From positions 1 to 64,000 of the IMG/VR virus record IMGVR_UViG_3300017917_002593: DNA of 64,000 nucleotides; one strand, given 5' to 3'. Below, piece by piece: positions 1 to 64,000 of this stretch. Position numbers and translations under genes: made by a program. Source of the stretch: a virus. Within the stretch, counting starts at the first letter, position 1. Every line of letters begins with the position of its first letter. The notes under the pieces are model-generated. The model saw only the letters and a program-made list of their open reading frames with translations, was not told where the DNA came from and did no database searches.

Positions 1-3000
1 AGTCTTTGTAAGATCTGTTGCTATCTTGGTTGCTGAAATAAACAGATATTGACCTGTTCTATCCATTGTGATGCTTTCAGCAAAGCCTGTGCCAACTCCA
101 AGCATTCCGTAAAATCCAGAATCTAAAGGAGTTATAATCTGTGTGAAAGAATATAAATCTCTATCAGTTGAAGAATAGATATATACCGCACCTGTTGAGT
201 TATTCCACCCTGGAGCAGCTACGGCAATTCGAGTAGCATCACTATTTCCAGTAATTGCATGTCCAAAACGACTGCCTGAAGTAATGTTAGGCATTTCTAA
301 TTTTAGATTCGGAGTTGCAACAATGCTAATTGAGTTAGGGCTTACTGAATTGATAATGTTGTGGTACACTGCACCTTGATCAGAATCTTGTCCAGGGCTG
401 GAAACAAACACAACCTTTGACGATGTTGAAATGTTGCCAACAAAAATATCGTAACCAAAATGTGCAGATGCCTGCGGTGTAGGGCTGGCAATTGCTATAT
501 CAAACACAACTTCTGTTTGGTCAAAATTGTATCTAACAATTTTTACAAAACCTTGATTTGACAATCCGGATGCAGAGCCGTTGACAGAAACTGTACTAAA
601 TTTGTTTGTAACTGTAGCATGTTTTACATTAGAAGCAGTAGGTGCTCCAATATAAACAATTCCAGCATCCTGATCTATTTTTAAAGATTTTCCAAATAGA
701 GAACTATTAGCACCTGTAAAATATTTTTCAGTCTTTGAGGTGTTAGGAAGAATTACACCAGCAGGGTATAAACCTGTGTTGTCTCTCTTGTAAAGATATA
801 CTCTTCCAAAATCGTCAGATAGGCCTGCATCATAAAGGAAGTTAGGAGAGGATACTGCCAATTTAGATCCGTCGTCTGTTCCTGCAATAGAATAACCATA
901 TTGCTGATTTTTCTCTAAGGTGTATGCAACCGACGGTGAATTAACTTCGGATGAATCAAAGTTTTTAGTTTTTGTAAACACTGTCCATTTGTTATCGGAT
1001 GCAGCATCTACCCAAATTTTTTCACCTGTTTTAAATTGACTTAGGAGGTTAGGATATCTGAACAAGCTATCAAAGTTATTAAATCTAACACTAACAAATT
1101 TGAAGAGTAATCCTACCGCCGGAACGAACGGTGTTGTTAGGCTTGATAAAACAGACGACACTGTAAACTTGTTAAGGTCAATAATTTCTTCAACTGTGTA
1201 TACTCCATCAAGTTGAGGATCAAACTGACTTATACTAATTAGATCTCCTGCTACCAAGTTATGGTGATATTCTGTGGCAAATATAACACTTGAACCAGGA
1301 CTGTATATGTCTGCTTCTACAACTTTAACAGGCAGCTGAGTATATCTCACAATGTCCCAACCGCCGTTAGAAGTAAATCCTATCCAAACAGTGTCGCCGT
1401 CTTTTAGCGCCCTGTTGTTTGCAATATCTAAAATACTGTCTCTATTAAATGCTGTTGCTGTTACATCGTCGAGTCTTGCATAACCAGCAGTAGGTAAAGA
1501 AACAACACTATCAGTTATTACTCCGGAAGAAGTTTTAAACGGTGTGTTATTGTAATTTTCTGGTTTGATTACAATTTGATCAGGAGTTTCATAAGAAATA
1601 AACTCACTAACTACTTGAGGAACCTCATTTGTAAATTGAATAATCTGAGGATTCTCTTTAAGTTCAAGCTCGTCTAACGTAAACTCTAAAGTTTCATTTT
1701 CAGAGAATGCACCAAAATTACCAACTCTAAAAGCCCAGTCTTCGTAGAAGTCAATAAATCCTCCCTGAGACACAATACTGGCTTTAGCAAGTTTGTTAAT
1801 TGTATTCTTAGTTCCTTTTTCTTTAATATATCCTTGATAGAACTTGTATTGGCTAATAGGATTTGTAAAGATATTATCGAGATAATTTCTTGGGCTATAG
1901 CCAACAAGACTTTGTGCAAGTCGCTGTTGCACTGCATCAAAGTTGTCAATGTCTAAACTGTAAAAATCTTCGAACTGATTAATTTTATAATCAAAGTTAG
2001 GCAATAATTCAGCTACAGGTTTTTTACCAAGAACAGACCATTGTGAAAAATTAAATTCTTCAGATCCTAAAACTTTAGAAATTGCAGAATAATAGTTACC
2101 TGCATAGAATACAATATCCCCAGTAGAATAATCTGTATACTTTTCCCAGTTAGAAATTTGTGCTTCGTCGTAGATAAATCCAGGACTGAACATATCTCCG
2201 TTCCAGCCGCCTGTGATAAATCCTAACAATTTGATTCGGCGCTGGCGATAACCAGTTGCAGGATCATAGATTACATCGTTAAACATTGTTGAATTGTTAA
2301 GGACTAACGTATGTTCTTTTTGTATAAGATTAATTTTTACAAAAAATATTCCGTCGGTCGTATTGACAGTTCTAACAACAAATGTATTTTCGTCTCTCGA
2401 TGTTGAAATGTTTTTGCTGGATATAGTTGATCCATCTGCCTTAAGAACACTGTAGTCGTAAAACACATTTGTTAAATTGTCAACAACTGCGGCATTATCA
2501 TTAAACTTCAACGAGTTAGCAAAAGGACTTAGTGTTATTACACTACCAACAGCCCATTTTTGAGTAGTCCAATATAATAGTTCTTTGCTGGAGAATGTCC
2601 AGTCTAACATTTCGTTAAGGTCTTTGTTATACTCGTCAAAGATGCATCCTTGAGATTCTAACCACTTACCATAACCTAAGACTACAGCATATAAAGATTC
2701 TACATCTGAGTATTCAACACCGTACGGAATTTCTACAGGTGTAGAGCCATACTTAGATGGTCTTCTTACAGAAATTCCTCCAACGACTGGAAGTGCAGGC
2801 AATAACTGAAATTTAGTAGAATCAAACGAGCTTCCAGAGTTATGCCCTACTTTGGTCCTATAGAATTTTCCAAGATGTCTAACAACTTGTCCTTGCTTGT
2901 AATATCTGAATCCAGAGTTGGTACTAACAGATGTAGTGTCTAATCCAGTAATAGGATTAGCAGATGAAGGAGCCCATTCTACATAAGACTCAGGAGTTCC

Positions 3001-6000
3001 CCCAATTGTAATTGCAGGATCAGTAGCAGTAAAGTTGGGCATCAAGCACATGAAGTAAGGATTGTTTGTATCGTATCCTCGAATACTAAATCCTCGTGCT
3101 GTCTTTTCAACTATTATTCCGCTAACACTTAATGATCTAACAGGACTGCTCTTATCTAAAAATACTTCGTGGTCCTCATTAACTAACGCAACTCCTATAC
3201 TTGAGCTGTTAGGGCTTACGCTATCAATGATAACCCTGAACTTATCTTTGTTGATAAATCCGCCTAATTTATGAGTAAGTCTGAATGTAATAAATTTTAA
3301 TTCTGACTTTAACTCGTCGAGATATTTTCTGTTCTTTTGACGGCCTGCTTCAATTAAAAATACACTGTATCCAGAAGCATGAGTTATCTGGCCGTCTACT
3401 ACGTCTTGATATAATTTTAAGTCAGCGAAACTAATAAACTTTTTATTTTCTCCGTAGACATATTGACCTGCAAGATTTTTAGTCATTCTACTAACGTCAA
3501 ACAACATACTTGCATATGTGGCAGGAGCAGTTAATGCTAATAATATTTGAACAGCAAACGGATATAAAGAGCTCTTTCTCCAAGCTGACTCAACAGGGCC
3601 CTGATCGCCAAACTTCCAATTATCATAAGTTTTTAGATAATCTAATCCAGTTGCAATATTGGCAGATGCAGGATCTAATAAGTTTCCGTTTTCATCAACT
3701 GGTAAAATATTTGAAAGGCCGGATCTAACATATTTTTTAATTACATATCCGCCAGCAGGATCTCTAACATAACCTTTTTCTAAATCTTCCCAAAGAATTG
3801 TGTTACCTCGAGTGTATGGCTTAGGTCCGTAGACACCAGTCCACCATGTTGGCATTACATTAAATCCTAACATTTCCCAAGGATGTGTGTGAGGACGATC
3901 TGTATCAAAGAAAAACTTATAGATACCTCTCCAGTTTCCCGGTAATGGAAGTTTAGTTACAAGATCTTTTCCAGACTTATAATTCCAAGTTTTTCTATCT
4001 TCGCCAGCTGTAGAATTTTTAGAATAATTTAAACCATAAAAACTATCCCACTTTAAAAATTCTCTTGAAAGAATGTCGTTAACTTCCTTCAACGAATACT
4101 TGTTATTTCTAAATGCGCCTGGAATGACATCGTTGATATCTAAAAGTTCTGGGTTATAAGTAGTCTTAATATTATTAAAAACTCTTCTTTCGAACTCAAG
4201 AATAATGTCGTCTCGATAATCATTAAAGGCTACGAATACGCTGCCGTCGTGCCCTTGAATAACTTTTTTTGGTTGCCCAACATAAGTGTCGTCAAAATAA
4301 ATTTTTGGTTCAAATTTAGGATATAGACCTAACTTAGTCGGTGTAGGTGGTACGAAGCATCCCTGAGTACTGGTGTAATCATTGACAGTGATTACATCGC
4401 CTTTTTCTAAATCTATCAAAATATTGACAGCAGAATCAAATTGATCAAATTGATATTCAGAGCCATGCAGTAGTTGAGAAGTTACTCCTGCGGCAGTTGT
4501 TCTGTAGACAATTACTGCACGCAAAGACAACTTTGTTAGATTAAAAATCGATGTCAACGAATATATCTTGTTTCTTGGGTCAGTAACAGTATATGAACGT
4601 GAAACAACATCAGTTCCATACGGAATCATATCACTAAGTGCATACGGGAATGACACTTCTTTGTTGACGTTCATATTATAAAGTGCAATATCCAATGCTT
4701 TTGCAGGAGTATAATTGCCTTTAAATTTTGTAACTTGCTCAATTAAACCCAATTTAAACTGTTGGTAATGTTGAGCAACTGTTCGAGTAGCAGAAATAAG
4801 ATTAAATTTATCGTTGGCAATAAAGTAAGCTGCAAACGATAACGGATTCTTATTCGAAATTAAACGAGTTCCATAATTTGCCAGGCCTTCGATATCTCGA
4901 ATATTACTTGATCCTGGAAAATCTCCAACAAATTCTGGGTGTCTGTCAACCATTGTTTTAGCATGGTCAGCCAATTCAGTTAATGTAAAATCGGCAATCT
5001 GACTGTTTAGCGGGTTATTGCTAAATCCTAAAGATGTTTCATAAGCTCCAGTAGAAGACGGAACTCCTTTTGATTTTATCTTTAATAGAACTCTGTCGCC
5101 AATAGCTAACGAAGATTTGAAAACTACAAAATATCTTCTACCAGATGGAAATAAAGTATATTCAACATTTAGATCATTCTTAACATCGTTAACATATACT
5201 TCGATATCAAGCTGTTGATAACCTGCATTAGCAATCGAAGTTATTTCCAACTGAGTAATCTCAGTTTCGATAACTTGATACTGAAGAACAGGAATTGTAT
5301 ATTCAGTTGCAGGTGCCCATACGTTAACAAAAGAAGAACTATTTCTATTAGAATTTTTCTTCATAAAGCCCGACGATACGGGAACTGAATAAGAATTATT
5401 GCCGTCAACAACAAAATTCTCATCAGTCATGAAATAGTTTTCAAATAGATAGTATGATTGATTTGAGATACTTCTATATTTTAAAGGAAATCCAAGTACC
5501 GGATCAGGTGCTCCAGTTCCTACACTATATCCAAAAACTTTAGATCCTAAAAATATTTCTTTATATTTTACAGAACTGTAGGCTTCGCCATCGTTATCAA
5601 AAATTTCAAATCGAGGAGGTTGGTTAATCGCAACTTTTTGTTGCCCGGATACCCAAGCAGTTCCGTTATACCACCAGTTTTCACCGCGCTTGACATTACC
5701 TTTTGTAATAACAACAGAATCGCCCAGCTGTGGTGTAACATCAGATTCTTCGTCGAGACTGATTTTAAACTTCTCTCCAATTTTTACAAAATTAACAACA
5801 TAGGTTTTATTATTGACAAAACTATCGTCGTCTGCGGTAAAGATTACTCTGTCACCTTGACCTACTTCTTCTCCGTCAATATAATATCCGACAGCGCCTT
5901 CGACTGTAGAAAATACATCTGTTGTAACTGTGTCGATGAATTGGATGTTCTTTTTTGCAAAAGATCCAAAGTTGTTTAACTGAAGGTCTGCTTCAAATTC

Positions 6001-7257
6001 GATAATTGGACGTTTAGCTCTTTGTGCAAAAGGTAAACTTACAGGAATTTTATTAATTTCTGCACTTAATTTTATAACATCTTCGTGGAACCATCTGTTA
6101 TAACGAGACCAAGGATTCTTGTCCTGACTTGCTTTGTTGATAGTTGTATACTCAGGAACTAACGGAAGATTCATAGATTGATCAAATGCAAATTCATCAA
6201 AACTATAACTGTCAAATCTTTCATCTGCCGCAGTAGAAAATCTTTCTGGGGGCACTAATGAATTAAATTCAACTAACTTAATTTCTGTTCCAACGCCTTC
6301 AACTATAAACTCTTTGCCACGATAAATTGCAGGATACACATCGCCTACAAAATTAATTTTTAATCCGTTGGTAAACTTAACTCCTGAATAAGAAGTATAT
6401 GTTTTCTTTCCAACAATTTCTTTTTCAACATCAATAACACTGTTTTCTTCGATGCTCTTAACAACAAACTCTCCGCCCTTTAATACATTATCTTCTGATA
6501 CATAAAAAAGAGTATTAGGAGTAGTGTGGTCAATGGTTAGAGTAATTGTTCCTTCAGTAATACCGTTGTTTTCTGCGGCTCTAAAAGGAGCTTCTTTCCC
6601 TGAAATTCTGGAAGTCTTTAACCAGAACACACTGTTGCTCTTAACATTAAACTTGTAAGTAACACCTCTGTAAAGAGTTAACTGAGGAGAAGGTGTAAGT
6701 CCGTCAGGAGTAAAGACAAAATTAAATCCGTCAGCAGTTTCAGTAACGTTATAAGTGCTAACGATTTCACGTTCTTTATTAGCAATGGCAACTGAATTAG
6801 GTCCAGCAGGTAGCCAGTAATATTTTTCAAAATTTATAAACTTATCCCAATCAATACGAGGATTAAAAGAATATAACTCAGGAGAAAACAATCTATCATG
6901 GCGAGATGTGTTAGCTCCCTCAAATGATAGTTGATTAATTAAATCGTCGTAAGAAGTAGATTTAATAATTTTAAGAATATCGTCAGTTACAACCAACGCC
7001 GGCTCTAACTGATAGTCTTGTCTAATTTTTAAGTTAGACTCTAAATAAAAATCTTTTTTAGGATTAAATGTAGGAGTAATCTTACTACCAACCCATCCGT
7101 CCAATCTTTTAAGTTGAGGAGGTTGTATTAACTGATCAATTGTGCCAGATAAAAATTTACTGTTTTTGTCTGTCCTAAACAACACAGGCAATAAATTTAC
7201 ACTTTTTCTTACCTGTGGGTTATTTTTGTCAGTTACCTGATTTAATTCATCAGACAT
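1..7257 (-). CDS. Giant baseplate-associated structural protein (gp7 position), >2419 aa, truncated by the window edge; FG-GAP-like beta-propeller repeats near the edge
   Basis: Not in the ORF track. ATG at 7257 overlaps the gp6 stop (TAATG) and reads MSDELNQVTDKNNPQVRKSVNLLPVLFRTDKNSKFLSGT. The same frame was spot-checked at ~3900 (DTDRPHTHPWEMLGF), ~2150 (WEKYTDYSTGDIVFYAGNYY) and ~900 (QQYGYSIAGTDDGSKLAVSSP); not every codon was checked. gp7 assignment is positional only. Confidence 0.8.
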   Translation of the reverse strand, partial: MSDELNQVTDKNNPQVRKSVNLLPVLFRTDKNSKFLSGTIDQLIQPPQLKRLDGWVGSKITPTFNPKKDFYLESNLKIRQDYQLEPALVVTDDILKIIKSTSYDDLINQLSFEGANTSRHDRLFSPELYSFNPRIDWDKFINFEKYYWLPAGPNSVAIANKEREIVSTYNVTETADGFNFVFTPDGLTPSPQLTLYRGVTYKFNVKSNSVFWLKTSRISGKEAPFRAAENNGITEGTITLTIDHTTPNTLFYVSEDNVLKGGEFVVKSIEENSVIDVEKEIVGKKTYTSYSGVKFTNGLKINFVGDVYPAIYRGKEFIVEGVGTEIKLVEFNSLVPPERFSTAADERFDSYSFDEFAFDQSMNLPLVPEYTTINKASQDKNPWSRYNRWFHEDVIKLSAEINKIPVSLPFAQRAKRPIIEFEADLQLNNFGSFAKKNIQFIDTVTTDVFSTVEGAVGYYIDGEEVGQGDRVIFTADDDSFVNNKTYVVNFVKIGEKFKISLDEESDVTPQLGDSVVITKGNVKRGENWWYNGTAWVSGQQKVAINQPPRFEIFDNDGEAYSSVKYKEIFLGSKVFGYSVGTGAPDPVLGFPLKYRSISNQSYYLFENYFMTDENFVVDGNNSYSVPVSSGFMKKNSNRNSSSFVNVWAPATEYTIPVLQYQVIETEITQLEITSIANAGYQQLDIEVYVNDVKNDLNVEYTLFPSGRRYFVVFKSSLAIGDRVLLKIKSKGVPSSTGAYETSLGFSNNPLNSQIADFTLTELADHAKTMVDRHPEFVGDFPGSSNIRDIEGLANYGTRLISNKNPLSFAAYFIANDKFNLISATRTVAQHYQQFKLGLIEQVTKFKGNYTPAKALDIALYNMNVNKEVSFPYALSDMIPYGTDVVSRSYTVTDPRNKIYSLTSIFNLTKLSLRAVIVYRTTAAGVTSQLLHGSEYQFDQFDSAVNILIDLEKGDVITVNDYTSTQGCFVPPTPTKLGLYPKFEPKIYFDDTYVGQPKKVIQGHDGSVFVAFNDYRDDIILEFERRVFNNIKTTYNPELLDINDVIPGAFRNNKYSLKEVNDILSREFLKWDSFYGLNYSKNSTAGEDRKTWNYKSGKDLVTKLPLPGNWRGIYKFFFDTDRPHTHPWEMLGFNVMPTWWTGVYGPKPYTRGNTILWEDLEKGYVRDPAGGYVIKKYVRSGLSNILPVDENGNLLDPASANIATGLDYLKTYDNWKFGDQGPVESAWRKSSLYPFAVQILLALTAPATYASMLFDVSRMTKNLAGQYVYGENKKFISFADLKLYQDVVDGQITHASGYSVFLIEAGRQKNRKYLDELKSELKFITFRLTHKLGGFINKDKFRVIIDSVSPNSSSIGVALVNEDHEVFLDKSSPVRSLSVSGIIVEKTARGFSIRGYDTNNPYFMCLMPNFTATDPAITIGGTPESYVEWAPSSANPITGLDTTSVSTNSGFRYYKQGQVVRHLGKFYRTKVGHNSGSSFDSTKFQLLPALPVVGGISVRRPSKYGSTPVEIPYGVEYSDVESLYAVVLGYGKWLESQGCIFDEYNKDLNEMLDWTFSSKELLYWTTQKWAVGSVITLSPFANSLKFNDNAAVVDNLTNVFYDYSVLKADGSTISSKNISTSRDENTFVVRTVNTTDGIFFVKINLIQKEHTLVLNNSTMFNDVIYDPATGYRQRRIKLLGFITGGWNGDMFSPGFIYDEAQISNWEKYTDYSTGDIVFYAGNYYSAISKVLGSEEFNFSQWSVLGKKPVAELLPNFDYKINQFEDFYSLDIDNFDAVQQRLAQSLVGYSPRNYLDNIFTNPISQYKFYQGYIKEKGTKNTINKLAKASIVSQGGFIDFYEDWAFRVGNFGAFSENETLEFTLDELELKENPQIIQFTNEVPQVVSEFISYETPDQIVIKPENYNNTPFKTSSGVITDSVVSLPTAGYARLDDVTATAFNRDSILDIANNRALKDGDTVWIGFTSNGGWDIVRYTQLPVKVVEADIYSPGSSVIFATEYHHNLVAGDLISISQFDPQLDGVYTVEEIIDLNKFTVSSVLSSLTTPFVPAVGLLFKFVSVRFNNFDSLFRYPNLLSQFKTGEKIWVDAASDNKWTVFTKTKNFDSSEVNSPSVAYTLEKNQQYGYSIAGTDDGSKLAVSSPNFLYDAGLSDDFGRVYLYKRDNTGLYPAGVILPNTSKTEKYFTGANSSLFGKSLKIDQDAGIVYIGAPTASNVKHATVTNKFSTVSVNGSASGLSNQGFVKIVRYNFDQTEVVFDIAIASPTPQASAHFGYDIFVGNISTSSKVVFVSSPGQDSDQGAVYHNIINSVSPNSISIVATPNLKLEMPNITSGSRFGHAITGNSDATRIAVAAPGWNNSTGAVYIYSSTDRDLYSFTQIITPLDSGFYGMLGVGTGFAESITMDRTGQYLFISATKIATDLTKT

Positions 7258-10200
7258 TAATATACTCCTAACGTACTGTTAATAATTGTAGCGGTTGTTT
7301 TAATTTGGCTTGAGGTAATAGCGTCAATAATTTCAATATCGTTGACTGTTGCACCGTTGATAAAAATTTCGTTGTTCTGACATGCAATTTCGTATAGACT
7401 ACCAAAAGGAACATCTGCCTTAGGTACTATGATGAAATTAGTGATATCCGGGGTCATTAAATTCATGATATAGGTCGATAACTCACTAAAATAGAATGTC
7501 TTACCAAACTCCCAATTTTCCAATGCAAAGAATTGTTCGATACCTGCAATTATTCTTGACCTTAATTCGTTTTCAGTTGTAGCTCTGGAGGAATTTCTAA
7601 CAGCCTTAAATGTTGCCTGCAAGTTTCTCGAAGACTGATCTCCAAATAATACCTTGTATTTAACTGGCTGGTATATCAGCTGATCGCTAATTGCCTTAAT
7701 AGGTTCTAACACAGAACTATAGTTTTCTTCAAGTTCAGAACTTGTAGGAGGAAGAGGTTCAGTTCCTGTTCCCGATACTAACCAATTTCTATAGTTTGTA
7801 TCGTAGCTTTGTGTTAACACATAAATGTCAATAATGTTAGTCTTGCTTGGATCTAATCTTCTGTTTTCACCACTATTGTGTTTGTATTGAAACTTAAGAC
7901 CTTTTCTACCAGGCTTGGCAATATAGTTTGGCTCAAGAGTGTAAAAGACTTCAGTCAATGTTGAATATCTCTTAACCACATCAATCGACGAATCGTAGAA
8001 ATAATATAACTGACCTTCAACTGGTCCAGCTGCATCACATTCTGTTTCAGACGGGAAAGATACAATACTATCATTTGTTATATTATAAGACAACTCATTA
8101 GCAGTCTTTTTAAAGAAAACAAATTTATCTTTGTATCCTGTTTGAGCGCCTATTGAGTTAGGAGCAACAATATCAAGGAATGCATCAGGATTTTCTATCT
8201 GAGCATCTTCGTACTCGTCTAAGAAAGTGACTCTAACTTTTTTAGGTTCAATATATCCATCAGCCTCAGTTACAGTTCCGTCAATTTGCCAACCATAATC
8301 AGTACCAAGAGGTAATGTAGAAAATTCTGCTTCTGAATTAGCCACACTAACTACTGAGGTTAAAGTGCTATAACCTCCACCGGTGTTAGTAACAATAATG
8401 TTTTCTAAACTACCGTTTTTAATAATAGAGTAAAACTTTCCTTGAATAGTTCCGCCAGATACAGTAATACCCGGACTCGAAACATATCCCCTGCCTTTAT
8501 TAATAATTCTAAAACTATTCTCTGTAATAGTTCCGCCAGGGCCTGTGCTGATCAGTTCTACTACAGCATTTCCATAATTAACAGGAGAAGGATTAGTTCC
8601 TAAAACTGTGATTTGGTCTTTAACCAATGTATTCTTGATAAAATCATAATTCTTATTTGTAGTATCAAAATAGAATGATGTGTTTCTTTCGCTTTCAAAA
8701 ATATAATCTGTTACTCTATACTTAACATCGTATCCGATTCCGTTCCAAACAAAAGCAAACAACCAACTTGAATCGCTGTTAGTATTTGAAGTATCTTTTT
8801 GATATATCAAGGTAAAATCGTTAGTTAAGTCAAGGTCAGTATCGTTAATAACATACCACGAACGAGTACTTTCTGCAAAACTTAGACCGAAATTTCGTTT
8901 AGCTAAACAAAGATTGACAATGTCAGCTTGTAGAGAATAACTGAATACAGTATCAAAAGGCGGAATTATTTCTTCAGCAAATGCTTCTGACGGAATGTTC
9001 TGAGTTAGAATAACTGGACCTGTTCCATCAGGTAAATTTCCTTGACCGCCGTATGTGCCGTCACCGATTACTAAAGATATTTTAACCCATTTAAAATCTT
9101 TAGTGGTAGAATCTGCAATAGATGTTAAATTTCCGTTAGGTAAGAAATATTTTCCTACTGGTGGAATAAATTTTATTAATGTGCCCGGTTCTACGTAACT
9201 AAGGTTACCTGCAGAAAATATACCAGTTTGTAAAGGATTTCCTGTTACTGCATCAATAAAATAACCTGTACATTGATTTGTAGTTTTAGTTGACTGTACC
9301 CATTTTATTTTAGGATCAGACAAACTTGGACGAGGCCAGTAATTTAAATAAAAATTATTCATGCTCTTAGATTCAGTAATCGGAATTAGTTTATTGATTA
9401 CTGTAGCAAAGATTTCATTTTTATTTGTGTAAGAAAATTGTAAAGATAGAGTTTTATTGTCGCGATAAATTGCTCCGTCGTCGCCAAAAATGTTGGTGCT
9501 GGAGTATTTTCCGCTGACATCGCTTAATTCAAAATACTTCGAAACTCCGCTGGAGATTCTGTTAATACTCTTAATCTTAACAATATCTGCACCTGCATTA
9601 AGAGGAGCAATATTATAATCTTCCGCAGTAATCATACGATTTTGAGTATAGTATGACTGCGGCGCTTTTAATTTAATATTAGCGTCACTTTCAGCAGACT
9701 CACTGTTGTTTACTGTGTATTGTAAACTAAAAGTAAGAGTCAACTGTTGCTTCTGACCAATTTTATTAAAGTAAGGAAGAGTAATTTGTACTCCGTTAAT
9801 TTGCTCAGGTTTGATAGAGTACTTTAATCCATTACTTTGTCTATAGAATAATACAAATTGCCCTTTTGGAAGATTACCAAATAATCCGTCAGCAAAGTTT
9901 AGATCAATTTGATCACCTTCCCTTGTTGAAACAGCAAAAATATCTCTCTGTTGATTGCTCAAGCTATTATAGATAATGTTATTTCCTACAAGAGCATCAA
10001 CCTTCTTCCACTCAGAAGAATAATTGCCGTTAGCATCTAATTGCCACAACCATACATCACTGTCATTAATGTTGCTGGCATTAACTCCTACAATTTCATT
10101 AGGAACAGGAGCGTCAATGTTAAACGAAGTAAGATTTAATGTACCTTGTCTAAAGTGTACAAAAAATCCTGTATTTGAACTGGCGCTGCCTTTGCTGTCG

Positions 10201-10922
10201 TTTTTAAAAATAAAACTAAATTGATCAGCAGGCTTTGGTGTAGATTCGTATACAACATTCTTACCAGTAAACTCGCAACTGGTAATTTCAAACGGCATAG
10301 AAATTCCGCCAATGGTTTTACTAAACCCAAACACAGGAACATCTGTATTTGCAGTGTTGAATCTATATTGTTCTGTAGGAATTCCGCTTATTGTTTTTTT
10401 ATCGTAAGGCTTACCAAATGTAACATTGCCCGGCATTGCACTGTTTAAAATTGTAATGAACTGTTGATACCAATTGAGATTAGTAACATCGTTCCAAACA
10501 ATAACAGTGTTGGCAAGGTTGCTGCCGTTGGCGTCAAAAACGTTGTCAGTTGTAGATACCGCAGTTAGTTTTAGGAAGCCGTTGGCAGGCTGATTTCGTT
10601 TAGCATTATAGTTAATTAACTGTGCAAGACGTAGAATGCTGTCTCGACGTTCAGCTGTTTCTAAAAAGTTTTCTCTGGCGTTGAGGTCAATCCTAAAACT
10701 GAGGTTTTGTCCAAGATAAGCAATAAGGTCAATAAGAGCAACATATTCGCTCGACTCGATGTAGTCATTAAAATCTTCTGGATACTTTTCGCGAAGATAT
10801 GCGATCATGGTCCTGCGAAGAGTTTCAAAATCGTAGGATTTAAAGTCTGAGTTTTTAAAAGATTGATAAATCTTTTTCCAATCTTCAGCGACCATTAATT
10901 TCGAATTAGTTGACGGGATCAT
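7257..10922 (-). CDS. gp6: Baseplate wedge subunit, T4 gp6-like
   Basis: N-terminal YDFETLR...FNDYIESS...LIDLIAY.GQNLSFRIDLNARENFLETAERRDSILRLA and APQSYYTQNRMITAEDY are typical of the gp6/baseplate-J family; lies next to gp25. Confidence 0.85.
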   Translation of the reverse strand: MIPSTNSKLMVAEDWKKIYQSFKNSDFKSYDFETLRRTMIAYLREKYPEDFNDYIESSEYVALIDLIAYLGQNLSFRIDLNARENFLETAERRDSILRLAQLINYNAKRNQPANGFLKLTAVSTTDNVFDANGSNLANTVIVWNDVTNLNWYQQFITILNSAMPGNVTFGKPYDKKTISGIPTEQYRFNTANTDVPVFGFSKTIGGISMPFEITSCEFTGKNVVYESTPKPADQFSFIFKNDSKGSASSNTGFFVHFRQGTLNLTSFNIDAPVPNEIVGVNASNINDSDVWLWQLDANGNYSSEWKKVDALVGNNIIYNSLSNQQRDIFAVSTREGDQIDLNFADGLFGNLPKGQFVLFYRQSNGLKYSIKPEQINGVQITLPYFNKIGQKQQLTLTFSLQYTVNNSESAESDANIKLKAPQSYYTQNRMITAEDYNIAPLNAGADIVKIKSINRISSGVSKYFELSDVSGKYSSTNIFGDDGAIYRDNKTLSLQFSYTNKNEIFATVINKLIPITESKSMNNFYLNYWPRPSLSDPKIKWVQSTKTTNQCTGYFIDAVTGNPLQTGIFSAGNLSYVEPGTLIKFIPPVGKYFLPNGNLTSIADSTTKDFKWVKISLVIGDGTYGGQGNLPDGTGPVILTQNIPSEAFAEEIIPPFDTVFSYSLQADIVNLCLAKRNFGLSFAESTRSWYVINDTDLDLTNDFTLIYQKDTSNTNSDSSWLFAFVWNGIGYDVKYRVTDYIFESERNTSFYFDTTNKNYDFIKNTLVKDQITVLGTNPSPVNYGNAVVELISTGPGGTITENSFRIINKGRGYVSSPGITVSGGTIQGKFYSIIKNGSLENIIVTNTGGGYSTLTSVVSVANSEAEFSTLPLGTDYGWQIDGTVTEADGYIEPKKVRVTFLDEYEDAQIENPDAFLDIVAPNSIGAQTGYKDKFVFFKKTANELSYNITNDSIVSFPSETECDAAGPVEGQLYYFYDSSIDVVKRYSTLTEVFYTLEPNYIAKPGRKGLKFQYKHNSGENRRLDPSKTNIIDIYVLTQSYDTNYRNWLVSGTGTEPLPPTSSELEENYSSVLEPIKAISDQLIYQPVKYKVLFGDQSSRNLQATFKAVRNSSRATTENELRSRIIAGIEQFFALENWEFGKTFYFSELSTYIMNLMTPDITNFIIVPKADVPFGSLYEIACQNNEIFINGATVNDIEIIDAITSSQIKTTATIINSTLGVY

Positions 10923-10943
10923 AGATGCATTGCCTTATTTTGA

Positions 10944-10950
10944 TATTTAT
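10944..10950 (-). promoter_or_regulatory. T4-type late promoter (ATAAATA) upstream of gp6
   Basis: Intergenic TATTTAT, 22 nt upstream of the gp6 ATG. Confidence 0.55.
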
Positions 10951-10973
10951 TTTAAAAATTATGTGGGTAGTTA

Positions 10974-11408
10974 TTACCCAGCAAGGCCAACACGTTTGTC
11001 AAACGACAGAATCATACTTTCGCTGACATCAGTGCCTTTATAGGAAAGAGTTATTTCTAATACAAATCCATAATCTTGCTCAACGATATTAATCAGCGTA
11101 GGAATAACTCGAGGATCAGAATTTAAAATTCTATCTATGTCTGCAGATATTTGTTGCTTTACATTAGGTGTCAAAGGCTCGTATATCAAATCCCAAATCA
11201 CTGACCCAAAGGCAGGATTCATAATTCGCTCACCCTTACGAGTATTGAATTGATTTAAAATATCTTGCTTGATGAGGTCGTAGTCATAGAGCTTGACATT
11301 TGTAGTAGTTTCGTCGACTGTGCTAAAACCTTTATAGAACTGGCTGCTCTGTTGAGTAGTTACGTTATTAAGATTTGGCGGTGTAATGACAATGTTTTTA
11401 TAAGCCAT
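10974..11408 (-). CDS. gp25: Baseplate wedge subunit gp25 (GPW/gp25 family)
   Basis: IKQDILNQFNTRKGERIMNPAFGSVIWDLIYEP...DPRV motif. Confidence 0.9.
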   Translation of the reverse strand: MAYKNIVITPPNLNNVTTQQSSQFYKGFSTVDETTTNVKLYDYDLIKQDILNQFNTRKGERIMNPAFGSVIWDLIYEPLTPNVKQQISADIDRILNSDPRVIPTLINIVEQDYGFVLEITLSYKGTDVSESMILSFDKRVGLAG

Positions 11409-11413
11409 AACAA

Positions 11414-11420
11414 TATTTAT
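11414..11420 (-). promoter_or_regulatory. Late promoter (ATAAATA) 5 nt upstream of the gp25 ATG
   Basis: Minus strand reads GAATAAATATTGTTATG. Confidence 0.6.
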
Positions 11421-11423
11421 TCA

Positions 11424-13703
11424 TCATTTTACACCAGTTCTTATAGGATTTCCACTGCTGTCAGTGATTGGTGTGCCGTCTCCGCTCTGTACAATCTTGC
11501 CCTGCAACTGAGCAAGGAAGCAATAGTAGAATCCTTTCTTCTTGGCTTTAATATCAGGTGTGTTAAATCCAACAGCTTTACATGCAGCTTCAAAATATCC
11601 TGGATCAGTTTGTGCAGTTTTTACACGGTCTAACATATACTTGACGCTAACTTCGGCAGCTATAGTTGGATCCATTAACAGCTTAGGGTTGTTAATTAAA
11701 TCATGCCCTGCAAGCTGCCCGTACTTCGAGTAGTTTCCTCGGCCAGTTAATTGAATATAGCCGCGACCGATGTATTTTGCTCCGTCACCAGCTTCGGTAT
11801 TTCCAAGCCCTCTACCTTTAGCAGATTGATTTCCATATAAAAATTCAGGCAAACTATTGTTAGGATTACCAGAATATTTTTCAGCAAGCGCCCTATCACC
11901 TTTGAAGACGCTTGGGAATACTTGTAATAGTCTATCTGTTTTATAATTAAAATTTTCTTCGACTAATCGCCAACGACACTCTCCGCCAGCAATACCTAAT
12001 AAGGCAGCAACAGCATAGGGACTTGTAAGTCCAAATTTAGCACAGGCAGCTTTTAATGCAGCGATACCTGCGGCTGCTCCGCTATCTTTAATTTCTTTAG
12101 CAAACTCGATAGGACATGAACCCGGAACAGAGTCGGGTTGGTTAGCTGGCGGTTGTGTTCCAACATTTGGACTGTCAGCAACGCCTGCAGATGCTCGACT
12201 TTGTAAAGATGCATCAGTAGCCGCAGCAGAGAATCGTTGGGGATTGATGTTTTCGTGCTGATCCCACGGTTCGTGAGTAGGAACACGTTGCATAATACTT
12301 TGAATAGGGTCAGCTTTATAAAATTGCCCGTTTTCCCATCCTGCAGACTTTGCTCTGTTAGGTAAAGAATATAAAGGCAGATCAGGTGGAACACTGGCTT
12401 GTTCAGCCGCCTCGGCTGCTTCAGCTGCCGGACCGTTCATGTGAATCTGTGCGGCAGTTTCATAATAATTGCCAGCGGCGCCAACATGGAAACTTGCACC
12501 TGTACTCTGTCTCATGTTTCCTTCTGAAGCAAGATTCATTGTTCCGTTAGTTGAAAATTTAAAATTTGCGCCGCCTAACATTTCGTAATCGCCAATTATC
12601 GACAATTTACTTTCTGCGCCAACTGTTTCGTCTTTGGTCTTAGAAAATACAATTTTTGCTTCGCTATCAACTGACAAGAAATAATGCCCTGCAACGTTGG
12701 TTTCCATATGTTGTATTGCACGGATGTTAACATTTCTGCCTGCTTCTAAATTAATATCGCGATCGGCACGAAAGTTAAAATCGTTCTCAGTGTGAATACT
12801 AACTGAATCTTGTGCATAGATATCAATCTTACCGTTGCTGGTTAATTCTATCCAAGCAGTTCCTTTGCTATTAGCAATATAAATTAAGTCTTGACTGTTG
12901 TGAAGGAGGATCTGATGACCTGTTCTGGTACGAATTCTAACAAGTTCATTTTCTCCGTTCTTGTCGCCATCGTCCATTACAAACTGTGTTCCACCTAATC
13001 TCGATACAGGTTTAGTAGCAACTCGTTCGTAGCCAACATAGCCCTTTTTACCGTTAGGATCAAGCGGGCCAGGAGTACTAATACCAAATACCATACTTGG
13101 AACTTCTCGTCGAGCACCGCTGGTAGTTGTACCTCTAATAGTATCTGTTAGCAAGCCTTGCGCCAATAATCTATCAGCAAAAGGATGTACTGGTTTTGTA
13201 AACGATTCGGGATTGCTGGTTGCACTAAGGTCCCTTCCTTTCTTTAAGAACTCGCCTACTGGGACGTTTCTTGTTCCGTATTTTCTTTCTTGTTCAGAGG
13301 TCATTGCAGATTGTTGGCTTGCTGCAATACCAGGAATCATGTGATTCTGAAAAGGATCAGGTACACAACCTATCCAATAACCTGCATTTGGTTCGCCGTC
13401 AATAAAGATACACATTACTGTTGTGCCAATGTCAGGCGGAACAAACCACATTCCGTAACTTTTCTGTACATCATTAAAGTCTGCAGAATTAGTACCTTCG
13501 TCTCTAATAGAAGTAACACCGTAGAACGGACTCATGTATTGAACAACAAAAGTTTCATTCTGCAATGCAAGTTCGCCCATTGACGACTTAACTAAAGAAA
13601 CTTCTAATCCGCCCATTTTAGAAGGATCGAGATAGTTGGTTACAACGCCCAACCACGGACCAGGATGAGGTAATTTATGTCTGCTTCTTTTTTGAATACT
13701 CAT
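11424..13703 (-). CDS. gp5: Baseplate central spike, gp5/VgrG-like (OB-fold plus beta-helix) with C-terminal GH19 lysozyme/chitinase-like domain
   Basis: GMWFVPPDIGTTVMCIFIDG...YWIGCV (OB-fold); RIRTRTGHQILLHNS and beta-strand repeats; C-terminal GNTEAGDGAKYIGRGYIQLTGRGNY is the GH19 signature. Confidence 0.85.
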   Translation of the reverse strand: MSIQKRSRHKLPHPGPWLGVVTNYLDPSKMGGLEVSLVKSSMGELALQNETFVVQYMSPFYGVTSIRDEGTNSADFNDVQKSYGMWFVPPDIGTTVMCIFIDGEPNAGYWIGCVPDPFQNHMIPGIAASQQSAMTSEQERKYGTRNVPVGEFLKKGRDLSATSNPESFTKPVHPFADRLLAQGLLTDTIRGTTTSGARREVPSMVFGISTPGPLDPNGKKGYVGYERVATKPVSRLGGTQFVMDDGDKNGENELVRIRTRTGHQILLHNSQDLIYIANSKGTAWIELTSNGKIDIYAQDSVSIHTENDFNFRADRDINLEAGRNVNIRAIQHMETNVAGHYFLSVDSEAKIVFSKTKDETVGAESKLSIIGDYEMLGGANFKFSTNGTMNLASEGNMRQSTGASFHVGAAGNYYETAAQIHMNGPAAEAAEAAEQASVPPDLPLYSLPNRAKSAGWENGQFYKADPIQSIMQRVPTHEPWDQHENINPQRFSAAATDASLQSRASAGVADSPNVGTQPPANQPDSVPGSCPIEFAKEIKDSGAAAGIAALKAACAKFGLTSPYAVAALLGIAGGECRWRLVEENFNYKTDRLLQVFPSVFKGDRALAEKYSGNPNNSLPEFLYGNQSAKGRGLGNTEAGDGAKYIGRGYIQLTGRGNYSKYGQLAGHDLINNPKLLMDPTIAAEVSVKYMLDRVKTAQTDPGYFEAACKAVGFNTPDIKAKKKGFYYCFLAQLQGKIVQSGDGTPITDSSGNPIRTGVK

Positions 13704-13707
13704 ATTA

Positions 13708-16700
13708 TTATTCTTCTAACGGTGGTAGGCCAAGTCTGCGGCGAACAATAGGGTCAGTTCCAGTGTAAACTGGTGCATTAGGATCGTTCAAACTATTTAC
13801 AGCATTGTTCATGTACTTTTCTAAGGGACTGGCTGACGACCCAGAGAGGCTTCCAAATTGGTTTGTTATACTCTTACCCATATTATCAAGTTGTGCAACT
13901 CCAGAGCCTGGGTTACCTAACATCTTTTGAACAGATGCAATTTGACTTTCTACTGATCCTTTAACGGATCCTACAATTCCGCTCAAGTTATTTTGAATCG
14001 AAGTTATTTTGCTTGAAGCAAGGTCTGCGGCCGATTTACCAAAAGCTCCAATTGATTCAAAAGGAGATTTAACTGTTGTAGATATGCCGCCAAATATTGC
14101 AGCATTTCTTAGAGCTTGATCGACAGGTATTCCTTTTTCTGTAGCATCTTGGATTACTTTAGCTCGCATCTCAGGCGACAACGAATCGCTCTTAGCAGGA
14201 GTAGGAATATCTGGAACAGGGGCTTTTACTCTTGGAGGAATAGCTGGAATATTTCCGAGTGCATCTTTTCCTATGTTGGCAAGGATAATTCCCTGATCCT
14301 TAACTTCTTTTATTGTTACATCGGCAGGCAATTTGTTTGCAACTTCTTGTAATTCTCCAATAACTTTACTGTCTAACTTGCCTGTAATTCCGGATAACTG
14401 AGCTGTATCAATCCCCAGTTTTTCTGCCATAGCGTTAGAATTATTTTCAAAACCTTTTAGATTAACACCAAACAACTCTGCATTTCTTAATGCTTGGTCT
14501 ACTGGAATTCCTTTTTCTGTAGCGTCTTGAATTATTGCAGACTTTTGTAAAGGCGTTAAACTACCAGACGCATTTGATGTAATGTTATCAATTTTTCCTT
14601 TGACATTATTAACCAGATCAGCTGCATTAAAAGATTTAATTGAGTTAATCGAATTTGAAACTAATGCCGATGCATCTGTTGCAAGATTGCCTGCGGACGC
14701 AGAAACACCTCCCACAACTTTAGATGTAGCATCTGAAACATTTTTAATTAACCCAGAAACAGATTGTGCATCAGATGTTTTTATTAAGTTTGATACATTA
14801 CCAGGTGCTATAGATTTAACTTGATTCTCAATCTGAGAAAGGGCAGCAGCACCTGCTAATGGATTTCCTGTCAACCCTGTTAGTGCTCCCACATTAATAG
14901 GTATTCCTTTAGATAAAGGATTTATTCCGGTTAGTGCATCTCCTACACCTAAACCGTTTGCTAAGTTGTTGACTTGAGATAGCGCATTCATTCCGGGACC
15001 TAATGCGCCTGTAACTGTTTTTAAAGATAGATTGCCTTCCCCCAATAAATTTGCAAACTGTCCTGGGAGTCCTGTAGACGGCAGTCCTTTATCTAACCAG
15101 TTAACTAAACTGATTTCATTAGGTTTAATTCCAGCACGAGCAACATCTGCAGGAGCCTTATCAATAACTTGCTGCTCTCCTGGTTTAAGATCTTGAATGT
15201 ATTGTTGGGCATTAGTTTCTTTTAGTTTAGACTCGTCTGCTATTTGCCCACTGTATCGCATAATGTTCATTTTTTGTTTAAACGAGCCATCTCTTAAAGT
15301 GCTTTGACATTTTAATACTTGATAAACTCCGCTAAAAGGAACCGCAGTTTTACTAAATTTTGCTAAGCCTGTTTCTTCATCTATATCGATTGGATTTCTA
15401 AAATTAATTCTAACTACCACTGGTCCGTTATTAAAATTAGCTTCACCAGTTTGTGTAATTGCTATATCTTTTAAGGTAGGCAGATAGTTACCCATACCCC
15501 CTGTTGCAATATAAAAAGGATCCCCTAAAATTTCTATCTCGCCAGTAAGCATGTTTACGCTTTCTAATATGGCTTGATGAGCAGCGTAAGAAATTTGATA
15601 GTAAGGACTTTGTTGTATAGGTTGGCCGCGACCAGTTGTTGATCCTGCTTCACCAGTTGGCAACATTGGAGCTCTATCATTTTGATCCTTAGCTGCATCT
15701 TTAGCTCCATTAGTTGGCGCTTTAACTACTACATCATTAGATGCGGCAACGGCCCTTGAAGTATCTGATTTGTCGTTATTACCCATCTTAGGGTTTGCTG
15801 CCTGAAAAAATAGGTTATTAAAATTTAATCTAAAACTAAGAACATCAATATTCTTGCCTGTGTAAAGGTAATTGTAAACACGCTTAACGTATTTTTTCAT
15901 CTTGTCAGCTTTAAAATTAGAATTTTGTTGGCCGGGAATTTTAGAATAATGAACTTTGTACGGACAGACAATATACTGATATGTAAATCTTTGCTGATTA
16001 AACGTTGTATCCATTTGACGTGGAATAGTATTGATCATTATTTGAAAATAATCAATCATTCCGTCGCCATTTTTTGCATCTTCTATTTTATCTAACACTC
16101 CTTTGAAATATTCACTATCTCGAATAACAGCTTCTATTATTTCATGTATGTTAGAATCTTTAGCAAATTGAATTTGATTCTTTAAAACAGGTGCATCTAA
16201 TCTACGAGGATCAGCGGCAGATCCGCGCCCACCTCCTGCAGATGTTGCATCAGCAGTTTGTTCAATAGGAGGAAATTTATAAACTGCATTTGATCTTAAA
16301 ACATCATTAATTTTAGCCTCAGCGATTGGAGTTGCAACTGTTTCAACTTTTAGGCTATCTCCTGATTTAGGCATTCCAGGAAAGAAAACTTGATACTCAT
16401 CAAAGATTTTTGCAGCCTCAGAAGTTTTTTCTTTAGCAGCACGTTCTTGAGTGCTTTTGTTAATTCCTTCAAATAGATTTTCGATAACTTCTTTTACAGT
16501 ATCTCCGCCGAAAGAAATATCGGTATAGATAACGTTTGGATTTGCAAAAGCAGCTTCGTTAAATGGTACAGCAGAAACACGGTAACGAGTACCTGTTTCA
16601 GTTACTTCCATTTCAGTGCCAGTAAGTTTAATAGGAAAAAATCTTGTAGCATCAATAACTTCTGCATCTGCTACTGGGTCGACGACATCGTCAGGATACC

Positions 16701-17202
16701 CTACAAAATCTAAACGAATAACATAGCAAGCATTAAGATACCCAGTCCACCCGGCAGCAAGAGCAGACACATGCAATGCTTCAATAAAACCGTTCGCACT
16801 CATCGGCTCAAAAATTTCAAACTTTACTTTAGTAGCGATTGCAGGGCCTGTTTGTTTGTTAGGTGCTAAAAGCGTTTCGACTTCTAACCCGTCAATAAAG
16901 AGATCAAATTTTCCAGGACTTACCTTGTTAAATTCTTGAACTGCACTTTTAGAATTGGCTGCATCTTTTGATGCATACACTTGATCAGATATAGCAGTAG
17001 CAGTTTTTCCTTTTGATGCTGCTACAACATATTTTAATTTTTTATCTCTATATAATTTAGGATTTTTTAAGTCATCAGGTGTTAACGCACCTAATGTAAT
17101 ATTGTAGGTAACGTTTCTATAACGATTTAAAACATTTTCAGTTTCGCCAGGAGTTGTACTTGGCGACTTATTTGAAAAAGATGCTGAGCCAGTATCAATC
17201 AT
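13708..17202 (-). CDS. Probable baseplate hub protein (gp27-like) with a long low-complexity C-terminal extension
   Basis: Lies between gp53 and gp5. GEIEILGDPFYI...FSGVYQVLKCQSTLRDGSFKQ resembles the C-terminal barrel of hub proteins. Confidence 0.55.
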   Translation of the reverse strand: MIDTGSASFSNKSPSTTPGETENVLNRYRNVTYNITLGALTPDDLKNPKLYRDKKLKYVVAASKGKTATAISDQVYASKDAANSKSAVQEFNKVSPGKFDLFIDGLEVETLLAPNKQTGPAIATKVKFEIFEPMSANGFIEALHVSALAAGWTGYLNACYVIRLDFVGYPDDVVDPVADAEVIDATRFFPIKLTGTEMEVTETGTRYRVSAVPFNEAAFANPNVIYTDISFGGDTVKEVIENLFEGINKSTQERAAKEKTSEAAKIFDEYQVFFPGMPKSGDSLKVETVATPIAEAKINDVLRSNAVYKFPPIEQTADATSAGGGRGSAADPRRLDAPVLKNQIQFAKDSNIHEIIEAVIRDSEYFKGVLDKIEDAKNGDGMIDYFQIMINTIPRQMDTTFNQQRFTYQYIVCPYKVHYSKIPGQQNSNFKADKMKKYVKRVYNYLYTGKNIDVLSFRLNFNNLFFQAANPKMGNNDKSDTSRAVAASNDVVVKAPTNGAKDAAKDQNDRAPMLPTGEAGSTTGRGQPIQQSPYYQISYAAHQAILESVNMLTGEIEILGDPFYIATGGMGNYLPTLKDIAITQTGEANFNNGPVVVRINFRNPIDIDEETGLAKFSKTAVPFSGVYQVLKCQSTLRDGSFKQKMNIMRYSGQIADESKLKETNAQQYIQDLKPGEQQVIDKAPADVARAGIKPNEISLVNWLDKGLPSTGLPGQFANLLGEGNLSLKTVTGALGPGMNALSQVNNLANGLGVGDALTGINPLSKGIPINVGALTGLTGNPLAGAAALSQIENQVKSIAPGNVSNLIKTSDAQSVSGLIKNVSDATSKVVGGVSASAGNLATDASALVSNSINSIKSFNAADLVNNVKGKIDNITSNASGSLTPLQKSAIIQDATEKGIPVDQALRNAELFGVNLKGFENNSNAMAEKLGIDTAQLSGITGKLDSKVIGELQEVANKLPADVTIKEVKDQGIILANIGKDALGNIPAIPPRVKAPVPDIPTPAKSDSLSPEMRAKVIQDATEKGIPVDQALRNAAIFGGISTTVKSPFESIGAFGKSAADLASSKITSIQNNLSGIVGSVKGSVESQIASVQKMLGNPGSGVAQLDNMGKSITNQFGSLSGSSASPLEKYMNNAVNSLNDPNAPVYTGTDPIVRRRLGLPPLEE

Positions 17203-17203
17203 A

Positions 17204-17497
17204 TTACAAACCTAACACAGAATTGATAGTTGATAGCTTTGGCAGATAAATTTTTTGGCCGGGTATCATATCAAAGACAGGGTCTTTAATAATATTTTTG
17301 TTTCTAACAGCAAAAACCCACCAAAGATTTACATCGTCATAGAGATCGTATGCAAGAAGGTCGGGCCTATTAGCATATTGTTGAGTTACTGTGAATAAAA
17401 TATCATCGTCTTGAGCAGGTAAATTTCTTAGCGTTAAAAGATCAAGGTAAGATCCATTTAAATTTGTTTCGTAGTAAGGGCTTGATTTGTTATACAT
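17204..17497 (-). CDS. gp53: Baseplate wedge subunit gp53-like (LysM-like)
   Basis: RPDLLAYDLYDDVNLWWVFAVRN...PGQKIYLP. Confidence 0.8.
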   Translation of the reverse strand: MYNKSSPYYETNLNGSYLDLLTLRNLPAQDDDILFTVTQQYANRPDLLAYDLYDDVNLWWVFAVRNKNIIKDPVFDMIPGQKIYLPKLSTINSVLGL

Positions 17498-18684
17498 TAT
17501 AGATATCCTTGTCCTCTTAGATCGCCTTTAATCCATTTATCAACTGAGAAATCTTGCATTTCTCTTCTGCTATACATAGGGTTTAGTGTAACTGAAAGAG
17601 TTGATATTGTAGGAACTAAAGTATTTTTATATTCGCCTTTAACGGCCATATAGTCAACATTGTCGGGCAAATCAAATTTAAAATTAGCAATAACAACAGG
17701 AACATTTCTCAACATGAAGTCACCGTAGGCTTCTAAACGACAAACTGGCGGAGGACTACCGGCATCTGTATCAGATCCCCAGCGCATCTTTGTAAGGCTT
17801 CTTAACAAGTGAACTATGCCTAACCATATCTTGCCTTCTTTTTCGTTTTGTACGGTAAACTTTCCGGTAATGCTAATTGGACCAACTTGACTGTTTTTAT
17901 AAAAATACTGGGTGTAATTACTATGAACAGGATTAACGGTTCCGTATACTGCTTGATTATCGTAGCTGATAGACGGAGTGTATGGAAATAAAATTCCTCC
18001 AAAATCATTAAGTATTCCAGACGGGCCAGCGGCAAGCCCTTTAAGATAAGACTTAGGTGTACGAATGATAACCCTTAAATCTTTTGTCTCTGCCCATTCT
18101 GCAGATGCTCTGGAAATACTTCTCGACCTTTCTGCACCGGCAGGAACTCCGCTTCGGTTTTCTTTAGAATACTCTTCCGAACTAACATCAATTGATGGTG
18201 TCGAGGAAATCTTTCCTTCAGAATCAGTTACTAACGTTGATCCATCGTCAAATGTTTGAACTGAACTTCCGTCGTCAAACACCTGTGTTGAAGGATCAGG
18301 AATTCTGGTAGTGTCTGCATATTTTTCAGCAGTGTCAGCATCCGACTTAGATTCATTAGTAGCTTCGGGAGATTTAATAGTTGATGTAGGTTCGGCTGCT
18401 TTAGCGGCAGCAGCTTCATCTGCAACAACTTTGGCTTCAGCTGCTTTAGCTTCTTTAAGTTCGGACGCAATTGATGTGAGCCTTTGATTTTCTGCATTAA
18501 ATGCCAGTCGAGCAGCTTCAACATCACCCGATGCCGATAAGGCATTTCTCTCAGCCTCTGTACCGTTAATGTATTCAGCAGATTGAGCAACTAAAGTTTG
18601 AGCAGCCGTAAGAGCTTGCCGCTTTGCTAAAACTATCTGATATTGTGCTTCCCATTGTGCATCTAATTCTGCGGATGTGGCCAT
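17497..18684 (-). CDS. Tail-tube initiator / baseplate-tube junction protein (gp48/gp54-like) with Ala-rich N-terminal extension
   Basis: C-terminal LFPYTPSI...HSNY...GSPPPVCRLEAYG...VPVVI tube-like domain; first gene of the baseplate operon; TAATG overlap with gp53. Confidence 0.55.
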   Translation of the reverse strand: MATSAELDAQWEAQYQIVLAKRQALTAAQTLVAQSAEYINGTEAERNALSASGDVEAARLAFNAENQRLTSIASELKEAKAAEAKVVADEAAAAKAAEPTSTIKSPEATNESKSDADTAEKYADTTRIPDPSTQVFDDGSSVQTFDDGSTLVTDSEGKISSTPSIDVSSEEYSKENRSGVPAGAERSRSISRASAEWAETKDLRVIIRTPKSYLKGLAAGPSGILNDFGGILFPYTPSISYDNQAVYGTVNPVHSNYTQYFYKNSQVGPISITGKFTVQNEKEGKIWLGIVHLLRSLTKMRWGSDTDAGSPPPVCRLEAYGDFMLRNVPVVIANFKFDLPDNVDYMAVKGEYKNTLVPTISTLSVTLNPMYSRREMQDFSVDKWIKGDLRGQGYL

Positions 18685-18704
18685 AAATATGTTCCCCTAT
18701 ACCT

Positions 18705-18711
18705 TATTTAA
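18705..18711 (-). promoter_or_regulatory. Late promoter (TTAAATA) for the baseplate operon
   Basis: TATTTAA on +, 21 nt upstream of the ATG at 18684. Confidence 0.6.
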
Positions 18712-18737
18712 CCATTCTAAAAACCAGCATTTTATGG

Positions 18738-18767
18738 TTGACACCGGTGTTGCAAAAATGCTACACT
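18738..18767 (+). promoter_or_regulatory. Sigma70-type promoter for gp55
   Basis: TTGACA-18 nt-TACACT with extended -10 TG; SD GAGGAG precedes the ATG at 18792. Confidence 0.75.
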
Positions 18768-18791
18768 AACCCAAAGAGGAGACCACGATAG

Positions 18792-19697
18792 ATGGCCATG
18801 ACAATATCACCTACTGGACGCAAAGTTCGGTACTTAAACAATAGAGATTTATTAGCAGAAATACACAAAAGTAAAAACAGTTTTAGTAGCTTTACCAAGC
18901 CAGAATACGGTCAACACGATATAATTGTAACCAGTGTAGACAAAATAAACAGACTGACGCTTGCAGAAGCTAAAAGAAATCGTGCCAAACGTTTAGGGCT
19001 AATTGCTTTTAATGCGGCAAGACTTGCAGGAGATAAAAAGATCAAACTTGCAGAATGCACCGCAGATTATACAACTATTAAAAAAATTGATGTAGTATTT
19101 CGAGTTATGACATTTGATCATATTCCGTCAGCGCCAGGAAGAAAGAAAACAGTAAAAAATACAGCCGATGCACATGACAAGGTAAATTTTCCTCCATTCC
19201 AACATTGGAAATATGACGAAAACGATCAATTAATTTGTGTAGGGAAAAGTCACTGGAAGGGACCTGTAGACACCGGGCACTTTTCAAAAGATCACGGTAG
19301 GATTACCGAAGATCTCGGAAGAATGTTTATTAAACTAAGCGAGCGTTACGCTCAAAGAAGTAACTGGCGCGGTTATACTTACAACGAAGAAATGCGCGGA
19401 CAGGCAATTTTGCAGCTCAGCCAGATTGGATTACAATTTGACGAATCAAAATCAGAAAATCCATTTGCCTATTACACTGCTGCGGTAACCAACAGCTTTA
19501 CCAGAGTTCTTAATATTGAAAAGAAAATGCAAAATATTAGAGACGATGTATTAGAAGTACACGGCCTAACTCCAAGTTCCACTCGCCAATATCGAGACGA
19601 ATATGCAGAAGAAACTGCACGACAGGCAGAGCTATATAAGAAGTTTAGGATGCCCAAGTCGGAAGAAACGGACACAGAAGAGGAAGACGGGGCTTGA
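18792..19697 (+). CDS. gp55: Late-transcription sigma factor, T4 gp55-like
   Basis: YLNNRDLLAEI; NWRGYTYNEEM...FDESKSENPFAYYT...F.R.LNIEKK; upstream of gp47/gp46 as in T4-like phages. Confidence 0.85.
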   Translation: MAMTISPTGRKVRYLNNRDLLAEIHKSKNSFSSFTKPEYGQHDIIVTSVDKINRLTLAEAKRNRAKRLGLIAFNAARLAGDKKIKLAECTADYTTIKKIDVVFRVMTFDHIPSAPGRKKTVKNTADAHDKVNFPPFQHWKYDENDQLICVGKSHWKGPVDTGHFSKDHGRITEDLGRMFIKLSERYAQRSNWRGYTYNEEMRGQAILQLSQIGLQFDESKSENPFAYYTAAVTNSFTRVLNIEKKMQNIRDDVLEVHGLTPSSTRQYRDEYAEETARQAELYKKFRMPKSEETDTEEEDGA

Positions 19698-19723
19698 TTT
19701 TTATTACATTGCCTTGCTATACT
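19694..19723 (+). promoter_or_regulatory. Sigma70-type promoter for gp47/gp46
   Basis: TTGATT-18 nt-TATACT with extended -10 TG; same architecture as the gp55 promoter. Confidence 0.65.
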
Positions 19724-19744
19724 GTTAGTAGGAGATACTAACTA

Positions 19745-20758
19745 ATGCAGTTATTCAAAAAGGTTGCATGTTTCACAGACATACATTTCGGACTTAAATC
19801 AAATAGCCAAACTCACAATCAAGATTGTGAAGAGTTTGTGGACTGGTTCATTGCTGAGGCAAAAAAGGAAGGTGCAGAAACATGCATCTTCCTCGGCGAT
19901 TGGCACCACAATCGAAATTCAATTAATTTAATTACATTAGATACCAGCTTGCGCTGCTTAGAAAAGTTAGGCGCGGCGTTTGATCAGTTCTTTTGGTTCC
20001 CCGGCAATCACGATCTTTTTTATAAAGACAAACGTGAAATCCACAGTAGTGCATTTGGCAGGCACATACCCGGAGTTACAGTTGTTGAAAAAGTCACAAC
20101 TATCGGAGATGTAACTTTAGTACCATGGTTAGTGGGCGACGAGTGGAAAACTATCAGCCAAGTAAAAAGCAAATACATGTTTGGGCACTTTGAATTGCCC
20201 TTGTTCTATATGAACGCAATGGTGCAAATGCCCGACCATGGCGAGCTAAAAGCTGAACACTTTAAACACCAAGACTATGTGTTTAGTGGGCATTTCCATA
20301 AGCGACAACAGAGAGATAAAATTGTCTATATTGGCAACGCCTTCCCCCATAATTTTAGCGATACATGGGACGACGATAGAGGTATGATGCTGTTAGAATG
20401 GGGCGGAAAGCCAGAATTTAAGGCTTGGGAAGACGCTCCTAAATTCCGTACCGTTAAACTTAGCAAACTAATTGACGAAAAAGATACACTAATGAAAAAT
20501 AAAATGTATCTCAAAGTTAATTTAGATATCGATATTACATTCGAAGAAGCTAACTTTATCAAAGAAACATTTGTAGCAGAATACGACATTAGAGAAATTA
20601 GTCTAATTCAAGATAAAGACGACGTTAGTGTTTTAGTCGACGATCAGGAAGATAGCAAATTTGAAAGCGTAGATCAAATTGTAACAGATCAGCTGGTTAA
20701 CATCGATAGCGATGCTTTTGATAAAAAAGTACTTTTAGAAATTTATAATAGCCTATGA
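19745..20758 (+). CDS. gp47: Recombination nuclease subunit gp47 (Mre11/SbcD-like)
   Basis: Metallophosphoesterase motifs TDIHFG, LGDWHH, GNHD, GHFE, SGHFH. Confidence 0.92.
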   Translation: MQLFKKVACFTDIHFGLKSNSQTHNQDCEEFVDWFIAEAKKEGAETCIFLGDWHHNRNSINLITLDTSLRCLEKLGAAFDQFFWFPGNHDLFYKDKREIHSSAFGRHIPGVTVVEKVTTIGDVTLVPWLVGDEWKTISQVKSKYMFGHFELPLFYMNAMVQMPDHGELKAEHFKHQDYVFSGHFHKRQQRDKIVYIGNAFPHNFSDTWDDDRGMMLLEWGGKPEFKAWEDAPKFRTVKLSKLIDEKDTLMKNKMYLKVNLDIDITFEEANFIKETFVAEYDIREISLIQDKDDVSVLVDDQEDSKFESVDQIVTDQLVNIDSDAFDKKVLLEIYNSL

Positions 20759-22536
20759 CATTTAAAATTAAAAATATAACAGTTAAGAACTTTATGTCTG
20801 TAGGTAATCAAACTCAGGCAGTAGATTTTAACAAAGAGCATTTAACACTTGTATTAGGCGAAAACGTCGACTTAGGTGGAGATGACAGTGGAAGTCGTAA
20901 CGGTACAGGTAAAACAACTATTGTCAATGCCTTATCTTACGCACTGTACGGACAAGCCTTAACTAACATTAAAAAAGAAAACTTAATCAACAAAACTAAC
21001 GGGAAGCACATGTTAGTTACTGTTGAGTTTGATGTCAAAGGACAAAGTTTCCGTATTGAAAGAGGTCGTAAGCCTAACGTTCTCAAGCTGTTTATTAACA
21101 ACACAGAACAAAAAGCCAAGGACGAAGACGACAGTCAGGGCGACAGCCGAGAAACTCAGAAGGCAATTGAAAGTTTATTGGGCATGAGTCACACCATGTT
21201 CAAGCATCTTGTGGCTCTAAATACCTATACAGAACCGTTTTTGTCGATGCGGGCTGCTGATCAACGAGAAGTAATTGAACAATTACTGGGTATCACACTG
21301 TTGTCTGAAAAAGCAGAAGCTCTCAAATCTGCTATTAAGGTCACTAAAGATTCAATTCAAGTAGAAACTTACAAGATTGAAGGTATTAAAAATGCTAACG
21401 AAAATGTTCAAAAGAGCATTGACAGCTTGATTATTAGAAGTTCGGCATGGAATACAAAACACGAGCAAGAATTAGAAAGTCTGGGCCGTGCAATTTTAAA
21501 TCTTGAAGCTGTTGATATTGATGCAGAACTACAACAACATCAAAATCTTAAACTATGGATCGAACAAGATTTAAAGATTAGAAATTTAATCAAACAGAAA
21601 GCTACTTTAGAATCTGCGGTAGGACAAGCACAAAAAACTCTGGACAAGTATACCCGAGAAATGAATGCGCTGTCTAACAAAACATGTCCGGCATGCGAGC
21701 AAGGGCTACATGATCATAAACATGAAGAAATGACAGAGGCTGCGGCAACTCATTTAGTAGAAGCACAGGCTTATTTCGATAAAGTGTCGGGCGATTTGCA
21801 AAAAGTTTTAGAAGAAATTGGCACAGGCGATATGCCCCGCAAGCCTATTACTTTCTATGATACTGAATCAGAAGCGTTAGGACATAAAAGCAATCTTGCA
21901 ACATTAGAAAATGCACTAAACTCAAAGGCAGAAGAGTCTAATCCTTACGAAGAACAAATTGCTGAACTACAAAAAACTGCACTACAGCCTATAGATTGGA
22001 CTACAGTTAACGAGTTATCTAAGTTAAAAGATCATCAAGAGTTTTTATTAAAGTTATTGACTAACAAAGACAGTTTTATTCGCAAGAAGATTATTGATCA
22101 AAACTTAGCACATCTAAACAAACGCCTTAGCTACTATATTGACAAGATGGGTTTACCGCATAAAGTTGTATTCCAAAATGATCTAAACGTAGAAATTACA
22201 CAGCTGGGCCAAGATTTAGATTTCGATAACCTAAGTCGAGGCGAAAGAAATAGATTAATTCTGTCCTTATCTTGGGCATTTAGAGATGTGTGGGAAAACT
22301 TATACCAACATATTAACTTGCTGTTCATTGATGAGCTAATTGATGCAGGTATGGATTCAGCAGGTGTTGAATCTGGGCTTGCTGTCCTAAAAAAGATGGC
22401 ACGAGAACGCAACAAGAATATATACTTAATAAGTCATAAAGACGAATTAATAGGCCGTGTGAACAGTGTGTTGAAGGTCATAAAAGAAAACGGATTTACA
22501 TCATATTCAAATAATGCCGACTCCGAAGAGACATAA
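20755..22536 (+). CDS. gp46: Recombination ATPase gp46 (Rad50/SbcC-like)
   Basis: NFMSVGN, Walker A RNGTGKT, coiled coil with CPAC zinc hook, LSRGE signature, Walker B LLFIDE, ISH. Confidence 0.93.
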   Translation: MTFKIKNITVKNFMSVGNQTQAVDFNKEHLTLVLGENVDLGGDDSGSRNGTGKTTIVNALSYALYGQALTNIKKENLINKTNGKHMLVTVEFDVKGQSFRIERGRKPNVLKLFINNTEQKAKDEDDSQGDSRETQKAIESLLGMSHTMFKHLVALNTYTEPFLSMRAADQREVIEQLLGITLLSEKAEALKSAIKVTKDSIQVETYKIEGIKNANENVQKSIDSLIIRSSAWNTKHEQELESLGRAILNLEAVDIDAELQQHQNLKLWIEQDLKIRNLIKQKATLESAVGQAQKTLDKYTREMNALSNKTCPACEQGLHDHKHEEMTEAAATHLVEAQAYFDKVSGDLQKVLEEIGTGDMPRKPITFYDTESEALGHKSNLATLENALNSKAEESNPYEEQIAELQKTALQPIDWTTVNELSKLKDHQEFLLKLLTNKDSFIRKKIIDQNLAHLNKRLSYYIDKMGLPHKVVFQNDLNVEITQLGQDLDFDNLSRGERNRLILSLSWAFRDVWENLYQHINLLFIDELIDAGMDSAGVESGLAVLKKMARERNKNIYLISHKDELIGRVNSVLKVIKENGFTSYSNNADSEET

Positions 22537-22814
22537 TGCTAAACAAGTACAATGCACTCTATGATAAAATAGTTCAGGATTTAGTTATGTTACACAATGC
22601 AAATATGCATTTCCGTAACAAAATAAGTCAGACATCTGCATTAGAAGTTAGAATGGCTATCAAGTCTCTTCAAACTAATACAAATGAACTACGAAGTGAA
22701 GTGTTAAGAGTGCAGAAAGAGCACAAGAAGTGGTTAAAAACGCAGAGACTTGAATACAAGGCAAGGCTTAAAGCACAAAAGAAACCGTCATTTAAAAAGA
22801 AGGAAATAAAATGA
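22536..22814 (+). CDS. Small basic helical protein, possible divergent Hc1-like paralog
   Basis: TAATG-coupled to gp46; shares R-x-A-[IL]-x2-[LM]-x7-R-x-E-[VI] with the next gene; Lys-rich tail. Confidence 0.5.
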   Translation: MLNKYNALYDKIVQDLVMLHNANMHFRNKISQTSALEVRMAIKSLQTNTNELRSEVLRVQKEHKKWLKTQRLEYKARLKAQKKPSFKKKEIK

Positions 22815-23008
22815 GTACACAACAAGAACTACAAGCAGCATTTGATGCATACATGACAGAGAATGCAAAATTTGAAAGTGGTAATTCTGCTGCCGGAACC
22901 CGTGCCCGCAAAGCATTAGCAGAAATGAGTAAGGCTGTTAAGACTCGCCGCAATGAAATTACAGCAGAAAAGAACGCCCGTAAGGAAGCCAAAGCTACTG
23001 GCAAATAA
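22811..23008 (+). CDS. Histone H1-like (Hc1 family) DNA-binding protein
   Basis: GNSAAGTRARKAL matches the Hc1-family GNKAAGTRARKA motif; SD AGGA. Confidence 0.75.
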   Translation: MSTQQELQAAFDAYMTENAKFESGNSAAGTRARKALAEMSKAVKTRRNEITAEKNARKEAKATGK

Positions 23009-23436
23009 TGACTTGGACCTACCAAGGGCAATTAGTTAATCAGCTACCCGAAGACTGTGTTGGATTTGTTTATCTTATTACCAACACAGTCTCGGGTCGC
23101 AAGTATATTGGCAAAAAATTAGCAAAATTTAGTAAAACGACCTACAAGACTGTAAAGTTGAAGAACGGCACAAAGAAAAGAAAAAAAATCAAAGGCAAAA
23201 TTGATTCAGATTGGCAAGAATATTACGGCTCCAGTGTTGAGCTGACAAAAGACATAGACACCTTAGGCAAAGAAAACTTCTCCCGCGAAATATTATACTA
23301 CTGTAAATCTAAAGCAGAAACATCTTACGTTGAGGCCCGCGAACAATTCGACCGCAAAGTATTAGAATCCGACGAATACTATAACGGACACATACAAGTC
23401 CGTGTACATGGCTCACATATAAAATCTAAAATTTAA
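23008..23436 (+). CDS. denA: GIY-YIG endonuclease, T4 endonuclease II (DenA)-like
   Basis: GFVYLITN...RKYIGKK, W.EYYGSS, F.REIL...E...YYNG.I. Confidence 0.75.
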   Translation: MTWTYQGQLVNQLPEDCVGFVYLITNTVSGRKYIGKKLAKFSKTTYKTVKLKNGTKKRKKIKGKIDSDWQEYYGSSVELTKDIDTLGKENFSREILYYCKSKAETSYVEAREQFDRKVLESDEYYNGHIQVRVHGSHIKSKI

Positions 23437-23437
23437 G

Positions 23438-23872
23438 GCACTTTAAGCGATAAAGGCAAGCGCCGGCTAAAATCGGGCGCCCTATACCTGGACCTCGGGT
23501 CGCAGGGACGGAAATCTCTGGTCGCTAAGAGTACTCAACCACTATCCTTAACAGGACGTAGATCGCAAACTCGCCGCGGTTTGGTTGTTTGAAGCAAGAG
23601 AAAAGGCAAAAAGACGCTGTAGTGATACAGCACGTTTTACAAATATGTTAGCGTATATTTGTAAGACCGCCGTTGTAATAAGACGGGGATGGAGGTACCG
23701 GACAACCGCCTCTGATAAACACCCTAACGCTAAGTGACTATCCGAACTCGGATGATGTTCTTTGCCCTGTGCGGGCAAAGTGTGACCATTGAATCTGGAT
23801 GATATTTAAATCGCTTCGCTATTAATATTGCTTCGAGCGTTTAGCGAAGAAGCAAACGAACGCAGTTCGTTT
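23438..23872 (+). ncRNA. Large structured non-coding element (putative ncRNA and/or origin-associated), family unidentified
   Basis: About 430 nt without a credible ORF, visibly GC-richer than the flanks, containing >=10 hairpins with G.U pairs and a GNRA (GUGA) loop on the + strand. Confidence 0.6.
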
Positions 23873-23879
23873 ATAAATA
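23872..23879 (+). promoter_or_regulatory. T4 late promoter, perfect TATAAATA
   Basis: Exact consensus, 21 nt upstream of the ATG at 23901. Confidence 0.8.
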
Positions 23880-23900
23880 AAAGATATCACTGGAATACCT

Positions 23901-24698
23901 ATGAAAATCACTGAACTCATATTAGAACAAGAACAAATAGATGAATTATCTGCTGCTGGGGTAGGGCAAGGTATTGGTAAAGTTGCCGGAGGTGCAGTAA
24001 AAGGAGTAGGTGATTTCTTCAAAGGAATGAAACAGGGATATAAGGCAGCAAGAAACCCAGGTGTTGCCCAAGAACCGAAAGATAATGCACAAGCACCTGT
24101 TGCTGACAAAGCCCAAATACAGGCTCAGATTGATCAAAAGAAGCAAGAGATTAAAGCACTACAGGCACAAATGACCAAAACTGAACCTGGTATTGGTCAG
24201 GCAAATAACACTGTTTCGGCTACAGCAACTAATACTCCGGCTGCTCAACAGACTGCACAAGGAGTAGCACCACAAGCTGAAACTCCGCCAGTTGAGCCAG
24301 GAATTGGACAGGCTCAAAACACTGTGGCTGCAACTGCATCAAACACAGCACAACCAGATCCGGCACAAATTCGACAGCAAAAACAAGCTGCCGCAGCCAA
24401 AGTAGCACAAGATCAAATGGCTGCTAACCCTGCGCCGGCTCCTCAGGCTGCACCAGCGGCTGATCCTAATGCAAACAAGCCAAGTGCAGATGCTATCAAG
24501 CAGGCTCAACTAAAGAAAAATCTAATGAAAAATCAACAAGCTCGCTCAGCAAGTCCTGCCGCTCCGAGCGGATTTGCAGCAAGTGGTGTTGGCCAAGCTC
24601 GTCAAAGAACCTACGCAGGTGCAGGCGGCGCTCCAAAATCCTATACTGTAAGAGAAGGTGTTGAATTTTACAGTAGCTTCTTAGGTAAGAATATTTAA
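23901..24698 (+). CDS. Ala/Gln/Pro-rich late protein, possible internal head protein
   Basis: Late promoter; N-terminus MKITELILE; internal duplication EPGIGQA.NTV.ATA.NT. Confidence 0.6.
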   Translation: MKITELILEQEQIDELSAAGVGQGIGKVAGGAVKGVGDFFKGMKQGYKAARNPGVAQEPKDNAQAPVADKAQIQAQIDQKKQEIKALQAQMTKTEPGIGQANNTVSATATNTPAAQQTAQGVAPQAETPPVEPGIGQAQNTVAATASNTAQPDPAQIRQQKQAAAAKVAQDQMAANPAPAPQAAPAADPNANKPSADAIKQAQLKKNLMKNQQARSASPAAPSGFAASGVGQARQRTYAGAGGAPKSYTVREGVEFYSSFLGKNI

Positions 24699-24913
24699 AA
24701 GAACGGCAACTTAGTCTTTTTAGTTGTTTCTAAGTTTTCTTTAATTATTTTTCCAATAATTTCAAGATCCTCAGCTTCTAATTCAAACGATTCGGATATG
24801 GTTATGCTACCACGCATAAACCACATGATCTGATAAATTTGATTTTTTAAGGCTTTTGCCTCACGTTCCATACCATCACTTAACTTTTGAATTCCTTCTA
24901 AGTCAAGAGACAA
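24695..24913 (-). CDS. gp51-like / tail-chaperone 'T' segment, probably expressed as a -1 frameshift extension of the upstream gene
   Basis: Only a TTG start with a weak SD; it is in the -1 frame of the upstream ORF and open back through T TTT TTC. Confidence 0.6.
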   Translation of the reverse strand: MSLDLEGIQKLSDGMEREAKALKNQIYQIMWFMRGSITISESFELEAEDLEIIGKIIKENLETTKKTKLPFF

Positions 24914-24918
24914 AAGCC

Positions 24919-25788
24919 TTACCCGAAAAAACTTGACGGGTCAAAGTTTAATGGAATTTCAAGTTCGTCGCCAGTGATGCCAATGTTACGCATTTCATCG
25001 GTAACTGCAATTCTCAAAGGTTTGATAGCGTTTTTTTCTCTAAGCGTATCAACGTGACCTTTGATCTTATCAAACACTTCTTTGTCAACATTATCTACAA
25101 ACTCTTGTATGTGCTGTCTATCGTTGGTAGCTCCGTTGACAGAATCAACCGAAATAATAGATTCTGTAATAACACTTAAGGTTAGTTTGTTGAGTTTGGC
25201 AAAACTTTCTTTGAAAATTTTAATTTTTTCTTCGTCGGATATGGACTCATTGTTAACCACTTGCATGATTTTTTGAGTTTCAAACGTTTGCAGTGCGCCC
25301 TGTGTCATGGTCTTATAGTTGATGGGACGTACATAGACTGTTAGATCATTATTAATTTCTACAACAGGATCCCAAGAAATAGTATTCATCAATTGATCAA
25401 TTACATTTCTTAAATCTAATTCGTACTCGTAATCAACATCTTCGCCTAACTTAACAGGTACACTCATCTTTTCTCCATAGGTTGCAATTCGAATAGCAAT
25501 AAGAATTACATCCATGTCAATGTTGGGAATGTTCCATGCATTTTTAATATTAGGCATACAGTGCTGAATAACATCAACTACTGCCTGTCCGTTCATAAGA
25601 GCATCGGGTATTTTTAACTTTAGCTCGTCCTGTGCAGTCATAGAGTACACAGGGTATTCACCGTTCTCACTAATCTCTAAGCTGTTTTGCTCCCAAAATT
25701 CTCCACCACTTGGCAAGCGAATGTAGATTTTTGGCTGTCTCATCTGTGCTAACAGGGGATTAAGTTGAGCTGATCTTGGTTGTACCAT
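24919..25788 (-). CDS. gp26: Baseplate hub assembly / tail assembly chaperone, T4 gp26-like
   Basis: YIRLPSGG...MTAQDELKL...PDAL.NG...IDMDVILIAIRIATYGE, ending NFDPSSFFG. Confidence 0.7.
   Translation of the reverse strand: MVQPRSAQLNPLLAQMRQPKIYIRLPSGGEFWEQNSLEISENGEYPVYSMTAQDELKLKIPDALMNGQAVVDVIQHCMPNIKNAWNIPNIDMDVILIAIRIATYGEKMSVPVKLGEDVDYEYELDLRNVIDQLMNTISWDPVVEINNDLTVYVRPINYKTMTQGALQTFETQKIMQVVNNESISDEEKIKIFKESFAKLNKLTLSVITESIISVDSVNGATNDRQHIQEFVDNVDKEVFDKIKGHVDTLREKNAIKPLRIAVTDEMRNIGITGDELEIPLNFDPSSFFG
24925..24931 (-). other. -1 ribosomal slippery heptamer T TTT TTC
   Basis: AGT TTT TTC GGG TAA in frame 0; the -1 frame continues TTT CGG GTA AGG CTT TTG TCT into ORF 24695..24913. Confidence 0.7.
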
Positions 25789-25801
25789 GTTTTTGATCTC
25801 C

Positions 25802-25844
25802 GATAAATAAAGTTGAAATACTCTGCGTATTATTTATATACGCA
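25802..25844. promoter_or_regulatory. Face-to-face pair of late promoters: GATAAATA (+, 25802-25809) and TATAAATA (-, 25831-25838)
   Basis: Both lie in the 76-nt gap between divergent genes; the minus-strand box sits within the inverted repeat TGCGTAT/ATACGCA. Confidence 0.65.
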
Positions 25845-25864
25845 CAGAACCACGGAATATAACA

Positions 25865-28276
25865 ATGGCTGAAGTAACAGGTAGAATTGGCGATCAAGAT
25901 GTAGCACTGGATAATGCTGCCACGGAAGCCACGTTAAGGGACCTACTGGCTGCAATGAAAGGGCAGACAGCCGTATTGAGTAAACTGACAAATACTGCTG
26001 GACAGGCAGGAATTAGTCCCCAAGCTATTGCTGCGGCAAACAAAGGGCTGCAACAGATGTCTCCTGCGTTCCAAGCAGGCACCGTAGCAGGCAAAGCATT
26101 AGGTGTTGTATTTTCTGGCCTATCAAAAGGTGCAATGATATTAGGCGGTGTGCTTGGAGATATTGTTGCAAGCGGTTTACAAACCGGCAAAAACTTAATA
26201 GGCTTTGCAGATCAACTGCTCGAAGGTACTGCATCGGTTAGTAATTTATTTGCAGCCTTTAAAGACTTACCACTTGGTGTTGGTGTAGTTGCTGGTTTAT
26301 TTGAAAAATTTGCAAAGATGCAGGAAGCTAATCTTACTGCATTTAGAGATCTAAGTAAAGTTGGAGTTAACTTAGGAGGCGACCTTAATCAAGTTAGACT
26401 ACAGGCATTAGAAGTAGGCCTAACCATGCAAGAATACGGAGCAATAATTTCTGCCAACGCTTCTACTATTGCTCTTATGGGCACAAATGCAGAATCTGGA
26501 GCAAAAGCCTTTAGAAATATCAACAGGATGTTAACAACTGGAGATTTAGGAGGACAGCTCTTATCTCTCGGATACAGCTTTAAAGATATTAATGAACTAA
26601 CAGCAAACTATGTAAAAGTTCAAGGCGGCTTAACTTCTTCTCAAAAGAAAGATTATGCAGGAGTTGCAGCCTCTGTTGCAGCCTACGGCAAAGAATTAGA
26701 TGTATTAGCAAGACTAACTGGTAAAAGCAGAGAGCAACTTGAAAAAGAACAAGAGCAAATGACTCAAGATGCTAACTTTCAGTCTTACCTAAACGGTTTA
26801 GATGAAAAAGAAAGAGAAAAAGCAAATGCTGCTCTAAGACTTGCAATGGCCAGTGGCGGCAAAGGCGCAGCAGATGCCTTAAAAGCCAAACTTATGGGCT
26901 TACCTCCTTTAACTGAAGAAGCTCAAATGTACATGGCCACAATGAAAGACGGTGGTAAGAGCATTGACGAGTTTTCTGATATTGTTAAAAATGGAAAAAC
27001 TCTACAAGAAAGTCAGCTTGCATTAGATAAAGCATTCTCATCAGCTGTTGCTGGCAACATCAAAGACATGAAACAGTTTGAAACTGTTATGCGTGCCGGC
27101 GGTATGACAGGAGACAAATTTGCACAAACCATGATGGGTGTGCAAGAAGCAGTTAACAAATACAAAGCTCAAGGACTAACTGAAGAAGCTGCTATTACAA
27201 AAGCAATTCAAGAAGAAAGAAAGAAGCAATCTGATCAAAATAACTCAGCAGCCGCTTCCGCAGCTGAAGTAGAAAAACAAATGAAGAATCTTGGAGCACA
27301 ATTAATGGGGTCTTTACTGCCTATTTTTGAAGCTCTTACTCCTATTATAAACAATTTGGCAAAAAGTTTTATGGAGTTCTTAAGCGGAAACATGCCTGTT
27401 ATCAAAACAGCAATGACCGAGTTAGCAACTTTTATATCAAACTTTGCAAAAGATCTATTCAGTCAAGCAGGTCGAGATAAGATTATTAATGACTTAAAAT
27501 ACTATTTTGGTTTGGTAATGATTGAAGTTAAGAAAGCAATTGTACCTTTCTATAACGAAAAAGATGCAGATAAAGATAAAGCTAAGTTAGATTTAGAAAA
27601 AGCCGCAGCTGATTCTAAAGCCGAACTTGCAAGAACTGAATTAGAAATCACAAGCAGACAGAGCAAATTAAACAACGAAAAAAGCAAACTAACAGACGAA
27701 CAACGTACACAACTGCAAAAAGAAATTTCTGATCTTGAAAAAAAGAAAAGCGGTCAACAAAATCTTTCAACTAAAGCAGGCGAAGCAAATGCAAGAGTAG
27801 AAGAAGGAAATAAAACAGTTAGCGGTTGGAGTGGAGCAGCCGCAGGTGCAGCTTCTTTGGGATCAGCAGGTGCATTACTTGGAAGTGTTATTCCAGTTGT
27901 AGGAACAGCAGTTGGTGCAGCCATTGGTGCAGCTTTGGGCGGCGCCGCCGGCGGACTTGGACTTATTGATTACGGTCTTAAAGACTATGATCCTCGAAAA
28001 GAATTAAATTCATTACCAAAAGCTGCCAATGGTGGAGTATTTGACGGCCCTGAATCTGGATATAACGTCGAACTCCACGGTAAAGAAAAAGTTGTTCCAA
28101 TAAAGGACGATCTATCATCGAGTCCTCCGACTAAATTTGAAGAAAACTTGTTAGTGGAGCTACAACAGTTAAATAAGCAAACAGCGCAGATGTTGTCTTA
28201 TATGCGTGAAACAAACGATTTCACAAGAAGAAACTTAGATGCAATCCGCGGACTTAACGGGAACCTATTAATTTAA
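25865..28276 (+). CDS. Tape-measure-like protein
   Basis: 803 aa, helical Ala/Leu/Lys-rich, Gly-zipper hydrophobic segment (GAAAG...GAAIGAALGG), C-terminal AANGG.F.GP.SGY.VELHG.E.VVP; adjacent to the chaperone pair. Confidence 0.6.
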   Translation: MAEVTGRIGDQDVALDNAATEATLRDLLAAMKGQTAVLSKLTNTAGQAGISPQAIAAANKGLQQMSPAFQAGTVAGKALGVVFSGLSKGAMILGGVLGDIVASGLQTGKNLIGFADQLLEGTASVSNLFAAFKDLPLGVGVVAGLFEKFAKMQEANLTAFRDLSKVGVNLGGDLNQVRLQALEVGLTMQEYGAIISANASTIALMGTNAESGAKAFRNINRMLTTGDLGGQLLSLGYSFKDINELTANYVKVQGGLTSSQKKDYAGVAASVAAYGKELDVLARLTGKSREQLEKEQEQMTQDANFQSYLNGLDEKEREKANAALRLAMASGGKGAADALKAKLMGLPPLTEEAQMYMATMKDGGKSIDEFSDIVKNGKTLQESQLALDKAFSSAVAGNIKDMKQFETVMRAGGMTGDKFAQTMMGVQEAVNKYKAQGLTEEAAITKAIQEERKKQSDQNNSAAASAAEVEKQMKNLGAQLMGSLLPIFEALTPIINNLAKSFMEFLSGNMPVIKTAMTELATFISNFAKDLFSQAGRDKIINDLKYYFGLVMIEVKKAIVPFYNEKDADKDKAKLDLEKAAADSKAELARTELEITSRQSKLNNEKSKLTDEQRTQLQKEISDLEKKKSGQQNLSTKAGEANARVEEGNKTVSGWSGAAAGAASLGSAGALLGSVIPVVGTAVGAAIGAALGGAAGGLGLIDYGLKDYDPRKELNSLPKAANGGVFDGPESGYNVELHGKEKVVPIKDDLSSSPPTKFEENLLVELQQLNKQTAQMLSYMRETNDFTRRNLDAIRGLNGNLLI

Positions 28277-28278
28277 TT

Positions 28279-29988
28279 ATGAGCTGGAAAAAGTACTTTA
28301 CCCCTGTCGATACCTCTGGAACTATGAGCCCAATTAGTGGCTCGGGTGGCGACAGACCTACTGGCTCGCGCCTTAACTATAGTTCCTACTTGCCTGATGT
28401 TTATAGCGGTCATCCAAATCGTTTAGAGCGTTACGGCCAGTACGACATGATGGACGGAGACAGCGAAGTTAACGCAGCGTTGGATATTCTTGCAGAATTC
28501 TGTACGCAACTCAATGAAGAAAATGCGACTCCATTTCAAATTTTCTTCAAAGATCAAGCAACTCCAACCGAAGTTAAGATTATTAAAAAGTATCTACAGC
28601 AATGGACTCGTTTGAATAAGTTTCAGAAGCGTATCTTTAAAATTGTAAGAAACGCATTTAAGTACGGTGATTGTTTCTTTATTAGAGATCCAGAAACTCA
28701 AGTTTGGATGTATGTAGATCCTGGTAAAGTAGATAAGATTATTGTTAATGAAAGTGACGGTAAAGTTCCTGAACAGTATGTTATCCGTGATCTGAATCCA
28801 AACTTTGTTAATCTAAGTACAACGCAAATTGCTCCAAGTGCAACCAATGCAGGACCTCCTACACCATATAGTGGCGGCGGAGGCGGTCAACGTAACATGA
28901 CCGGAACGTATCCTACAAACATTGGAAATCGTTTTGGTGTTAATCAAACACAGTGGGCTATTAATGCTGAATATGTAGTTCATCTAAGTATGAGCGAAGG
29001 AATGGATCAAAATTATCCGTTCGGTAACAGTCTATTAGAAAGTATCTTTAAGGTTTATAAGCAAAAAGAACTATTAGAAGATGCGATCATTATCTATCGT
29101 GTACAACGTGCTCCCGAGCGTAGGGTATTTTATATTGACGTTGGTAATATGCCAAGTCACTTGGCTATGAGCTTTGTTGAGCGTGTTAAAAATGAAGTAA
29201 ATCAGCGCCGTATTCCAAGCGTTACAGGTGGCGGTCAGACTGTAGTAGATTCAAGCTACAATCCATTAAGTATCAATGAAGACTATTTCTTCCCTCAAAC
29301 AAGTGAAGGTCGCGGATCTAAAGTTGAAATTCTTCCAGGTGGTACTAACTTAGGAGAAATCGATGATCTTAGATATTTTACTAATAAGTTGTTTCGTGCT
29401 TTACGCATACCTTCAAGTTATCTACCTACCGGGCCTGACGATGGAGGATCTAGCTTTAATGATGGTCGAGTTGGAACAGCCTACATCCAAGAACTTAGAT
29501 TTAACAAATACTGCGAGCGACTCCAAAGTAATTTAAACGAAGCATTTGATCTTGAGTTTAAAGCCTATCTACAGAATAAAGGCATTAACTTTGATCCTAA
29601 TGTATTTGAACTACAGTTTAATCCTCCACAAAACTTTGCAGCCTATCGTCAAACAGAAATGGATACTGCAAGGATTCAAAGTTACAGCAGTGTTGTTACA
29701 GTTCCTTACATCAGTAAGCGTTTTGCTCTCAAGCGTTTCTTAGGTCTAACTGCTGAAGAAATGGCAGAAAACGAAGAAATGTGGAAAGAAGAAAATGGTT
29801 TAAGTATCAAAGCACCAAGTGCAAGTGCTGAGTTACGTAGTAGCGGCATAACCAGCGGCGGTATGGAAAACGATGTTTCCGATTTAGGTCAGTCGGGCAC
29901 AGCACCGGAAGGCATGCCAGGAGGACCTGATCCAATGGCAGCACCAGCAGGTCCTGGCGCAGCGCCGGCAGGACAAGCACCGGCATAA
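28279..29988 (+). CDS. gp20: Portal protein gp20
   Basis: LLEDAIIIYRVQRAPERRVFYIDVGNMP, EDYFFP...GRGSKVEILPGG.NLGEIDDLRYF. Confidence 0.95.
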   Translation: MSWKKYFTPVDTSGTMSPISGSGGDRPTGSRLNYSSYLPDVYSGHPNRLERYGQYDMMDGDSEVNAALDILAEFCTQLNEENATPFQIFFKDQATPTEVKIIKKYLQQWTRLNKFQKRIFKIVRNAFKYGDCFFIRDPETQVWMYVDPGKVDKIIVNESDGKVPEQYVIRDLNPNFVNLSTTQIAPSATNAGPPTPYSGGGGGQRNMTGTYPTNIGNRFGVNQTQWAINAEYVVHLSMSEGMDQNYPFGNSLLESIFKVYKQKELLEDAIIIYRVQRAPERRVFYIDVGNMPSHLAMSFVERVKNEVNQRRIPSVTGGGQTVVDSSYNPLSINEDYFFPQTSEGRGSKVEILPGGTNLGEIDDLRYFTNKLFRALRIPSSYLPTGPDDGGSSFNDGRVGTAYIQELRFNKYCERLQSNLNEAFDLEFKAYLQNKGINFDPNVFELQFNPPQNFAAYRQTEMDTARIQSYSSVVTVPYISKRFALKRFLGLTAEEMAENEEMWKEENGLSIKAPSASAELRSSGITSGGMENDVSDLGQSGTAPEGMPGGPDPMAAPAGPGAAPAGQAPA

Positions 29989-29991
29989 TTG

Positions 29992-29999
29992 GATAAATA
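29992..29999 (+). promoter_or_regulatory. Late promoter GATAAATA, 5 nt before the ATG at 30005
   Basis: GGATAAATATCATCATG. Confidence 0.65.
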
Positions 30000-30004
30000 T
30001 CATC

Positions 30005-30250
30005 ATGCTACTTAACGAATTCATTTATTTTAAGCCAAACGAGGGATTGTCTTCTAATGACCGCTACAACCCATTAGAAGACAACATCAGCATTTTAAAA
30101 TCGAGCGATCTTCGTAAGACAAGATTAACACTTGGAATGATCAATAGATTAAGAAAAGCAGGCGATGCAAGGGAAAAAGAGCAAAAAGAACATTTAGAAT
30201 TTGTTAAGATAATGTATGCTCCACCACCTCCTGAAGCAGGTGTTGCGTAA
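30005..30250 (+). CDS. Small head-module protein of unknown function
   Basis: Lies between portal and core genes; own late promoter; RKTRLTL..INRLRK...MY. Confidence 0.65.
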   Translation: MLLNEFIYFKPNEGLSSNDRYNPLEDNISILKSSDLRKTRLTLGMINRLRKAGDAREKEQKEHLEFVKIMYAPPPPEAGVA

Positions 30251-30384
30251 TCTGCAAAGTTAATTTTGCATCGAAGATCATAAATAATTTTAAGAAACAA
30301 TTCAATCCTGAGCCTAAAAACTCTGTCTTTTGTCAAAAACTGACCGTTTTTGGCCTATTTCACATAAGTATTCAGTTATGGCTG

Positions 30385-30390
30385 TAAATA
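30385..30390 (+). promoter_or_regulatory. Late promoter core TAAATA for the core/protease/scaffold/capsid genes
   Basis: Intergenic GTAAATA, followed by SD AGGAG and the ATG at 30432. Confidence 0.55.
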
Positions 30391-30431
30391 TACACGACAG
30401 CCTTGCCAATCTAACATAGGAGAAACCCGCA

Positions 30432-31385
30432 ATGTCTACAAAGTTTGAACAACTATTAGACCTATTAGTCAACGAGGAAATGGATAAGGCGAATGAATTA
30501 TTCCATGAGATCGTTGTTGAAAAGTCTAGAGAAATTTATGAAAATATGATCGCCGAAGAGGCAGATGATGAAATGGAAGAATCTATGGAGTCTGATGACG
30601 ACATGGAAGAAGCTATGGATAAAGACGACGAACAAGTCGAAGAAGAAACTACACTTGAAATCGGTGGCGACAGTACCGATGATTTCATGGACAAAGTTTC
30701 CGACCCTGACGCTATGGGCGATGAGGGTGATATGGACAGTATGGACGGCGACATTGGAGCCGAAGGCGAAGGTTCTGAAGAACAAAGAATCTCCGATCTT
30801 GAATCTGAACTCGAACAACTAAAAGCAGAATTCGAAGCTTTAATGGCTGACGAACAAAATGAGCCAGAGCACAGCGACGGCGAAGAAGATCCTGACTTTG
30901 GCGGAATGGCCGACGATGAAGAAGGCGACGACGAAGAAGGTGAAGAAGGCGACGAAGAAGAAAAAGCCGAAGAAGGCGAATACATGCGTGAGTATGTAGA
31001 GCATGTAAAAGACGGCCACGGCGCTGACAAAAAAGGTAAAGGCGAAGACGGTGGTACTAACACCAAGAGCGTTGGTCTACAAAATCCAAAAGGACGCCCA
31101 ACAACTACAGCATCTGCACATAACATCTTAGGTGGTAAGGGCGGAGAAGCTGGCATCAAGGGCGGAGAAGGCCTTGTTGGCGGACAAAAAGGTGAATTCA
31201 CAAGCGACCACTTGAACAAGCCAGGTGGATACAAAGGTGATGCATTTAGCAAGAACAGTGCTGGACACGGCGCTGAAGGTAAAGCACAACGTGGTGAAGG
31301 TCGCCCAGTTGGTGCAGCTACTGGTGGTAAAGCAGGTCAAACTGGCGCTGTAAACACTAAGAGCCCAGCTGACCGTATGCAATAA
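30432..31385 (+). CDS. Acidic prohead core protein (gp67-like position)
   Basis: Extremely D/E-rich; N-terminal helix ...DKANELFHEIVVEK; immediately upstream of the protease. Confidence 0.6.
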   Translation: MSTKFEQLLDLLVNEEMDKANELFHEIVVEKSREIYENMIAEEADDEMEESMESDDDMEEAMDKDDEQVEEETTLEIGGDSTDDFMDKVSDPDAMGDEGDMDSMDGDIGAEGEGSEEQRISDLESELEQLKAEFEALMADEQNEPEHSDGEEDPDFGGMADDEEGDDEEGEEGDEEEKAEEGEYMREYVEHVKDGHGADKKGKGEDGGTNTKSVGLQNPKGRPTTTASAHNILGGKGGEAGIKGGEGLVGGQKGEFTSDHLNKPGGYKGDAFSKNSAGHGAEGKAQRGEGRPVGAATGGKAGQTGAVNTKSPADRMQ

Positions 31386-31397
31386 TAGGAACTCGGG

Positions 31398-32024
31398 ATG
31401 CTATATCTAAGAGAACATTTAAGTTTTGATCAGGCAAGAGTTGTTCTTGAATCTGACGGAAATGAAGGTAAGAACCTTTACCTAAAAGGCATTGCCATTC
31501 AAGGTGGAATTAGAAACGCTAACCAGCGTGTCTATCCTGTCTCCGAGATTACCAACGCTGTCAAAACTCTAAATGATCAGATTCAAAACGGTTATAGTGT
31601 TCTTGGAGAAGTTGATCACCCCGATGACTTAAAAGTAAATTTGGATCGTGTATCGCATATGATTGTTGATATGTGGATGGATGGTCCAAACGGTTATAGT
31701 AAGATGAAAATCTTACCAACCCCTATGGGCAACTTAATTCGCACAATGCTGGAAAGTGGCGTAAAACTTGGCGTAAGTTCTAGAGGTAGCGGCAACGTTA
31801 ACGATAGCACTGGCGAAGTAGCTGACTTTGAAATTATTACAGTAGATATCGTTGCTCAGCCGAGTGCGCCAGGAGCTTACCCTACTCCAATTTATGAACA
31901 CCTGATGAATAGTCGTGGTGGTAGTAAAGCATTTAGGGTGGCGCAAGAGGTAAAAGAAGATCCCAAGGCCCAAAAGTATCTCCGCGAGGCGATGCTTAAC
32001 ATTATAAATGGCTTAAAAGCCTAA
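31398..32024 (+). CDS. gp21: Prohead protease gp21
   Basis: RNANQRVYP, LGEVDHP, VSH, LGVSSRGSG, TVDIVAQPSAPGA. Confidence 0.95.
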   Translation: MLYLREHLSFDQARVVLESDGNEGKNLYLKGIAIQGGIRNANQRVYPVSEITNAVKTLNDQIQNGYSVLGEVDHPDDLKVNLDRVSHMIVDMWMDGPNGYSKMKILPTPMGNLIRTMLESGVKLGVSSRGSGNVNDSTGEVADFEIITVDIVAQPSAPGAYPTPIYEHLMNSRGGSKAFRVAQEVKEDPKAQKYLREAMLNIINGLKA

Positions 32025-32036
32025 GGAGACAAAGCA

Positions 32037-33140
32037 ATGTTGGACGCATTCAAACAGCTGGTCGAGAGTGGTATGATTTCTGAGTCTGTAAAGACTGAGA
32101 TTGAGTCTGCTTTCAATCAGAAGATCCAAGAGAATCGCGACCAATTGACTGCTGAACTTCGTGAAGAGTTTGCTCAAAAATATTCCCATGATAAGGGAAT
32201 TATGGTTGAAGCACTCGACAAGATGATTAGCGAAAGATTGGCCGTAGAGATGGCTGAACTCGCTGCTGATAAAAAGGCTTTAGCAGAAGCTAAAGTTGCA
32301 TATCACCAGAAAATGACAAAGGATACTAAAGTTTTAGAATCTTTTATCATGAGTCAGTTAGGAAAAGAATTGGTAGAATTCCAAAGCGATCGTAAGAAAG
32401 TAAGTGAGAATTTTACTAAGTTAGAGCAGTTCATTGTAACAGCTCTGGCACGTGAAATCAATGAATTTGCACAAGACAAGCGTGAATTAGCTGAAGCGAG
32501 AGTTAAGCTGGTAAGCGAAGCCAAAGTAAAATTTGACGAAGTCAAGAGCAGATTTATTAAGCGTAGCGCCGCAATCGTTGAAAACACAGTTACTAAGACA
32601 TTGAAATCCGAGATGAAACAACTCAAGGAAGATATCGATAGTGCTCGTCAAAACGCATTCGGTCGTCGCTTATTTGAAGCATTTGCACAGGAATTTAGCA
32701 CAAGCTATCTAAACGAAAAGTCTGAAACACATAAGTTGTTAAGAATTATCGAAAAGAAAGAGCAAGAGCTTGCCGAAGCAAAAGCTGTTGTTACTGAAAA
32801 AGCACAATTAGTTGAGTCTAAGGAACGCGAAATTCGCATTGCTCATGACATGGCTAAGCGTAAAGAAGTAATGGCAGAACTGTTAGCACCTTTGAGTGCT
32901 GACAAACGAGAGATCATGAAAGAATTACTTGAGTCTGTCCAGACAGTAAAACTTAATGAGTCATTTGAGAAATACCTACCAGCAGTTATGGAAGGTGGCG
33001 TAAAGAAAGTAGCACCTAAGGCGCAAGCTAAAGAAATGCTTTCCGAAAGCACTGAAGTAACTGGAGATCGCGAAACAAAACAGCCACAGGTAGGCTTAGA
33101 TAACATCTTAGATATCCGCAAGTTAGCGGGTCTAAAATAA
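32037..33140 (+). CDS. gp22: Prohead core scaffold gp22-like
   Basis: Coiled-coil, E/K-rich; between protease and capsid genes. Confidence 0.8.
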   Translation: MLDAFKQLVESGMISESVKTEIESAFNQKIQENRDQLTAELREEFAQKYSHDKGIMVEALDKMISERLAVEMAELAADKKALAEAKVAYHQKMTKDTKVLESFIMSQLGKELVEFQSDRKKVSENFTKLEQFIVTALAREINEFAQDKRELAEARVKLVSEAKVKFDEVKSRFIKRSAAIVENTVTKTLKSEMKQLKEDIDSARQNAFGRRLFEAFAQEFSTSYLNEKSETHKLLRIIEKKEQELAEAKAVVTEKAQLVESKEREIRIAHDMAKRKEVMAELLAPLSADKREIMKELLESVQTVKLNESFEKYLPAVMEGGVKKVAPKAQAKEMLSESTEVTGDRETKQPQVGLDNILDIRKLAGLK

Positions 33141-33164
33141 AAATATTCAAGGAGAAGACATAAA

Positions 33165-34346
33165 ATGTCACAATTATTAAATGAAAGATGGTCCGAGACC
33201 AAAGAAGCTCTGCTTGAAGGCCTACAAGGTAACCGTCGTTCTTCTATGAGCGTTTGCTTAGAGAATACACGAAAGTACCTAGCTGAAAGTGCTACAGCAG
33301 GAGCTACAAGCACTGGTAATATCGCAACACTAAACCGCGTTATTCTTCCAGTTATCCGTCGTGTTATGCCGACAGTTATTGCTAACGAAATCGTTGGCGT
33401 ACAACCAATGACTGGCCCAGTTGCTCAGATCCATACTCTACGTGTTCGTTACGCTGATACCAGCGCAGGCGACAGTGTAGTAGCAGGCGATGAGGCACTA
33501 AGCCCATTCAAGTTGGCTGCTGCTTATTCTGGTAACGGTAATAACAGCGCACCAAAAGCACAAACTACCAGCGTTCTTGAAGGACAAGTTGGTAAGCGTA
33601 TGAGCATTCAAATCTTGAAGGCTCCAGTTGAAGCTAAGTCTCGTAAACTAAGCGCACGCTGGACATTCGAGGCTGCTCAAGACGCACAAGCAATGCACGG
33701 TATCGATATCGAAGCAGAAATCATGGCAGCTCTTGCTCAAGAAATCACTGCTGAAATCGACCAAGAAGTTCTTGCTTCTCTACGTGGTCTTGGCACAGTT
33801 GAACAAACTTATGACCAAGCTGCCGTATCCGGTACTGCTACATTCGTTGGTGACGAACACGCTGCTTTAGCTGTTCAGATCAACCGTGTTGCAAACTTGA
33901 TCGCTCAGCGTACACGTCGTGGTGCTGCTAACTGGGCAGTTGTTTCTAACCAGGCTCTAACGATCCTTCAGTCTGCAACAACATCCGCTTTTGCACGTAC
34001 TACAGAAGGTACATTCGAAGCACCTACAAACACTAAGTTTGTTGGTACTCTAAACAACAGCATGAAGATCTATGTTGACGCTTACCTAAGCGACACAGAC
34101 GACAACAACCAAATTCTTGTTGGTTATAAGGGACCAAGCGAAGCTGACGCTGCCGCTTTCTACTGCCCATATATTCCTCTAATGAGTTCTGGTGTTGTTC
34201 TTGATCCAGCAACATTCGAGCCAGTAGTTGGCTTCTTAACACGTTACGGCTATGTTGAGTTAACAAACACAGCATCCAGCTTAGGTAACGCTGCTGACTA
34301 CCTAGGTAAAGTTGCTATCACAGCCGCTAACGTATCTTTCCGTTAA
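33165..34346 (+). CDS. gp23: Major capsid protein gp23
   Basis: IRRVMPTVIANEIVGVQPMTGP, VEAKSRKLSARWTFEAAQD, FYCPYIPL, FLTRYG. Confidence 0.96.
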   Translation: MSQLLNERWSETKEALLEGLQGNRRSSMSVCLENTRKYLAESATAGATSTGNIATLNRVILPVIRRVMPTVIANEIVGVQPMTGPVAQIHTLRVRYADTSAGDSVVAGDEALSPFKLAAAYSGNGNNSAPKAQTTSVLEGQVGKRMSIQILKAPVEAKSRKLSARWTFEAAQDAQAMHGIDIEAEIMAALAQEITAEIDQEVLASLRGLGTVEQTYDQAAVSGTATFVGDEHAALAVQINRVANLIAQRTRRGAANWAVVSNQALTILQSATTSAFARTTEGTFEAPTNTKFVGTLNNSMKIYVDAYLSDTDDNNQILVGYKGPSEADAAAFYCPYIPLMSSGVVLDPATFEPVVGFLTRYGYVELTNTASSLGNAADYLGKVAITAANVSFR

Positions 34347-34371
34347 TTCGAAAAGTTACTTTACCAAGTAC

Positions 34372-34396
34372 AAAAGCCCGCATATGCGGGCTTTTT
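34372..34396 (+). terminator. Intrinsic terminator after gp23
   Basis: AAAAGCCCG-CATATG-CGGGCTTTTT. Confidence 0.85.
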
Positions 34397-34397
34397 G

Positions 34398-34458
34398 TTA
34401 AATACAATATCTACAATTATGCGGTCCCCACCGCGTATGGGCCTAGAACGCCCTGTAG
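34398..34458 (+). promoter_or_regulatory. Late promoter (TTAAATA) plus structured 5' leader
   Basis: CTACA...TGTAG encloses hairpins TATGCGGT-CCCC-ACCGCGTA and GGGC-CTAGAAC-GCCC. Confidence 0.55.
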
Positions 34459-34476
34459 TCAATAAGGAGAAAACAA

Positions 34477-35193
34477 ATGGGACGTCCAATTCAAAAAAAA
34501 TATTTCGCTAACACAAACGTTGCTTTAGACGGTGAAGGCGTAGGCGGAGAAAAATTTAGTGCTGTAACAGTACTAACAACTGGTACTCTGTATTCTACAG
34601 TTACAAACTATACATGGACAGGTTCTGCACCTCAGCTTGCAGGCGGCCAAGCTGCTACTGGTACATTAACTGTTGGTACTGATGGTCGTGTAAGTGCTTT
34701 CAACATTAGTGATGCTGGTAGCGGTTATACCTCCACTTCCAGTGTTACTGTTACAGTAAGCCCATCAACAACTGGTACTACAGCAACCTACCATATTGCA
34801 TTAACATCATCAGCTCGTGCAAACGGTGTAGCAATTTACGCATATATTCCTGCAAGCGGAACAGCAGGTTTAGTTAGCGGATCTGGCGGAACACAACGTC
34901 TATTAGGAGACATTGTACGTCAAGTTGGCAGTACAAAGTATATGGTAAGAACTTCTGAAGGTTTAGGAAAAGTTAAATTAGTATCCGACGGTGCTGCTGA
35001 CGCAGCTGGAGAAGCTGATCTAACAGCAACAGACAGTTCTGGCAAGACATACTATGTTATGAAGCTAAACGGTCGTAAGGCAAAACTAAAACAATACGGT
35101 TCAGCTGGTCACGAATTTGCTGACGAGTCTTGGGTTAAGTGGACAATTACTGCCGCTGAAGAAAATGTAAGTGTTCTTATAGCTAACGCTTAA
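34477..35193 (+). CDS. Putative virion structural / capsid decoration protein
   Basis: Strong SD AAGGAG, monocistronic late unit right after gp23, Thr/Gly/Ser-rich beta composition. Confidence 0.55.
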   Translation: MGRPIQKKYFANTNVALDGEGVGGEKFSAVTVLTTGTLYSTVTNYTWTGSAPQLAGGQAATGTLTVGTDGRVSAFNISDAGSGYTSTSSVTVTVSPSTTGTTATYHIALTSSARANGVAIYAYIPASGTAGLVSGSGGTQRLLGDIVRQVGSTKYMVRTSEGLGKVKLVSDGAADAAGEADLTATDSSGKTYYVMKLNGRKAKLKQYGSAGHEFADESWVKWTITAAEENVSVLIANA

Positions 35194-35210
35194 TTAAGTT
35201 AAGCACACAG

Positions 35211-35236
35211 GAAAAGGGCTTAGGCCCTTTTCTTAT
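35211..35236 (+). terminator. Intrinsic terminator
   Basis: GAAAAGGGC-TTAG-GCCCTTTTC followed by a T-rich tail. Confidence 0.8.
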
Positions 35237-35243
35237 TTGCTGC

Positions 35244-35249
35244 TAAATA
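35244..35249 (+). promoter_or_regulatory. Late promoter core TAAATA
   Basis: Directly after the terminator, before SD AAGGA and the ATG at 35267. Confidence 0.6.
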
Positions 35250-35266
35250 CGATAAAGGAAATTTAC

Positions 35267-36301
35267 ATGACCGTAGATGTAATTCGATATTCTGGCGATC
35301 TTAAAATAGCAACTAAACCTGGCGGCATCATTACATTAGACACGGGTGTAAATTCTGGAACAGTTGTTATTACCGGAAACTTAAATGTATTAGGAACTGC
35401 AACCAACATTGCAACAACTAATACTATTGTAAAAGACAATATCATTACATTGAATGCAGGGGAATCTGGTTCAAGTGTAAGTTTAGGAGAATCAAATACT
35501 CCATTCTTTGGTCAATCTGGTTTTGTAGTTGATAGAGGAAATAATGCCAGTACTGCAACAAGGGCATCTATCTTATTTGAAGAAAGAACTTGGAGCTCTA
35601 CATCGACTACTGCAACTCAGTATCAAGGAATTTGGTCAATCAAAACAGCCAACCGTGGAGCTGCAATCGAAGTTGGAGCAATTAGATTGGCAGGTGGCGG
35701 TCCAAATAACGATAATAGATTGAACTTGCTGGGTGCAGGTATCAACGGAGTTTTAAGTGTTGCAGGACAGTTAAATTATCATACTCGTGTTATCGACGAT
35801 AATGATATTCCTAACAAATACTATGTTGACAACACTCCATTAAGAGGAACAGCTACAAGTGCAGTAACAGCTTTGGAACTGAGACAAAATGACACTCGTA
35901 TATCAATTACAGACAACAATATTCAACCAGGATTTATTACAACAGTAATTGACGGCGTTACCACAATGATTGTTCAGCGTTTTGCTGGCGTTCCAACGAT
36001 TACATTGGGTACTCTTATTGTTGCAGGTAACAGTATTCGACCAGCAGCTACTAATGCAGATTTAATTTTACAAACTATCGGAACAGGTACAACCGTTGTA
36101 AATAATGGAATAACAATTGGAGTATCAAATGTTGAGCCTCAACCTGTTCAAGGCGCAGTTAAAATTTATACAACTTCGACTGTAGGAGCAGGTAGCACAG
36201 GTATTCGATATTCTGGATACGAAAACTTATCTACTCTTGTTCCAACATCAGGTGAATTAATTTCTGCAAGAAAGGCTCTTGTTCTTTCAATTATATTCTA
36301 A
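35267..36301 (+). CDS. Virion structural (fibre-base-like) protein; start revised to ATG 35267
   Basis: SD AAGGA before 35267; ITGNLNVLGT...IVKDNIITLN motif is shared with the downstream fibre proteins. Confidence 0.6.
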   Translation: MTVDVIRYSGDLKIATKPGGIITLDTGVNSGTVVITGNLNVLGTATNIATTNTIVKDNIITLNAGESGSSVSLGESNTPFFGQSGFVVDRGNNASTATRASILFEERTWSSTSTTATQYQGIWSIKTANRGAAIEVGAIRLAGGGPNNDNRLNLLGAGINGVLSVAGQLNYHTRVIDDNDIPNKYYVDNTPLRGTATSAVTALELRQNDTRISITDNNIQPGFITTVIDGVTTMIVQRFAGVPTITLGTLIVAGNSIRPAATNADLILQTIGTGTTVVNNGITIGVSNVEPQPVQGAVKIYTTSTVGAGSTGIRYSGYENLSTLVPTSGELISARKALVLSIIF

Positions 36302-36310
36302 GGATTCAAA

Positions 36311-36628
36311 ATGGCAATTACAAATTCTCAACTAAGTTCGACTTCAAAGACTGAAGTTTTTGTAGGATCGGGCGAGAATGCAATCACATGTATTATTTTG
36401 TGCAATACAAGTCTTACTGTTAATGCAACAGTGAGTGTATGGATAGTTCCAGCTGCTGTGGCAGCAGGAGATGCAAATCTGATTTTAAATGAAATATCTT
36501 TACCTGCAGGCGAGACGTTTAGTATGGACACTGAACGATTTATTTTAGCGGACGGCGATAGTATTCAAGCACAAGCAAGTCAAAACTTAATTGTAACTGC
36601 AACAGTCAGTTATGTTCAAACGGCATAA
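36311..36628 (+). CDS. Small beta-sandwich-like structural/adaptor protein, paralog of 44079..44465
   Basis: Shared pattern T.V[FY]V...I[IL]..N...[LV]P....[FM]IL...DSI.A.A. Confidence 0.6.
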   Translation: MAITNSQLSSTSKTEVFVGSGENAITCIILCNTSLTVNATVSVWIVPAAVAAGDANLILNEISLPAGETFSMDTERFILADGDSIQAQASQNLIVTATVSYVQTA

Positions 36629-36631
36629 ATT

Positions 36632-37366
36632 ATGAAATTTTACAAAAGACAGTCTATTGATTCTCATAATCCGCAAGATGATAAATTTGCGGTAGAAGCT
36701 GACGGCCGATTAATTTCTGATTCTACAAAAAGTTTTAGACTACCCGGCGGCATGACTTCAGAACGTCCAACTAATCCTGATGCAGGACAAATTAGAGTCA
36801 ACACAGACCTTGACGATCTCGAAACAAGAGTAAGAACTTTATGGGAAAGAGTTAGAACAGTTCGCCCGGCATCCATTACTGTTCAAAATTTAGGAAGTGG
36901 AAATTATTTCAGTACAATCTTTGGTCCTTTAAATTCTTCATATGACCGTTCATATGATCCTACTTATAATGGCGGCGCAGCAAATATAATGGTCTATGTT
37001 GACAACGTTTATCAGATTCCTGGAATAAACTACGATCTAATAACTGACCCTTCTCCAGTTACGGCAGCTACTACCGCAACTACTTCTGCATCTTCTACTG
37101 TGCTGTATCTTGACTCTGTACAAAACGTTCAGCCGGGGCAACGTATTAGTGGTAGCGCATCAATTACAACAACTACAGTTGTCGTAGGAACTGTTCCTGG
37201 AACTTTTAATATTGAAATTAGCGAACCAACATCGGCACCAGTTAACGTAGGTACCAATTTAACTTTTACATTTAGCACTGGAACTTTCATTCAATTTTCT
37301 GGAACAGTACCTGCAAAACCAGTAGTGACTTTACTTGGATACGACGGATATTTCCCTCCAGGATAA
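36632..37366 (+). CDS. Virion structural protein of unknown function
   Basis: LPGG.TSERP.NP.AGQIR.NTD (fibre-associated motif) and IMVYVDNVYQIPG.NY. Confidence 0.55.
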   Translation: MKFYKRQSIDSHNPQDDKFAVEADGRLISDSTKSFRLPGGMTSERPTNPDAGQIRVNTDLDDLETRVRTLWERVRTVRPASITVQNLGSGNYFSTIFGPLNSSYDRSYDPTYNGGAANIMVYVDNVYQIPGINYDLITDPSPVTAATTATTSASSTVLYLDSVQNVQPGQRISGSASITTTTVVVGTVPGTFNIEISEPTSAPVNVGTNLTFTFSTGTFIQFSGTVPAKPVVTLLGYDGYFPPG

Positions 37367-37396
37367 TATCCTATCAACTACAAATAATTAATTCCC

Positions 37397-37492
37397 GATA
37401 AATACTCTGATGCCAAAAGGTTTGGCAGTCGGTTATACTGTGGTAAACCCGCAATGTAAGGTGGTTAACCGTGAAACACGGGGTATAGGGAG
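37397..37492 (+). promoter_or_regulatory. Late promoter GATAAATA plus ~80-nt structured 5' leader of the giant fibre operon
   Basis: TGCCAAA-AGG-TTTGGCA at the predicted +1; TTATACT/GGTATAG encloses GTGG-TAAAC-CCGC and CCGTG-AAA-CACGG and abuts SD GGGAG. Confidence 0.6.
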
Positions 37493-37497
37493 CAAGC

Positions 37498-40400
37498 ATG
37501 GCCGTAGGTCGTATTACGGGCCCGCTCTTAGCGCAAAATTTGCTAAGAGACGGTGTCGACATAGCAGTTGAAACAGATCTGCTGTATATTGATGTTAAAA
37601 ATGGCCGTATTGGTGTAAGAACCGATATTCCCCGTACCGAACTTGATGTCAATGGCACACTTACTACAAAAGTTCTAATTGCCGATACTGCAACTATTGG
37701 TTTAGTAACCATTGAAAGCAGCACATCGAGCAGCACAATTTCTACACTGTTTGGACCGTTAAACGTTAACCCCGGTGGTAACGACTGGTTATATATCAAC
37801 AGTACTGCAAGCGTCCGAGGCGATGTTTATGCAACTGGCAACTTCTATGCCAACGGAAATATCAAGTTAGGTGATACTACATCATCTGATACAATCGAAT
37901 TATTAGGTGAGGTCCAAAGTGACATCTTGCCTTTTATCAGTAGCGGCACATTTTCTACCTATGTCAGTACCTTAACTGGTTTAACAGTAACTGACTTCTA
38001 TACCAATACTGAAATTGTTTCTGAATATAGTTTAGGTAATACAAGTAGCTATTGGCAAAACGCATATCTACAAAATGTCTTTACAAGAAAAATTGATACA
38101 GTTGGCACAGAAACCGATGTTCAATTTTTCCCAGATATTCCCAGATTAGAAAGAACTCTAAACAAGAGTGTTACAATCAACGGAGATATTCGTGTATATG
38201 GCGGAAATCCGTTAGGTACATTTCCAGTTGTAAACAACATTCTATATGTAAACGAAAACGGTAGCGATGACAATGATGGTAGGGCTATGGACGCAAGTCG
38301 TGCTTGCCGTACAATTACTGGTGCTACTCGAAGCCCTTATTTTAAACAAGGCACTATTATTAAAGTAGCTCCTGGCTACTATGCAGAAGATAACCCTATT
38401 AAGTTATTGCCATACACTTCAGTAGTGGGCGATAGTCTTCGTGCAGTTTTTGTTGAACCGTTAAACAAAACAGTAGATTTATTCCATGTAAATTCTGGTG
38501 TATATATCACTGGGATGACCATGCTAAACTTGCGCCGAGGCGAAGTTGTACGCTACGAACCGGGCGGAGCAGGCACATACACCACAGGTGCTTACTGTGT
38601 TGCGTTTCCTCCTCTATTAGAAAATCCGATCGATTTATTCCACAGTCCCTATATTCAAAACTGTACTAATCAATCTGGTCCGTGGCTGTATGACGGCACA
38701 ATGTTTGTTCCGAACCAAACAGTTCAGTTACCACTGGTAGTTGCTACTGCTACCTATGCATCCAGCACAACTACAATTACTGTAACTATTCAACCAGAAC
38801 TATCTGCCAAGCAGTTAGAAATTGGAATGGCAGTGAACGGATCTGGCATTTTGATAGAGGACGATCTTCCAATTGCATCTATTGAAAAGATCGAAAACAT
38901 TGATCCTAACTTTAGAAATGCAAAACAACTTTTAACTTCAAACAAAGATTTTATCAAAGACGAAATCATTGCTTATGTTAATACAAACTATCCTGGATTA
39001 AATTATAATCAAGATAAATGCCGCAGAGATGCTGGCTATGTTTTAGATGCTTTGATCTATGATGCAATTCTCGGCGGTAATAGAAAAATTGTTGAAGCAG
39101 GTCGTGCCTACTTTCAAGGTAACGCCAATATTTTAGGCGATGAATTAATTCCTACCATTGCAGCATTTGAAAGAATGAAAACTTTTGCATTTGCAATTGT
39201 TGCAAATACTGATCTATCTTCTATCAAGACACCGGCAAACAGCGGAATACAAATTATAGATACAAATCTAACCGGCGGAGAAATTGCACAGCCTAACATT
39301 GTTAAATTGATGGACTTGTTGATTGACATCTTAAGAAACAATGGAGGTTATGAAAATGCTGCTGCTCTATTAAATGCAAATAGAGGTTTTATTCAAGCAG
39401 AAACAGTTGCGTTTGTTAACAAAACATATGTTGGCCAACCTATTCCAAGTTTTACCTACGATAGAGCAAAATGTTTCAGAGATGTTGGATATGTTATAGA
39501 TGCAATCGCTAACGATCTTTTATATGGCGGAAACCAACAAACGGTTGCTGCCGGTGAAGCATATATTGGCGGCGCAGCGATTCCCGGAGAAGCTGACGAA
39601 ACTATTGCAGCATTCAATTACTTAGGAATGATCATTCGTGATGTAGTTTTACAAAACGAAATAAACGACGGTTACCAAACTACTGTAACTCAAGTCACTA
39701 ATTTGATAACAGGTACTAATGCGGCAATTGAGTTGATGACACGAAATATTCAAATTATCAATTCGTACATTGACGATGGCGCATTTTCTGTTCCAGTTGT
39801 TTCAAATAGCGCACAAAGTTCTATTCCAGGAATCGTTAACAGTTACAATTTAATTGTAGCTAACAAAGCATTCTTGCAACATGAAGTTGTTAACTATATT
39901 GATGTAACATTTACTAATCTTGATTTTGTCTACAACGAAGATAAGTGTGCTCGTGACACTGCTTTAATATTTGACGGATTAGTATTAGACCTTGTACATG
40001 GAGGTTCAAGTCAATCAACTTTTGCAGGCCTACAATATTGGAATCAAACTAATACTGTTATACCTGGAGAAGAAACAACCACTACTAATGCTTTTGCCTA
40101 TGCAAAAGATATTTCTAAAACTATTATCCAAGGTATTCCTTTAACAACAATTTTAGGAACATTGACTCAGTATATTAGCACAGGGTCGGACCTAACTGTT
40201 GCAAACTTACTCGGTGAAAAATTTGATACAGTTATTTCTGTAATAACAAATGGCACAGCTGGAATAACTGATTTAATTGAACCAAACGGTGATATTAACA
40301 CAACTACTCTTTATACCAGTGCTATAGATTTGTTAATAGGAAATAAAGATTTTATTGCCGACGAAGTTATTGCTTGGATTGAACAAACTAAAACTCCTGG

Positions 40401-43400
40401 CTTTACATACGACCAAACAAAGTGCAGAAGAGATGTTGGTTATGTAATTGACAGTGTAGCAATGGATCTGTTAAGAGGCGGTAACAGACAAAGTATTCAA
40501 GCTGGTGTTTACTATTACGGATATAATAGTACCAGTACTGTTCTTGTAAACGAAGTTCCGCAAACAATGGCTGCATACAAGTATATGAAGTCGTTGATTG
40601 AAAAAGTTGTTCAAAGAATTCCTGCTACAAAAACATACCAAACAGAATTTGCTCAGAATTTAGATTACGGTGCAGCAACTCTTGATGAAGCAAGAATCAT
40701 TGGAGATAACATTGATCTGATAAGGACCATTATTAGAAAAGGTCCAGCCGCAGCACCTGCTCAAGTACCGATTGGTATTGCAGTTAGCACTTCTACTAAT
40801 GTAAGTAAAGCAGCTACTCTATTAGCGGCTAACAAAGATTTTATTGTTGCAGAAGTTGTTGAATTCGTTAATAAAACATTCATCCAACCTTTCCAATTTA
40901 ATTACAACGAAGAAAAATGTTTTAGAGATGTTGGATTAATTGTCGATGCGATTGCTGGAGACATTATTAAACGCTCCAATGTTAAATCAATTGAAGCAGG
41001 TTTAGCTTATTGGGAAGGCGCAGTTAGTGTTATTGAAGGTCAGCTAAAAGAAACTGCTGGAGCTATTCAATACGCTAAGAGCATTGCATTGGATGTAATT
41101 GCTAATAATCCTGTTACAAGTTTCTATCAAGATTCTGTTCAAACAATTATTCCAGGAACAAGTTCTACTACAATGACTGTAGTAGTAAGTCAACTTATTA
41201 ACGGACAACTTGGCGGCGGAGAAGTTGCAAGAGATTTAGTAGATAGTAACTTTAACGCCATCACAACAATTTTACAAAATGGTCCTGCTTACTCACCTTT
41301 TAGTACAGACAGTACTCTGACACAATTTGTTGTTACCTTAACTACTTCGACTGTCAAGGCTGCATCTAATGATATTCTGTACTTTGGTGAAACTACAGTT
41401 TATCCAATTGAAGATAAAAACTTGCCAGGCATGTGGACTGAAAACGGAGAAGCTGATCGCAGAATTGATCCAAATGGTTCAGGTGGTGGTGCATTGGTAG
41501 ATGGAAATGCTCCTTCGAGAAGAAGTCCAATTCAGTCGTTCGTTTTTGATGCGTTTACTCAAATTACTCAAGGCGGACGAGGCATACACATTATCAATGA
41601 AGGGTATGCACAGTTAGTTTCTGTGTTTACAATTTTCTGTAATGTTGCTGTTGAAACAGATAGCGGTGGTATTGCATCTATTACAAACTCTAACAATAAC
41701 TTTGGAGACATTTGTTTACAATCTAAAGGTTATGGTAAGAGGAAGTTTGGCGGAACAGTTTATAATCCGGAAAATATTGCCTATAACGAACTAACAAACG
41801 AATTCGAAGCTAACGAATATTATCCTCAAGGGTATTTCCCAACTCGACAGCAAGTTTGTGTGTTTGTTCCAGATCCTTTAAATAGGCCGCACATCAGTTT
41901 AGTTATGGAAGTTGTTCCTCCTGATCAATATGTTAACTACGACGGTGTGGTTGTTCCTTACATCAATGAACAAGGTTATCCAGGATTCTTAACTGCGGTC
42001 ATTAATACAGCAACATTAACAACAGGATCTTTTGTTGTTAGCGGTATTGATGTAACAGGCGCAAGCATTGGTCAAACTGTTTACATTAAAGATCAGTTTG
42101 GTTACGAAGCAGCCGATAACGGAGAAGGTGCAAGATATATTTCGACAGGAACTACTATTGTCGACATTAGCTACCAGTCAATTACATTAAGTAATCCAAT
42201 TAACTTTGGTGGAGGCGAATACGGCAATCCGTTCTACTTTGATATCTACTGCTGTGGAAATGCTTACTACAATGTCTTAACAAGTAAGCCAGCAGTAAGT
42301 CCATACCCGATTGGGCAAAGTAAAATCATTGGTCAAGAAACTGAAACTATTGATGCAATTGATCACTTAAAAGAAATAACTAACTTTGTAGTAGCTAACA
42401 TTGCTTATACAGGAACGTATACTACTGCTGTTCCGCAATCTATTAACACAGAATTTATTGGAGGAGCAAGTGCAATACCTTTCATCAACGAAAGATTAGA
42501 TATTATTTCTAATGTAATTCTTTCTGGTCCTCAAGCAGCACCCGAAGTTAGAACAACAGGTACAAGAGCAGAGAACTATGCAAGTGCTATTGAATTACTA
42601 AATCAAAATAAGATCTTTATTCAGAATGAAGTAGTTGCATATGTAGACGATACATTTGGTGGGTTTGTTTATGATGAAGCCAAGTGCCAGCGTGATGTTG
42701 GATTAATTATTGACAGTATTGCAATGGATATGTTGTACGATGATACAACACAAAGTACCTTTGCTGGCCTTCAATACTGGAATCAAACTTCATATGTAGA
42801 TGGCATTGGAGGTCAAATTACTACAACTACGGCAGCTATTGCTTATGCAAAATCTCTTGCACTATCTGTTACAAGTAACAATGTAGTAATCGGGCAAAGA
42901 TTCGATACTATCTTAGAAATACTACAACTTGGCACAGCAAATGTAAGTAACATTGTTGTTGCTAACGGATATAGAACCACTGATCCAGGTGCGCTCGCTG
43001 ACTATGCTGCACTACAATCAAATAAGGCTTCAATTCAAAGTCAGGTAATTTCTTGGATCAGTAGTAACTATCCAAGTTTTACATATGATCAAGCTAAGTG
43101 CTCGAGAGATATTGGTTACATCATTGACAGCGTTTCTATTGATTTAATCCACGGTGGTAATAGACAAAGTATTCAAGCTGGTGTTTACTATTACGGTTTC
43201 GATCAAGGTAGTAGTGCTATTGCTGGAGAGATTCCGCAAACTGCGGCAGCTTATAATTTTATTAAGAGTATTGTAGGTGATATTGTTACAGGTACTCCAA
43301 TTAGTCCTAAGTATCAAAATACAGTAACTCAAGTAACTAATCTTCTACCTGGAACTTCTGTTGAAGCAGCAGCTCTACAATCTAAGATTAGTGTTATTAC

Positions 43401-44067
43401 AAATATTTTAGATAACGGACCGACTGCTGCCGAAGAAAGAAGAGCAATAAAGCAAACAATGAACACCAGCGTTGATGTTCAACGAGCATTTAACTTATTA
43501 AATGCAAACAAAGACTTTATCAAAGCTGAAGTAATTGCCTACATTGCAAATGAATTTGGCGGATTCCAGTACAACAAACAAAAATGTAGAAGAGACGTTG
43601 GTCTAATGATCGATGCGTTAGTTGCTGACTTAGCTACTGGAGGAAACTTCCGTGCAGTTGAAGCGGCTAAAACTTACTACACAAGAGAAGGTACTTATCA
43701 TATTGTTACTGTTGAAGACAACGTAAGAAATCCTTTATTGTTTGTTGACGGTAGCACTGTAAACTTCTATCAGAGAAGCTATCAATCTGCATCTGGATAC
43801 CTATTCGAATACTGCGGAGCAGGTACACAGTACGGTGCATTGCCTCAGGTAGGTAGAGTTGATCCTGTCCAAAGCAAGGAAGTAGTTCAGTTAAATAATG
43901 GTAAGGTGTTCTTTACTTCCACTGACCAGAACGGCGATTTCCGTATTGGACCAACGTTAGTAATTAGTCAGGCAACTGGTGTGTTGTCAGGCAGAACATT
44001 TGAAAAGAGTTTATTTGCTCAGATGACACCATTCATCTTAGCAGTTGAAGCAGGTGGCGGCGAATAA
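37498..44067 (+). CDS. Giant virion fibre-like protein P1 (2189 aa): pectin-lyase-like beta-helix interrupted by 8 phycobiliprotein-like helical repeats
   Basis: LYVNENGSDDNDG...ACRTI...IKVAPGYYAE beta-helix entry motif; 8 x Y[DN]xxKCxRD repeats. Confidence 0.75.
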   Translation: MAVGRITGPLLAQNLLRDGVDIAVETDLLYIDVKNGRIGVRTDIPRTELDVNGTLTTKVLIADTATIGLVTIESSTSSSTISTLFGPLNVNPGGNDWLYINSTASVRGDVYATGNFYANGNIKLGDTTSSDTIELLGEVQSDILPFISSGTFSTYVSTLTGLTVTDFYTNTEIVSEYSLGNTSSYWQNAYLQNVFTRKIDTVGTETDVQFFPDIPRLERTLNKSVTINGDIRVYGGNPLGTFPVVNNILYVNENGSDDNDGRAMDASRACRTITGATRSPYFKQGTIIKVAPGYYAEDNPIKLLPYTSVVGDSLRAVFVEPLNKTVDLFHVNSGVYITGMTMLNLRRGEVVRYEPGGAGTYTTGAYCVAFPPLLENPIDLFHSPYIQNCTNQSGPWLYDGTMFVPNQTVQLPLVVATATYASSTTTITVTIQPELSAKQLEIGMAVNGSGILIEDDLPIASIEKIENIDPNFRNAKQLLTSNKDFIKDEIIAYVNTNYPGLNYNQDKCRRDAGYVLDALIYDAILGGNRKIVEAGRAYFQGNANILGDELIPTIAAFERMKTFAFAIVANTDLSSIKTPANSGIQIIDTNLTGGEIAQPNIVKLMDLLIDILRNNGGYENAAALLNANRGFIQAETVAFVNKTYVGQPIPSFTYDRAKCFRDVGYVIDAIANDLLYGGNQQTVAAGEAYIGGAAIPGEADETIAAFNYLGMIIRDVVLQNEINDGYQTTVTQVTNLITGTNAAIELMTRNIQIINSYIDDGAFSVPVVSNSAQSSIPGIVNSYNLIVANKAFLQHEVVNYIDVTFTNLDFVYNEDKCARDTALIFDGLVLDLVHGGSSQSTFAGLQYWNQTNTVIPGEETTTTNAFAYAKDISKTIIQGIPLTTILGTLTQYISTGSDLTVANLLGEKFDTVISVITNGTAGITDLIEPNGDINTTTLYTSAIDLLIGNKDFIADEVIAWIEQTKTPGFTYDQTKCRRDVGYVIDSVAMDLLRGGNRQSIQAGVYYYGYNSTSTVLVNEVPQTMAAYKYMKSLIEKVVQRIPATKTYQTEFAQNLDYGAATLDEARIIGDNIDLIRTIIRKGPAAAPAQVPIGIAVSTSTNVSKAATLLAANKDFIVAEVVEFVNKTFIQPFQFNYNEEKCFRDVGLIVDAIAGDIIKRSNVKSIEAGLAYWEGAVSVIEGQLKETAGAIQYAKSIALDVIANNPVTSFYQDSVQTIIPGTSSTTMTVVVSQLINGQLGGGEVARDLVDSNFNAITTILQNGPAYSPFSTDSTLTQFVVTLTTSTVKAASNDILYFGETTVYPIEDKNLPGMWTENGEADRRIDPNGSGGGALVDGNAPSRRSPIQSFVFDAFTQITQGGRGIHIINEGYAQLVSVFTIFCNVAVETDSGGIASITNSNNNFGDICLQSKGYGKRKFGGTVYNPENIAYNELTNEFEANEYYPQGYFPTRQQVCVFVPDPLNRPHISLVMEVVPPDQYVNYDGVVVPYINEQGYPGFLTAVINTATLTTGSFVVSGIDVTGASIGQTVYIKDQFGYEAADNGEGARYISTGTTIVDISYQSITLSNPINFGGGEYGNPFYFDIYCCGNAYYNVLTSKPAVSPYPIGQSKIIGQETETIDAIDHLKEITNFVVANIAYTGTYTTAVPQSINTEFIGGASAIPFINERLDIISNVILSGPQAAPEVRTTGTRAENYASAIELLNQNKIFIQNEVVAYVDDTFGGFVYDEAKCQRDVGLIIDSIAMDMLYDDTTQSTFAGLQYWNQTSYVDGIGGQITTTTAAIAYAKSLALSVTSNNVVIGQRFDTILEILQLGTANVSNIVVANGYRTTDPGALADYAALQSNKASIQSQVISWISSNYPSFTYDQAKCSRDIGYIIDSVSIDLIHGGNRQSIQAGVYYYGFDQGSSAIAGEIPQTAAAYNFIKSIVGDIVTGTPISPKYQNTVTQVTNLLPGTSVEAAALQSKISVITNILDNGPTAAEERRAIKQTMNTSVDVQRAFNLLNANKDFIKAEVIAYIANEFGGFQYNKQKCRRDVGLMIDALVADLATGGNFRAVEAAKTYYTREGTYHIVTVEDNVRNPLLFVDGSTVNFYQRSYQSASGYLFEYCGAGTQYGALPQVGRVDPVQSKEVVQLNNGKVFFTSTDQNGDFRIGPTLVISQATGVLSGRTFEKSLFAQMTPFILAVEAGGGE

Positions 44068-44078
44068 AGGAGAAATAA

Positions 44079-44465
44079 ATGGCATTAATTCCATTAAACA
44101 CGTTTAAAACAAAAACAAAAGTATTAGATACTAATTCAACATCAACAGTATACGTTGCACCAATTGGCGTAACTTCTATTGTACTAATGGCTCAAGTTGC
44201 CAATGTTGATCCGGCAGCGGCACATACTATTACCTTTAGTCATCATAGGAGATTTAGAGTGCTCCCTGATGCCCAAGGAAATAACGCTCAAGATCCAAAC
44301 ATTACAACTGAGTTGGTGCAAAACTTTGAAGTCCCACCTAATGATAGTGCAGCATTAATTACAGGCAAGATGATTCTCGAAAGTCAAGATAGTATTAGAG
44401 CCAGTGCTGACGCGAACGGTGTCATGAAATTAGTTCTAAGTATTCTTGAAACAGCCAACAATTAA
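44079..44465 (+). CDS. Small structural/adaptor protein, paralog of 36311..36628
   Basis: SD AAGGAG; TVYVAPIGVTSIVL..VAN...KMILESQDSIRASAD. Confidence 0.65.
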   Translation: MALIPLNTFKTKTKVLDTNSTSTVYVAPIGVTSIVLMAQVANVDPAAAHTITFSHHRRFRVLPDAQGNNAQDPNITTELVQNFEVPPNDSAALITGKMILESQDSIRASADANGVMKLVLSILETANN

Positions 44466-44478
44466 TTAAGAGAAAGCA

Positions 44479-47400
44479 ATGCCACGTTTATTAAGTAATA
44501 GAAAACCAGTAGCAAGACCATCTGAGTTAAAAGAAAACAGATGGGAATATTTAAATCTACAGCAGGCTCAGCCTGCATTGGGTCCTGCACCTGAAGCAAA
44601 TACCGGTTTTACTCTGGAAACAGATGAAAACGGCAAAGTTACCTATACTAATACACTTGGCAAACTTGCATTTGACGAGCAAGTCATTTCCGGTACATTA
44701 CCGGGAGTGGATATTGAAATTGATTCTTCTATCAATAACGGAGAAATTGTCTTAACTCCATTACAGACTGCAAGAATTGCAGGTAATTTATCTGTTCAAG
44801 GCGACGAGATTGTTGATGGAAACTTTACTGTAAGAGGTATTCCTGAAGGTACTGCACCTTTAGTAAGTAATACACTTTATGTAACTCCAGACGGTAATGA
44901 TGAAAATGACGGAACAGCAATGGATAGAACTCGTGCTTGCCGTACAATCAGCGGTGCTGTTCGTAGTCCGTTTTATCAACCAGGTACTGCTATTAAAGTT
45001 ATGGCAGGTACATATTTTGAAGACAACCCAATTCCTTTAAAGCCTTATACATCTGTTGTTGGCAACGACTTGCGTACAACGTTTGTTGAACCTCTAAACA
45101 AAGATTTAGATTTGTTCCACGTTAACTCTGGTGTTTATATTGCACAGATGCAGATGCGTAATTTACGCAGAGGAAGCGTTGAACGATATGCACCAGGAGG
45201 AGCAGGAACATACACTACAGGTGCTTACTGTGTTGCGTTTCCTCCTAACTTAGAAAACCCTATCGACGTTTACTACTCACCGTACATTCAAAACTGTACC
45301 AACCAATCTGGACCTTGGTTAAAAGATGGAACCATGATGGTTCCTAACCAAACCGTTCAAATTCCGTTGGCAGCAGGTACCAGTACATGGACTGCCGGAG
45401 TTGATCAAATCACAGTAACGTTATACACTGGTACTGTAGTAGTCGGTATGGCAGTTAATGATGCAGCGAATGAAGGTTATCGCAATGCTCAATTGTTGTT
45501 AAAGAAAAATAGAGAATTCTTACAAAAGCAAACTGTTGCATACGTTGAAGATGCTTATCCTGATCTTGTTTATGATCAAGCCAAATGCTACAGAGATGTT
45601 GGCTACATTGTCGATGCGGTTGCAGGCGATGCAAGATTTGGTGGAAACAAACGTAGTATCGAAGCAGGCCTTTCCTACTGGAGAGGAAACACTTCATTAA
45701 TTGCAGGAGAACAAGGCGAAACTGCTGCGGCAATTAACTATCTACGAGATATTTCTTTACAAGTTATCACCAACACCACAGTTACTAATATTTTTAACAC
45801 TTTGTCAAATCAGGTATTTGATTTGGCATTAGATGGAGGGTCAGTAGTATCGACTCGTGCAACAGACAGTTACAATTTAATTACTGAAATTCTGTTAAAC
45901 GGAGAAACATCAGCTCCTGATCAGCCTACACCTGATTTATTGGGATTAATCTACCCAACTGGATTGAGTCCTAATGATGTTAATGTTGCATCAACTGTAA
46001 CAGCAGTTACACAATTAACAACAAACACATATCTTGTTACATTAAGTACCTCGACTGTAAGTCCAAGTGACAATGCAACAATTTATTTTGGTTATACTAC
46101 AACATATCCATATCTCGATGCAGATGTGCCGCCGGAATGGTCAACTAATTTAGCAGAAGGCTATGTTGACCGCAGATTAGATCCTATCGGATCTGGTGGC
46201 GGAGCACTGGTTGACGGTAACGCACCGAGCTTAAGAAGCCCTATTCAATCGTTCGTATTTGATGCGTTTACACAGTTGAACCAGGGCGGTATTGGTATTC
46301 ACATTATTAACAACGGCTACGCACAGCTTGTATCTGTGTTTACGATTATGTGTAGTCAAGCTGTTATTGTTGAGAATGGTGGTATTGCATCTATTACTAA
46401 CTCTAACGCAAACTTTGGTGATACATGTTTAACTGCAAAAGGTTTAGGTAAACTTGCTTTCCAAGGTTTCGTAGTTAACCCTGCTTTTCCAACTAATGTA
46501 CCTAACGGCGAATATTATCCATTAGGTTACTGGCCTCAGAAACAGGTCATGGAAGTCTTTATTCCAAGTGATAGAGATCGTCCTCACATTGGCCAAGTTA
46601 TGGAAGTGGTTCCTCCTGATACATATCTCAATTTTGAAGGAGAACGTGTACCATTTATCAACGAAGCAGGCTATCCAGGATACTTAATTGCAACAGTCAA
46701 CACCAATACTATTAGTACTGGTAGTTTTATTATCAATGATGTTGATGTTACTGGAGTATCTGTAGGTCATACTTTATATGTTCGAGATGTATTAGGAAAT
46801 GAAGTACATCCTGAAACAGGTATTCCTTATGTTACTACTGGAACACAAGTTGTTGACGTTAACTATAGACAAATTGTATTAGATCGACCAATCTTGGCCG
46901 GCTATACAGATGCATTAAATCCAAGTTATTTTAATTTATATTTCTGCGGTAACGCCTATTACACAGTATTATCGAGTAACATTGATCCTACTCTTGCATC
47001 AACAGTTACTACTGAAGTAACTTTAGTTGCAGGGCAAGAAACAACAACATCTTTAGCAGTTAGCTATGCTAAAAATTTAGCTCTTCGTGTAATTCAAAAC
47101 ACTCCTATTAATGGATTTGTCTACAATCAAGCAAAATGCAAAAGAGATACTGGATTAATTGTTGATGCACTGGCAGTAGACCTCTTGCACCCAACTTCAG
47201 AACTTAGCCAAAGTAATTTTGCCGGCTTGCAATATTGGAATCAAGAAAATTATGTCGGCACAATTGCAAATGAAATTACAACAACTACAAATGCTGTTCA
47301 ATTTGTAAAAGAATTGGCAATGGAAATTGTTCAAGGTATTACTACCGGAACAAGATATCAGAGTACAGTTACACAGAATATTGGTCTTCCGTTAGCATCT

Positions 47401-50400
47401 TCAGTTGAAGCAGCAATTATTTCCAATGATTTTGATGTTATCATTGATATCCTTGTTGATGGTGTTGCAGGAGTAACCGATAAGATCATTCCAAACGGCG
47501 AACAAACTTCCGATGAAAATACAGCAAGAGCCTATTCGTTGCTCACTGCTAACAAAGCCTATATTCAAGCAGAAGCTGTAGCATTTGTTGAGTATACAAA
47601 AACTCCGGGCTTTACTTATGATTCTGCAAAATGCTATAGAGATGTTGGCTATATGGTTGACAGTGTTGCGTTTGACTTGCTACATCCTAACGGAAGTGTT
47701 CCAAGTAACAGACAGGCAATTCAAAGTGGAGTTTACTACTATGGATACATCAGCACAAGCACATCTATTGTTGGTGAAATCGTTCAGACAACTGCGGCCT
47801 ACAACTATATTAAAGATTTAGTTCCATACATTGTTAAAGGAATTACAACTTCGACATATCAGACTTATATTGATCAAGTGACTGATTTAACTCCTGGCAC
47901 AGATGCCGAAGTTAACGAAATCCAATCTTATATTGATCATATTACTAATGTTATTAATGTTGGTCCTGCCGCTGCCAGGGTTAAAGTACCTGTTAGCTTG
48001 ACACAGTCAACTGATCCTAATGTTTATAACGCATACAGAATGTTAAATGCAAATAGAGCATTTATTCAAGAATCTGTTATTGCTTACATTAACAAAACTT
48101 ACGACTCTGGAACATATCAGTCTGTTTACCCGCAAGTATTTGATCAAACATTAACTGGAGGTGTTGATGCTGTTCAAAGCCTTGGAGAAAAATTTGACAT
48201 CATTTCTGGCATCATTATCAATGGCGCAGATAGTAGTCCTGAAATTATTCGTCCAAGACAATATGTTGACTCAAATCAAAATATTCTAAATGCTAAAAAG
48301 TTACTTGAAAAGAATAGATTGTTCATCCAAGCAGAAACTGTAGCGTTCGTTGACAGTATCTGGCCAAGCAAGTTTAGCTATGATCCTGCTAAGTGCAGTC
48401 GCGACACTGGATTAATTGTTGATGCCCTTGCACAAGATTTGTTATTCAATGGTACAAGCCAAAGTACATTTGCAGGTATTCAATATTGGAATCAAGGGTT
48501 AACCGTTATACCTGGCGAACAAACAACAACTACCAATGCTGTCAAGTACTTGAAGTCTGTTGCACAGGATGTTATTTTAAACAAACAACAAAGATACAAG
48601 TATCAAAGTACAGTTACTCAAGTTGTTAGCACAATAACCAGTTCAACTACTGCTACAAGTCTATCTCTTGGAACAAAATTTGACACAATTATTAATATTT
48701 TAGAAACTGGCACAGACGGAATTACTGATAAAATTGTTCCTAACAGTTTAGATCAGTCTACTTCTTCTGCTGTTCTTGCTGCCTATAACTTACTACAGGC
48801 AAATAAAGAATATCTACAACATGAAACGGTTGCTTGGGTAGAAGCCAATGCTAACTTTAACTACGATCAAGTAAAGTGTGCTCGAGATACTGGTCTAATA
48901 GTTGACAGCATCGCTTTTGATATTTTATATCCAACAGCAACAGACAGTCAAAGTAATTTTGCCGGTCTGCAATATTGGAATCAAAGCAACTATGTTGGTA
49001 CTATTGCTAACGAAATTACCACTACAACTAATGCAATTACACATATCAGTTCTATTGCACAGAAGATTGTAGTCGGAGATACCAGCGGAACACGCTATCA
49101 AAATACTGTAACTCAAACAACTTCTACTGCGACTGGTATTGTAGGAGATGCAGTTGTAGTTGGTACAAACTTTGGAGTGATTCTAAATATTCTTTCCACA
49201 GGTACAGCAGGTGTTACAGATATTATTGTACCAAACGGCAGAAGAAGTATTACAACTTCCACAGTTAACGCTTATAATTTATTGGTTGCAAATAGATCGT
49301 ACCTTGTAGCAGAAGCTATTGCTTTTGTTGAAGATACAAAAACAGCCGGATTTAATTACGATCAAACTAAGTGTGCAAGAGATGTTGGCTACATGGTCGA
49401 CAGCGTAGCCTTTGACTTGTTACATGGCGGCAACAAACAGAGTGTACAAAGCGGAGTTCTCTACTACGGATATGACAGTACTTCAACTTCTATTCCAAAT
49501 GAGATTCCTCAGACCACTGCGGCTTATAATAGAATTAGAGAAATACTACCAAGAATCTTGTCTGGTGTAGAAATTTCTCCAAGTCAAGGGAACACAACCA
49601 AACAGATTACCTACATGTTGCCAGTCAACAATGCTACAATACTATCTGCACAGGCAAAGGTTGACAAGATTACAAGAATTATTAACAACGGACCAAGTGC
49701 CGCAAGTGAACTAACTCCAATTAGTTTAACTCCAAGCTCTGATGCAAATGCAGATCGTGCCTATGATCTATTAGTAGCAAATCGAGATTTTATCAAAGAC
49801 GAAATTATTGCCTATATCAATAGTACCTTTACTGGATTTGTCTACGATAAAGCTAAGTGCTTTAGAGATGTTGGCTATATGGTTGACAGTGTAAGTTTTG
49901 ATATACTTTACGGCGGTAATAGACAAAGCATTCAAAGCGGTGTCTACTATTACGGATATCAAGAAGATAGCAGTGCTATTGCTGGAGAAATTCCTCAAAC
50001 AACAGAAGCCTACAACTTTATTGAAAAGATTGTAGGAGACATTGTCACAGGAACATTGATAACTAATCCTCAACAGGCTTCTGTTCCGCAAGTTACTAAC
50101 TTGAGCTTTACTTATAACCAAAACAAGTGCTCAAGAGACACAGGAATTCTTGTTGATAGTTTTATTACTGATTTACTATTCAACGAAAACGGTTACACAC
50201 AAAGTAATTTCTCTGGTTTACAATATTGGAATCAGAATGGTTACACAGGATCTATTGCAAGTGAAATTACTACAACAACTAACGCAGTTAGATATCTAAG
50301 AAGCCTTGCTGAGCAAATTGTTATTAACGGCACATCTACTGCAACTGTAGTAAGATATTCTACAACTGCAAGCCAAGTTACTAACTTAACTACTGCAACT

Positions 50401-52779
50401 TACGATCAATTGTACAGAGTTAGAAAAGATTTTAATGTAATTGTTGATATCTTAACAACAGGCACAAGCGGAGTAACTGACAAGGTTGTAGCAAACAGCA
50501 TTGAACCTGTATCTAATGATGCAGTAAATGCCTACGAATTGCTAATTGCTAACAAACAATATCTACAAGAGCAAGTAATTGCCTATGTTGAAAGTACTAA
50601 GACTGCTGAGTTTGAATATGACATGTCTAAGTGCTATCGCGATGTTGGATATATTGTAGACAGTGTAGCATTTGACATCAAGTACGGTGGAAATAGGCAA
50701 GCTATTCAAAGCGGTGTTTACTATTACGGATTCTCTACATCTACTTCTGCTATTGCAGGAGAAATTGATCAAACAATTGCAGCATACACAAGATTAAAAG
50801 AAATTCTTCCAGCTATTGTAACCAATACTGCGATTGCTAAGAGTCCAAATAATACACTAACTCAGGTAACAAACTTAACAACTGCTACATCAGCAGAAGG
50901 TATTGAGTTAGAAAACATGGTTGATTTAATTACAGGTATTATCACAACGGGTCCGTCTGTTGCAGAAGTTCAACAACCTGTAAGTTTAACAGTATCTTCT
51001 TCAACATCTGTAACTGCTGCTGCCGAAATTTTAGTTGCAAACAGAAACTTTATTGTTGAAGAAGTTGTTAACTATATTAACTATGTACACTTAGTTGGTA
51101 CAGAGACAGAAGCACAGGCTATTAAAAATAATGTTAATTTAATTAATAACATTATTGAATATGGACCTGATGAAGTTTCTGTTAAGGAACCAATTGCATT
51201 AGCAAGAAGTACCGGTACTGCTGTAGTTAATGCTGCTAAACTATTGGCTGCAAACAGAGATTTTATTCGTGCAGAAACAATTGCCTTTATCAACAACACT
51301 TATAACACTGGCTTCTTATATGACAAGAGCAAGTGCCGTAGAGATACCGGCCTAATTGTTGATAGTCTTGCGTTTGATTTACTCTACAACGGACTAACAG
51401 AAAGTACATTTGCTGGTTTACAATATTGGAACCAAGATACTTATACAGGCACAATTAAAGGAGAAATTACAACTACAACTAATGCTATTAGATACCTAAA
51501 AGAATTAGTACAAGATGTAGTTTTAAATGTGCCAGTTGCTGCAACTACTGGAAATGTAACTTCTCAAGTTATTAACTTAACAACCAGTACAGCAGGTATT
51601 GCAGGTGTTCTTGCTGGTAATGTTGACCTAATGTTAGATATTTTAACAAATGGAACAGCAGGAGTAACAGATCGAATTATACCAAACGGTGTTCGTACAA
51701 CTGCAACTGATAGAGTTAGCGCATACGATCTATTGCAAGCAAACAAGACATTCTTACAAAACGAAGTTGTTGCAAGAATTGATCTTGACAATACTCAGTT
51801 TGAATATGATAGAGCAACTTGCAGACGAGACCTCGGTTATATCATTGACAGTTTAAGTTTTGATATAGTACACGGCGGTAACAAACAGAGTATCACTTCC
51901 GGAGTTTACTACTACGGATTTAATGCTAACGATACTGCTATTGATGACCAAATTCCTCAAACAACTGCGGCCTACAACTATATTAGAGAATTAGTTGATA
52001 GAATTATTAGAGGACAAGCTGTTCCGGTAACATATCAAAAGAAAGTTCCGCAAGTTATTACAACAAACGTCGGAACAACTTTAGAAGTTACCAGTGTAAG
52101 AACTTCAATTGATAATATTACAAATATTATTAATAATGGCCCGTCAGTAGCTCCTACAAAACAACCAATTAGTTTAACTGCAAGTACCAGCACAGATGTT
52201 GTTAATGCATTTAATTTATTGTTAGCAAATAGAGCATTTATACAAGCCGAAGTTATATCTTACATCGATACAGTCTTTACTGATGCTACTAACTACAACA
52301 AAGACAAGTGCTTCCGAGACATGGGCGCAATTGTTGATGCTGTAGGTTATGATTTAATTTACGGTGGAAACTATAACTCTGTCAATACTGGTAATGGTTA
52401 TTTCCTACGCAAAGGACAATACCACTTAGTAAGACTTGAACAAAACGTAACAGATCCTACACTGTTCATTGATGGAGCAACTGTAAGATTCTATCAACAG
52501 AGTTATATTTCTGCTTCTGGTTATCTGTTTGAATATGTAGGTGCTGGTACACAGTACGGTGCTCTACCTCAGGTTGGTACTGCTGACCCGCAACAGACCA
52601 AAGAAGTAGTTCAGTTAAATAATGGTAAAGTATTCTTTACAAGTACTGACCAGAATGGTGACTTCCGCATTGGTCCGACACTTGTTATCAGTCAAAGTAC
52701 TGGTATCTTAAGTGGACGAACATTCCAAAAGTCGCTGTATGCGGAAATGACTCCGTTTATCTTGGTAGTAGGAGCATAA
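44479..52779 (+). CDS. Giant virion fibre-like protein P2 (2766 aa), paralog of P1, with 12 phycobiliprotein-like repeats
   Basis: Same beta-helix segments and near-identical C-terminus as P1; 12 x CxRD repeats. Confidence 0.75.
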   Translation: MPRLLSNRKPVARPSELKENRWEYLNLQQAQPALGPAPEANTGFTLETDENGKVTYTNTLGKLAFDEQVISGTLPGVDIEIDSSINNGEIVLTPLQTARIAGNLSVQGDEIVDGNFTVRGIPEGTAPLVSNTLYVTPDGNDENDGTAMDRTRACRTISGAVRSPFYQPGTAIKVMAGTYFEDNPIPLKPYTSVVGNDLRTTFVEPLNKDLDLFHVNSGVYIAQMQMRNLRRGSVERYAPGGAGTYTTGAYCVAFPPNLENPIDVYYSPYIQNCTNQSGPWLKDGTMMVPNQTVQIPLAAGTSTWTAGVDQITVTLYTGTVVVGMAVNDAANEGYRNAQLLLKKNREFLQKQTVAYVEDAYPDLVYDQAKCYRDVGYIVDAVAGDARFGGNKRSIEAGLSYWRGNTSLIAGEQGETAAAINYLRDISLQVITNTTVTNIFNTLSNQVFDLALDGGSVVSTRATDSYNLITEILLNGETSAPDQPTPDLLGLIYPTGLSPNDVNVASTVTAVTQLTTNTYLVTLSTSTVSPSDNATIYFGYTTTYPYLDADVPPEWSTNLAEGYVDRRLDPIGSGGGALVDGNAPSLRSPIQSFVFDAFTQLNQGGIGIHIINNGYAQLVSVFTIMCSQAVIVENGGIASITNSNANFGDTCLTAKGLGKLAFQGFVVNPAFPTNVPNGEYYPLGYWPQKQVMEVFIPSDRDRPHIGQVMEVVPPDTYLNFEGERVPFINEAGYPGYLIATVNTNTISTGSFIINDVDVTGVSVGHTLYVRDVLGNEVHPETGIPYVTTGTQVVDVNYRQIVLDRPILAGYTDALNPSYFNLYFCGNAYYTVLSSNIDPTLASTVTTEVTLVAGQETTTSLAVSYAKNLALRVIQNTPINGFVYNQAKCKRDTGLIVDALAVDLLHPTSELSQSNFAGLQYWNQENYVGTIANEITTTTNAVQFVKELAMEIVQGITTGTRYQSTVTQNIGLPLASSVEAAIISNDFDVIIDILVDGVAGVTDKIIPNGEQTSDENTARAYSLLTANKAYIQAEAVAFVEYTKTPGFTYDSAKCYRDVGYMVDSVAFDLLHPNGSVPSNRQAIQSGVYYYGYISTSTSIVGEIVQTTAAYNYIKDLVPYIVKGITTSTYQTYIDQVTDLTPGTDAEVNEIQSYIDHITNVINVGPAAARVKVPVSLTQSTDPNVYNAYRMLNANRAFIQESVIAYINKTYDSGTYQSVYPQVFDQTLTGGVDAVQSLGEKFDIISGIIINGADSSPEIIRPRQYVDSNQNILNAKKLLEKNRLFIQAETVAFVDSIWPSKFSYDPAKCSRDTGLIVDALAQDLLFNGTSQSTFAGIQYWNQGLTVIPGEQTTTTNAVKYLKSVAQDVILNKQQRYKYQSTVTQVVSTITSSTTATSLSLGTKFDTIINILETGTDGITDKIVPNSLDQSTSSAVLAAYNLLQANKEYLQHETVAWVEANANFNYDQVKCARDTGLIVDSIAFDILYPTATDSQSNFAGLQYWNQSNYVGTIANEITTTTNAITHISSIAQKIVVGDTSGTRYQNTVTQTTSTATGIVGDAVVVGTNFGVILNILSTGTAGVTDIIVPNGRRSITTSTVNAYNLLVANRSYLVAEAIAFVEDTKTAGFNYDQTKCARDVGYMVDSVAFDLLHGGNKQSVQSGVLYYGYDSTSTSIPNEIPQTTAAYNRIREILPRILSGVEISPSQGNTTKQITYMLPVNNATILSAQAKVDKITRIINNGPSAASELTPISLTPSSDANADRAYDLLVANRDFIKDEIIAYINSTFTGFVYDKAKCFRDVGYMVDSVSFDILYGGNRQSIQSGVYYYGYQEDSSAIAGEIPQTTEAYNFIEKIVGDIVTGTLITNPQQASVPQVTNLSFTYNQNKCSRDTGILVDSFITDLLFNENGYTQSNFSGLQYWNQNGYTGSIASEITTTTNAVRYLRSLAEQIVINGTSTATVVRYSTTASQVTNLTTATYDQLYRVRKDFNVIVDILTTGTSGVTDKVVANSIEPVSNDAVNAYELLIANKQYLQEQVIAYVESTKTAEFEYDMSKCYRDVGYIVDSVAFDIKYGGNRQAIQSGVYYYGFSTSTSAIAGEIDQTIAAYTRLKEILPAIVTNTAIAKSPNNTLTQVTNLTTATSAEGIELENMVDLITGIITTGPSVAEVQQPVSLTVSSSTSVTAAAEILVANRNFIVEEVVNYINYVHLVGTETEAQAIKNNVNLINNIIEYGPDEVSVKEPIALARSTGTAVVNAAKLLAANRDFIRAETIAFINNTYNTGFLYDKSKCRRDTGLIVDSLAFDLLYNGLTESTFAGLQYWNQDTYTGTIKGEITTTTNAIRYLKELVQDVVLNVPVAATTGNVTSQVINLTTSTAGIAGVLAGNVDLMLDILTNGTAGVTDRIIPNGVRTTATDRVSAYDLLQANKTFLQNEVVARIDLDNTQFEYDRATCRRDLGYIIDSLSFDIVHGGNKQSITSGVYYYGFNANDTAIDDQIPQTTAAYNYIRELVDRIIRGQAVPVTYQKKVPQVITTNVGTTLEVTSVRTSIDNITNIINNGPSVAPTKQPISLTASTSTDVVNAFNLLLANRAFIQAEVISYIDTVFTDATNYNKDKCFRDMGAIVDAVGYDLIYGGNYNSVNTGNGYFLRKGQYHLVRLEQNVTDPTLFIDGATVRFYQQSYISASGYLFEYVGAGTQYGALPQVGTADPQQTKEVVQLNNGKVFFTSTDQNGDFRIGPTLVISQSTGILSGRTFQKSLYAEMTPFILVVGA

Positions 52780-52780
52780 C

Positions 52781-54529
52781 GTGGCAATATTATTAAGCGG
52801 AAAAACAAGAAACCCAACAGCACCGAGCGGTTATATTAGTTTAGGTCAGACTCAGGCAGCTCTGGGTAATACTCCGTCTACTGCAACTGGTTATACTCTT
52901 ATAACAGCAAACTCGCAAACTACATATGCTTCAACATTAGGAAAAGTTGAGTTTACATTTACCAACACTGCTAACTTTATAACAAGTACTATTCCGAATG
53001 GCAATGTCATTTATCAACCTAACGGAACAGGAACACTGTATCTATATGGCAATGTTGTAATCCCCAGCTTAGATGCACAAACGGCATTTAAAGGACCAGT
53101 TAAAGCTGCTACAACTGCTAACATTGATTTAATCGGTGGTGCTCCTATAGAAGTTGACGGATATAGTCTCGTATTAAACGATCGAGTATTAGTTCGAGCA
53201 CAGACAAATACAGCAACTAACGGTATCTATGTTGTTAGTTTCTTAGGAAACGGTACTAACGGAACATGGGCAAGATCTGCGGATACCAATACTGCTGAAG
53301 AAATGGCTGCTGCTATTGTTAGTGTTGTTAACGGGGATACACTATCTGGAAGATATTTCTATAACGACTTTAAAAACACCGATACATTAGAAACCGATCC
53401 TGTCAATTGGTACCAACTAATTGCAGATACTAAACCAAATCAAGATCTTTTTAATAAGTTAATAGATGCAACTGATATCGGTACACGTATTCCAGGCCGT
53501 GGTTTCTTTACAGAAATTCAAAGTACAGGAAGTTTTGTTGCCGATAAGCTGCGTCTAACCAGTACTGAAACTTCTACAAGTACACAGAGCGGTGCATTGG
53601 TAGTTGCAGGCGGTGTTGGTATTGGTGGAAATATGAATATCGAAGGTCCTGTAAGGATCTATGATTTAACTTCTGCAACCAGTACATTCTCCGGAGCATT
53701 AATTGTACAAGGCGGAGCCGGATTTAACGGCGATATCTACGCACAAAGATATTTTGCAGAAGGCGAACCACTTGATAATTTATTTTGGAACGGCGGAGAA
53801 ATATCGGCACCGTTAAGAATTAGAAACCCTGCACAAGCTACAAACACTTATTCAGGCGCACTTCAAGTATGGGGCGGAGCTGGAATTGGCGGCGATTTGT
53901 ATGTAGGTAAGAGCATAACACTCGAAACTCCTATCGAAACAGAAAGTGTTTACTTCAGAATGCGTAACACTGCTACTAACGGACAGAGTTATACATGGAG
54001 AGTAGGCGGAAACAACTATGCAGGACAGAACGGCACCAACTTAAACGAAGGTGGCTTATCGTTATATAACGATACTCAAAACGTTTATCGCCTTGCAATT
54101 ACAAAAACAACTGGTAATTTGCTTGTTGGCCCACAAACAGACAACGGCGTCGACAAGCTACAAGTATCCGGAAGTGTTCGTTTTGGGGATGGTCAACTGT
54201 TTACACGCAGTACCAGCATAAATAACACAAGTACTACGGTAATTGACAGTTTTCCTGCTGCAAATTATAGGACTGCGAAGCTTTTAATTCAAATAGCTGA
54301 CGGGGTAGGAGCAAGTGCAAAATTCCATGTAGTAGAAATAGTTGTATTAGTAGACAACAGCGGTAACGTTTATAAGTCTGAATACGGTATTATTACTACA
54401 GGAGGTGCCATAGGGGAGTTTGATGTGGATTATAACATAGGAGGCAATGGTCTAGTAAGATTATTATTCACGGCAGACGCTGCGTCAGCAAAACAAGTTA
54501 AGGTCGTAAGAACCAGCATCAGTAGGTAA
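52781..54529 (+). CDS. Fibre protein P3
   Basis: GTG start; VKAATTANI...RVLVRAQT...NGIYVV...WARSAD domain; STST.SGAL.V.GG.GIG repeats. Confidence 0.7.
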   Translation: MAILLSGKTRNPTAPSGYISLGQTQAALGNTPSTATGYTLITANSQTTYASTLGKVEFTFTNTANFITSTIPNGNVIYQPNGTGTLYLYGNVVIPSLDAQTAFKGPVKAATTANIDLIGGAPIEVDGYSLVLNDRVLVRAQTNTATNGIYVVSFLGNGTNGTWARSADTNTAEEMAAAIVSVVNGDTLSGRYFYNDFKNTDTLETDPVNWYQLIADTKPNQDLFNKLIDATDIGTRIPGRGFFTEIQSTGSFVADKLRLTSTETSTSTQSGALVVAGGVGIGGNMNIEGPVRIYDLTSATSTFSGALIVQGGAGFNGDIYAQRYFAEGEPLDNLFWNGGEISAPLRIRNPAQATNTYSGALQVWGGAGIGGDLYVGKSITLETPIETESVYFRMRNTATNGQSYTWRVGGNNYAGQNGTNLNEGGLSLYNDTQNVYRLAITKTTGNLLVGPQTDNGVDKLQVSGSVRFGDGQLFTRSTSINNTSTTVIDSFPAANYRTAKLLIQIADGVGASAKFHVVEIVVLVDNSGNVYKSEYGIITTGGAIGEFDVDYNIGGNGLVRLLFTADAASAKQVKVVRTSISR

Positions 54530-54543
54530 AAAAGGAACAACAG

Positions 54544-57500
54544 ATGGCACAAATAAAAGATTTCGTCGTCAAACAAGGCTTAGTTGCAGAAGGTAATGCA
54601 CAATCTCTATCAACCACAACTGGTGCTTTGATTGTAGGCGGCGGCGCTGGTTTAGGCGGAAACCTAAGTGTTGGCGGATCTATCAAACGATATGGAAATG
54701 TAGATCAAGGTAGAGAGCACGCACTTGGTGCTCAATTATCTTTACGTGATGCAACATTTACAGACGAATTAGTTAGCGGACGCACAGGATGGGGCGTTGT
54801 AAACTATTTTGGTCAAGCAACATTAGACACAATTAGTGAATCAGCAACTTATACAAACGCTGCAAGTTTGTTTATTAAAGGTGCCCCACAAGCTGGTACA
54901 AACTTAACAATTGAAAAAGCCTGGTCAATCTACATTACTTCAGGTACTGTATTCATTGGCGAGACTCAGGGTAATACATCAACTACATCGAGCCAATCCT
55001 TACAAGTTGCAGGCGGAATTAGTTTCAATAACGGATTAGTTGGTTACGGTGGCGGTAACTTATATGGTCCTTTCGATCTTAACGGAAGTCCGATTGTTAC
55101 TAAAGCTACACAAAACGTAGGTTTGGCAGAATTCCCAGACGGAATTCGAATTACAACTTCAACTCAATCTGTTAGCACAAACACCGGAGCGTTAATTGTT
55201 GATCGTAACGGCGGCGCAGGTATCGGTGGCAATTTATATGTCGGCGGCAGATTTGTTGGAGAAACAACTGGTACATTTTTAAGCACGGTAAACGCTGTTT
55301 CTACATCAACCGGTGCTTTAACAATTAAAGGCGGTCTGGGTGTAGGCGCAGACTTATATGCCGAGAACGGATTCTTTGTATCCGGACAAGCCAGCACAAC
55401 TACTGTAGGCGGAAACAGCTTACAGGTAACAAATAATGGCGGTCTTGGAGTAACTGGCTCTGCAAGATTTGAAAGTCAAGTTTGGATTACAAGTCTATCC
55501 GACAGCACAGGCCCCGGAACAGGTGCATTAATTGTTCAAGGTGGTGCAGTAGTCGAAAGAAATTTAGCCGCCGACACTGCTAAAATTCTAAGTGAAACTG
55601 CTGCAAGTTCAACAGATACTGCGGCATTTACTGTAGTAGGCGGTGTTGGAATTGGCAAGAATTTAATTATTGGAGACGCTGGTAGTTCAACTGGCACTAC
55701 ATTAACTAACGCTTTAGTTGTTGCAGGTGGCGGATATTTCGGCGGCTCTTTAACTGTCGACGGTTCTACTGTAATTAAAGGTGATCTGTATCTGTTAGGT
55801 ACTGGTACACAAGTTACAATCAATAGTACAAACACTTATGTAGTTGACCCAGTTATTGAAATTGGTGGCGGCGTAGACGGTGCAATGTTAACATTGCCTG
55901 ATGTCTATGACAAAGGTTTATTAATTCACTATCAAAATGCTGTAAGTACTGCTACTGATTTCCGTGCATTCGTTGGTTTAGAAAATACCACTGAAAGATT
56001 TATCTTCAAGCAGAATATTTTACCAGGCGTGGGCGGCAACGATCCGTTCGGTGACTATTATAATAGCGGAACTTGGAGCACATTAGAAGCTGGTAGTTTA
56101 ATTCTACGCAATACTACACCTGCAACTGATGAAAATACTGGAGCATTGATTGTTGCAGGCGGTTTAGGTGTAAGTGGAAACAGTGTATTTGCAAGTAATA
56201 CAGTTACATTTATCAGTGAAGCATTCTCCATAACTAATATTGTAAACAATGCTATTCAAGTTCCTAACGGCGGCATTGGTTCAAAATACCTATATATTGA
56301 AGAAACTGGTTACATTGGTAACGCAAGAATTCTTACTACCGGTACTGTTAACGAAAACATTGGCGGTATTTTTACACTAACATTTAGTTTTGTTAACTTA
56401 ACAGAGTCTAACAGTACAGATACAGGCGCAGTTACTGTTGCAGGTGGTGTTGGTATTGGCGGCAATTTAAATGTTGGCGGCAATCAAACGCTGGGCGGAA
56501 CACTACGAATCTTAAATGATACGCAGTCTAACAGCACTGACACTGGCGCATTAACTGTTGTTGGCGGAGTTGGCATTGGTAAAAATGTTAATATCGGTGG
56601 TCAGACAAGGATATACGATACATCTGCAAGCACATCAACTACTACTGGTGCATTAATTGTCGGTGGTGGTGCTGGAATTGCTGGTGATTTAGTAGTCGGA
56701 GGATTAGTAACTGTTGTTAATACTCTAACAGTAGAAACATTAAAAGTTACAAGCGATCTTGATAGTACTGCAACTAACAATGGTGCTGTAGTTATTACTG
56801 GCGGCTTAGGCGTTGGTAAGACTATAAATGCCAATGCAATTAATATTCAAGTTGCAACTATTAATAGTGGATCAAATGCTATTTCCACAACATCAGGCGA
56901 CTTAGTTGTAGCCGGTGGTGTTGGCATTGGTAAAGATGTATTCATTGGCGATCATTTAAGCGTTCAAAGTACTGAAACTTCTACAACAACTAATACTGGT
57001 GCTGTAACTGTTGCTGGCGGCGTTGGCGTAACCAAAGATGTAGTTATCGGTGGAACAATTACAAGAACTGGTCAGGTAACTAAAGACATAATTAATTCTT
57101 TAGGTGCTGGTTTAGTTTTAAGTTCGTCTACTTACGTTGATAACTTAACTACTGGCAGTCCGACTGATTTAGCTATCCACAGTATTGGTCGTCCTACTAT
57201 TCAAGGCGTGTTAAATCCAACTTGGACTAACGCTGCTACTTTATATATCGACGACGAACCGCTATTTACAGGCGGCGCAGATGCTACTAACAAGTGGGCA
57301 ATTAATGTCAAGAACGGCAAAGTACGTATCGGATCTGCTGCTACAAACTTAGGAACAACCAGTTCTGGTGCATTGCAGGTAGCTGGCGGTGTCGGAGTAG
57401 GCGGTAACTTAACTGCTGGTGGCCAGATTAAAGGAACTACATTCAAAGTTGCTGACAACATGATCAGCAGTGCTGTAGTTACTGGCAAAAATGACACGAA

Positions 57501-57798
57501 CCCAGTAACAATTGACACGTATGTTGGTAATGAATTTACTACTGCAAAATATTTGGTTCAAGCAGTTGACTTAGGTACACCTAATAAGTTCCATGTTGTT
57601 GAACTAATGGTAACTTACGACGGTGCAGGTTCCACAAACGGCGTTTACATTAGTCAATACGGAATTATAACCAATACAGGTGAGTTGGGAACTTTTGATG
57701 TTAGCTACAATGCAGGTAATATCAATGTTATCTTTACTCCAAATTATACACCAATTAGTATGAACATTAGAGCTTTACGTATAGCTATAATGACATAA
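54544..57798 (+). CDS. Fibre protein P4 with many STxTGALxVxGGxGIG shaft repeats
   Basis: More than 10 repeat copies; C-terminal domain homologous to that of P3. Confidence 0.75.
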   Translation: MAQIKDFVVKQGLVAEGNAQSLSTTTGALIVGGGAGLGGNLSVGGSIKRYGNVDQGREHALGAQLSLRDATFTDELVSGRTGWGVVNYFGQATLDTISESATYTNAASLFIKGAPQAGTNLTIEKAWSIYITSGTVFIGETQGNTSTTSSQSLQVAGGISFNNGLVGYGGGNLYGPFDLNGSPIVTKATQNVGLAEFPDGIRITTSTQSVSTNTGALIVDRNGGAGIGGNLYVGGRFVGETTGTFLSTVNAVSTSTGALTIKGGLGVGADLYAENGFFVSGQASTTTVGGNSLQVTNNGGLGVTGSARFESQVWITSLSDSTGPGTGALIVQGGAVVERNLAADTAKILSETAASSTDTAAFTVVGGVGIGKNLIIGDAGSSTGTTLTNALVVAGGGYFGGSLTVDGSTVIKGDLYLLGTGTQVTINSTNTYVVDPVIEIGGGVDGAMLTLPDVYDKGLLIHYQNAVSTATDFRAFVGLENTTERFIFKQNILPGVGGNDPFGDYYNSGTWSTLEAGSLILRNTTPATDENTGALIVAGGLGVSGNSVFASNTVTFISEAFSITNIVNNAIQVPNGGIGSKYLYIEETGYIGNARILTTGTVNENIGGIFTLTFSFVNLTESNSTDTGAVTVAGGVGIGGNLNVGGNQTLGGTLRILNDTQSNSTDTGALTVVGGVGIGKNVNIGGQTRIYDTSASTSTTTGALIVGGGAGIAGDLVVGGLVTVVNTLTVETLKVTSDLDSTATNNGAVVITGGLGVGKTINANAINIQVATINSGSNAISTTSGDLVVAGGVGIGKDVFIGDHLSVQSTETSTTTNTGAVTVAGGVGVTKDVVIGGTITRTGQVTKDIINSLGAGLVLSSSTYVDNLTTGSPTDLAIHSIGRPTIQGVLNPTWTNAATLYIDDEPLFTGGADATNKWAINVKNGKVRIGSAATNLGTTSSGALQVAGGVGVGGNLTAGGQIKGTTFKVADNMISSAVVTGKNDTNPVTIDTYVGNEFTTAKYLVQAVDLGTPNKFHVVELMVTYDGAGSTNGVYISQYGIITNTGELGTFDVSYNAGNINVIFTPNYTPISMNIRALRIAIMT

Positions 57799-57804
57799 TA
57801 AATA
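57799..57804 (+). promoter_or_regulatory. Late promoter core TAAATA upstream of P5
   Basis: Intergenic ATAAATA directly after the P4 stop. Confidence 0.5.
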
Positions 57805-57843
57805 TACAAAATTTACAAGCCGTCAAGTGGAAAGGGAAACTGA

Positions 57844-60800
57844 ATGGCACAAGCTGATTTCATCGTTAAAAACGGTGCGGTAATTCTTAATGGTCTTACT
57901 GCAACCTCAACAAGCACAACAACAGGTGCCTTAATAGTTCAAGGTGGCATTGCCACATCGGGTCGATCTACATTTGGCGGCGATTTAAACATCGTTAGCA
58001 ATACAAGCTCAACTAACTCAACAACGGGTGCCTTAACAATCTTAGGCGGCCTTGGAGTATTTGGTGACGTAAACATTGGAACAAACCTAAAAGTCAGAGG
58101 CGTTGACCTCATGACTTTCGACGATCATATTCACTACGTGTCTGACAGCACCGGTAATGATAACAATGACGGTCATAGACTTCAAAGTGCTTTCAGAACA
58201 GTCAAACGTGCAATTGAACAAGCACAAGCAGGCGATACTGTTTACATCGAAGCAGGTACGTATCAAGAAGAATTTCCAATTACAGTACCTGCTGGTGTAA
58301 GCATCCGTGGTGCCGGACTTCGCGAAGTTTATGTTTACCCAACAACTGCAACTAACACACAAACTGCATTCTTATTAAACGGCGAAACAACAATTAGCGA
58401 TTTCACAGTTGGCGGATTCTACAAGCCAGGATATGCGTTTAAGTTTGCACCAGGTGCAAAAATTACTACACGTAGCCCATACGTTGAAAGATTCTCGGTT
58501 ATTACAAGAGGATCAAACCCACAACCTGGAGATCCCTACGGTTATGACAGTAATGACGCAGGTGGCGGCGCATACTTAGACGGTGCAAACGTTGACTCTA
58601 CCAGTTTAGAAGCTGCATTTTTATTCAACGAAGCAACATTTATTACTCCAAGCTCTACCGCAGTTCATATTAAGAACGGTACACGAGTAGAATTACTAAA
58701 CGGCTTTAGTTATTTTGCAGATAAAGCTATTGTAGGCGAAAGCGGAACAACTGGTTGGGGCGATCAAGGACGTACAAGACTTCGTCTTGCAAACTCGACA
58801 GGAACATTTACAGTAGGCCATTCACTACACTATGTAGGATCTACTGGCACGTTATTAGCCACCGGTGTTATTGACGAAGTTACACCTGAATACATTTACC
58901 TTCAAGGTAAAGCATCTGGCTTTGTAGAAGCACAAGACCGTACAGGAAAAACAATTAACGTTTACGGAAATACTGTTATCAGTAGCTTTGAACGTAAGTT
59001 TGGTACAGGTGCGGCATACTTTAGTACCGATGGCGATTTATTAGACATTGTTAGTGATGCTGACATGCAGTATGGATTTAGTTCCTATACTCTCGAATCG
59101 TGGGTACACTTAACACAGAACGGTAGAAAGCAGTACATCCTCAATAAAGGTAGTATACCTTCTACAACTTTTGGTTTGTACATCGGCGCTGATAACAAGC
59201 TAACTGGACAACACGGTACAACACTCTTTACTTCTACTAATGTTTTAAACACTGGTACTTGGTATCATATCATGATGAGCCGTGATATAAACAATGTAAA
59301 CAGATTGTTTATTAACGGAAACTTGGAAGCTACTGTAACTGCAACTTCAAGTATTAGTAATGCTGATAGTTTAACTATTGGTGGTTATGCAGGAACACCA
59401 AATTTAAGTTTGAGAGGTTATCTGGACGAAGTTAGAGTTAGTACAACTCCGAGATATACTGGCTCCTTTACACCTCCTACAAGCGCATATGCAAGTGATA
59501 TAAGCACTACAGTTCTTCTTCACTGTGACGGTGCTAACCTAAGTACTGGATTCACTGACGACGGACTTGGTAGTCAAAATGTATTTTCTACTACTGGCAC
59601 ATATACTGCCGCAGTAGTAGCAAGTGCTCAGCAGATTAGTCTTGCAGATTATAGACAATTTGGTGGAGAACTACGTTGTATTGGTAGTGCTGCCTGTTAC
59701 GGTAACTATGGTATATATGCCGACGGTGAAGGTATTGACTTCAAAGCAATCGCTTTCAATATGAGCTATGTTGGTAGCGGAAAAGATTTTACCAACGATC
59801 CTGCTCTTGCTGTTCAAGCTAACGAAATTGTTAGACTAAATGGCGCAAAAGTATATTTCCAAACTGTTGACCACATAGGCGATTTCCGAGTTGGTCCTGA
59901 GTTCCGTATCAACCAACGTACTGGTAACGTTGACTTTGGCACAGCAAACTTCCGCTTGGGACCTTTGTCCAGCTTGACAATTAGTGATGGAGTTAACACC
60001 AGCGTTCTACAACCTACAAGTATTCAAGTTGGACAATTGCTTTTCTCTGGAAATAGAGTACAGACAATTAGTGGTAACTTAACAATTGATCCTGCAGGTA
60101 CATTAACAACTATTGAAAGTGATTTGCAGGTCAACGGCGCTCTCAACTTCACTGGACAAATTCGTGCAACCAGTGTAGAAAATTCTACAAGTACTACAAC
60201 AGGCGCATTAGTTGTTAGCGGCGGCATTGGATTAGCTAAAGATTTATGGGTTGGAGGAAATGCTACCGTTGTCGGTGATTTAGTTGTTAAGGGTAAGACA
60301 ACAGTTGTTAACAGTACACAGACAAGCATTGCAGATCCAATATTAGATTTAGGTATTGCACCGGACGGTGCTGACTTAACAGTTGACGACAATTTTGATA
60401 GAGGTCTATTACTTCACTATAATACAGGAACTGGAACAACATCTTACACAAGAACATTCTTGGGTATGGATAACAACACCGAAACTCTTATCTATAAGAC
60501 TCGTGTTATTACCGGACCTGCAGGAGAGTATGTACCACAATTCATTAACTCTGGTTTTTGGGGTGCTGCAAAATTTGGTAGCCTTTCATTAGCAGATACT
60601 ACACCCGGCGGAACTCTTAATTCTGGAGCACTTCAGGTTGCAGGCGGAGCCAGTTTTGCCGGCGCAGTTTATGCCAACACATACTACGATTCTACTGGTC
60701 TAATTCTTTCTACAGCTACTATTGGACAATATGTTGTAACACAGGCGTTATCTGGTGAAGATATATCGGTATCGAGCATCCCAGTAACTCCGGGACGAGG

Positions 60801-63800
60801 TGTCGTTACTATTAATAACACTTCTACTTTACAATCAGTTACTCGTCGAGGTTCAACTACCACTTATGCATTAACTTTTGCTAATCAAACAGAATCTACC
60901 GGAACTGCAAGCGGTGCTCTTGTTGTTTCGGGCGGTGTTGGTGTAGGTGGTAACTTATGGGCAACTAATCTATATTCTAATGGTAGTCTTGTTGTTACAC
61001 AGGCAACTATTGGCAGCTTAGGTGTAACCGCAATAAATGCCGGAACAGATACCGCAGTCAGTTCAAGTACTGGTGTTGTAGTTATTTGGAATACTTCAAC
61101 TTTAGACACTGTTGCAAATAGAGGAAGTACAACAACCGCTGCAATTAATATTGTTAATACTACATCGAGTACATCTACTAATTCAGGTGCATTAACTGTT
61201 AGCGGTGGTGTTGGAGTAGGCGGCAATATTTACGCCGCAAACATTTATTCTAACGGTATTCAAGTATTAACAACTGAAACAGATACATTAGAAAGCGTGA
61301 CAATGCGAGGAGCAACTACTCCTTATGCAGTTACATTCTCTAATACATCTCAAGCAACTATTTCCGGTAGCTCAAAAGCTGTTGGAATTACCGGCGGATT
61401 ATATGTTGGTAAAAAGTTGTACGTTAACGAATACGCAACATTTATGTCAAGTCCAATTGTTGGAGCAATTGACAGTAGAAGTGCGTTAACAGTTAACGGA
61501 ACTAATCAGTTACAGTCCTGGTTTGACCCAGAAGGTGGAATTTTAGATTTACTTTGGACAGGTACTGGCGGTGTTGGTTACTTCCAACTCCTACCATCGA
61601 GCGGACAGACTATAGCAGTTGGCGCAAACGATGTTGTAAAAATTTACGGTGGTGCGCCTGGTAATAATTTTGTAGGAATTAACACTGCAACACCTACAGC
61701 ACAATTAGAAGTCGGCGGCGATATTAAAGCTGCTAACATTTATTCTAATGGTAGTCTTGTAATTACTAATGCTACTTTAGGTTCCTATGGTGTAACCAGC
61801 ATTCAAGGCGGTAGTGGTATATCTGTCAACACCTCAACAGGTGCAGTAACAGTAACTTCAACTGACACACTACAGACAGTAACTGACAGAGGAAACTCTA
61901 CTACAAATTCAATATTAATTTCTAATACCAATGTTTCTACTTCGACTACTACTGGTGCGTTAGTAGTTACAGGCGGCGTTGGAATCAGTGGTCAAGCAAC
62001 TATTCAAACTGCTCTCATTGCAGGTGTTTTAAGAGGTGGTACTACAGCACTGGCAGTCTTTGAAAATCCGACTGACAGTAGTTCTACAACTGACGGATCT
62101 GTAACAATTGCCGGTGGTTTGGGTGTTAACAAGCGACTATATGCGGGCGAGTTGTACGACAGCGGAAACCGTGTTGTAACTAATGTTAATCCAAATGCTG
62201 GACCTGGAATTACAATTACAGATGAAGTTAGTGTTGGTACATCAACCAGCTTTACAATCAATAACGCAGGTGTTATTGCCGCAGTGGGAACACAATTCTT
62301 AGGTGTAAGTTCTGCAACTGGTATTGTAACATTTACTAACCTTGGCGTTCAAACATTAACCGCAGGTACTGATACATCTGTTAGCAGAAGTACAGGAACT
62401 GTTGTAGTTTGGAATACTTCGACTCTACAATCAATTACTAATCGAGGTTCAACAACTACTAACGCAATTAACATTACAAATGCAACCGATTCTAATACTT
62501 GGACCGGCGGAGCATTAACTGTCGGTGGTGGTGTAGGCATTGCTAAGAATTTAATTGTTGGCGGTAACGCTGCAATATACGGCAACTTACAAGTTCTTGG
62601 AACACAGACCTATGTAAATTCTACACAAACAGTGGTGGTAGATCCTGTTTTAAGTATCGGGGCAGGAGTCGATAATACTAACTTAGGTGTAAACGACGGT
62701 TTTGATCGAGGTGTATTACTACATTACAGTACTACAGCAACAATCAACAACAGTTTTGATAACCATTCTTTCTTAGGAATGGATAACGCTACTAAGAAGT
62801 TAGTATATAAAACAAACATTTACCCAGGCGGCGTACAAGAATTTCCTCCTCTGTTTGCTAACACAGGAACCTGGGGCTCTGCACAATTTGGAAGTTTAAA
62901 TCTTGTTGATACAACCAGTGCAACTAACACAGTTAGCGGCGCATTAACTGTATCAGGTGGCGTTGGTATCGGCGGCGATCTGTATGTTGGCAATAAAATT
63001 TATTCTTCTGGATTAGAAGTATTAACAACCTCCAGCTTGGGTAGCGGCGGCGTTGGTGTAAGTCAGATTTTTGCAGGAACTGACACAGCAGTAAGTTCTA
63101 ACTTTGGTGCAATTACAATTTGGAGTACTGCTACCTTACAGAGCTTAACCCAACGCGGATCGAGCACTAATCAGATAATCTATTTTACCAACACAACGAC
63201 TGCGATTTCTACTACCACTGGTGCTGTACAAATTTCAGGCGGCCTATCTGTTGGTCGAGATCTGTGGGTAGAAGGTGCAATTTATGGAGCACCGTCATTT
63301 ATAGAAAACAGTGCAGCGGCAGGTGTAAGCCCAGGAACTAACCAGTGGATTAGATGTCTAACATGGGCCTTACCAAATGTAGGAGATAGTATTACATTCA
63401 AAATGAAGAGTGTAGTAAAAGCCAGCGCAAGTCCTACATTTAGTGATAACATGGACAATGATGTCCTATGGATAAGTTACGTAAAAGACAGTCCTACAAC
63501 AGTGCTGGGATCGATCTATTGGGTTTCCGAAAGCAGTGAAGCAGGAATTAGCAATCTGCTGGCAAATCATACATTAACTTTTAATGCAACAACTGGTCAA
63601 TTTGAGTACTGGAGACGTTCGACTATTGCAGGCGGCAGAATATGGACTCTAATTCAGGAAGAAATTCCAGCCAATCCTGCATATCAATTTGTTGCTCCGA
63701 CTATAGTTAGAGACGGCACTTGGGCAGCAAGCGTTACATCTTTAGGTTCTGTTGCAACGGTAGACGATATTGATGTTATACAATATGAAGATCTAACCAT

Positions 63801-64000
63801 AACAGGTACACTGGCCCATAGCGGAACACTTGCTAACTTAAACAACACAACTTCTGCAAATACTTTAGGTCTTTCTGCAGGTGCTATTACTTCTGGCGTA
63901 ACTAAAACAGTTAATATTGCAACTGGTGGATTAACTGGTTCTACTTCTGATGTTAACATTGGTTCTGCTAATACAGGAACATTAGGTCGATTAACTGTAG
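57844..64000 (+). CDS. Giant fibre protein P5, >2050 aa, truncated by the window edge: beta-helix, LamG/ConA-like domain and shaft repeats
   Basis: Not in the ORF track. ATG at 57844 reads MAQADFIVKNG; frame spot-checked open to 64000. HYVSDSTGNDNNDG...VYIEAGTYQE (beta-helix); YTLESWV...TWYHIMMSR...LFINGNLE...GYLDEVRVS (LamG, ~59050-59520); six TL[QDE][ST][VIL]xxRG repeats. Confidence 0.8.
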   Translation, partial: MAQADFIVKNGAVILNGLTATSTSTTTGALIVQGGIATSGRSTFGGDLNIVSNTSSTNSTTGALTILGGLGVFGDVNIGTNLKVRGVDLMTFDDHIHYVSDSTGNDNNDGHRLQSAFRTVKRAIEQAQAGDTVYIEAGTYQEEFPITVPAGVSIRGAGLREVYVYPTTATNTQTAFLLNGETTISDFTVGGFYKPGYAFKFAPGAKITTRSPYVERFSVITRGSNPQPGDPYGYDSNDAGGGAYLDGANVDSTSLEAAFLFNEATFITPSSTAVHIKNGTRVELLNGFSYFADKAIVGESGTTGWGDQGRTRLRLANSTGTFTVGHSLHYVGSTGTLLATGVIDEVTPEYIYLQGKASGFVEAQDRTGKTINVYGNTVISSFERKFGTGAAYFSTDGDLLDIVSDADMQYGFSSYTLESWVHLTQNGRKQYILNKGSIPSTTFGLYIGADNKLTGQHGTTLFTSTNVLNTGTWYHIMMSRDINNVNRLFINGNLEATVTATSSISNADSLTIGGYAGTPNLSLRGYLDEVRVSTTPRYTGSFTPPTSAYASDISTTVLLHCDGANLSTGFTDDGLGSQNVFSTTGTYTAAVVASAQQISLADYRQFGGELRCIGSAACYGNYGIYADGEGIDFKAIAFNMSYVGSGKDFTNDPALAVQANEIVRLNGAKVYFQTVDHIGDFRVGPEFRINQRTGNVDFGTANFRLGPLSSLTISDGVNTSVLQPTSIQVGQLLFSGNRVQTISGNLTIDPAGTLTTIESDLQVNGALNFTGQIRATSVENSTSTTTGALVVSGGIGLAKDLWVGGNATVVGDLVVKGKTTVVNSTQTSIADPILDLGIAPDGADLTVDDNFDRGLLLHYNTGTGTTSYTRTFLGMDNNTETLIYKTRVITGPAGEYVPQFINSGFWGAAKFGSLSLADTTPGGTLNSGALQVAGGASFAGAVYANTYYDSTGLILSTATIGQYVVTQALSGEDISVSSIPVTPGRGVVTINNTSTLQSVTRRGSTTTYALTFANQTESTGTASGALVVSGGVGVGGNLWATNLYSNGSLVVTQATIGSLGVTAINAGTDTAVSSSTGVVVIWNTSTLDTVANRGSTTTAAINIVNTTSSTSTNSGALTVSGGVGVGGNIYAANIYSNGIQVLTTETDTLESVTMRGATTPYAVTFSNTSQATISGSSKAVGITGGLYVGKKLYVNEYATFMSSPIVGAIDSRSALTVNGTNQLQSWFDPEGGILDLLWTGTGGVGYFQLLPSSGQTIAVGANDVVKIYGGAPGNNFVGINTATPTAQLEVGGDIKAANIYSNGSLVITNATLGSYGVTSIQGGSGISVNTSTGAVTVTSTDTLQTVTDRGNSTTNSILISNTNVSTSTTTGALVVTGGVGISGQATIQTALIAGVLRGGTTALAVFENPTDSSSTTDGSVTIAGGLGVNKRLYAGELYDSGNRVVTNVNPNAGPGITITDEVSVGTSTSFTINNAGVIAAVGTQFLGVSSATGIVTFTNLGVQTLTAGTDTSVSRSTGTVVVWNTSTLQSITNRGSTTTNAINITNATDSNTWTGGALTVGGGVGIAKNLIVGGNAAIYGNLQVLGTQTYVNSTQTVVVDPVLSIGAGVDNTNLGVNDGFDRGVLLHYSTTATINNSFDNHSFLGMDNATKKLVYKTNIYPGGVQEFPPLFANTGTWGSAQFGSLNLVDTTSATNTVSGALTVSGGVGIGGDLYVGNKIYSSGLEVLTTSSLGSGGVGVSQIFAGTDTAVSSNFGAITIWSTATLQSLTQRGSSTNQIIYFTNTTTAISTTTGAVQISGGLSVGRDLWVEGAIYGAPSFIENSAAAGVSPGTNQWIRCLTWALPNVGDSITFKMKSVVKASASPTFSDNMDNDVLWISYVKDSPTTVLGSIYWVSESSEAGISNLLANHTLTFNATTGQFEYWRRSTIAGGRIWTLIQEEIPANPAYQFVAPTIVRDGTWAASVTSLGSVATVDDIDVIQYEDLTITGTLAHSGTLANLNNTTSANTLGLSAGAITSGVTKTVNIATGGLTGSTSDVNIGSANTGTLGRLTV

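What the first reader, a model, noticed from the sequence alone, without database searches (positions are those of the whole stretch)
38900..52420. Two giant virion proteins carry 20 tandem phycobiliprotein-like domains, each keeping the bilin-attachment C-x-R-D motif
Seen: P1 has 8 and P2 has 12 copies of a ~140-165-aa helical unit, A..LL..N..FI..E...[YF][VI]...(P).F.Y[DN]..KCxRD[VTI]G[YL]I[VI]D....D(L)..GG...; the Cys, Arg and Asp are invariant in all 20. Established (from recall): C-phycocyanin alpha reads ...[25 protein letters not shown]...[24 protein letters not shown]...IEALKYIK...EANAYIDYAINAL, with Cys84 binding phycocyanobilin and the neighbouring Arg/Asp holding it. The phage units track each segment: NAKQLLTSNKDFIKDEIIAYVNTNYP; QAKCSRDIGYIIDSVSIDLIHGG (at 43090); TAGAIQYAK; EIQSYIDHITNVI. 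They lack the X/Y helices. Inference: the virion displays arrays of globin-fold, possibly chromophore-bearing domains, for light/UV sensing or shielding, tetrapyrrole binding or host-protein mimicry; alternatively the fold is only a structural reuse. No lyase or bilin-synthesis gene is in this window, and I cannot say whether such repeats have been described before.
Basis: partly seen in the sequence, partly recalled or inferred. Interest (0 to 1): 0.93.

Follow-up and report, generated by a model that had tools for sequence, protein, structure and literature searches.

The report
Phycobiliprotein-like domains in phage tail fibres
Two giant tail-fibre-type proteins of an uncultured ~350-kb aquatic phage are strings of 20 domains that are true relatives of the pigment-carrying antenna proteins of cyanobacteria and keep their pigment-attachment site, so the virus particle may carry a bile pigment, which has never been tested.

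Summary
P1 (37498-44067) has 8 and P2 (44479-52779) has 12 C-x-R-D motifs about 160 aa apart; shuffles give 0.03-0.04 per protein. Unit 1 folds at pLDDT 89.5. Its best solved matches are all phycobiliproteins (Z 13-16, rmsd about 2 A). Pfam PF00502, PDB profile searches and hhalign against CpcA (94.6%) put the Cys on Cys84. The X/Y helices are absent.

The family is large: 1473 representative proteins, with up to 38 units each. It sits in fibre or structural proteins of cultured cyanomyoviruses (Syn9 gp101, S-PM2, P-HM1/2) and of this Rak2-like jumbo clade. Cys is kept in 96% of 1250 units. Where it is lost, Arg/Asp are usually lost too, so the three residues act as one site.

Near-complete relatives of this phage carry adjacent heme oxygenase and bilin reductase genes but no known lyase. 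In 18 cultured cyanophages the units go with cpeT.

Bilin binding is inferred (about 0.45), not shown. The cassette also occurs without units (Pelagibacter phage Mosig, P-SSM2). I found no paper describing these domains. This scan has reported the same thing on at least eight other genomes.

The parts
37498..44067 (+). P1, giant tail-fibre-type protein, 2189 aa, 8 phycobiliprotein-like units
   Evidence: ORF; PHROG tail fiber phrog_5342 E 1e-114 and short tail fiber phrog_4527 E 7e-94; PF00502 36.3 bits for the whole protein
44479..52779 (+). P2, giant tail-fibre-type protein, 2766 aa, 12 phycobiliprotein-like units
   Evidence: ORF; phrog_4527 E 7e-108 and phrog_5342 E 2e-101
38899..39351 (+). 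P1 unit 1 (Cys codon 39019); the unit that was modelled
   Evidence: AF2 pLDDT 89.5; PF00502 20.1 bits on its own
39352..39825 (+). P1 unit 2 (Cys codon 39472)
39826..40302 (+). P1 unit 3, subtype B (Cys codon 39946)
40303..40788 (+). P1 unit 4, subtype A (Cys codon 40423)
40798..41283 (+). P1 unit 5 (Cys codon 40918)
42316..42558 (+). Cys-less fragment: C-terminal half of a unit
   Evidence: profile positions 78-157
42565..42978 (+). P1 unit 6, subtype B, short (Cys codon 42685)
42979..43464 (+). P1 unit 7, subtype A (Cys codon 43099)
43465..43704 (+). P1 unit 8, first half only (Cys codon 43585); runs into the C-terminal domain
45466..45951 (+). P2 unit 1 (Cys codon 45586)
47113..47502 (+). 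P2 unit 2, subtype B, lacks the first two helices (Cys codon 47137)
47512..47997 (+). P2 unit 3, subtype A (Cys codon 47632)
48016..48105 (+). Cys-less fragment: first helix of a unit
   Evidence: profile positions 2-31
48274..48756 (+). P2 unit 4, subtype B (Cys codon 48394)
48757..49242 (+). P2 unit 5, subtype B (Cys codon 48877)
49252..49737 (+). P2 unit 6, subtype A (Cys codon 49372)
49738..50103 (+). P2 unit 7, subtype A, cut after about 120 residues (Cys codon 49858)
50101..50493 (+). P2 unit 8, subtype B, lacks the first two helices (Cys codon 50128)
50512..50997 (+). P2 unit 9, subtype A (Cys codon 50632)
51214..51699 (+). P2 unit 10, subtype B (Cys codon 51334); first half of the modelled pair
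   Evidence: pair model pLDDT 89.8, pTM 0.88
51700..52185 (+). P2 unit 11, subtype A (Cys codon 51820); second half of the modelled pair
52189..52434 (+). P2 unit 12, first half only (Cys codon 52309); runs into the C-terminal domain
43744..44049 (+). P1 C-terminal domain shared with cyanophage fibre proteins
   Evidence: phrog_3442 and phrog_17885, residues 2083-2184; 40-45% identity to cyanophage proteins
52474..52767 (+). P2 C-terminal domain of the same kind
   Evidence: phrog_3442, residues 2666-2763
44079..44465 (+). 128-aa ORF between P1 and P2, function unknown
   Evidence: phrog_1276, unknown function; no Pfam match

Best explanation
P1 and P2 are giant tail-fibre or baseplate-associated virion proteins of an uncultured jumbo phage of about 350 kb, of the Rak2/GAP32 type. 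Their shafts are rigid tandem arrays of phycobiliprotein-homologous globin domains that lack the X/Y helices. Shown: the homology, the fold, the retained K-C-x-R-D site at the Cys84 position, the wide spread of the family in phage fibre proteins, and the fact that Cys, Arg and Asp are kept or lost together. Inferred: each domain binds a linear tetrapyrrole at that Cys during virion assembly in the infected cell. The bilin would be made by the phage's own heme oxygenase and ferredoxin-dependent bilin reductase, which near-complete relatives carry. In cyanomyoviruses it would come from the host, with phage CpeT as the likely lyase. In the jumbo clade, where no lyase is found, attachment would be autocatalytic, as in CXRD-bearing BBAG globins. 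The released particle would then carry tens to hundreds of chromophores on its fibres. What the pigment does is the weakest step. The most attractive use is a light signal that gates adsorption; stabilising the domain or light shielding are alternatives.
For: Homology and fold:
- PF00502 scores 36.3 bits for P1 against a cut-off of 22.2.
- PDB profile searches return almost only phycocyanin alpha, with Cys on Cys84 and GG on G102-G103.
- hhalign against 105 CpcA sequences gives Prob 94.6%, E 7e-8.
- AF2 gives pLDDT 89.5, and the top matches are all phycobiliproteins at Z 13.4-16.2, ahead of other globins at 11.8 or less.

The site is under selection as one unit:
- In 1250 units from 150 representative proteins, C is kept in 96%, R in 96% and D in 99%.
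- 81% of units have exactly one Cys.
- Only 1.7% of Cys-bearing units lack R or D, against 56% of Cys-less units (odds ratio 76, p 2e-33).
- The fold-type invariant Asp at Cys+14 is kept in 55 of 55 Cys-less units.

A bilin source is at hand:
- Relatives G001 (364 kb, MCP 81% identical), G002 (328 kb, 87%) and G040 have adjacent HO and FDBR genes plus units.
- All five FDBR-bearing contigs of 100 kb or more have units.
- All five unit-bearing Prochlorococcus myophages have an FDBR.

Other support:
- Units and CpeT co-occur in cultured phages: 11 have both, 2 have units only, 0 have CpeT only, 5 have neither; one-sided p 0.0025.
- CXRD globins related to phycobiliproteins attach bilins without lyases (PMC10151467).
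- Syn9 gp101, which holds units, is annotated as a structural protein and putative fiber.
Against: - No chromophore has been observed. Everything about binding is inference.
- The jumbo clade has no CpeT, no CpeS, no psbA and no hli, and canonical phycobiliproteins normally need lyases.
- The loop before the Cys helix is about 7 residues, against about 17 in CpcA, and the X/Y helices are missing. The pocket may therefore differ.
- Sequence similarity covers only the first 60 or so residues.
- The HO-FDBR cassette is not specific to unit bearers. Pelagibacter phage Mosig, whose FDBR is the closest cultured homologue at 49.6% identity, has no units, and neither do P-SSM2 and S-SSM7.
- The window's own record holds none of the bilin genes, though it is only 24% complete.
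- The co-occurrence tests are confounded by shared ancestry.
- I found no report of coloured cyanophage particles.
Confidence: 0.45

Rival explanations
1. Structural reuse only. A phycobiliprotein domain was captured and multiplied as a rigid helical building block for long fibres. It carries no chromophore, and the C-x-R-D is kept for folding or inter-domain packing.
For: - The two most conserved positions in the family are not in the triad: Asp at Cys+14 (100%) and Tyr at Cys+30 (98%).
- Consecutive units are predicted to pack in a fixed orientation (pTM 0.88 for 324 residues).
- Repeat arrays are usual in fibres.
- The jumbo clade has no lyase.
- The loop before the Cys helix is shortened and the X/Y helices are lost.
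- HO-FDBR occurs without units.
Against: - In phycobiliproteins, Cys84, Arg86 and Asp87 serve the bilin; a role in the fold is not known (established knowledge; PMC10151467).
- The triad is retained in about 94% of 1250 units across proteins less than 50% identical. It decays as a block, while the structural Asp at Cys+14 never does. That is the signature of a ligand site rather than a packing motif.
Confidence: 0.3
2. The conserved Cys serves another chemistry on the extracellular fibre, for example an inter-chain disulfide or thioether cross-link in a trimeric fibre, or metal binding. Arg and Asp would tune its reactivity.
For: - There is one Cys per unit in 81% of units, so a disulfide within a unit is impossible but bonds between chains are possible.
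- Virion proteins act in an oxidising medium.
Against: - The Cys sits in the same K-C-x-R-D-x-G-Y context and on the same helix as the bilin Cys of CpcA.
- Nothing in the models or alignments points to a partner residue.
- This reading does not explain why unit bearers always have a bilin source, or why units go with CpeT.
Confidence: 0.1
3. The domains bind a tetrapyrrole non-covalently, or bind a host-derived ligand or protein, for example as a sink or as mimicry of host phycobiliproteins, rather than acting as a virion pigment.
For: - The globin and phycobiliprotein fold is a general tetrapyrrole binder (photocobilins, heme sensors).
- BBAG-2 proteins bind biliverdin without CXRD (PMC10151467).
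Against: - The proteins have the architecture and genomic position of tail fibres.
- Phycobilisomes are intracellular and so out of reach of a fibre.
- A non-covalent binder would not need the invariant Cys.
Confidence: 0.1

Closest known systems
Light-harvesting phycobiliproteins, above all phycocyanin alpha (CpcA); Pfam PF00502
   Same: Same globin-type fold (Z up to 16.2, rmsd 2.2 A over 140 residues). Same K-C-x-R-D-x-G-Y...GG motif at the Cys84 bilin site. Sequence profiles hit CpcA specifically.
   Different: No X/Y helices, and a shorter loop before the Cys helix. The units are not free subunits of about 165 aa but up to 38 tandem copies inside phage fibre proteins of 2000-6000 aa. They are not in cpc/apc/cpe operons, and no phycobilisome context exists. 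Bilin binding is not shown.
ApcE (core-membrane linker) bilin-binding domain
   Same: A phycobiliprotein-like domain embedded in a large multidomain protein. It is among the best structural matches (4xxi_A Z 14.8; 7eyd, 7sc7 Z 14). From general knowledge, it attaches its bilin autocatalytically.
   Different: ApcE has a single such domain and uses a Cys at another position. Here there are many domains with the canonical Cys84 site.
BBAGs, bilin biosynthesis-associated globins (Rockwell, Martin, Lagarias 2023, PMC10151467)
   Same: Relatives of phycobiliproteins outside the antenna. Some carry CXRD. They occur in genomes that encode HO and an FDBR, and they self-attach bilins without lyases.
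   Different: BBAGs are single-domain cellular proteins clustered next to the FDBR. Here the HO-FDBR cassette lies far from the fibre genes (G001: units at 52-68 kb and 206-208 kb, cassette at 287 kb). I had no BBAG sequences to compare.
Phage hemO-pcyX / pebS / pcyA / cpeT auxiliary genes (PMC11480375; PMC3037559; PMC2984593)
   Same: The same phage lineages carry them. The literature states that the purpose of the phage-made bilin and of the phage cpeT is unresolved.
   Different: These are enzymes, not acceptors. No paper I could find proposes a phage-encoded acceptor in the virion.
Giant fibre and structural proteins of cyanomyoviruses (Syn9 gp101, S-PM2p218, P-HM1 PHM1_097)
   Same: They contain the same units (3, 9 and 5 per genome) and share terminal domains with P1 and P2.
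   Different: They have fewer units per protein. Their genomes are T4-like, with psbA and cpeT. The window's phage has a Rak2-type capsid protein, and its relatives lack psbA, hli and cpeT.

Membership tests
Phycobiliprotein family (Pfam PF00502) | Sequence match to the family profile at or above the curated cut-off | tested here: met
   P1 as a whole scores 36.3 bits, E 6.9e-9, against a cut-off of 22.2. About half of the close homologues carry a precomputed PF00502 hit. Caveat: a single unit scores 20.1 bits, just under the cut-off; only 3 of 20 units hit at E<1; and P2 has no PF00502 hit. hhalign against CpcA gives Prob 94.6%.
Phycobiliprotein family (Pfam PF00502) | Phycobiliprotein-type globin fold (helices A, B, E, F, G, H) | tested here: met
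   AF2 pLDDT 89.5 and 89.8. The top 8 (wide search) and top 50 (second look) solved matches are all phycobiliproteins, at Z 12.9-16.2 and rmsd 1.8-2.6 A.
Phycobiliprotein family (Pfam PF00502) | C-x-R-D bilin site at the Cys84 position | tested here: met
   Aligned to Cys84/Arg86/Asp87 in HMMER and hhalign alignments. Invariant in all 20 units. Cys kept in 96% of the family.
Phycobiliprotein family (Pfam PF00502) | N-terminal X/Y helices that build the alpha-beta monomer | tested here: not met
   Units start at the helix equivalent to phycobiliprotein residue 31-39.
Phycobiliprotein family (Pfam PF00502) | Covalently bound bilin and a role in light harvesting within a phycobilisome | not testable with these tools
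   Needs spectroscopy or mass spectrometry. The genomic context is a phage tail module, not an antenna operon.
BBAG (bilin biosynthesis-associated globins) | Gene clustered with HO and/or an FDBR | tested here: not met
   In relatives the genes share a genome but are not adjacent. The cassette's neighbours are CsgF, CsgG and HSP20.
BBAG (bilin biosynthesis-associated globins) | Lyase-independent bilin attachment | not testable with these tools
   The absence of CpeT and CpeS in the jumbo clade would require it if the units are chromophorylated.
Phage tail-fibre / baseplate-associated giant proteins (PHROG 5342, 4527, 17885) | Profile match and position in the tail/baseplate module | tested here: met
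   E 1e-114 to 7e-94. The genes lie between the major capsid protein (33165-34343) and a baseplate wedge protein (57844 onward), with a gp5-like spike at 11424-13700.
Phage tail-fibre / baseplate-associated giant proteins (PHROG 5342, 4527, 17885) | Physical presence in the virion | not tested
   Only by analogy: Syn9 gp101 with units is annotated 'structural protein; putative fiber'.

The most novel reading that the evidence does not exclude
The phage particle is pigmented. Its fibres carry covalently bound bilin, made by the phage's own HO and FDBR or taken from the host with CpeT. This array would act as a photoreceptor in the virion that makes adsorption depend on light. That would name the missing acceptor for phage-made bilins and the missing substrate of phage CpeT. 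It would also explain light-dependent adsorption of cyanophages: S-PM2, P-HM1 and P-HM2 have units and need light, while P-SSM2 and P-SSP7 have none and adsorb in the dark.
Probability: 0.2. Interest if true: 0.95.

Novelty: new variant of a known kind. Interest (0 to 1): 0.8.

Why it matters
Three published puzzles would become directly testable with existing phage isolates.

1. Why do phages, including phages of hosts without phycobilisomes, make bilins? PMC11480375 and PMC2984593 call the purpose unclear.
2. What does the phage cpeT act on, given that cpeESR is absent? PMC3037559 calls this unresolved.
3. What senses light in light-dependent adsorption? [quoted passage not shown]

A virion that carries a photoreceptor or pigment would be a new idea in phage biology. 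Even if the domains are empty, the finding stands as an example of domain capture. An antenna protein fold was captured, multiplied up to 38-fold per protein and spread across unrelated phage lineages.

Tried and rejected
- **Megablast against phages:** the region found nothing.
- **The search for related loci with the alignment:** failed because no stretch was conserved enough. My first DNA pattern had too few fixed bases.
- **A-B subtypes as an alpha/beta analogue:** rejected. The alternation is real in this phage (P1 ooBAoBAo, P2 oBABBAABABAo) and in close relatives. Family-wide, most units are neither type, so it is a duplicated two-unit cassette.
- **'This is a T4-like cyanophage':** rejected on the capsid protein and on the missing psbA and hli in relatives.
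- **'The HO-FDBR cassette exists for the units':** rejected as a general rule, because Mosig, P-SSM2 and S-SSM7 have the cassette or an FDBR and no units.
- **ORF 44079-44465 as a lyase:** there is no Pfam match, only an unknown-function PHROG. It was not folded.
- **Phylogeny:** no tree of units against phycobiliproteins and BBAGs was built. Only CpcA and CpcB were at hand, and three clades cannot place a root.
- **Pocket geometry:** could not be examined, because model coordinates are not exposed to scripts.
Full report
**Observation.** P1 (37498-44067, 2189 aa) and P2 (44479-52779, 2766 aa) are uninterrupted + strand ORFs.
- C-x-R-D occurs 8 and 12 times, mostly 138-168 residues apart. 5000 shuffles of each protein give a mean of 0.03-0.04 and at most 2.
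- Aligning the 20 units gives a helical unit of about 160 residues. Cys, Arg and Asp are invariant, as are Asp at Cys+9, Asp at Cys+14 and Tyr at Cys+30.
- Four units are incomplete, and two Cys-less fragments exist.

**What the unit is.**
- Pfam PF00502 (Phycobilisome protein) matches P1 at 36.3 bits (cut-off 22.2, E 6.9e-9). Unit 1 alone scores 20.1 bits, and only 3 of 20 units hit at E<1.
- A profile of 15 units finds only phycocyanin alpha chains in the PDB. A profile of 106 units from this window and from IMG/VR finds 36 chains at E<=1, of which 34 are phycocyanin alpha. The Cys falls on Cys84, Arg/Asp on 86/87 and GG on 102-103.
- hhalign of the 106-unit alignment against 105 CpcA sequences taken from cyanobacterial genomes gives Prob 94.6%, E 7e-8, over unit columns 6-62 and CpcA 39-106. 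Against 90 CpcB sequences it gives only 18%.
- AlphaFold2 without templates gives pLDDT 89.5 and pTM 0.86 for unit 1.
- All of the roughly 50 best Foldseek matches are phycobiliproteins (TM 0.56-0.74).
- An independent all-against-representatives structural search puts eight phycobiliprotein or ApcE chains first (Z 13.4-16.2, rmsd 2.0-2.6 A). Bilin-binding photocobilins follow at 12.4 and heme globin sensors at 11.8 or less.
- A B-A pair (324 aa) folds at pLDDT 89.8 and pTM 0.88, so neighbouring units are predicted to sit in a fixed orientation. Its matches are again all phycobiliproteins.

**The proteins and the phage.**
- P1 and P2 match PHROG tail-fibre families (E 1e-114 to 7e-94). They share N-terminal, central and C-terminal domains with cyanophage fibre proteins.
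- They lie downstream of the portal gene (28279-29985) and the major capsid gene (33165-34343), and upstream of further structural genes and a baseplate wedge protein (57844 onward). A gp5-like spike is at 11424-13700.
- The capsid protein is 68-70% identical to Rak2/GAP32/CBB-type jumbo phages of about 350 kb, not to T4-like cyanophages.
- The record is 86 kb and estimated 24% complete. The host is unknown. Near-complete relatives lack psbA and hli.

**The family.**
- A profile search of 1.84 billion representative proteins finds 1473 proteins at E<=1e-3 and 666 at E<=1e-30. They have up to 38 units each and reach 6382 aa.
- About half of the close homologues already carry an automatic PF00502 hit, and all are unnamed or labelled 'hypothetical'.
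- A degenerate DNA pattern for the motif pulled 120 IMG/VR loci, and every one contains true units.
- In GenBank phages, P1 matches 378 records. All bear cyanophage or marine-virus names (Synechococcus, Cyanophage, Prochlorococcus, Marine, uncultured), and none is a cultured Rak2-type phage of a heterotroph.
- BFVD matches are tail, fibre and structural proteins of Synechococcus phages and uncultured Caudovirales.
- Units occur in Syn9 gp101 (6076 aa, 'structural protein; putative fiber'), S-PM2, P-HM1/2, P-SSM4 and others.

**Is the site functional?**
- Over 1250 units from 150 representative proteins, Cys is kept in 96%, Arg in 96% and Asp in 99%. Asp at Cys+14 is kept in 100% and Tyr at Cys+30 in 98%.
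- 81% of units have exactly one Cys.
- Of 1195 units with the Cys, 20 lack Arg or Asp. Of 55 without it, 31 do (odds ratio 76, p 2e-33, not corrected for ancestry). Asp at Cys+14 is kept in all 55.
- The triad therefore behaves as one site, distinct from the residues that hold the fold. That is what a ligand site would do. It is indirect evidence only.

**Is a bilin available?**
- The window's own record has no heme oxygenase, bilin reductase, CpeT or psbA.
- Its relatives G001 (364 kb, 100% complete, capsid 81% identical), G002 (328 kb, 87%) and G040 (215 kb) each have a heme oxygenase next to a ferredoxin-dependent bilin reductase, and they have 11, 19 and 9 units. G003 (271 kb, another lineage) also has the cassette, plus CpeT.
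- In the reverse direction, 376 IMG/VR contigs hold a close relative of this reductase, and all five contigs of 100 kb or more contain units.
- No CpeT or CpeS lyase is found in the jumbo clade. CXRD-bearing BBAG globins attach bilins without lyases (PMC10151467).
- Among 18 cultured cyanophages, 11 have units and CpeT, 2 have units only, none has CpeT only, and 5 have neither (P-SSM2, P-SSP7, S-SM2, S-SSM7, S-TIM5). One-sided Fisher p is 0.0025, or 0.018 without the two non-T4-like phages. Lineages are not independent. Sullivan et al. list a CpeT-like gene in 12 of their 16 genomes.
- All five unit-bearing Prochlorococcus myophages carry a bilin reductase. No unit-bearing Synechococcus phage does, and those hosts are rich in bilins.

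**Against a tight link.**
- The closest cultured homologue of the jumbo-clade reductase is in Pelagibacter phage Mosig (49.6% identity, heme oxygenase adjacent). Mosig has no units.
- P-SSM2 and S-SSM7 have a reductase and no units.
- Unit bearers therefore always have a bilin source in the genomes sampled, but bilin genes do not predict units.

**Light.**
- The literature reports that S-PM2, P-HM1 and P-HM2 need light to adsorb. For S-PM2 this does not depend on host photosynthesis. P-SSM2 and the podovirus P-SSP7 adsorb in the dark. [quoted passage not shown]
- The first three phages have 9, 5 and 5 units and the last two have none.
- That is five of five concordant. With P-HM1 and P-HM2 being near-identical, it is an anecdote, not a test.

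**Known or new.**
None returned a paper that describes phycobiliprotein-like domains in phage virion proteins.
- Papers on phage bilin genes call their purpose open.
- This scan has reported the same kind of protein, with the same reading, on at least eight other genomes. I saw those notes after my own analysis, and they agree with it.

**Verdict.**
- The homology and the retained site are solid (about 0.95).
- Bilin binding is the best single explanation, at about 0.45.
- A light-sensing role is about 0.2.

Noticed in passing
L205 2280-3853 (G001) and L206 5788-7166 (G002): Directly beside the phage heme oxygenase / bilin reductase cassette lie phage-encoded CsgF and CsgG homologues (curli secretion channel parts; CsgG 177 and 139 bits). 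In G001 an HSP20 gene is also there. A phage-borne outer-membrane channel next to pigment genes is unexplained.
   Followed up: partly
window 11424-13700 (-): A 758-aa protein with a phage baseplate OB domain (Phage_base_V), DUF2345 and a GH19 chitinase/lysozyme-like domain. This looks like a gp5-type central spike with a cell-wall hydrolase.
   Followed up: no
window 39826-52185: Units of two subtypes alternate as B-A cassettes: B has F-[AS]-G-[LI]-Q-Y-W-N-Q after the site, and A has G-V-x-Y-Y-G. Some cassettes appear to sit inside broken units (P2 u2, u7/u8). The subtypes are specific to this lineage, since most units elsewhere are neither type.
   Followed up: partly
family-wide (profile positions 54 and 70 of A2): Asp at Cys+14 (100%) and Tyr at Cys+30 (98%) are more conserved than the bilin-site Cys and have no counterpart in CpcA, where position 98 is Cys. 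Their role is unknown.
   Followed up: no
L427 (Pelagibacter phage Mosig, MT647606.1 39650-43977): In this SAR11 phage the heme oxygenase / bilin reductase pair sits between neck-protein genes and a run of four 2OG-Fe(II) oxygenase genes, an endonuclease V gene and a ferrochelatase gene. The phage has no phycobiliprotein-like units, so its bilin must serve something else.
   Followed up: partly
L292 (S-PM2, AJ630128.1 165928-177267): This record annotates about 15 tRNA features inside the giant ORF S-PM2p218, all with the same locus tag. This is probably a coordinate error in the deposited annotation.
   Followed up: no
G005:C1:171043-171916: The psbA match in this 186-kb IMG/VR cyanophage comes in three pieces with in-frame TGA and TAG stops between them. 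This fits an intron or a broken gene.
   Followed up: no

Follow-up and report, generated by a model that had tools for sequence, protein, structure and literature searches.

Paired end modules and conserved gene order suggest how consecutive tail-fibre proteins of a T4-like jumbo phage may be joined

How might a phage string several long fibre proteins together in a set order? The question is raised by a 64,000-nucleotide stretch of DNA from an uncultured jumbo phage (the window; the full record is 86 kb), in which five fibre genes, P1 to P5, follow one another and carry ends that recur from gene to gene (Table 1). Two types of C-terminal end, X and Y, and two types of N-terminal end, x and y, face each other across the gene boundaries, and a small gene, S, lies at one of them. 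The length of P5 was read from the full record. Its PHROG label is 'baseplate wedge subunit', but it has no T4 homologue and its matches are cyanophage fibres only, so we treat it as a fibre protein.

Table 1. Fibre genes, end modules and small genes of the locus; positions are those of the window.
Feature	Position	Strand	Description
S105	36311..36628	+	paralogue of S128; two genes upstream of P1
P1	37498..44067	+	2189-aa fibre protein; own N-terminal anchor, C-terminal X
X domain of P1	43765..44064	+	last 100 aa; end motif ..M-T-P-F-I-L-A-V-E..
S128	44079..44465	+	small jelly-roll protein (128 aa; fold predicted) between X and x; candidate junction piece
P2	44479..52779	+	2766 aa; x head, P1-like body, X end
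x module of P2	44479..44703	+	~75 aa; M-P-R-L-L-S-N-R ... Y-L-x-L-x-x-A-Q-P-A-L-G
X domain of P2	52477..52776	+	last codons V-V-G-A contain Shine-Dalgarno of P3
P3	52781..54529	+	582 aa; x head, Y end; GTG start, 1 base past P2 stop
Y domain of P3	54212..54526	+	relative of T4 gp9 C-terminal domain, by profile
P4	54544..57798	+	1084 aa; y head, Y end
y peptide of P4	54544..54594	+	M-A-Q-I-K-D-F-V-V-K-Q-G-L
Y domain of P4	57481..57795	+	C-terminal
P5	57844..64000 in window, to 64569 of record	+	2241 aa; y head, internal X-like domain, different C-end
y peptide of P5	57844..57891	+	M-A-Q-A-D-F-I-V-K-N-G
Internal X-like domain of P5	59713..59934	+	without last ~24-aa tail of terminal X

A preliminary description of this DNA had placed X at the ends of P1 and P2, x at the starts of P2 and P3, Y at the ends of P3 and P4, and y at the starts of P4 and P5, and alignments find every module where it was placed. 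P1 and P2 align over their last ~217 aa (local score 725), with ~85% identity in the final 100 aa. The two proteins are in fact paralogous over nearly their entire length, beyond X alone, and the first ~223 aa of P1 lack a counterpart in P2 by sequence comparison. Module x shares 36% identity between residues 24–112 of P2 and 18–94 of P3 (E 9e-8), and module Y, ~105 aa at the C-end of P3 and P4, aligns with a score of 176. P4 and P5 both have the y peptide M-A-Q..D-F-[VI]-V-K-x-G within their first 17 residues; its core occurs once per protein, at the N-terminus only, where shuffles give an expectation of 0.05–0.08. Because the T-T-G-A-L-x-V-x-G-G stretch that follows is an internal repeat, y proper spans only ~15 residues.

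Fibre ends are far better conserved than fibre bodies. In related loci, profile matches to X and Y lie at the C-end, a median of 1–2 residues before the stop, and those to x start at residue 1–11. Mean pairwise identity is 82% for X (bodies 29–41%), 44% for x (26–29%), 43% for Y (30–32%) and 43% for y (27–28%). X tails fall into two classes, A-[IV]-E before S and V-V-G before x, which we considered and rejected as a signature of docking specificity: the V-V-G codons overlap the ribosome-binding site of P3, and the classes differ because its Shine-Dalgarno sequence occupies those codons. A promoter and terminator scan of the fibre region gave nothing above shuffles.

Whether homologous loci keep this adjacency was a test set beforehand, and the order is not arbitrary: X, then S where present, then x, and likewise Y then y, are kept in ~150 related phage loci, all of them syntenic relatives whose counts are not independent events, and in isolated cyanophages. 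Among 72 IMG/VR loci found through X, an x-gene follows every one of the 82 X-ending genes whose neighbour could be read clearly (one more, with a doubtful ORF call, was set apart). The small protein at this boundary had been taken as optional; in these loci S, a protein of 126–140 aa, is a usual part, standing between X and the x-gene in 61 of the 82 cases, with the x-gene following directly in the other 21. The x-genes themselves are anything from 250 to 3391 aa long; some close with X, some with Y and some with neither. In a second sample, 80 cyanophage-type loci found through S, X lies immediately upstream of S in 77 of 78, and the gene 3' of S has the N-terminus M-x-[KR]-[FY]-x-S-G-R. In at least 17 isolate records, from about a dozen cyanophages, X and S lie side by side according to their coordinates, and P-SSM2 carries the X-S-x triad at two separate places in its genome (genes 293/294/295 and 021/022/023). 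A relaxed y pattern is found in 55 of 67 distinct genes that follow a Y gene and in 2 of 331 other genes; of the 12 Y-following genes without it, 11 are near variants of y. In P-SSM2, a weak Y-ending protein precedes a protease gene without y.

The adjacency rule covers the loci found through X and through S; scanning with a remote member of the S family returned no matches. A megablast search of isolated phages with this region found none either. Co-variation between Y and the next y (Mantel/regression, r 0.75 versus 0.63 for the protein's own N-terminus) was set aside: the two segments lie only 10–80 nt apart on the DNA, and such tests are not used as evidence because shared descent and physical adjacency confound them.

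The sole significant match of the Y profile in the PDB is T4 gp9 residues 177–278 (1pdp/1qex/1s2e; E 6.4e-5), and gene 9 is its sole match in the whole T4 genome (E 1.2e-7). Of 62 Y domains, 28 match the Pfam family T4_gp9_10_C (PF23618) at E<=0.1, the best of them at 4.3e-6; Y of P3 scores 20.3 bits (E 7e-4), below the curated cut-off of 25. These profiles relate Y to the C-terminal domain of T4 gp9, which is known as a fibre socket. In T4 that domain is the attachment site for the gp34 N-terminus, and gp35 is bound by the gp34 C-end (PMC10253068; PMC9576892). A structure model of whole P3 has a mean pLDDT of 34, too low to read the fold of x or to compare Y with the eight-stranded beta-barrel of the gp9/gp10 family. 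By eye, y resembles the gp34 N-terminus (M-A-E-I-K-R-E-F-R-A-E-D-G-L), a likeness that is not borne out: the y profile found no match in three tests.

The small protein S is modelled as a jelly roll (pLDDT 88). Its look-alikes in structure searches are trimeric phage cement and TNF-like trimers; Foldseek matches also include the carbohydrate-binding modules CBM22 and CBM16, and the BFVD look-alikes carry the name 'virion structural protein'. The S homologue gp027 of S-SCSM1 bears its depositor's label 'virion protein', and the virion proteome of that phage has been measured (45 virion proteins by mass spectrometry). Some homologues hold insertions of 800–930 aa made of the fibre's own repeats. 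S looks structural, not like a chaperone, because of its predicted jelly roll, its homologue's label and these fibre-type insertions. It has no match in Pfam, Tfa/gp38-type chaperone families included, in a search that could miss a distant relation. Its only PHROG is phrog_1276, to which no function is assigned there; the family comprises ~1000 clusters at 50% identity, and the ESM Atlas returned viral clusters without names only. A relationship between S and Y was considered and rejected (hhalign probability 0.3%). The paralogue S105 is always followed by a ~240-aa gene with the N-terminus M-K-F-Y-K-R; its flanks (g354 C-end, g244 N-end) were tried as X- and x-like, and hhalign spoke against both.

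It is somewhat probable, in our judgement, that this T4-like jumbo phage builds its tail-fibre apparatus from several proteins and that each of the five genes supplies one segment, joined by its N-terminus to the preceding C-terminus. One kind of joint would have three parts, X with its ~24-residue tail, the jelly-roll S and the x of the next fibre, and would be functionally like the T4 knee (gp34 C-end, gp35, gp36), with a single S gene potentially supplying both X–x joints. At the other, the gp9-like C-terminal beta domain Y would take up the y peptide of the next protein, working as T4 gp9 does when it holds the gp34 N-terminus. Joining order would equal gene order, and a new segment could be added once a gene gains a matching head and end, as P2 may have done with its x, P1-like body and X. 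Profiles of X, S and x gave no score above noise against T4 gp34–gp38. Binding itself, its polarity, one long versus a branched fibre, stoichiometry, chain topology and total length are all things we infer. A single linear chain of >8600 aa would be only one of several topologies; at a T4-like density, by our own estimate from gp34 (1289 aa, ~70 nm), ~8860 aa would extend over roughly 0.4–0.5 micrometres. P2 (x...X) and P4 (y...Y) should self-polymerise unless docking is finer than type-specific.

An extendable joining grammar of this kind might even be general in aquatic myoviruses, with S connectors, gp9-like C-terminal sockets, at least one more joint (W to w), very long multi-segment fibres in strict gene order, segments inserted by boundary-spanning duplication or head swapping, and S perhaps bearing a side branch. 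We regard this wider proposal as possible but doubtful. The side branch is suggested by insertion variants of 800–1480 aa.

The end modules could instead be functional without being partners of one another. X with S would then serve its own fibre as a distal cap, an adhesin or a folding nucleus, x and y would anchor independent fibres to a common baseplate or hub, and adjacency would be an old operon order. A tip-binding adhesin or chaperone gene right after its fibre gene is the usual layout (T4/T2 gp37–gp38, lambda Stf–Tfa), and T2-type gp38, whose gene lies just downstream, sits on the gp37 tip; the position of S directly after an X fibre gene fits this placement, as do CBM22 and CBM16 among its look-alikes. 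All loci are syntenic, and branched RBP systems as a rule give several fibres a common, conserved N-terminal anchor (PMC10253068). However, X and S are among the most conserved parts of the locus, unlike receptor-binding tips, and the two triads of P-SSM2 are unlinked yet have an x-type head downstream both times. No X-ending gene was found as the last fibre gene in the related loci, socket and plug numbers are equal in loci holding one or two of each, and Y is related to a domain known to hold the next fibre's N-terminus. We consider this account plausible in outline but unlikely.

Two further explanations were weighed. The preliminary description had allowed that the pattern might be a mere by-product of tandem duplications across gene boundaries. 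Such duplications would have run from mid-P1 via S to the next x, and the same for Y/y, and the repeated ends would have no part in joining. Part of this stands: P2 probably arose by a boundary-spanning duplication, being an x head on a P1-like body that runs from ~residue 224 of P1 to its end, and most relatives have a single X gene and a single x gene, so P2 is an insertion in one lineage. What duplication leaves unexplained is the conservation of the single-copy triad itself, from jumbo phages to cyanomyoviruses (Kyanoviridae). Moreover, the x of P2 forms a separate, long-branched clade and is no recent copy of that of P3, no second S remnant was found, and P2-type genes are intact, at 2437–3391 aa, in ~10 relatives; duplication accounts for origin, not maintenance, and as the whole explanation it is improbable. 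The other possibility is that X is a C-terminal intramolecular chaperone, cleaved after folding as happens in T5 pb1 and endosialidase fibres; it would then be missing from the mature fibre and could not serve as a socket. A strongly conserved C-terminal domain on an otherwise variable fibre is typical of such chaperones; X fits that description, and one cyanophage X-bearing gene is annotated 'endosialidase'. Yet none of 55 X domains matches Pfam Peptidase_S74 or any other family at E<=0.1, the last 130 aa of X have no PDB sequence relative, an X-like domain also lies inside P5, and P6, also in this record, has an end unlike X that is more typical of chaperones. We hold the chaperone account to be improbable.

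If the end-to-end joints are real, a large uncharacterised fibre architecture would be readable from gene order and end modules, in marine and freshwater cyanophages and jumbo phages alike. The widespread S family (phrog_1276), putatively one of virion proteins, would gain a function, and the T4 gp9 socket would turn out to be reused serially on fibre proteins. The joints would also mark natural cut points for host-range module work in laboratory phage-host pairs.

The principle is already established: fibres are assembled head to tail and in branches through conserved adaptors in T4 (gp9–gp34, gp34–35–36–37), CBA120 and RaK2. S resembles T4/T2 gp38 and lambda Tfa in being a small gene right after a fibre gene whose C-end it would contact. 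It differs in that an S homologue is labelled virion protein, that S tolerates ~900-aa fibre-type insertions and that a fibre gene with a conserved head always comes next. CBA120 TSP1–4 and RaK2 gp526–534 share the use of conserved N-terminal modules, which there dock variable bodies onto a neighbour's platform domains. RaK2 fibres are built from nine proteins, one of which, gp529, ends in a gp9-like domain (PMC10253068), and the major capsid protein of the RaK2 jumbo group is ~68% identical to that of this phage. Pfam scans found no gp10-like XD platform domains in P1–P6; in contrast to CBA120 and RaK2, the sockets here are C-terminal, suggesting serial rather than side-branch joining, and the bodies consist of phycobiliprotein-like and beta-helical repeats, not depolymerase spikes.

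The preliminary description had likened the joints to docking domains in assembly-line enzymes; a closer analogue is the long tail fibre of T4 (gp9, gp34–37). Unlike in T4, long fibre proteins themselves carry the gp9-like socket at their C-end, twice in series; S is a 128-aa predicted jelly roll, whereas gp35 has 372 aa; segments are 2–3 times longer; and no relation of X, S or x to gp34C, gp35 or gp36N was detected. In both systems, as we infer for the present one, trimeric fibre proteins are joined by the N-end to the preceding C-end, a small connector serves at a joint, and the genes (34–37 in T4) stand in joining order. The T4 knee, gp34C–gp35–gp36N, has the same gene order as X, S and x here: the end of one fibre, then a small connector gene, then the head of the following fibre.

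The window belongs to a T4-like jumbo phage. Its genes include those for the portal, prohead protease and major capsid protein, for a late sigma factor and for gp5/gp6/gp25-like baseplate proteins; the capsid protein shares ~70% identity with its counterparts in the RaK2/GAP32 group, Sinorhizobium phage Phosso and a Vibrio jumbo phage. After the head genes comes an unbroken gene train of five giant fibre genes, P1 to P5, with the small gene S128 between P1 and P2, and its PHROG matches are tail-fibre and virion structural families. The full record extends to 86,211 bp, the window covering its first 64 kb, and includes a sixth fibre gene, P6, followed by small genes. P6 carries long collagen G-x-y repeats and a C-end of a different, chaperone-like type; the P5 C-end and P6 N-end are yet other types of terminus.

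Positions of the fibre genes and associated features (L-numbers denote compared loci; L001 is phage S-8S55, L077 a later stretch of the same record)
Feature	Position	Strand	Length or content
P1		+	2189 aa
S128		+	128 aa
P2		+	2766 aa
P3		+	582 aa
P4		+	1084 aa
P5		+	2241 aa in full record
P6, collagen-like	L077:7608-14711 = record 64608-71711, beyond window		2367 aa
P2/P3 junction	window 52765-52783		P2 stop TAA 52777-52779; P3 start GTG 52781
P5 match to 'baseplate wedge subunit'	window 58129-60222		residues 96-793
Phycobiliprotein-like repeats, P1/P2	window 38900-52420
Possible second S-type triad, upstream of P1	window 35237-37366		354-aa gene, S105, 244-aa gene
Insertions in long S proteins	L045 10451-13222; L053 10464-13658
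2OG-Fe(II) oxygenase genes	L001 2754-3368, 17400-23359
Third joint	L035, L036, L039, L041-L044, L049, L050, L054-L060, L068-L070, L073		gene after x-gene

The shared ends claimed in the preliminary description are all present. P1 and P2 end in domain X, aligning strongly over ~217 final residues (final 100 ~85% identical); P2 and P3 begin with module x (~89 aa, 36% identity, E 9e-8); P3 and P4 end in a ~105-aa module, Y; and P4 and P5 begin with peptide y, M-A-Q..D-F-[VI]-V-K-x-G. The y core occurs nowhere else in the six fibre proteins, unlike the stretch T-G-A-L-x-V-x-G-G behind it, which is an internal repeat. P2 (x and X) and P4 (y and Y) each carry a complete pair, and self-joining would have to be avoided if the pairs dock. 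Conservation is far higher in the ends than in the bodies, at 82% versus ~30% identity for X and ~43% versus ~28% for x, Y and y. P5 also contains an internal X-like domain lacking the final ~24-residue tail, which marks this tail as the part specific to chain ends. The last 130 aa of X have no relative in Pfam or PDB. Phycobiliprotein-like repeats with a K-C-x-R-D motif occupy the P1/P2 bodies; on P1, Pfam PF00502 reaches 36.3 bits, and a profile of the X flank matches phycocyanin alpha chains (E 0.005).

Each C-end type was said to predict the N-end type of the next gene, and 72 homologous loci bear this out. These loci came from an IMG/VR scan with X, and all their ORFs were screened with profiles for X, x, Y and S (the family of S128) and a pattern for y; they are syntenic relatives, so the counts are not independent events. 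X and Y matched at C-ends and x at residues 1-11. Of the X-ending genes, 82 have a downstream neighbour that reads clearly, and in all of them the order X then x held. An S homologue of 126-140 aa stands between the two in 61; the 21 direct cases all belong to lineages with two X genes. One further X-ending gene, with a doubtful ORF call, falls outside the 82. Lengths of the x-genes run from 250 to 3391 aa, and their C-ends are X, Y or neither. A relaxed y pattern heads 55 of 67 distinct N-termini next after a Y-ending gene, and the remainder are close y variants with one exception; only 2 of 331 other genes carry it.

The adjacency rule also holds far beyond the jumbo-phage clade. In S-8S55 (Kyanoviridae), the triad is a fibre of 821 aa with X at its end, an S homologue of 117 aa (39% identity, E 4e-24) and a fibre of 1452 aa that begins M-P-K-F-I-S-G-R. 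Searching through S yielded 80 cyanophage-type loci; X lies immediately upstream in 77 of 78 cases, and M-x-[KR]-[FY]-x-S-G-R heads the downstream gene. At least 17 isolate records, from about a dozen cyanophages, have X and S coordinates that abut. P-SSM2 has two separate X-S-x triads, at ~17 kb and ~216 kb, one with its S domain as the head of a 330-aa protein. Several oxygenase genes flank the S-8S55 triad, which could point to modification of the fibre proteins. X-bearing fibre genes are named 'baseplate wedge subunit' in RefSeq versus 'long tail fiber' in GenBank. PHROG families of the former name match P5 (E down to 5e-172) over a region that has no T4 counterpart and whose matches are cyanophage fibre proteins, and the label looks unreliable.

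What might S do? The family comprises 1014 representative clusters (E<=1e-3), and S128 is confidently modelled as a jelly roll (pLDDT 88). Among solved structures it comes closest to nucleoplasmin cores, the trimeric cement protein of phage KHP40, Ena pilus subunits and TNF-like trimers, all at a generic level of likeness (Z ~9). BFVD look-alikes (TM 0.7-0.8) include proteins named as virion or virion structural protein of S-SCSM1, S-TIM5 and MaMV-DC. The S-SCSM1 triad, gp026/gp027/gp028, is labelled 'virion proteins' in its record, and the S-SCSM1 paper reports 45 virion proteins from mass spectrometry. Of the best 150 family representatives, about a dozen are long (800-1480 aa), an insertion separating the first strand from the remaining jelly roll. 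In two loci the inserted stretch is made up of the phycobiliprotein-like repeats also present in P1/P2, which favours a structural role for S over a chaperone role.

Domain Y leads to T4. Searched against PDB, a profile of 62 Y sequences has a single match, T4 gp9 residues 177-278 (E 6.4e-5), and against the T4 genome again a single match, gene 9 (E 1.2e-7); 28 of the 62 Y domains match Pfam T4_gp9_10_C. It is to this gp9 domain that the long tail fibre attaches, via the gp34 N-terminus (PMC10253068). That N-terminus gives no match to the y profile.

Two further arrangements resemble these joints. In relatives with a short x-gene, a third conserved joint pairs a C-end ..N-L-L-Y-T-P..G-D-F-W-I-D..F-W-I-Q-I with a following gene that begins M-x-L-x-F-P-x-N-P..T-Y-x-W-x-G-x-A-W; these motifs are alike, and the N-terminal one also heads P-SSM2 genes 296 and 024. 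Upstream of P1, S105, a paralogue of S128 (hhalign probability 88%, E 3e-6), lies between a 354-aa gene and one starting M-K-F-Y-K-R, an order retained in ~16 relatives. Profile comparison finds neither X-like nor x-like character in the flanking ends.

Could the matched ends be a pure by-product of duplication, as the preliminary description allowed? Duplication does explain the doubling. P1 and P2 are paralogues over almost their entire length, P2 being an x head on a P1-like body that begins at ~residue 224 of P1. The P3 x nests among those x heads of single-X loci that come after S, while the P2 x forms a separate, long-branched clade, a grouping that implies insertion of P2 between S and the ancestral x-gene. 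P2 probably arose by duplication or recombination, through which a P1-like body with its X end gained an x head; there is no remaining second S. Duplication leaves unexplained, however, why a single triad is retained from jumbo phages to cyanomyoviruses, and we regard it as a very improbable full account. P2 and P3 are one base apart, with the P3 Shine-Dalgarno GGAG within the last P2 codons (V-V-G-A), and are probably translationally coupled. This overlap accounts for the single apparent specificity signal in the X tail.

We lean, by a little, towards a model in which successive fibre proteins are attached, each by its N-end to the C-end of its predecessor, with two types of joint; the product would be either one long fibre or a branched one. 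In one, X tail, S and x would connect consecutive proteins; in the other, the gp9-like Y socket would take the y peptide of the next protein, and gene order would mirror joining order. It is rather unlikely, in our judgement, that the end modules are functional without being mutual partners, X and S forming a cap at the distal end, x and y serving as common anchors. That X is a cleaved intramolecular chaperone is very improbable.

The joining principle itself is already known from T4, CBA120 and RaK2. What appears to be new is the X-S-x triad and its spread, a putative role for the S family, and predicted gp9-like sockets in series at fibre-protein C-ends; our literature search found no description of the triad, the S-family role or such serial sockets. 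The proposed X-tail/S/x joint has its analogue in the T4 knee, which genes 34, 35 and 36 form (PMC9576892), with no detectable homology between X, S or x and the knee proteins, and the proposed Y/y joint is analogous to gp9 with gp34. In T4 genes 34-37, gene order is joining order, as we propose for P1-P5.
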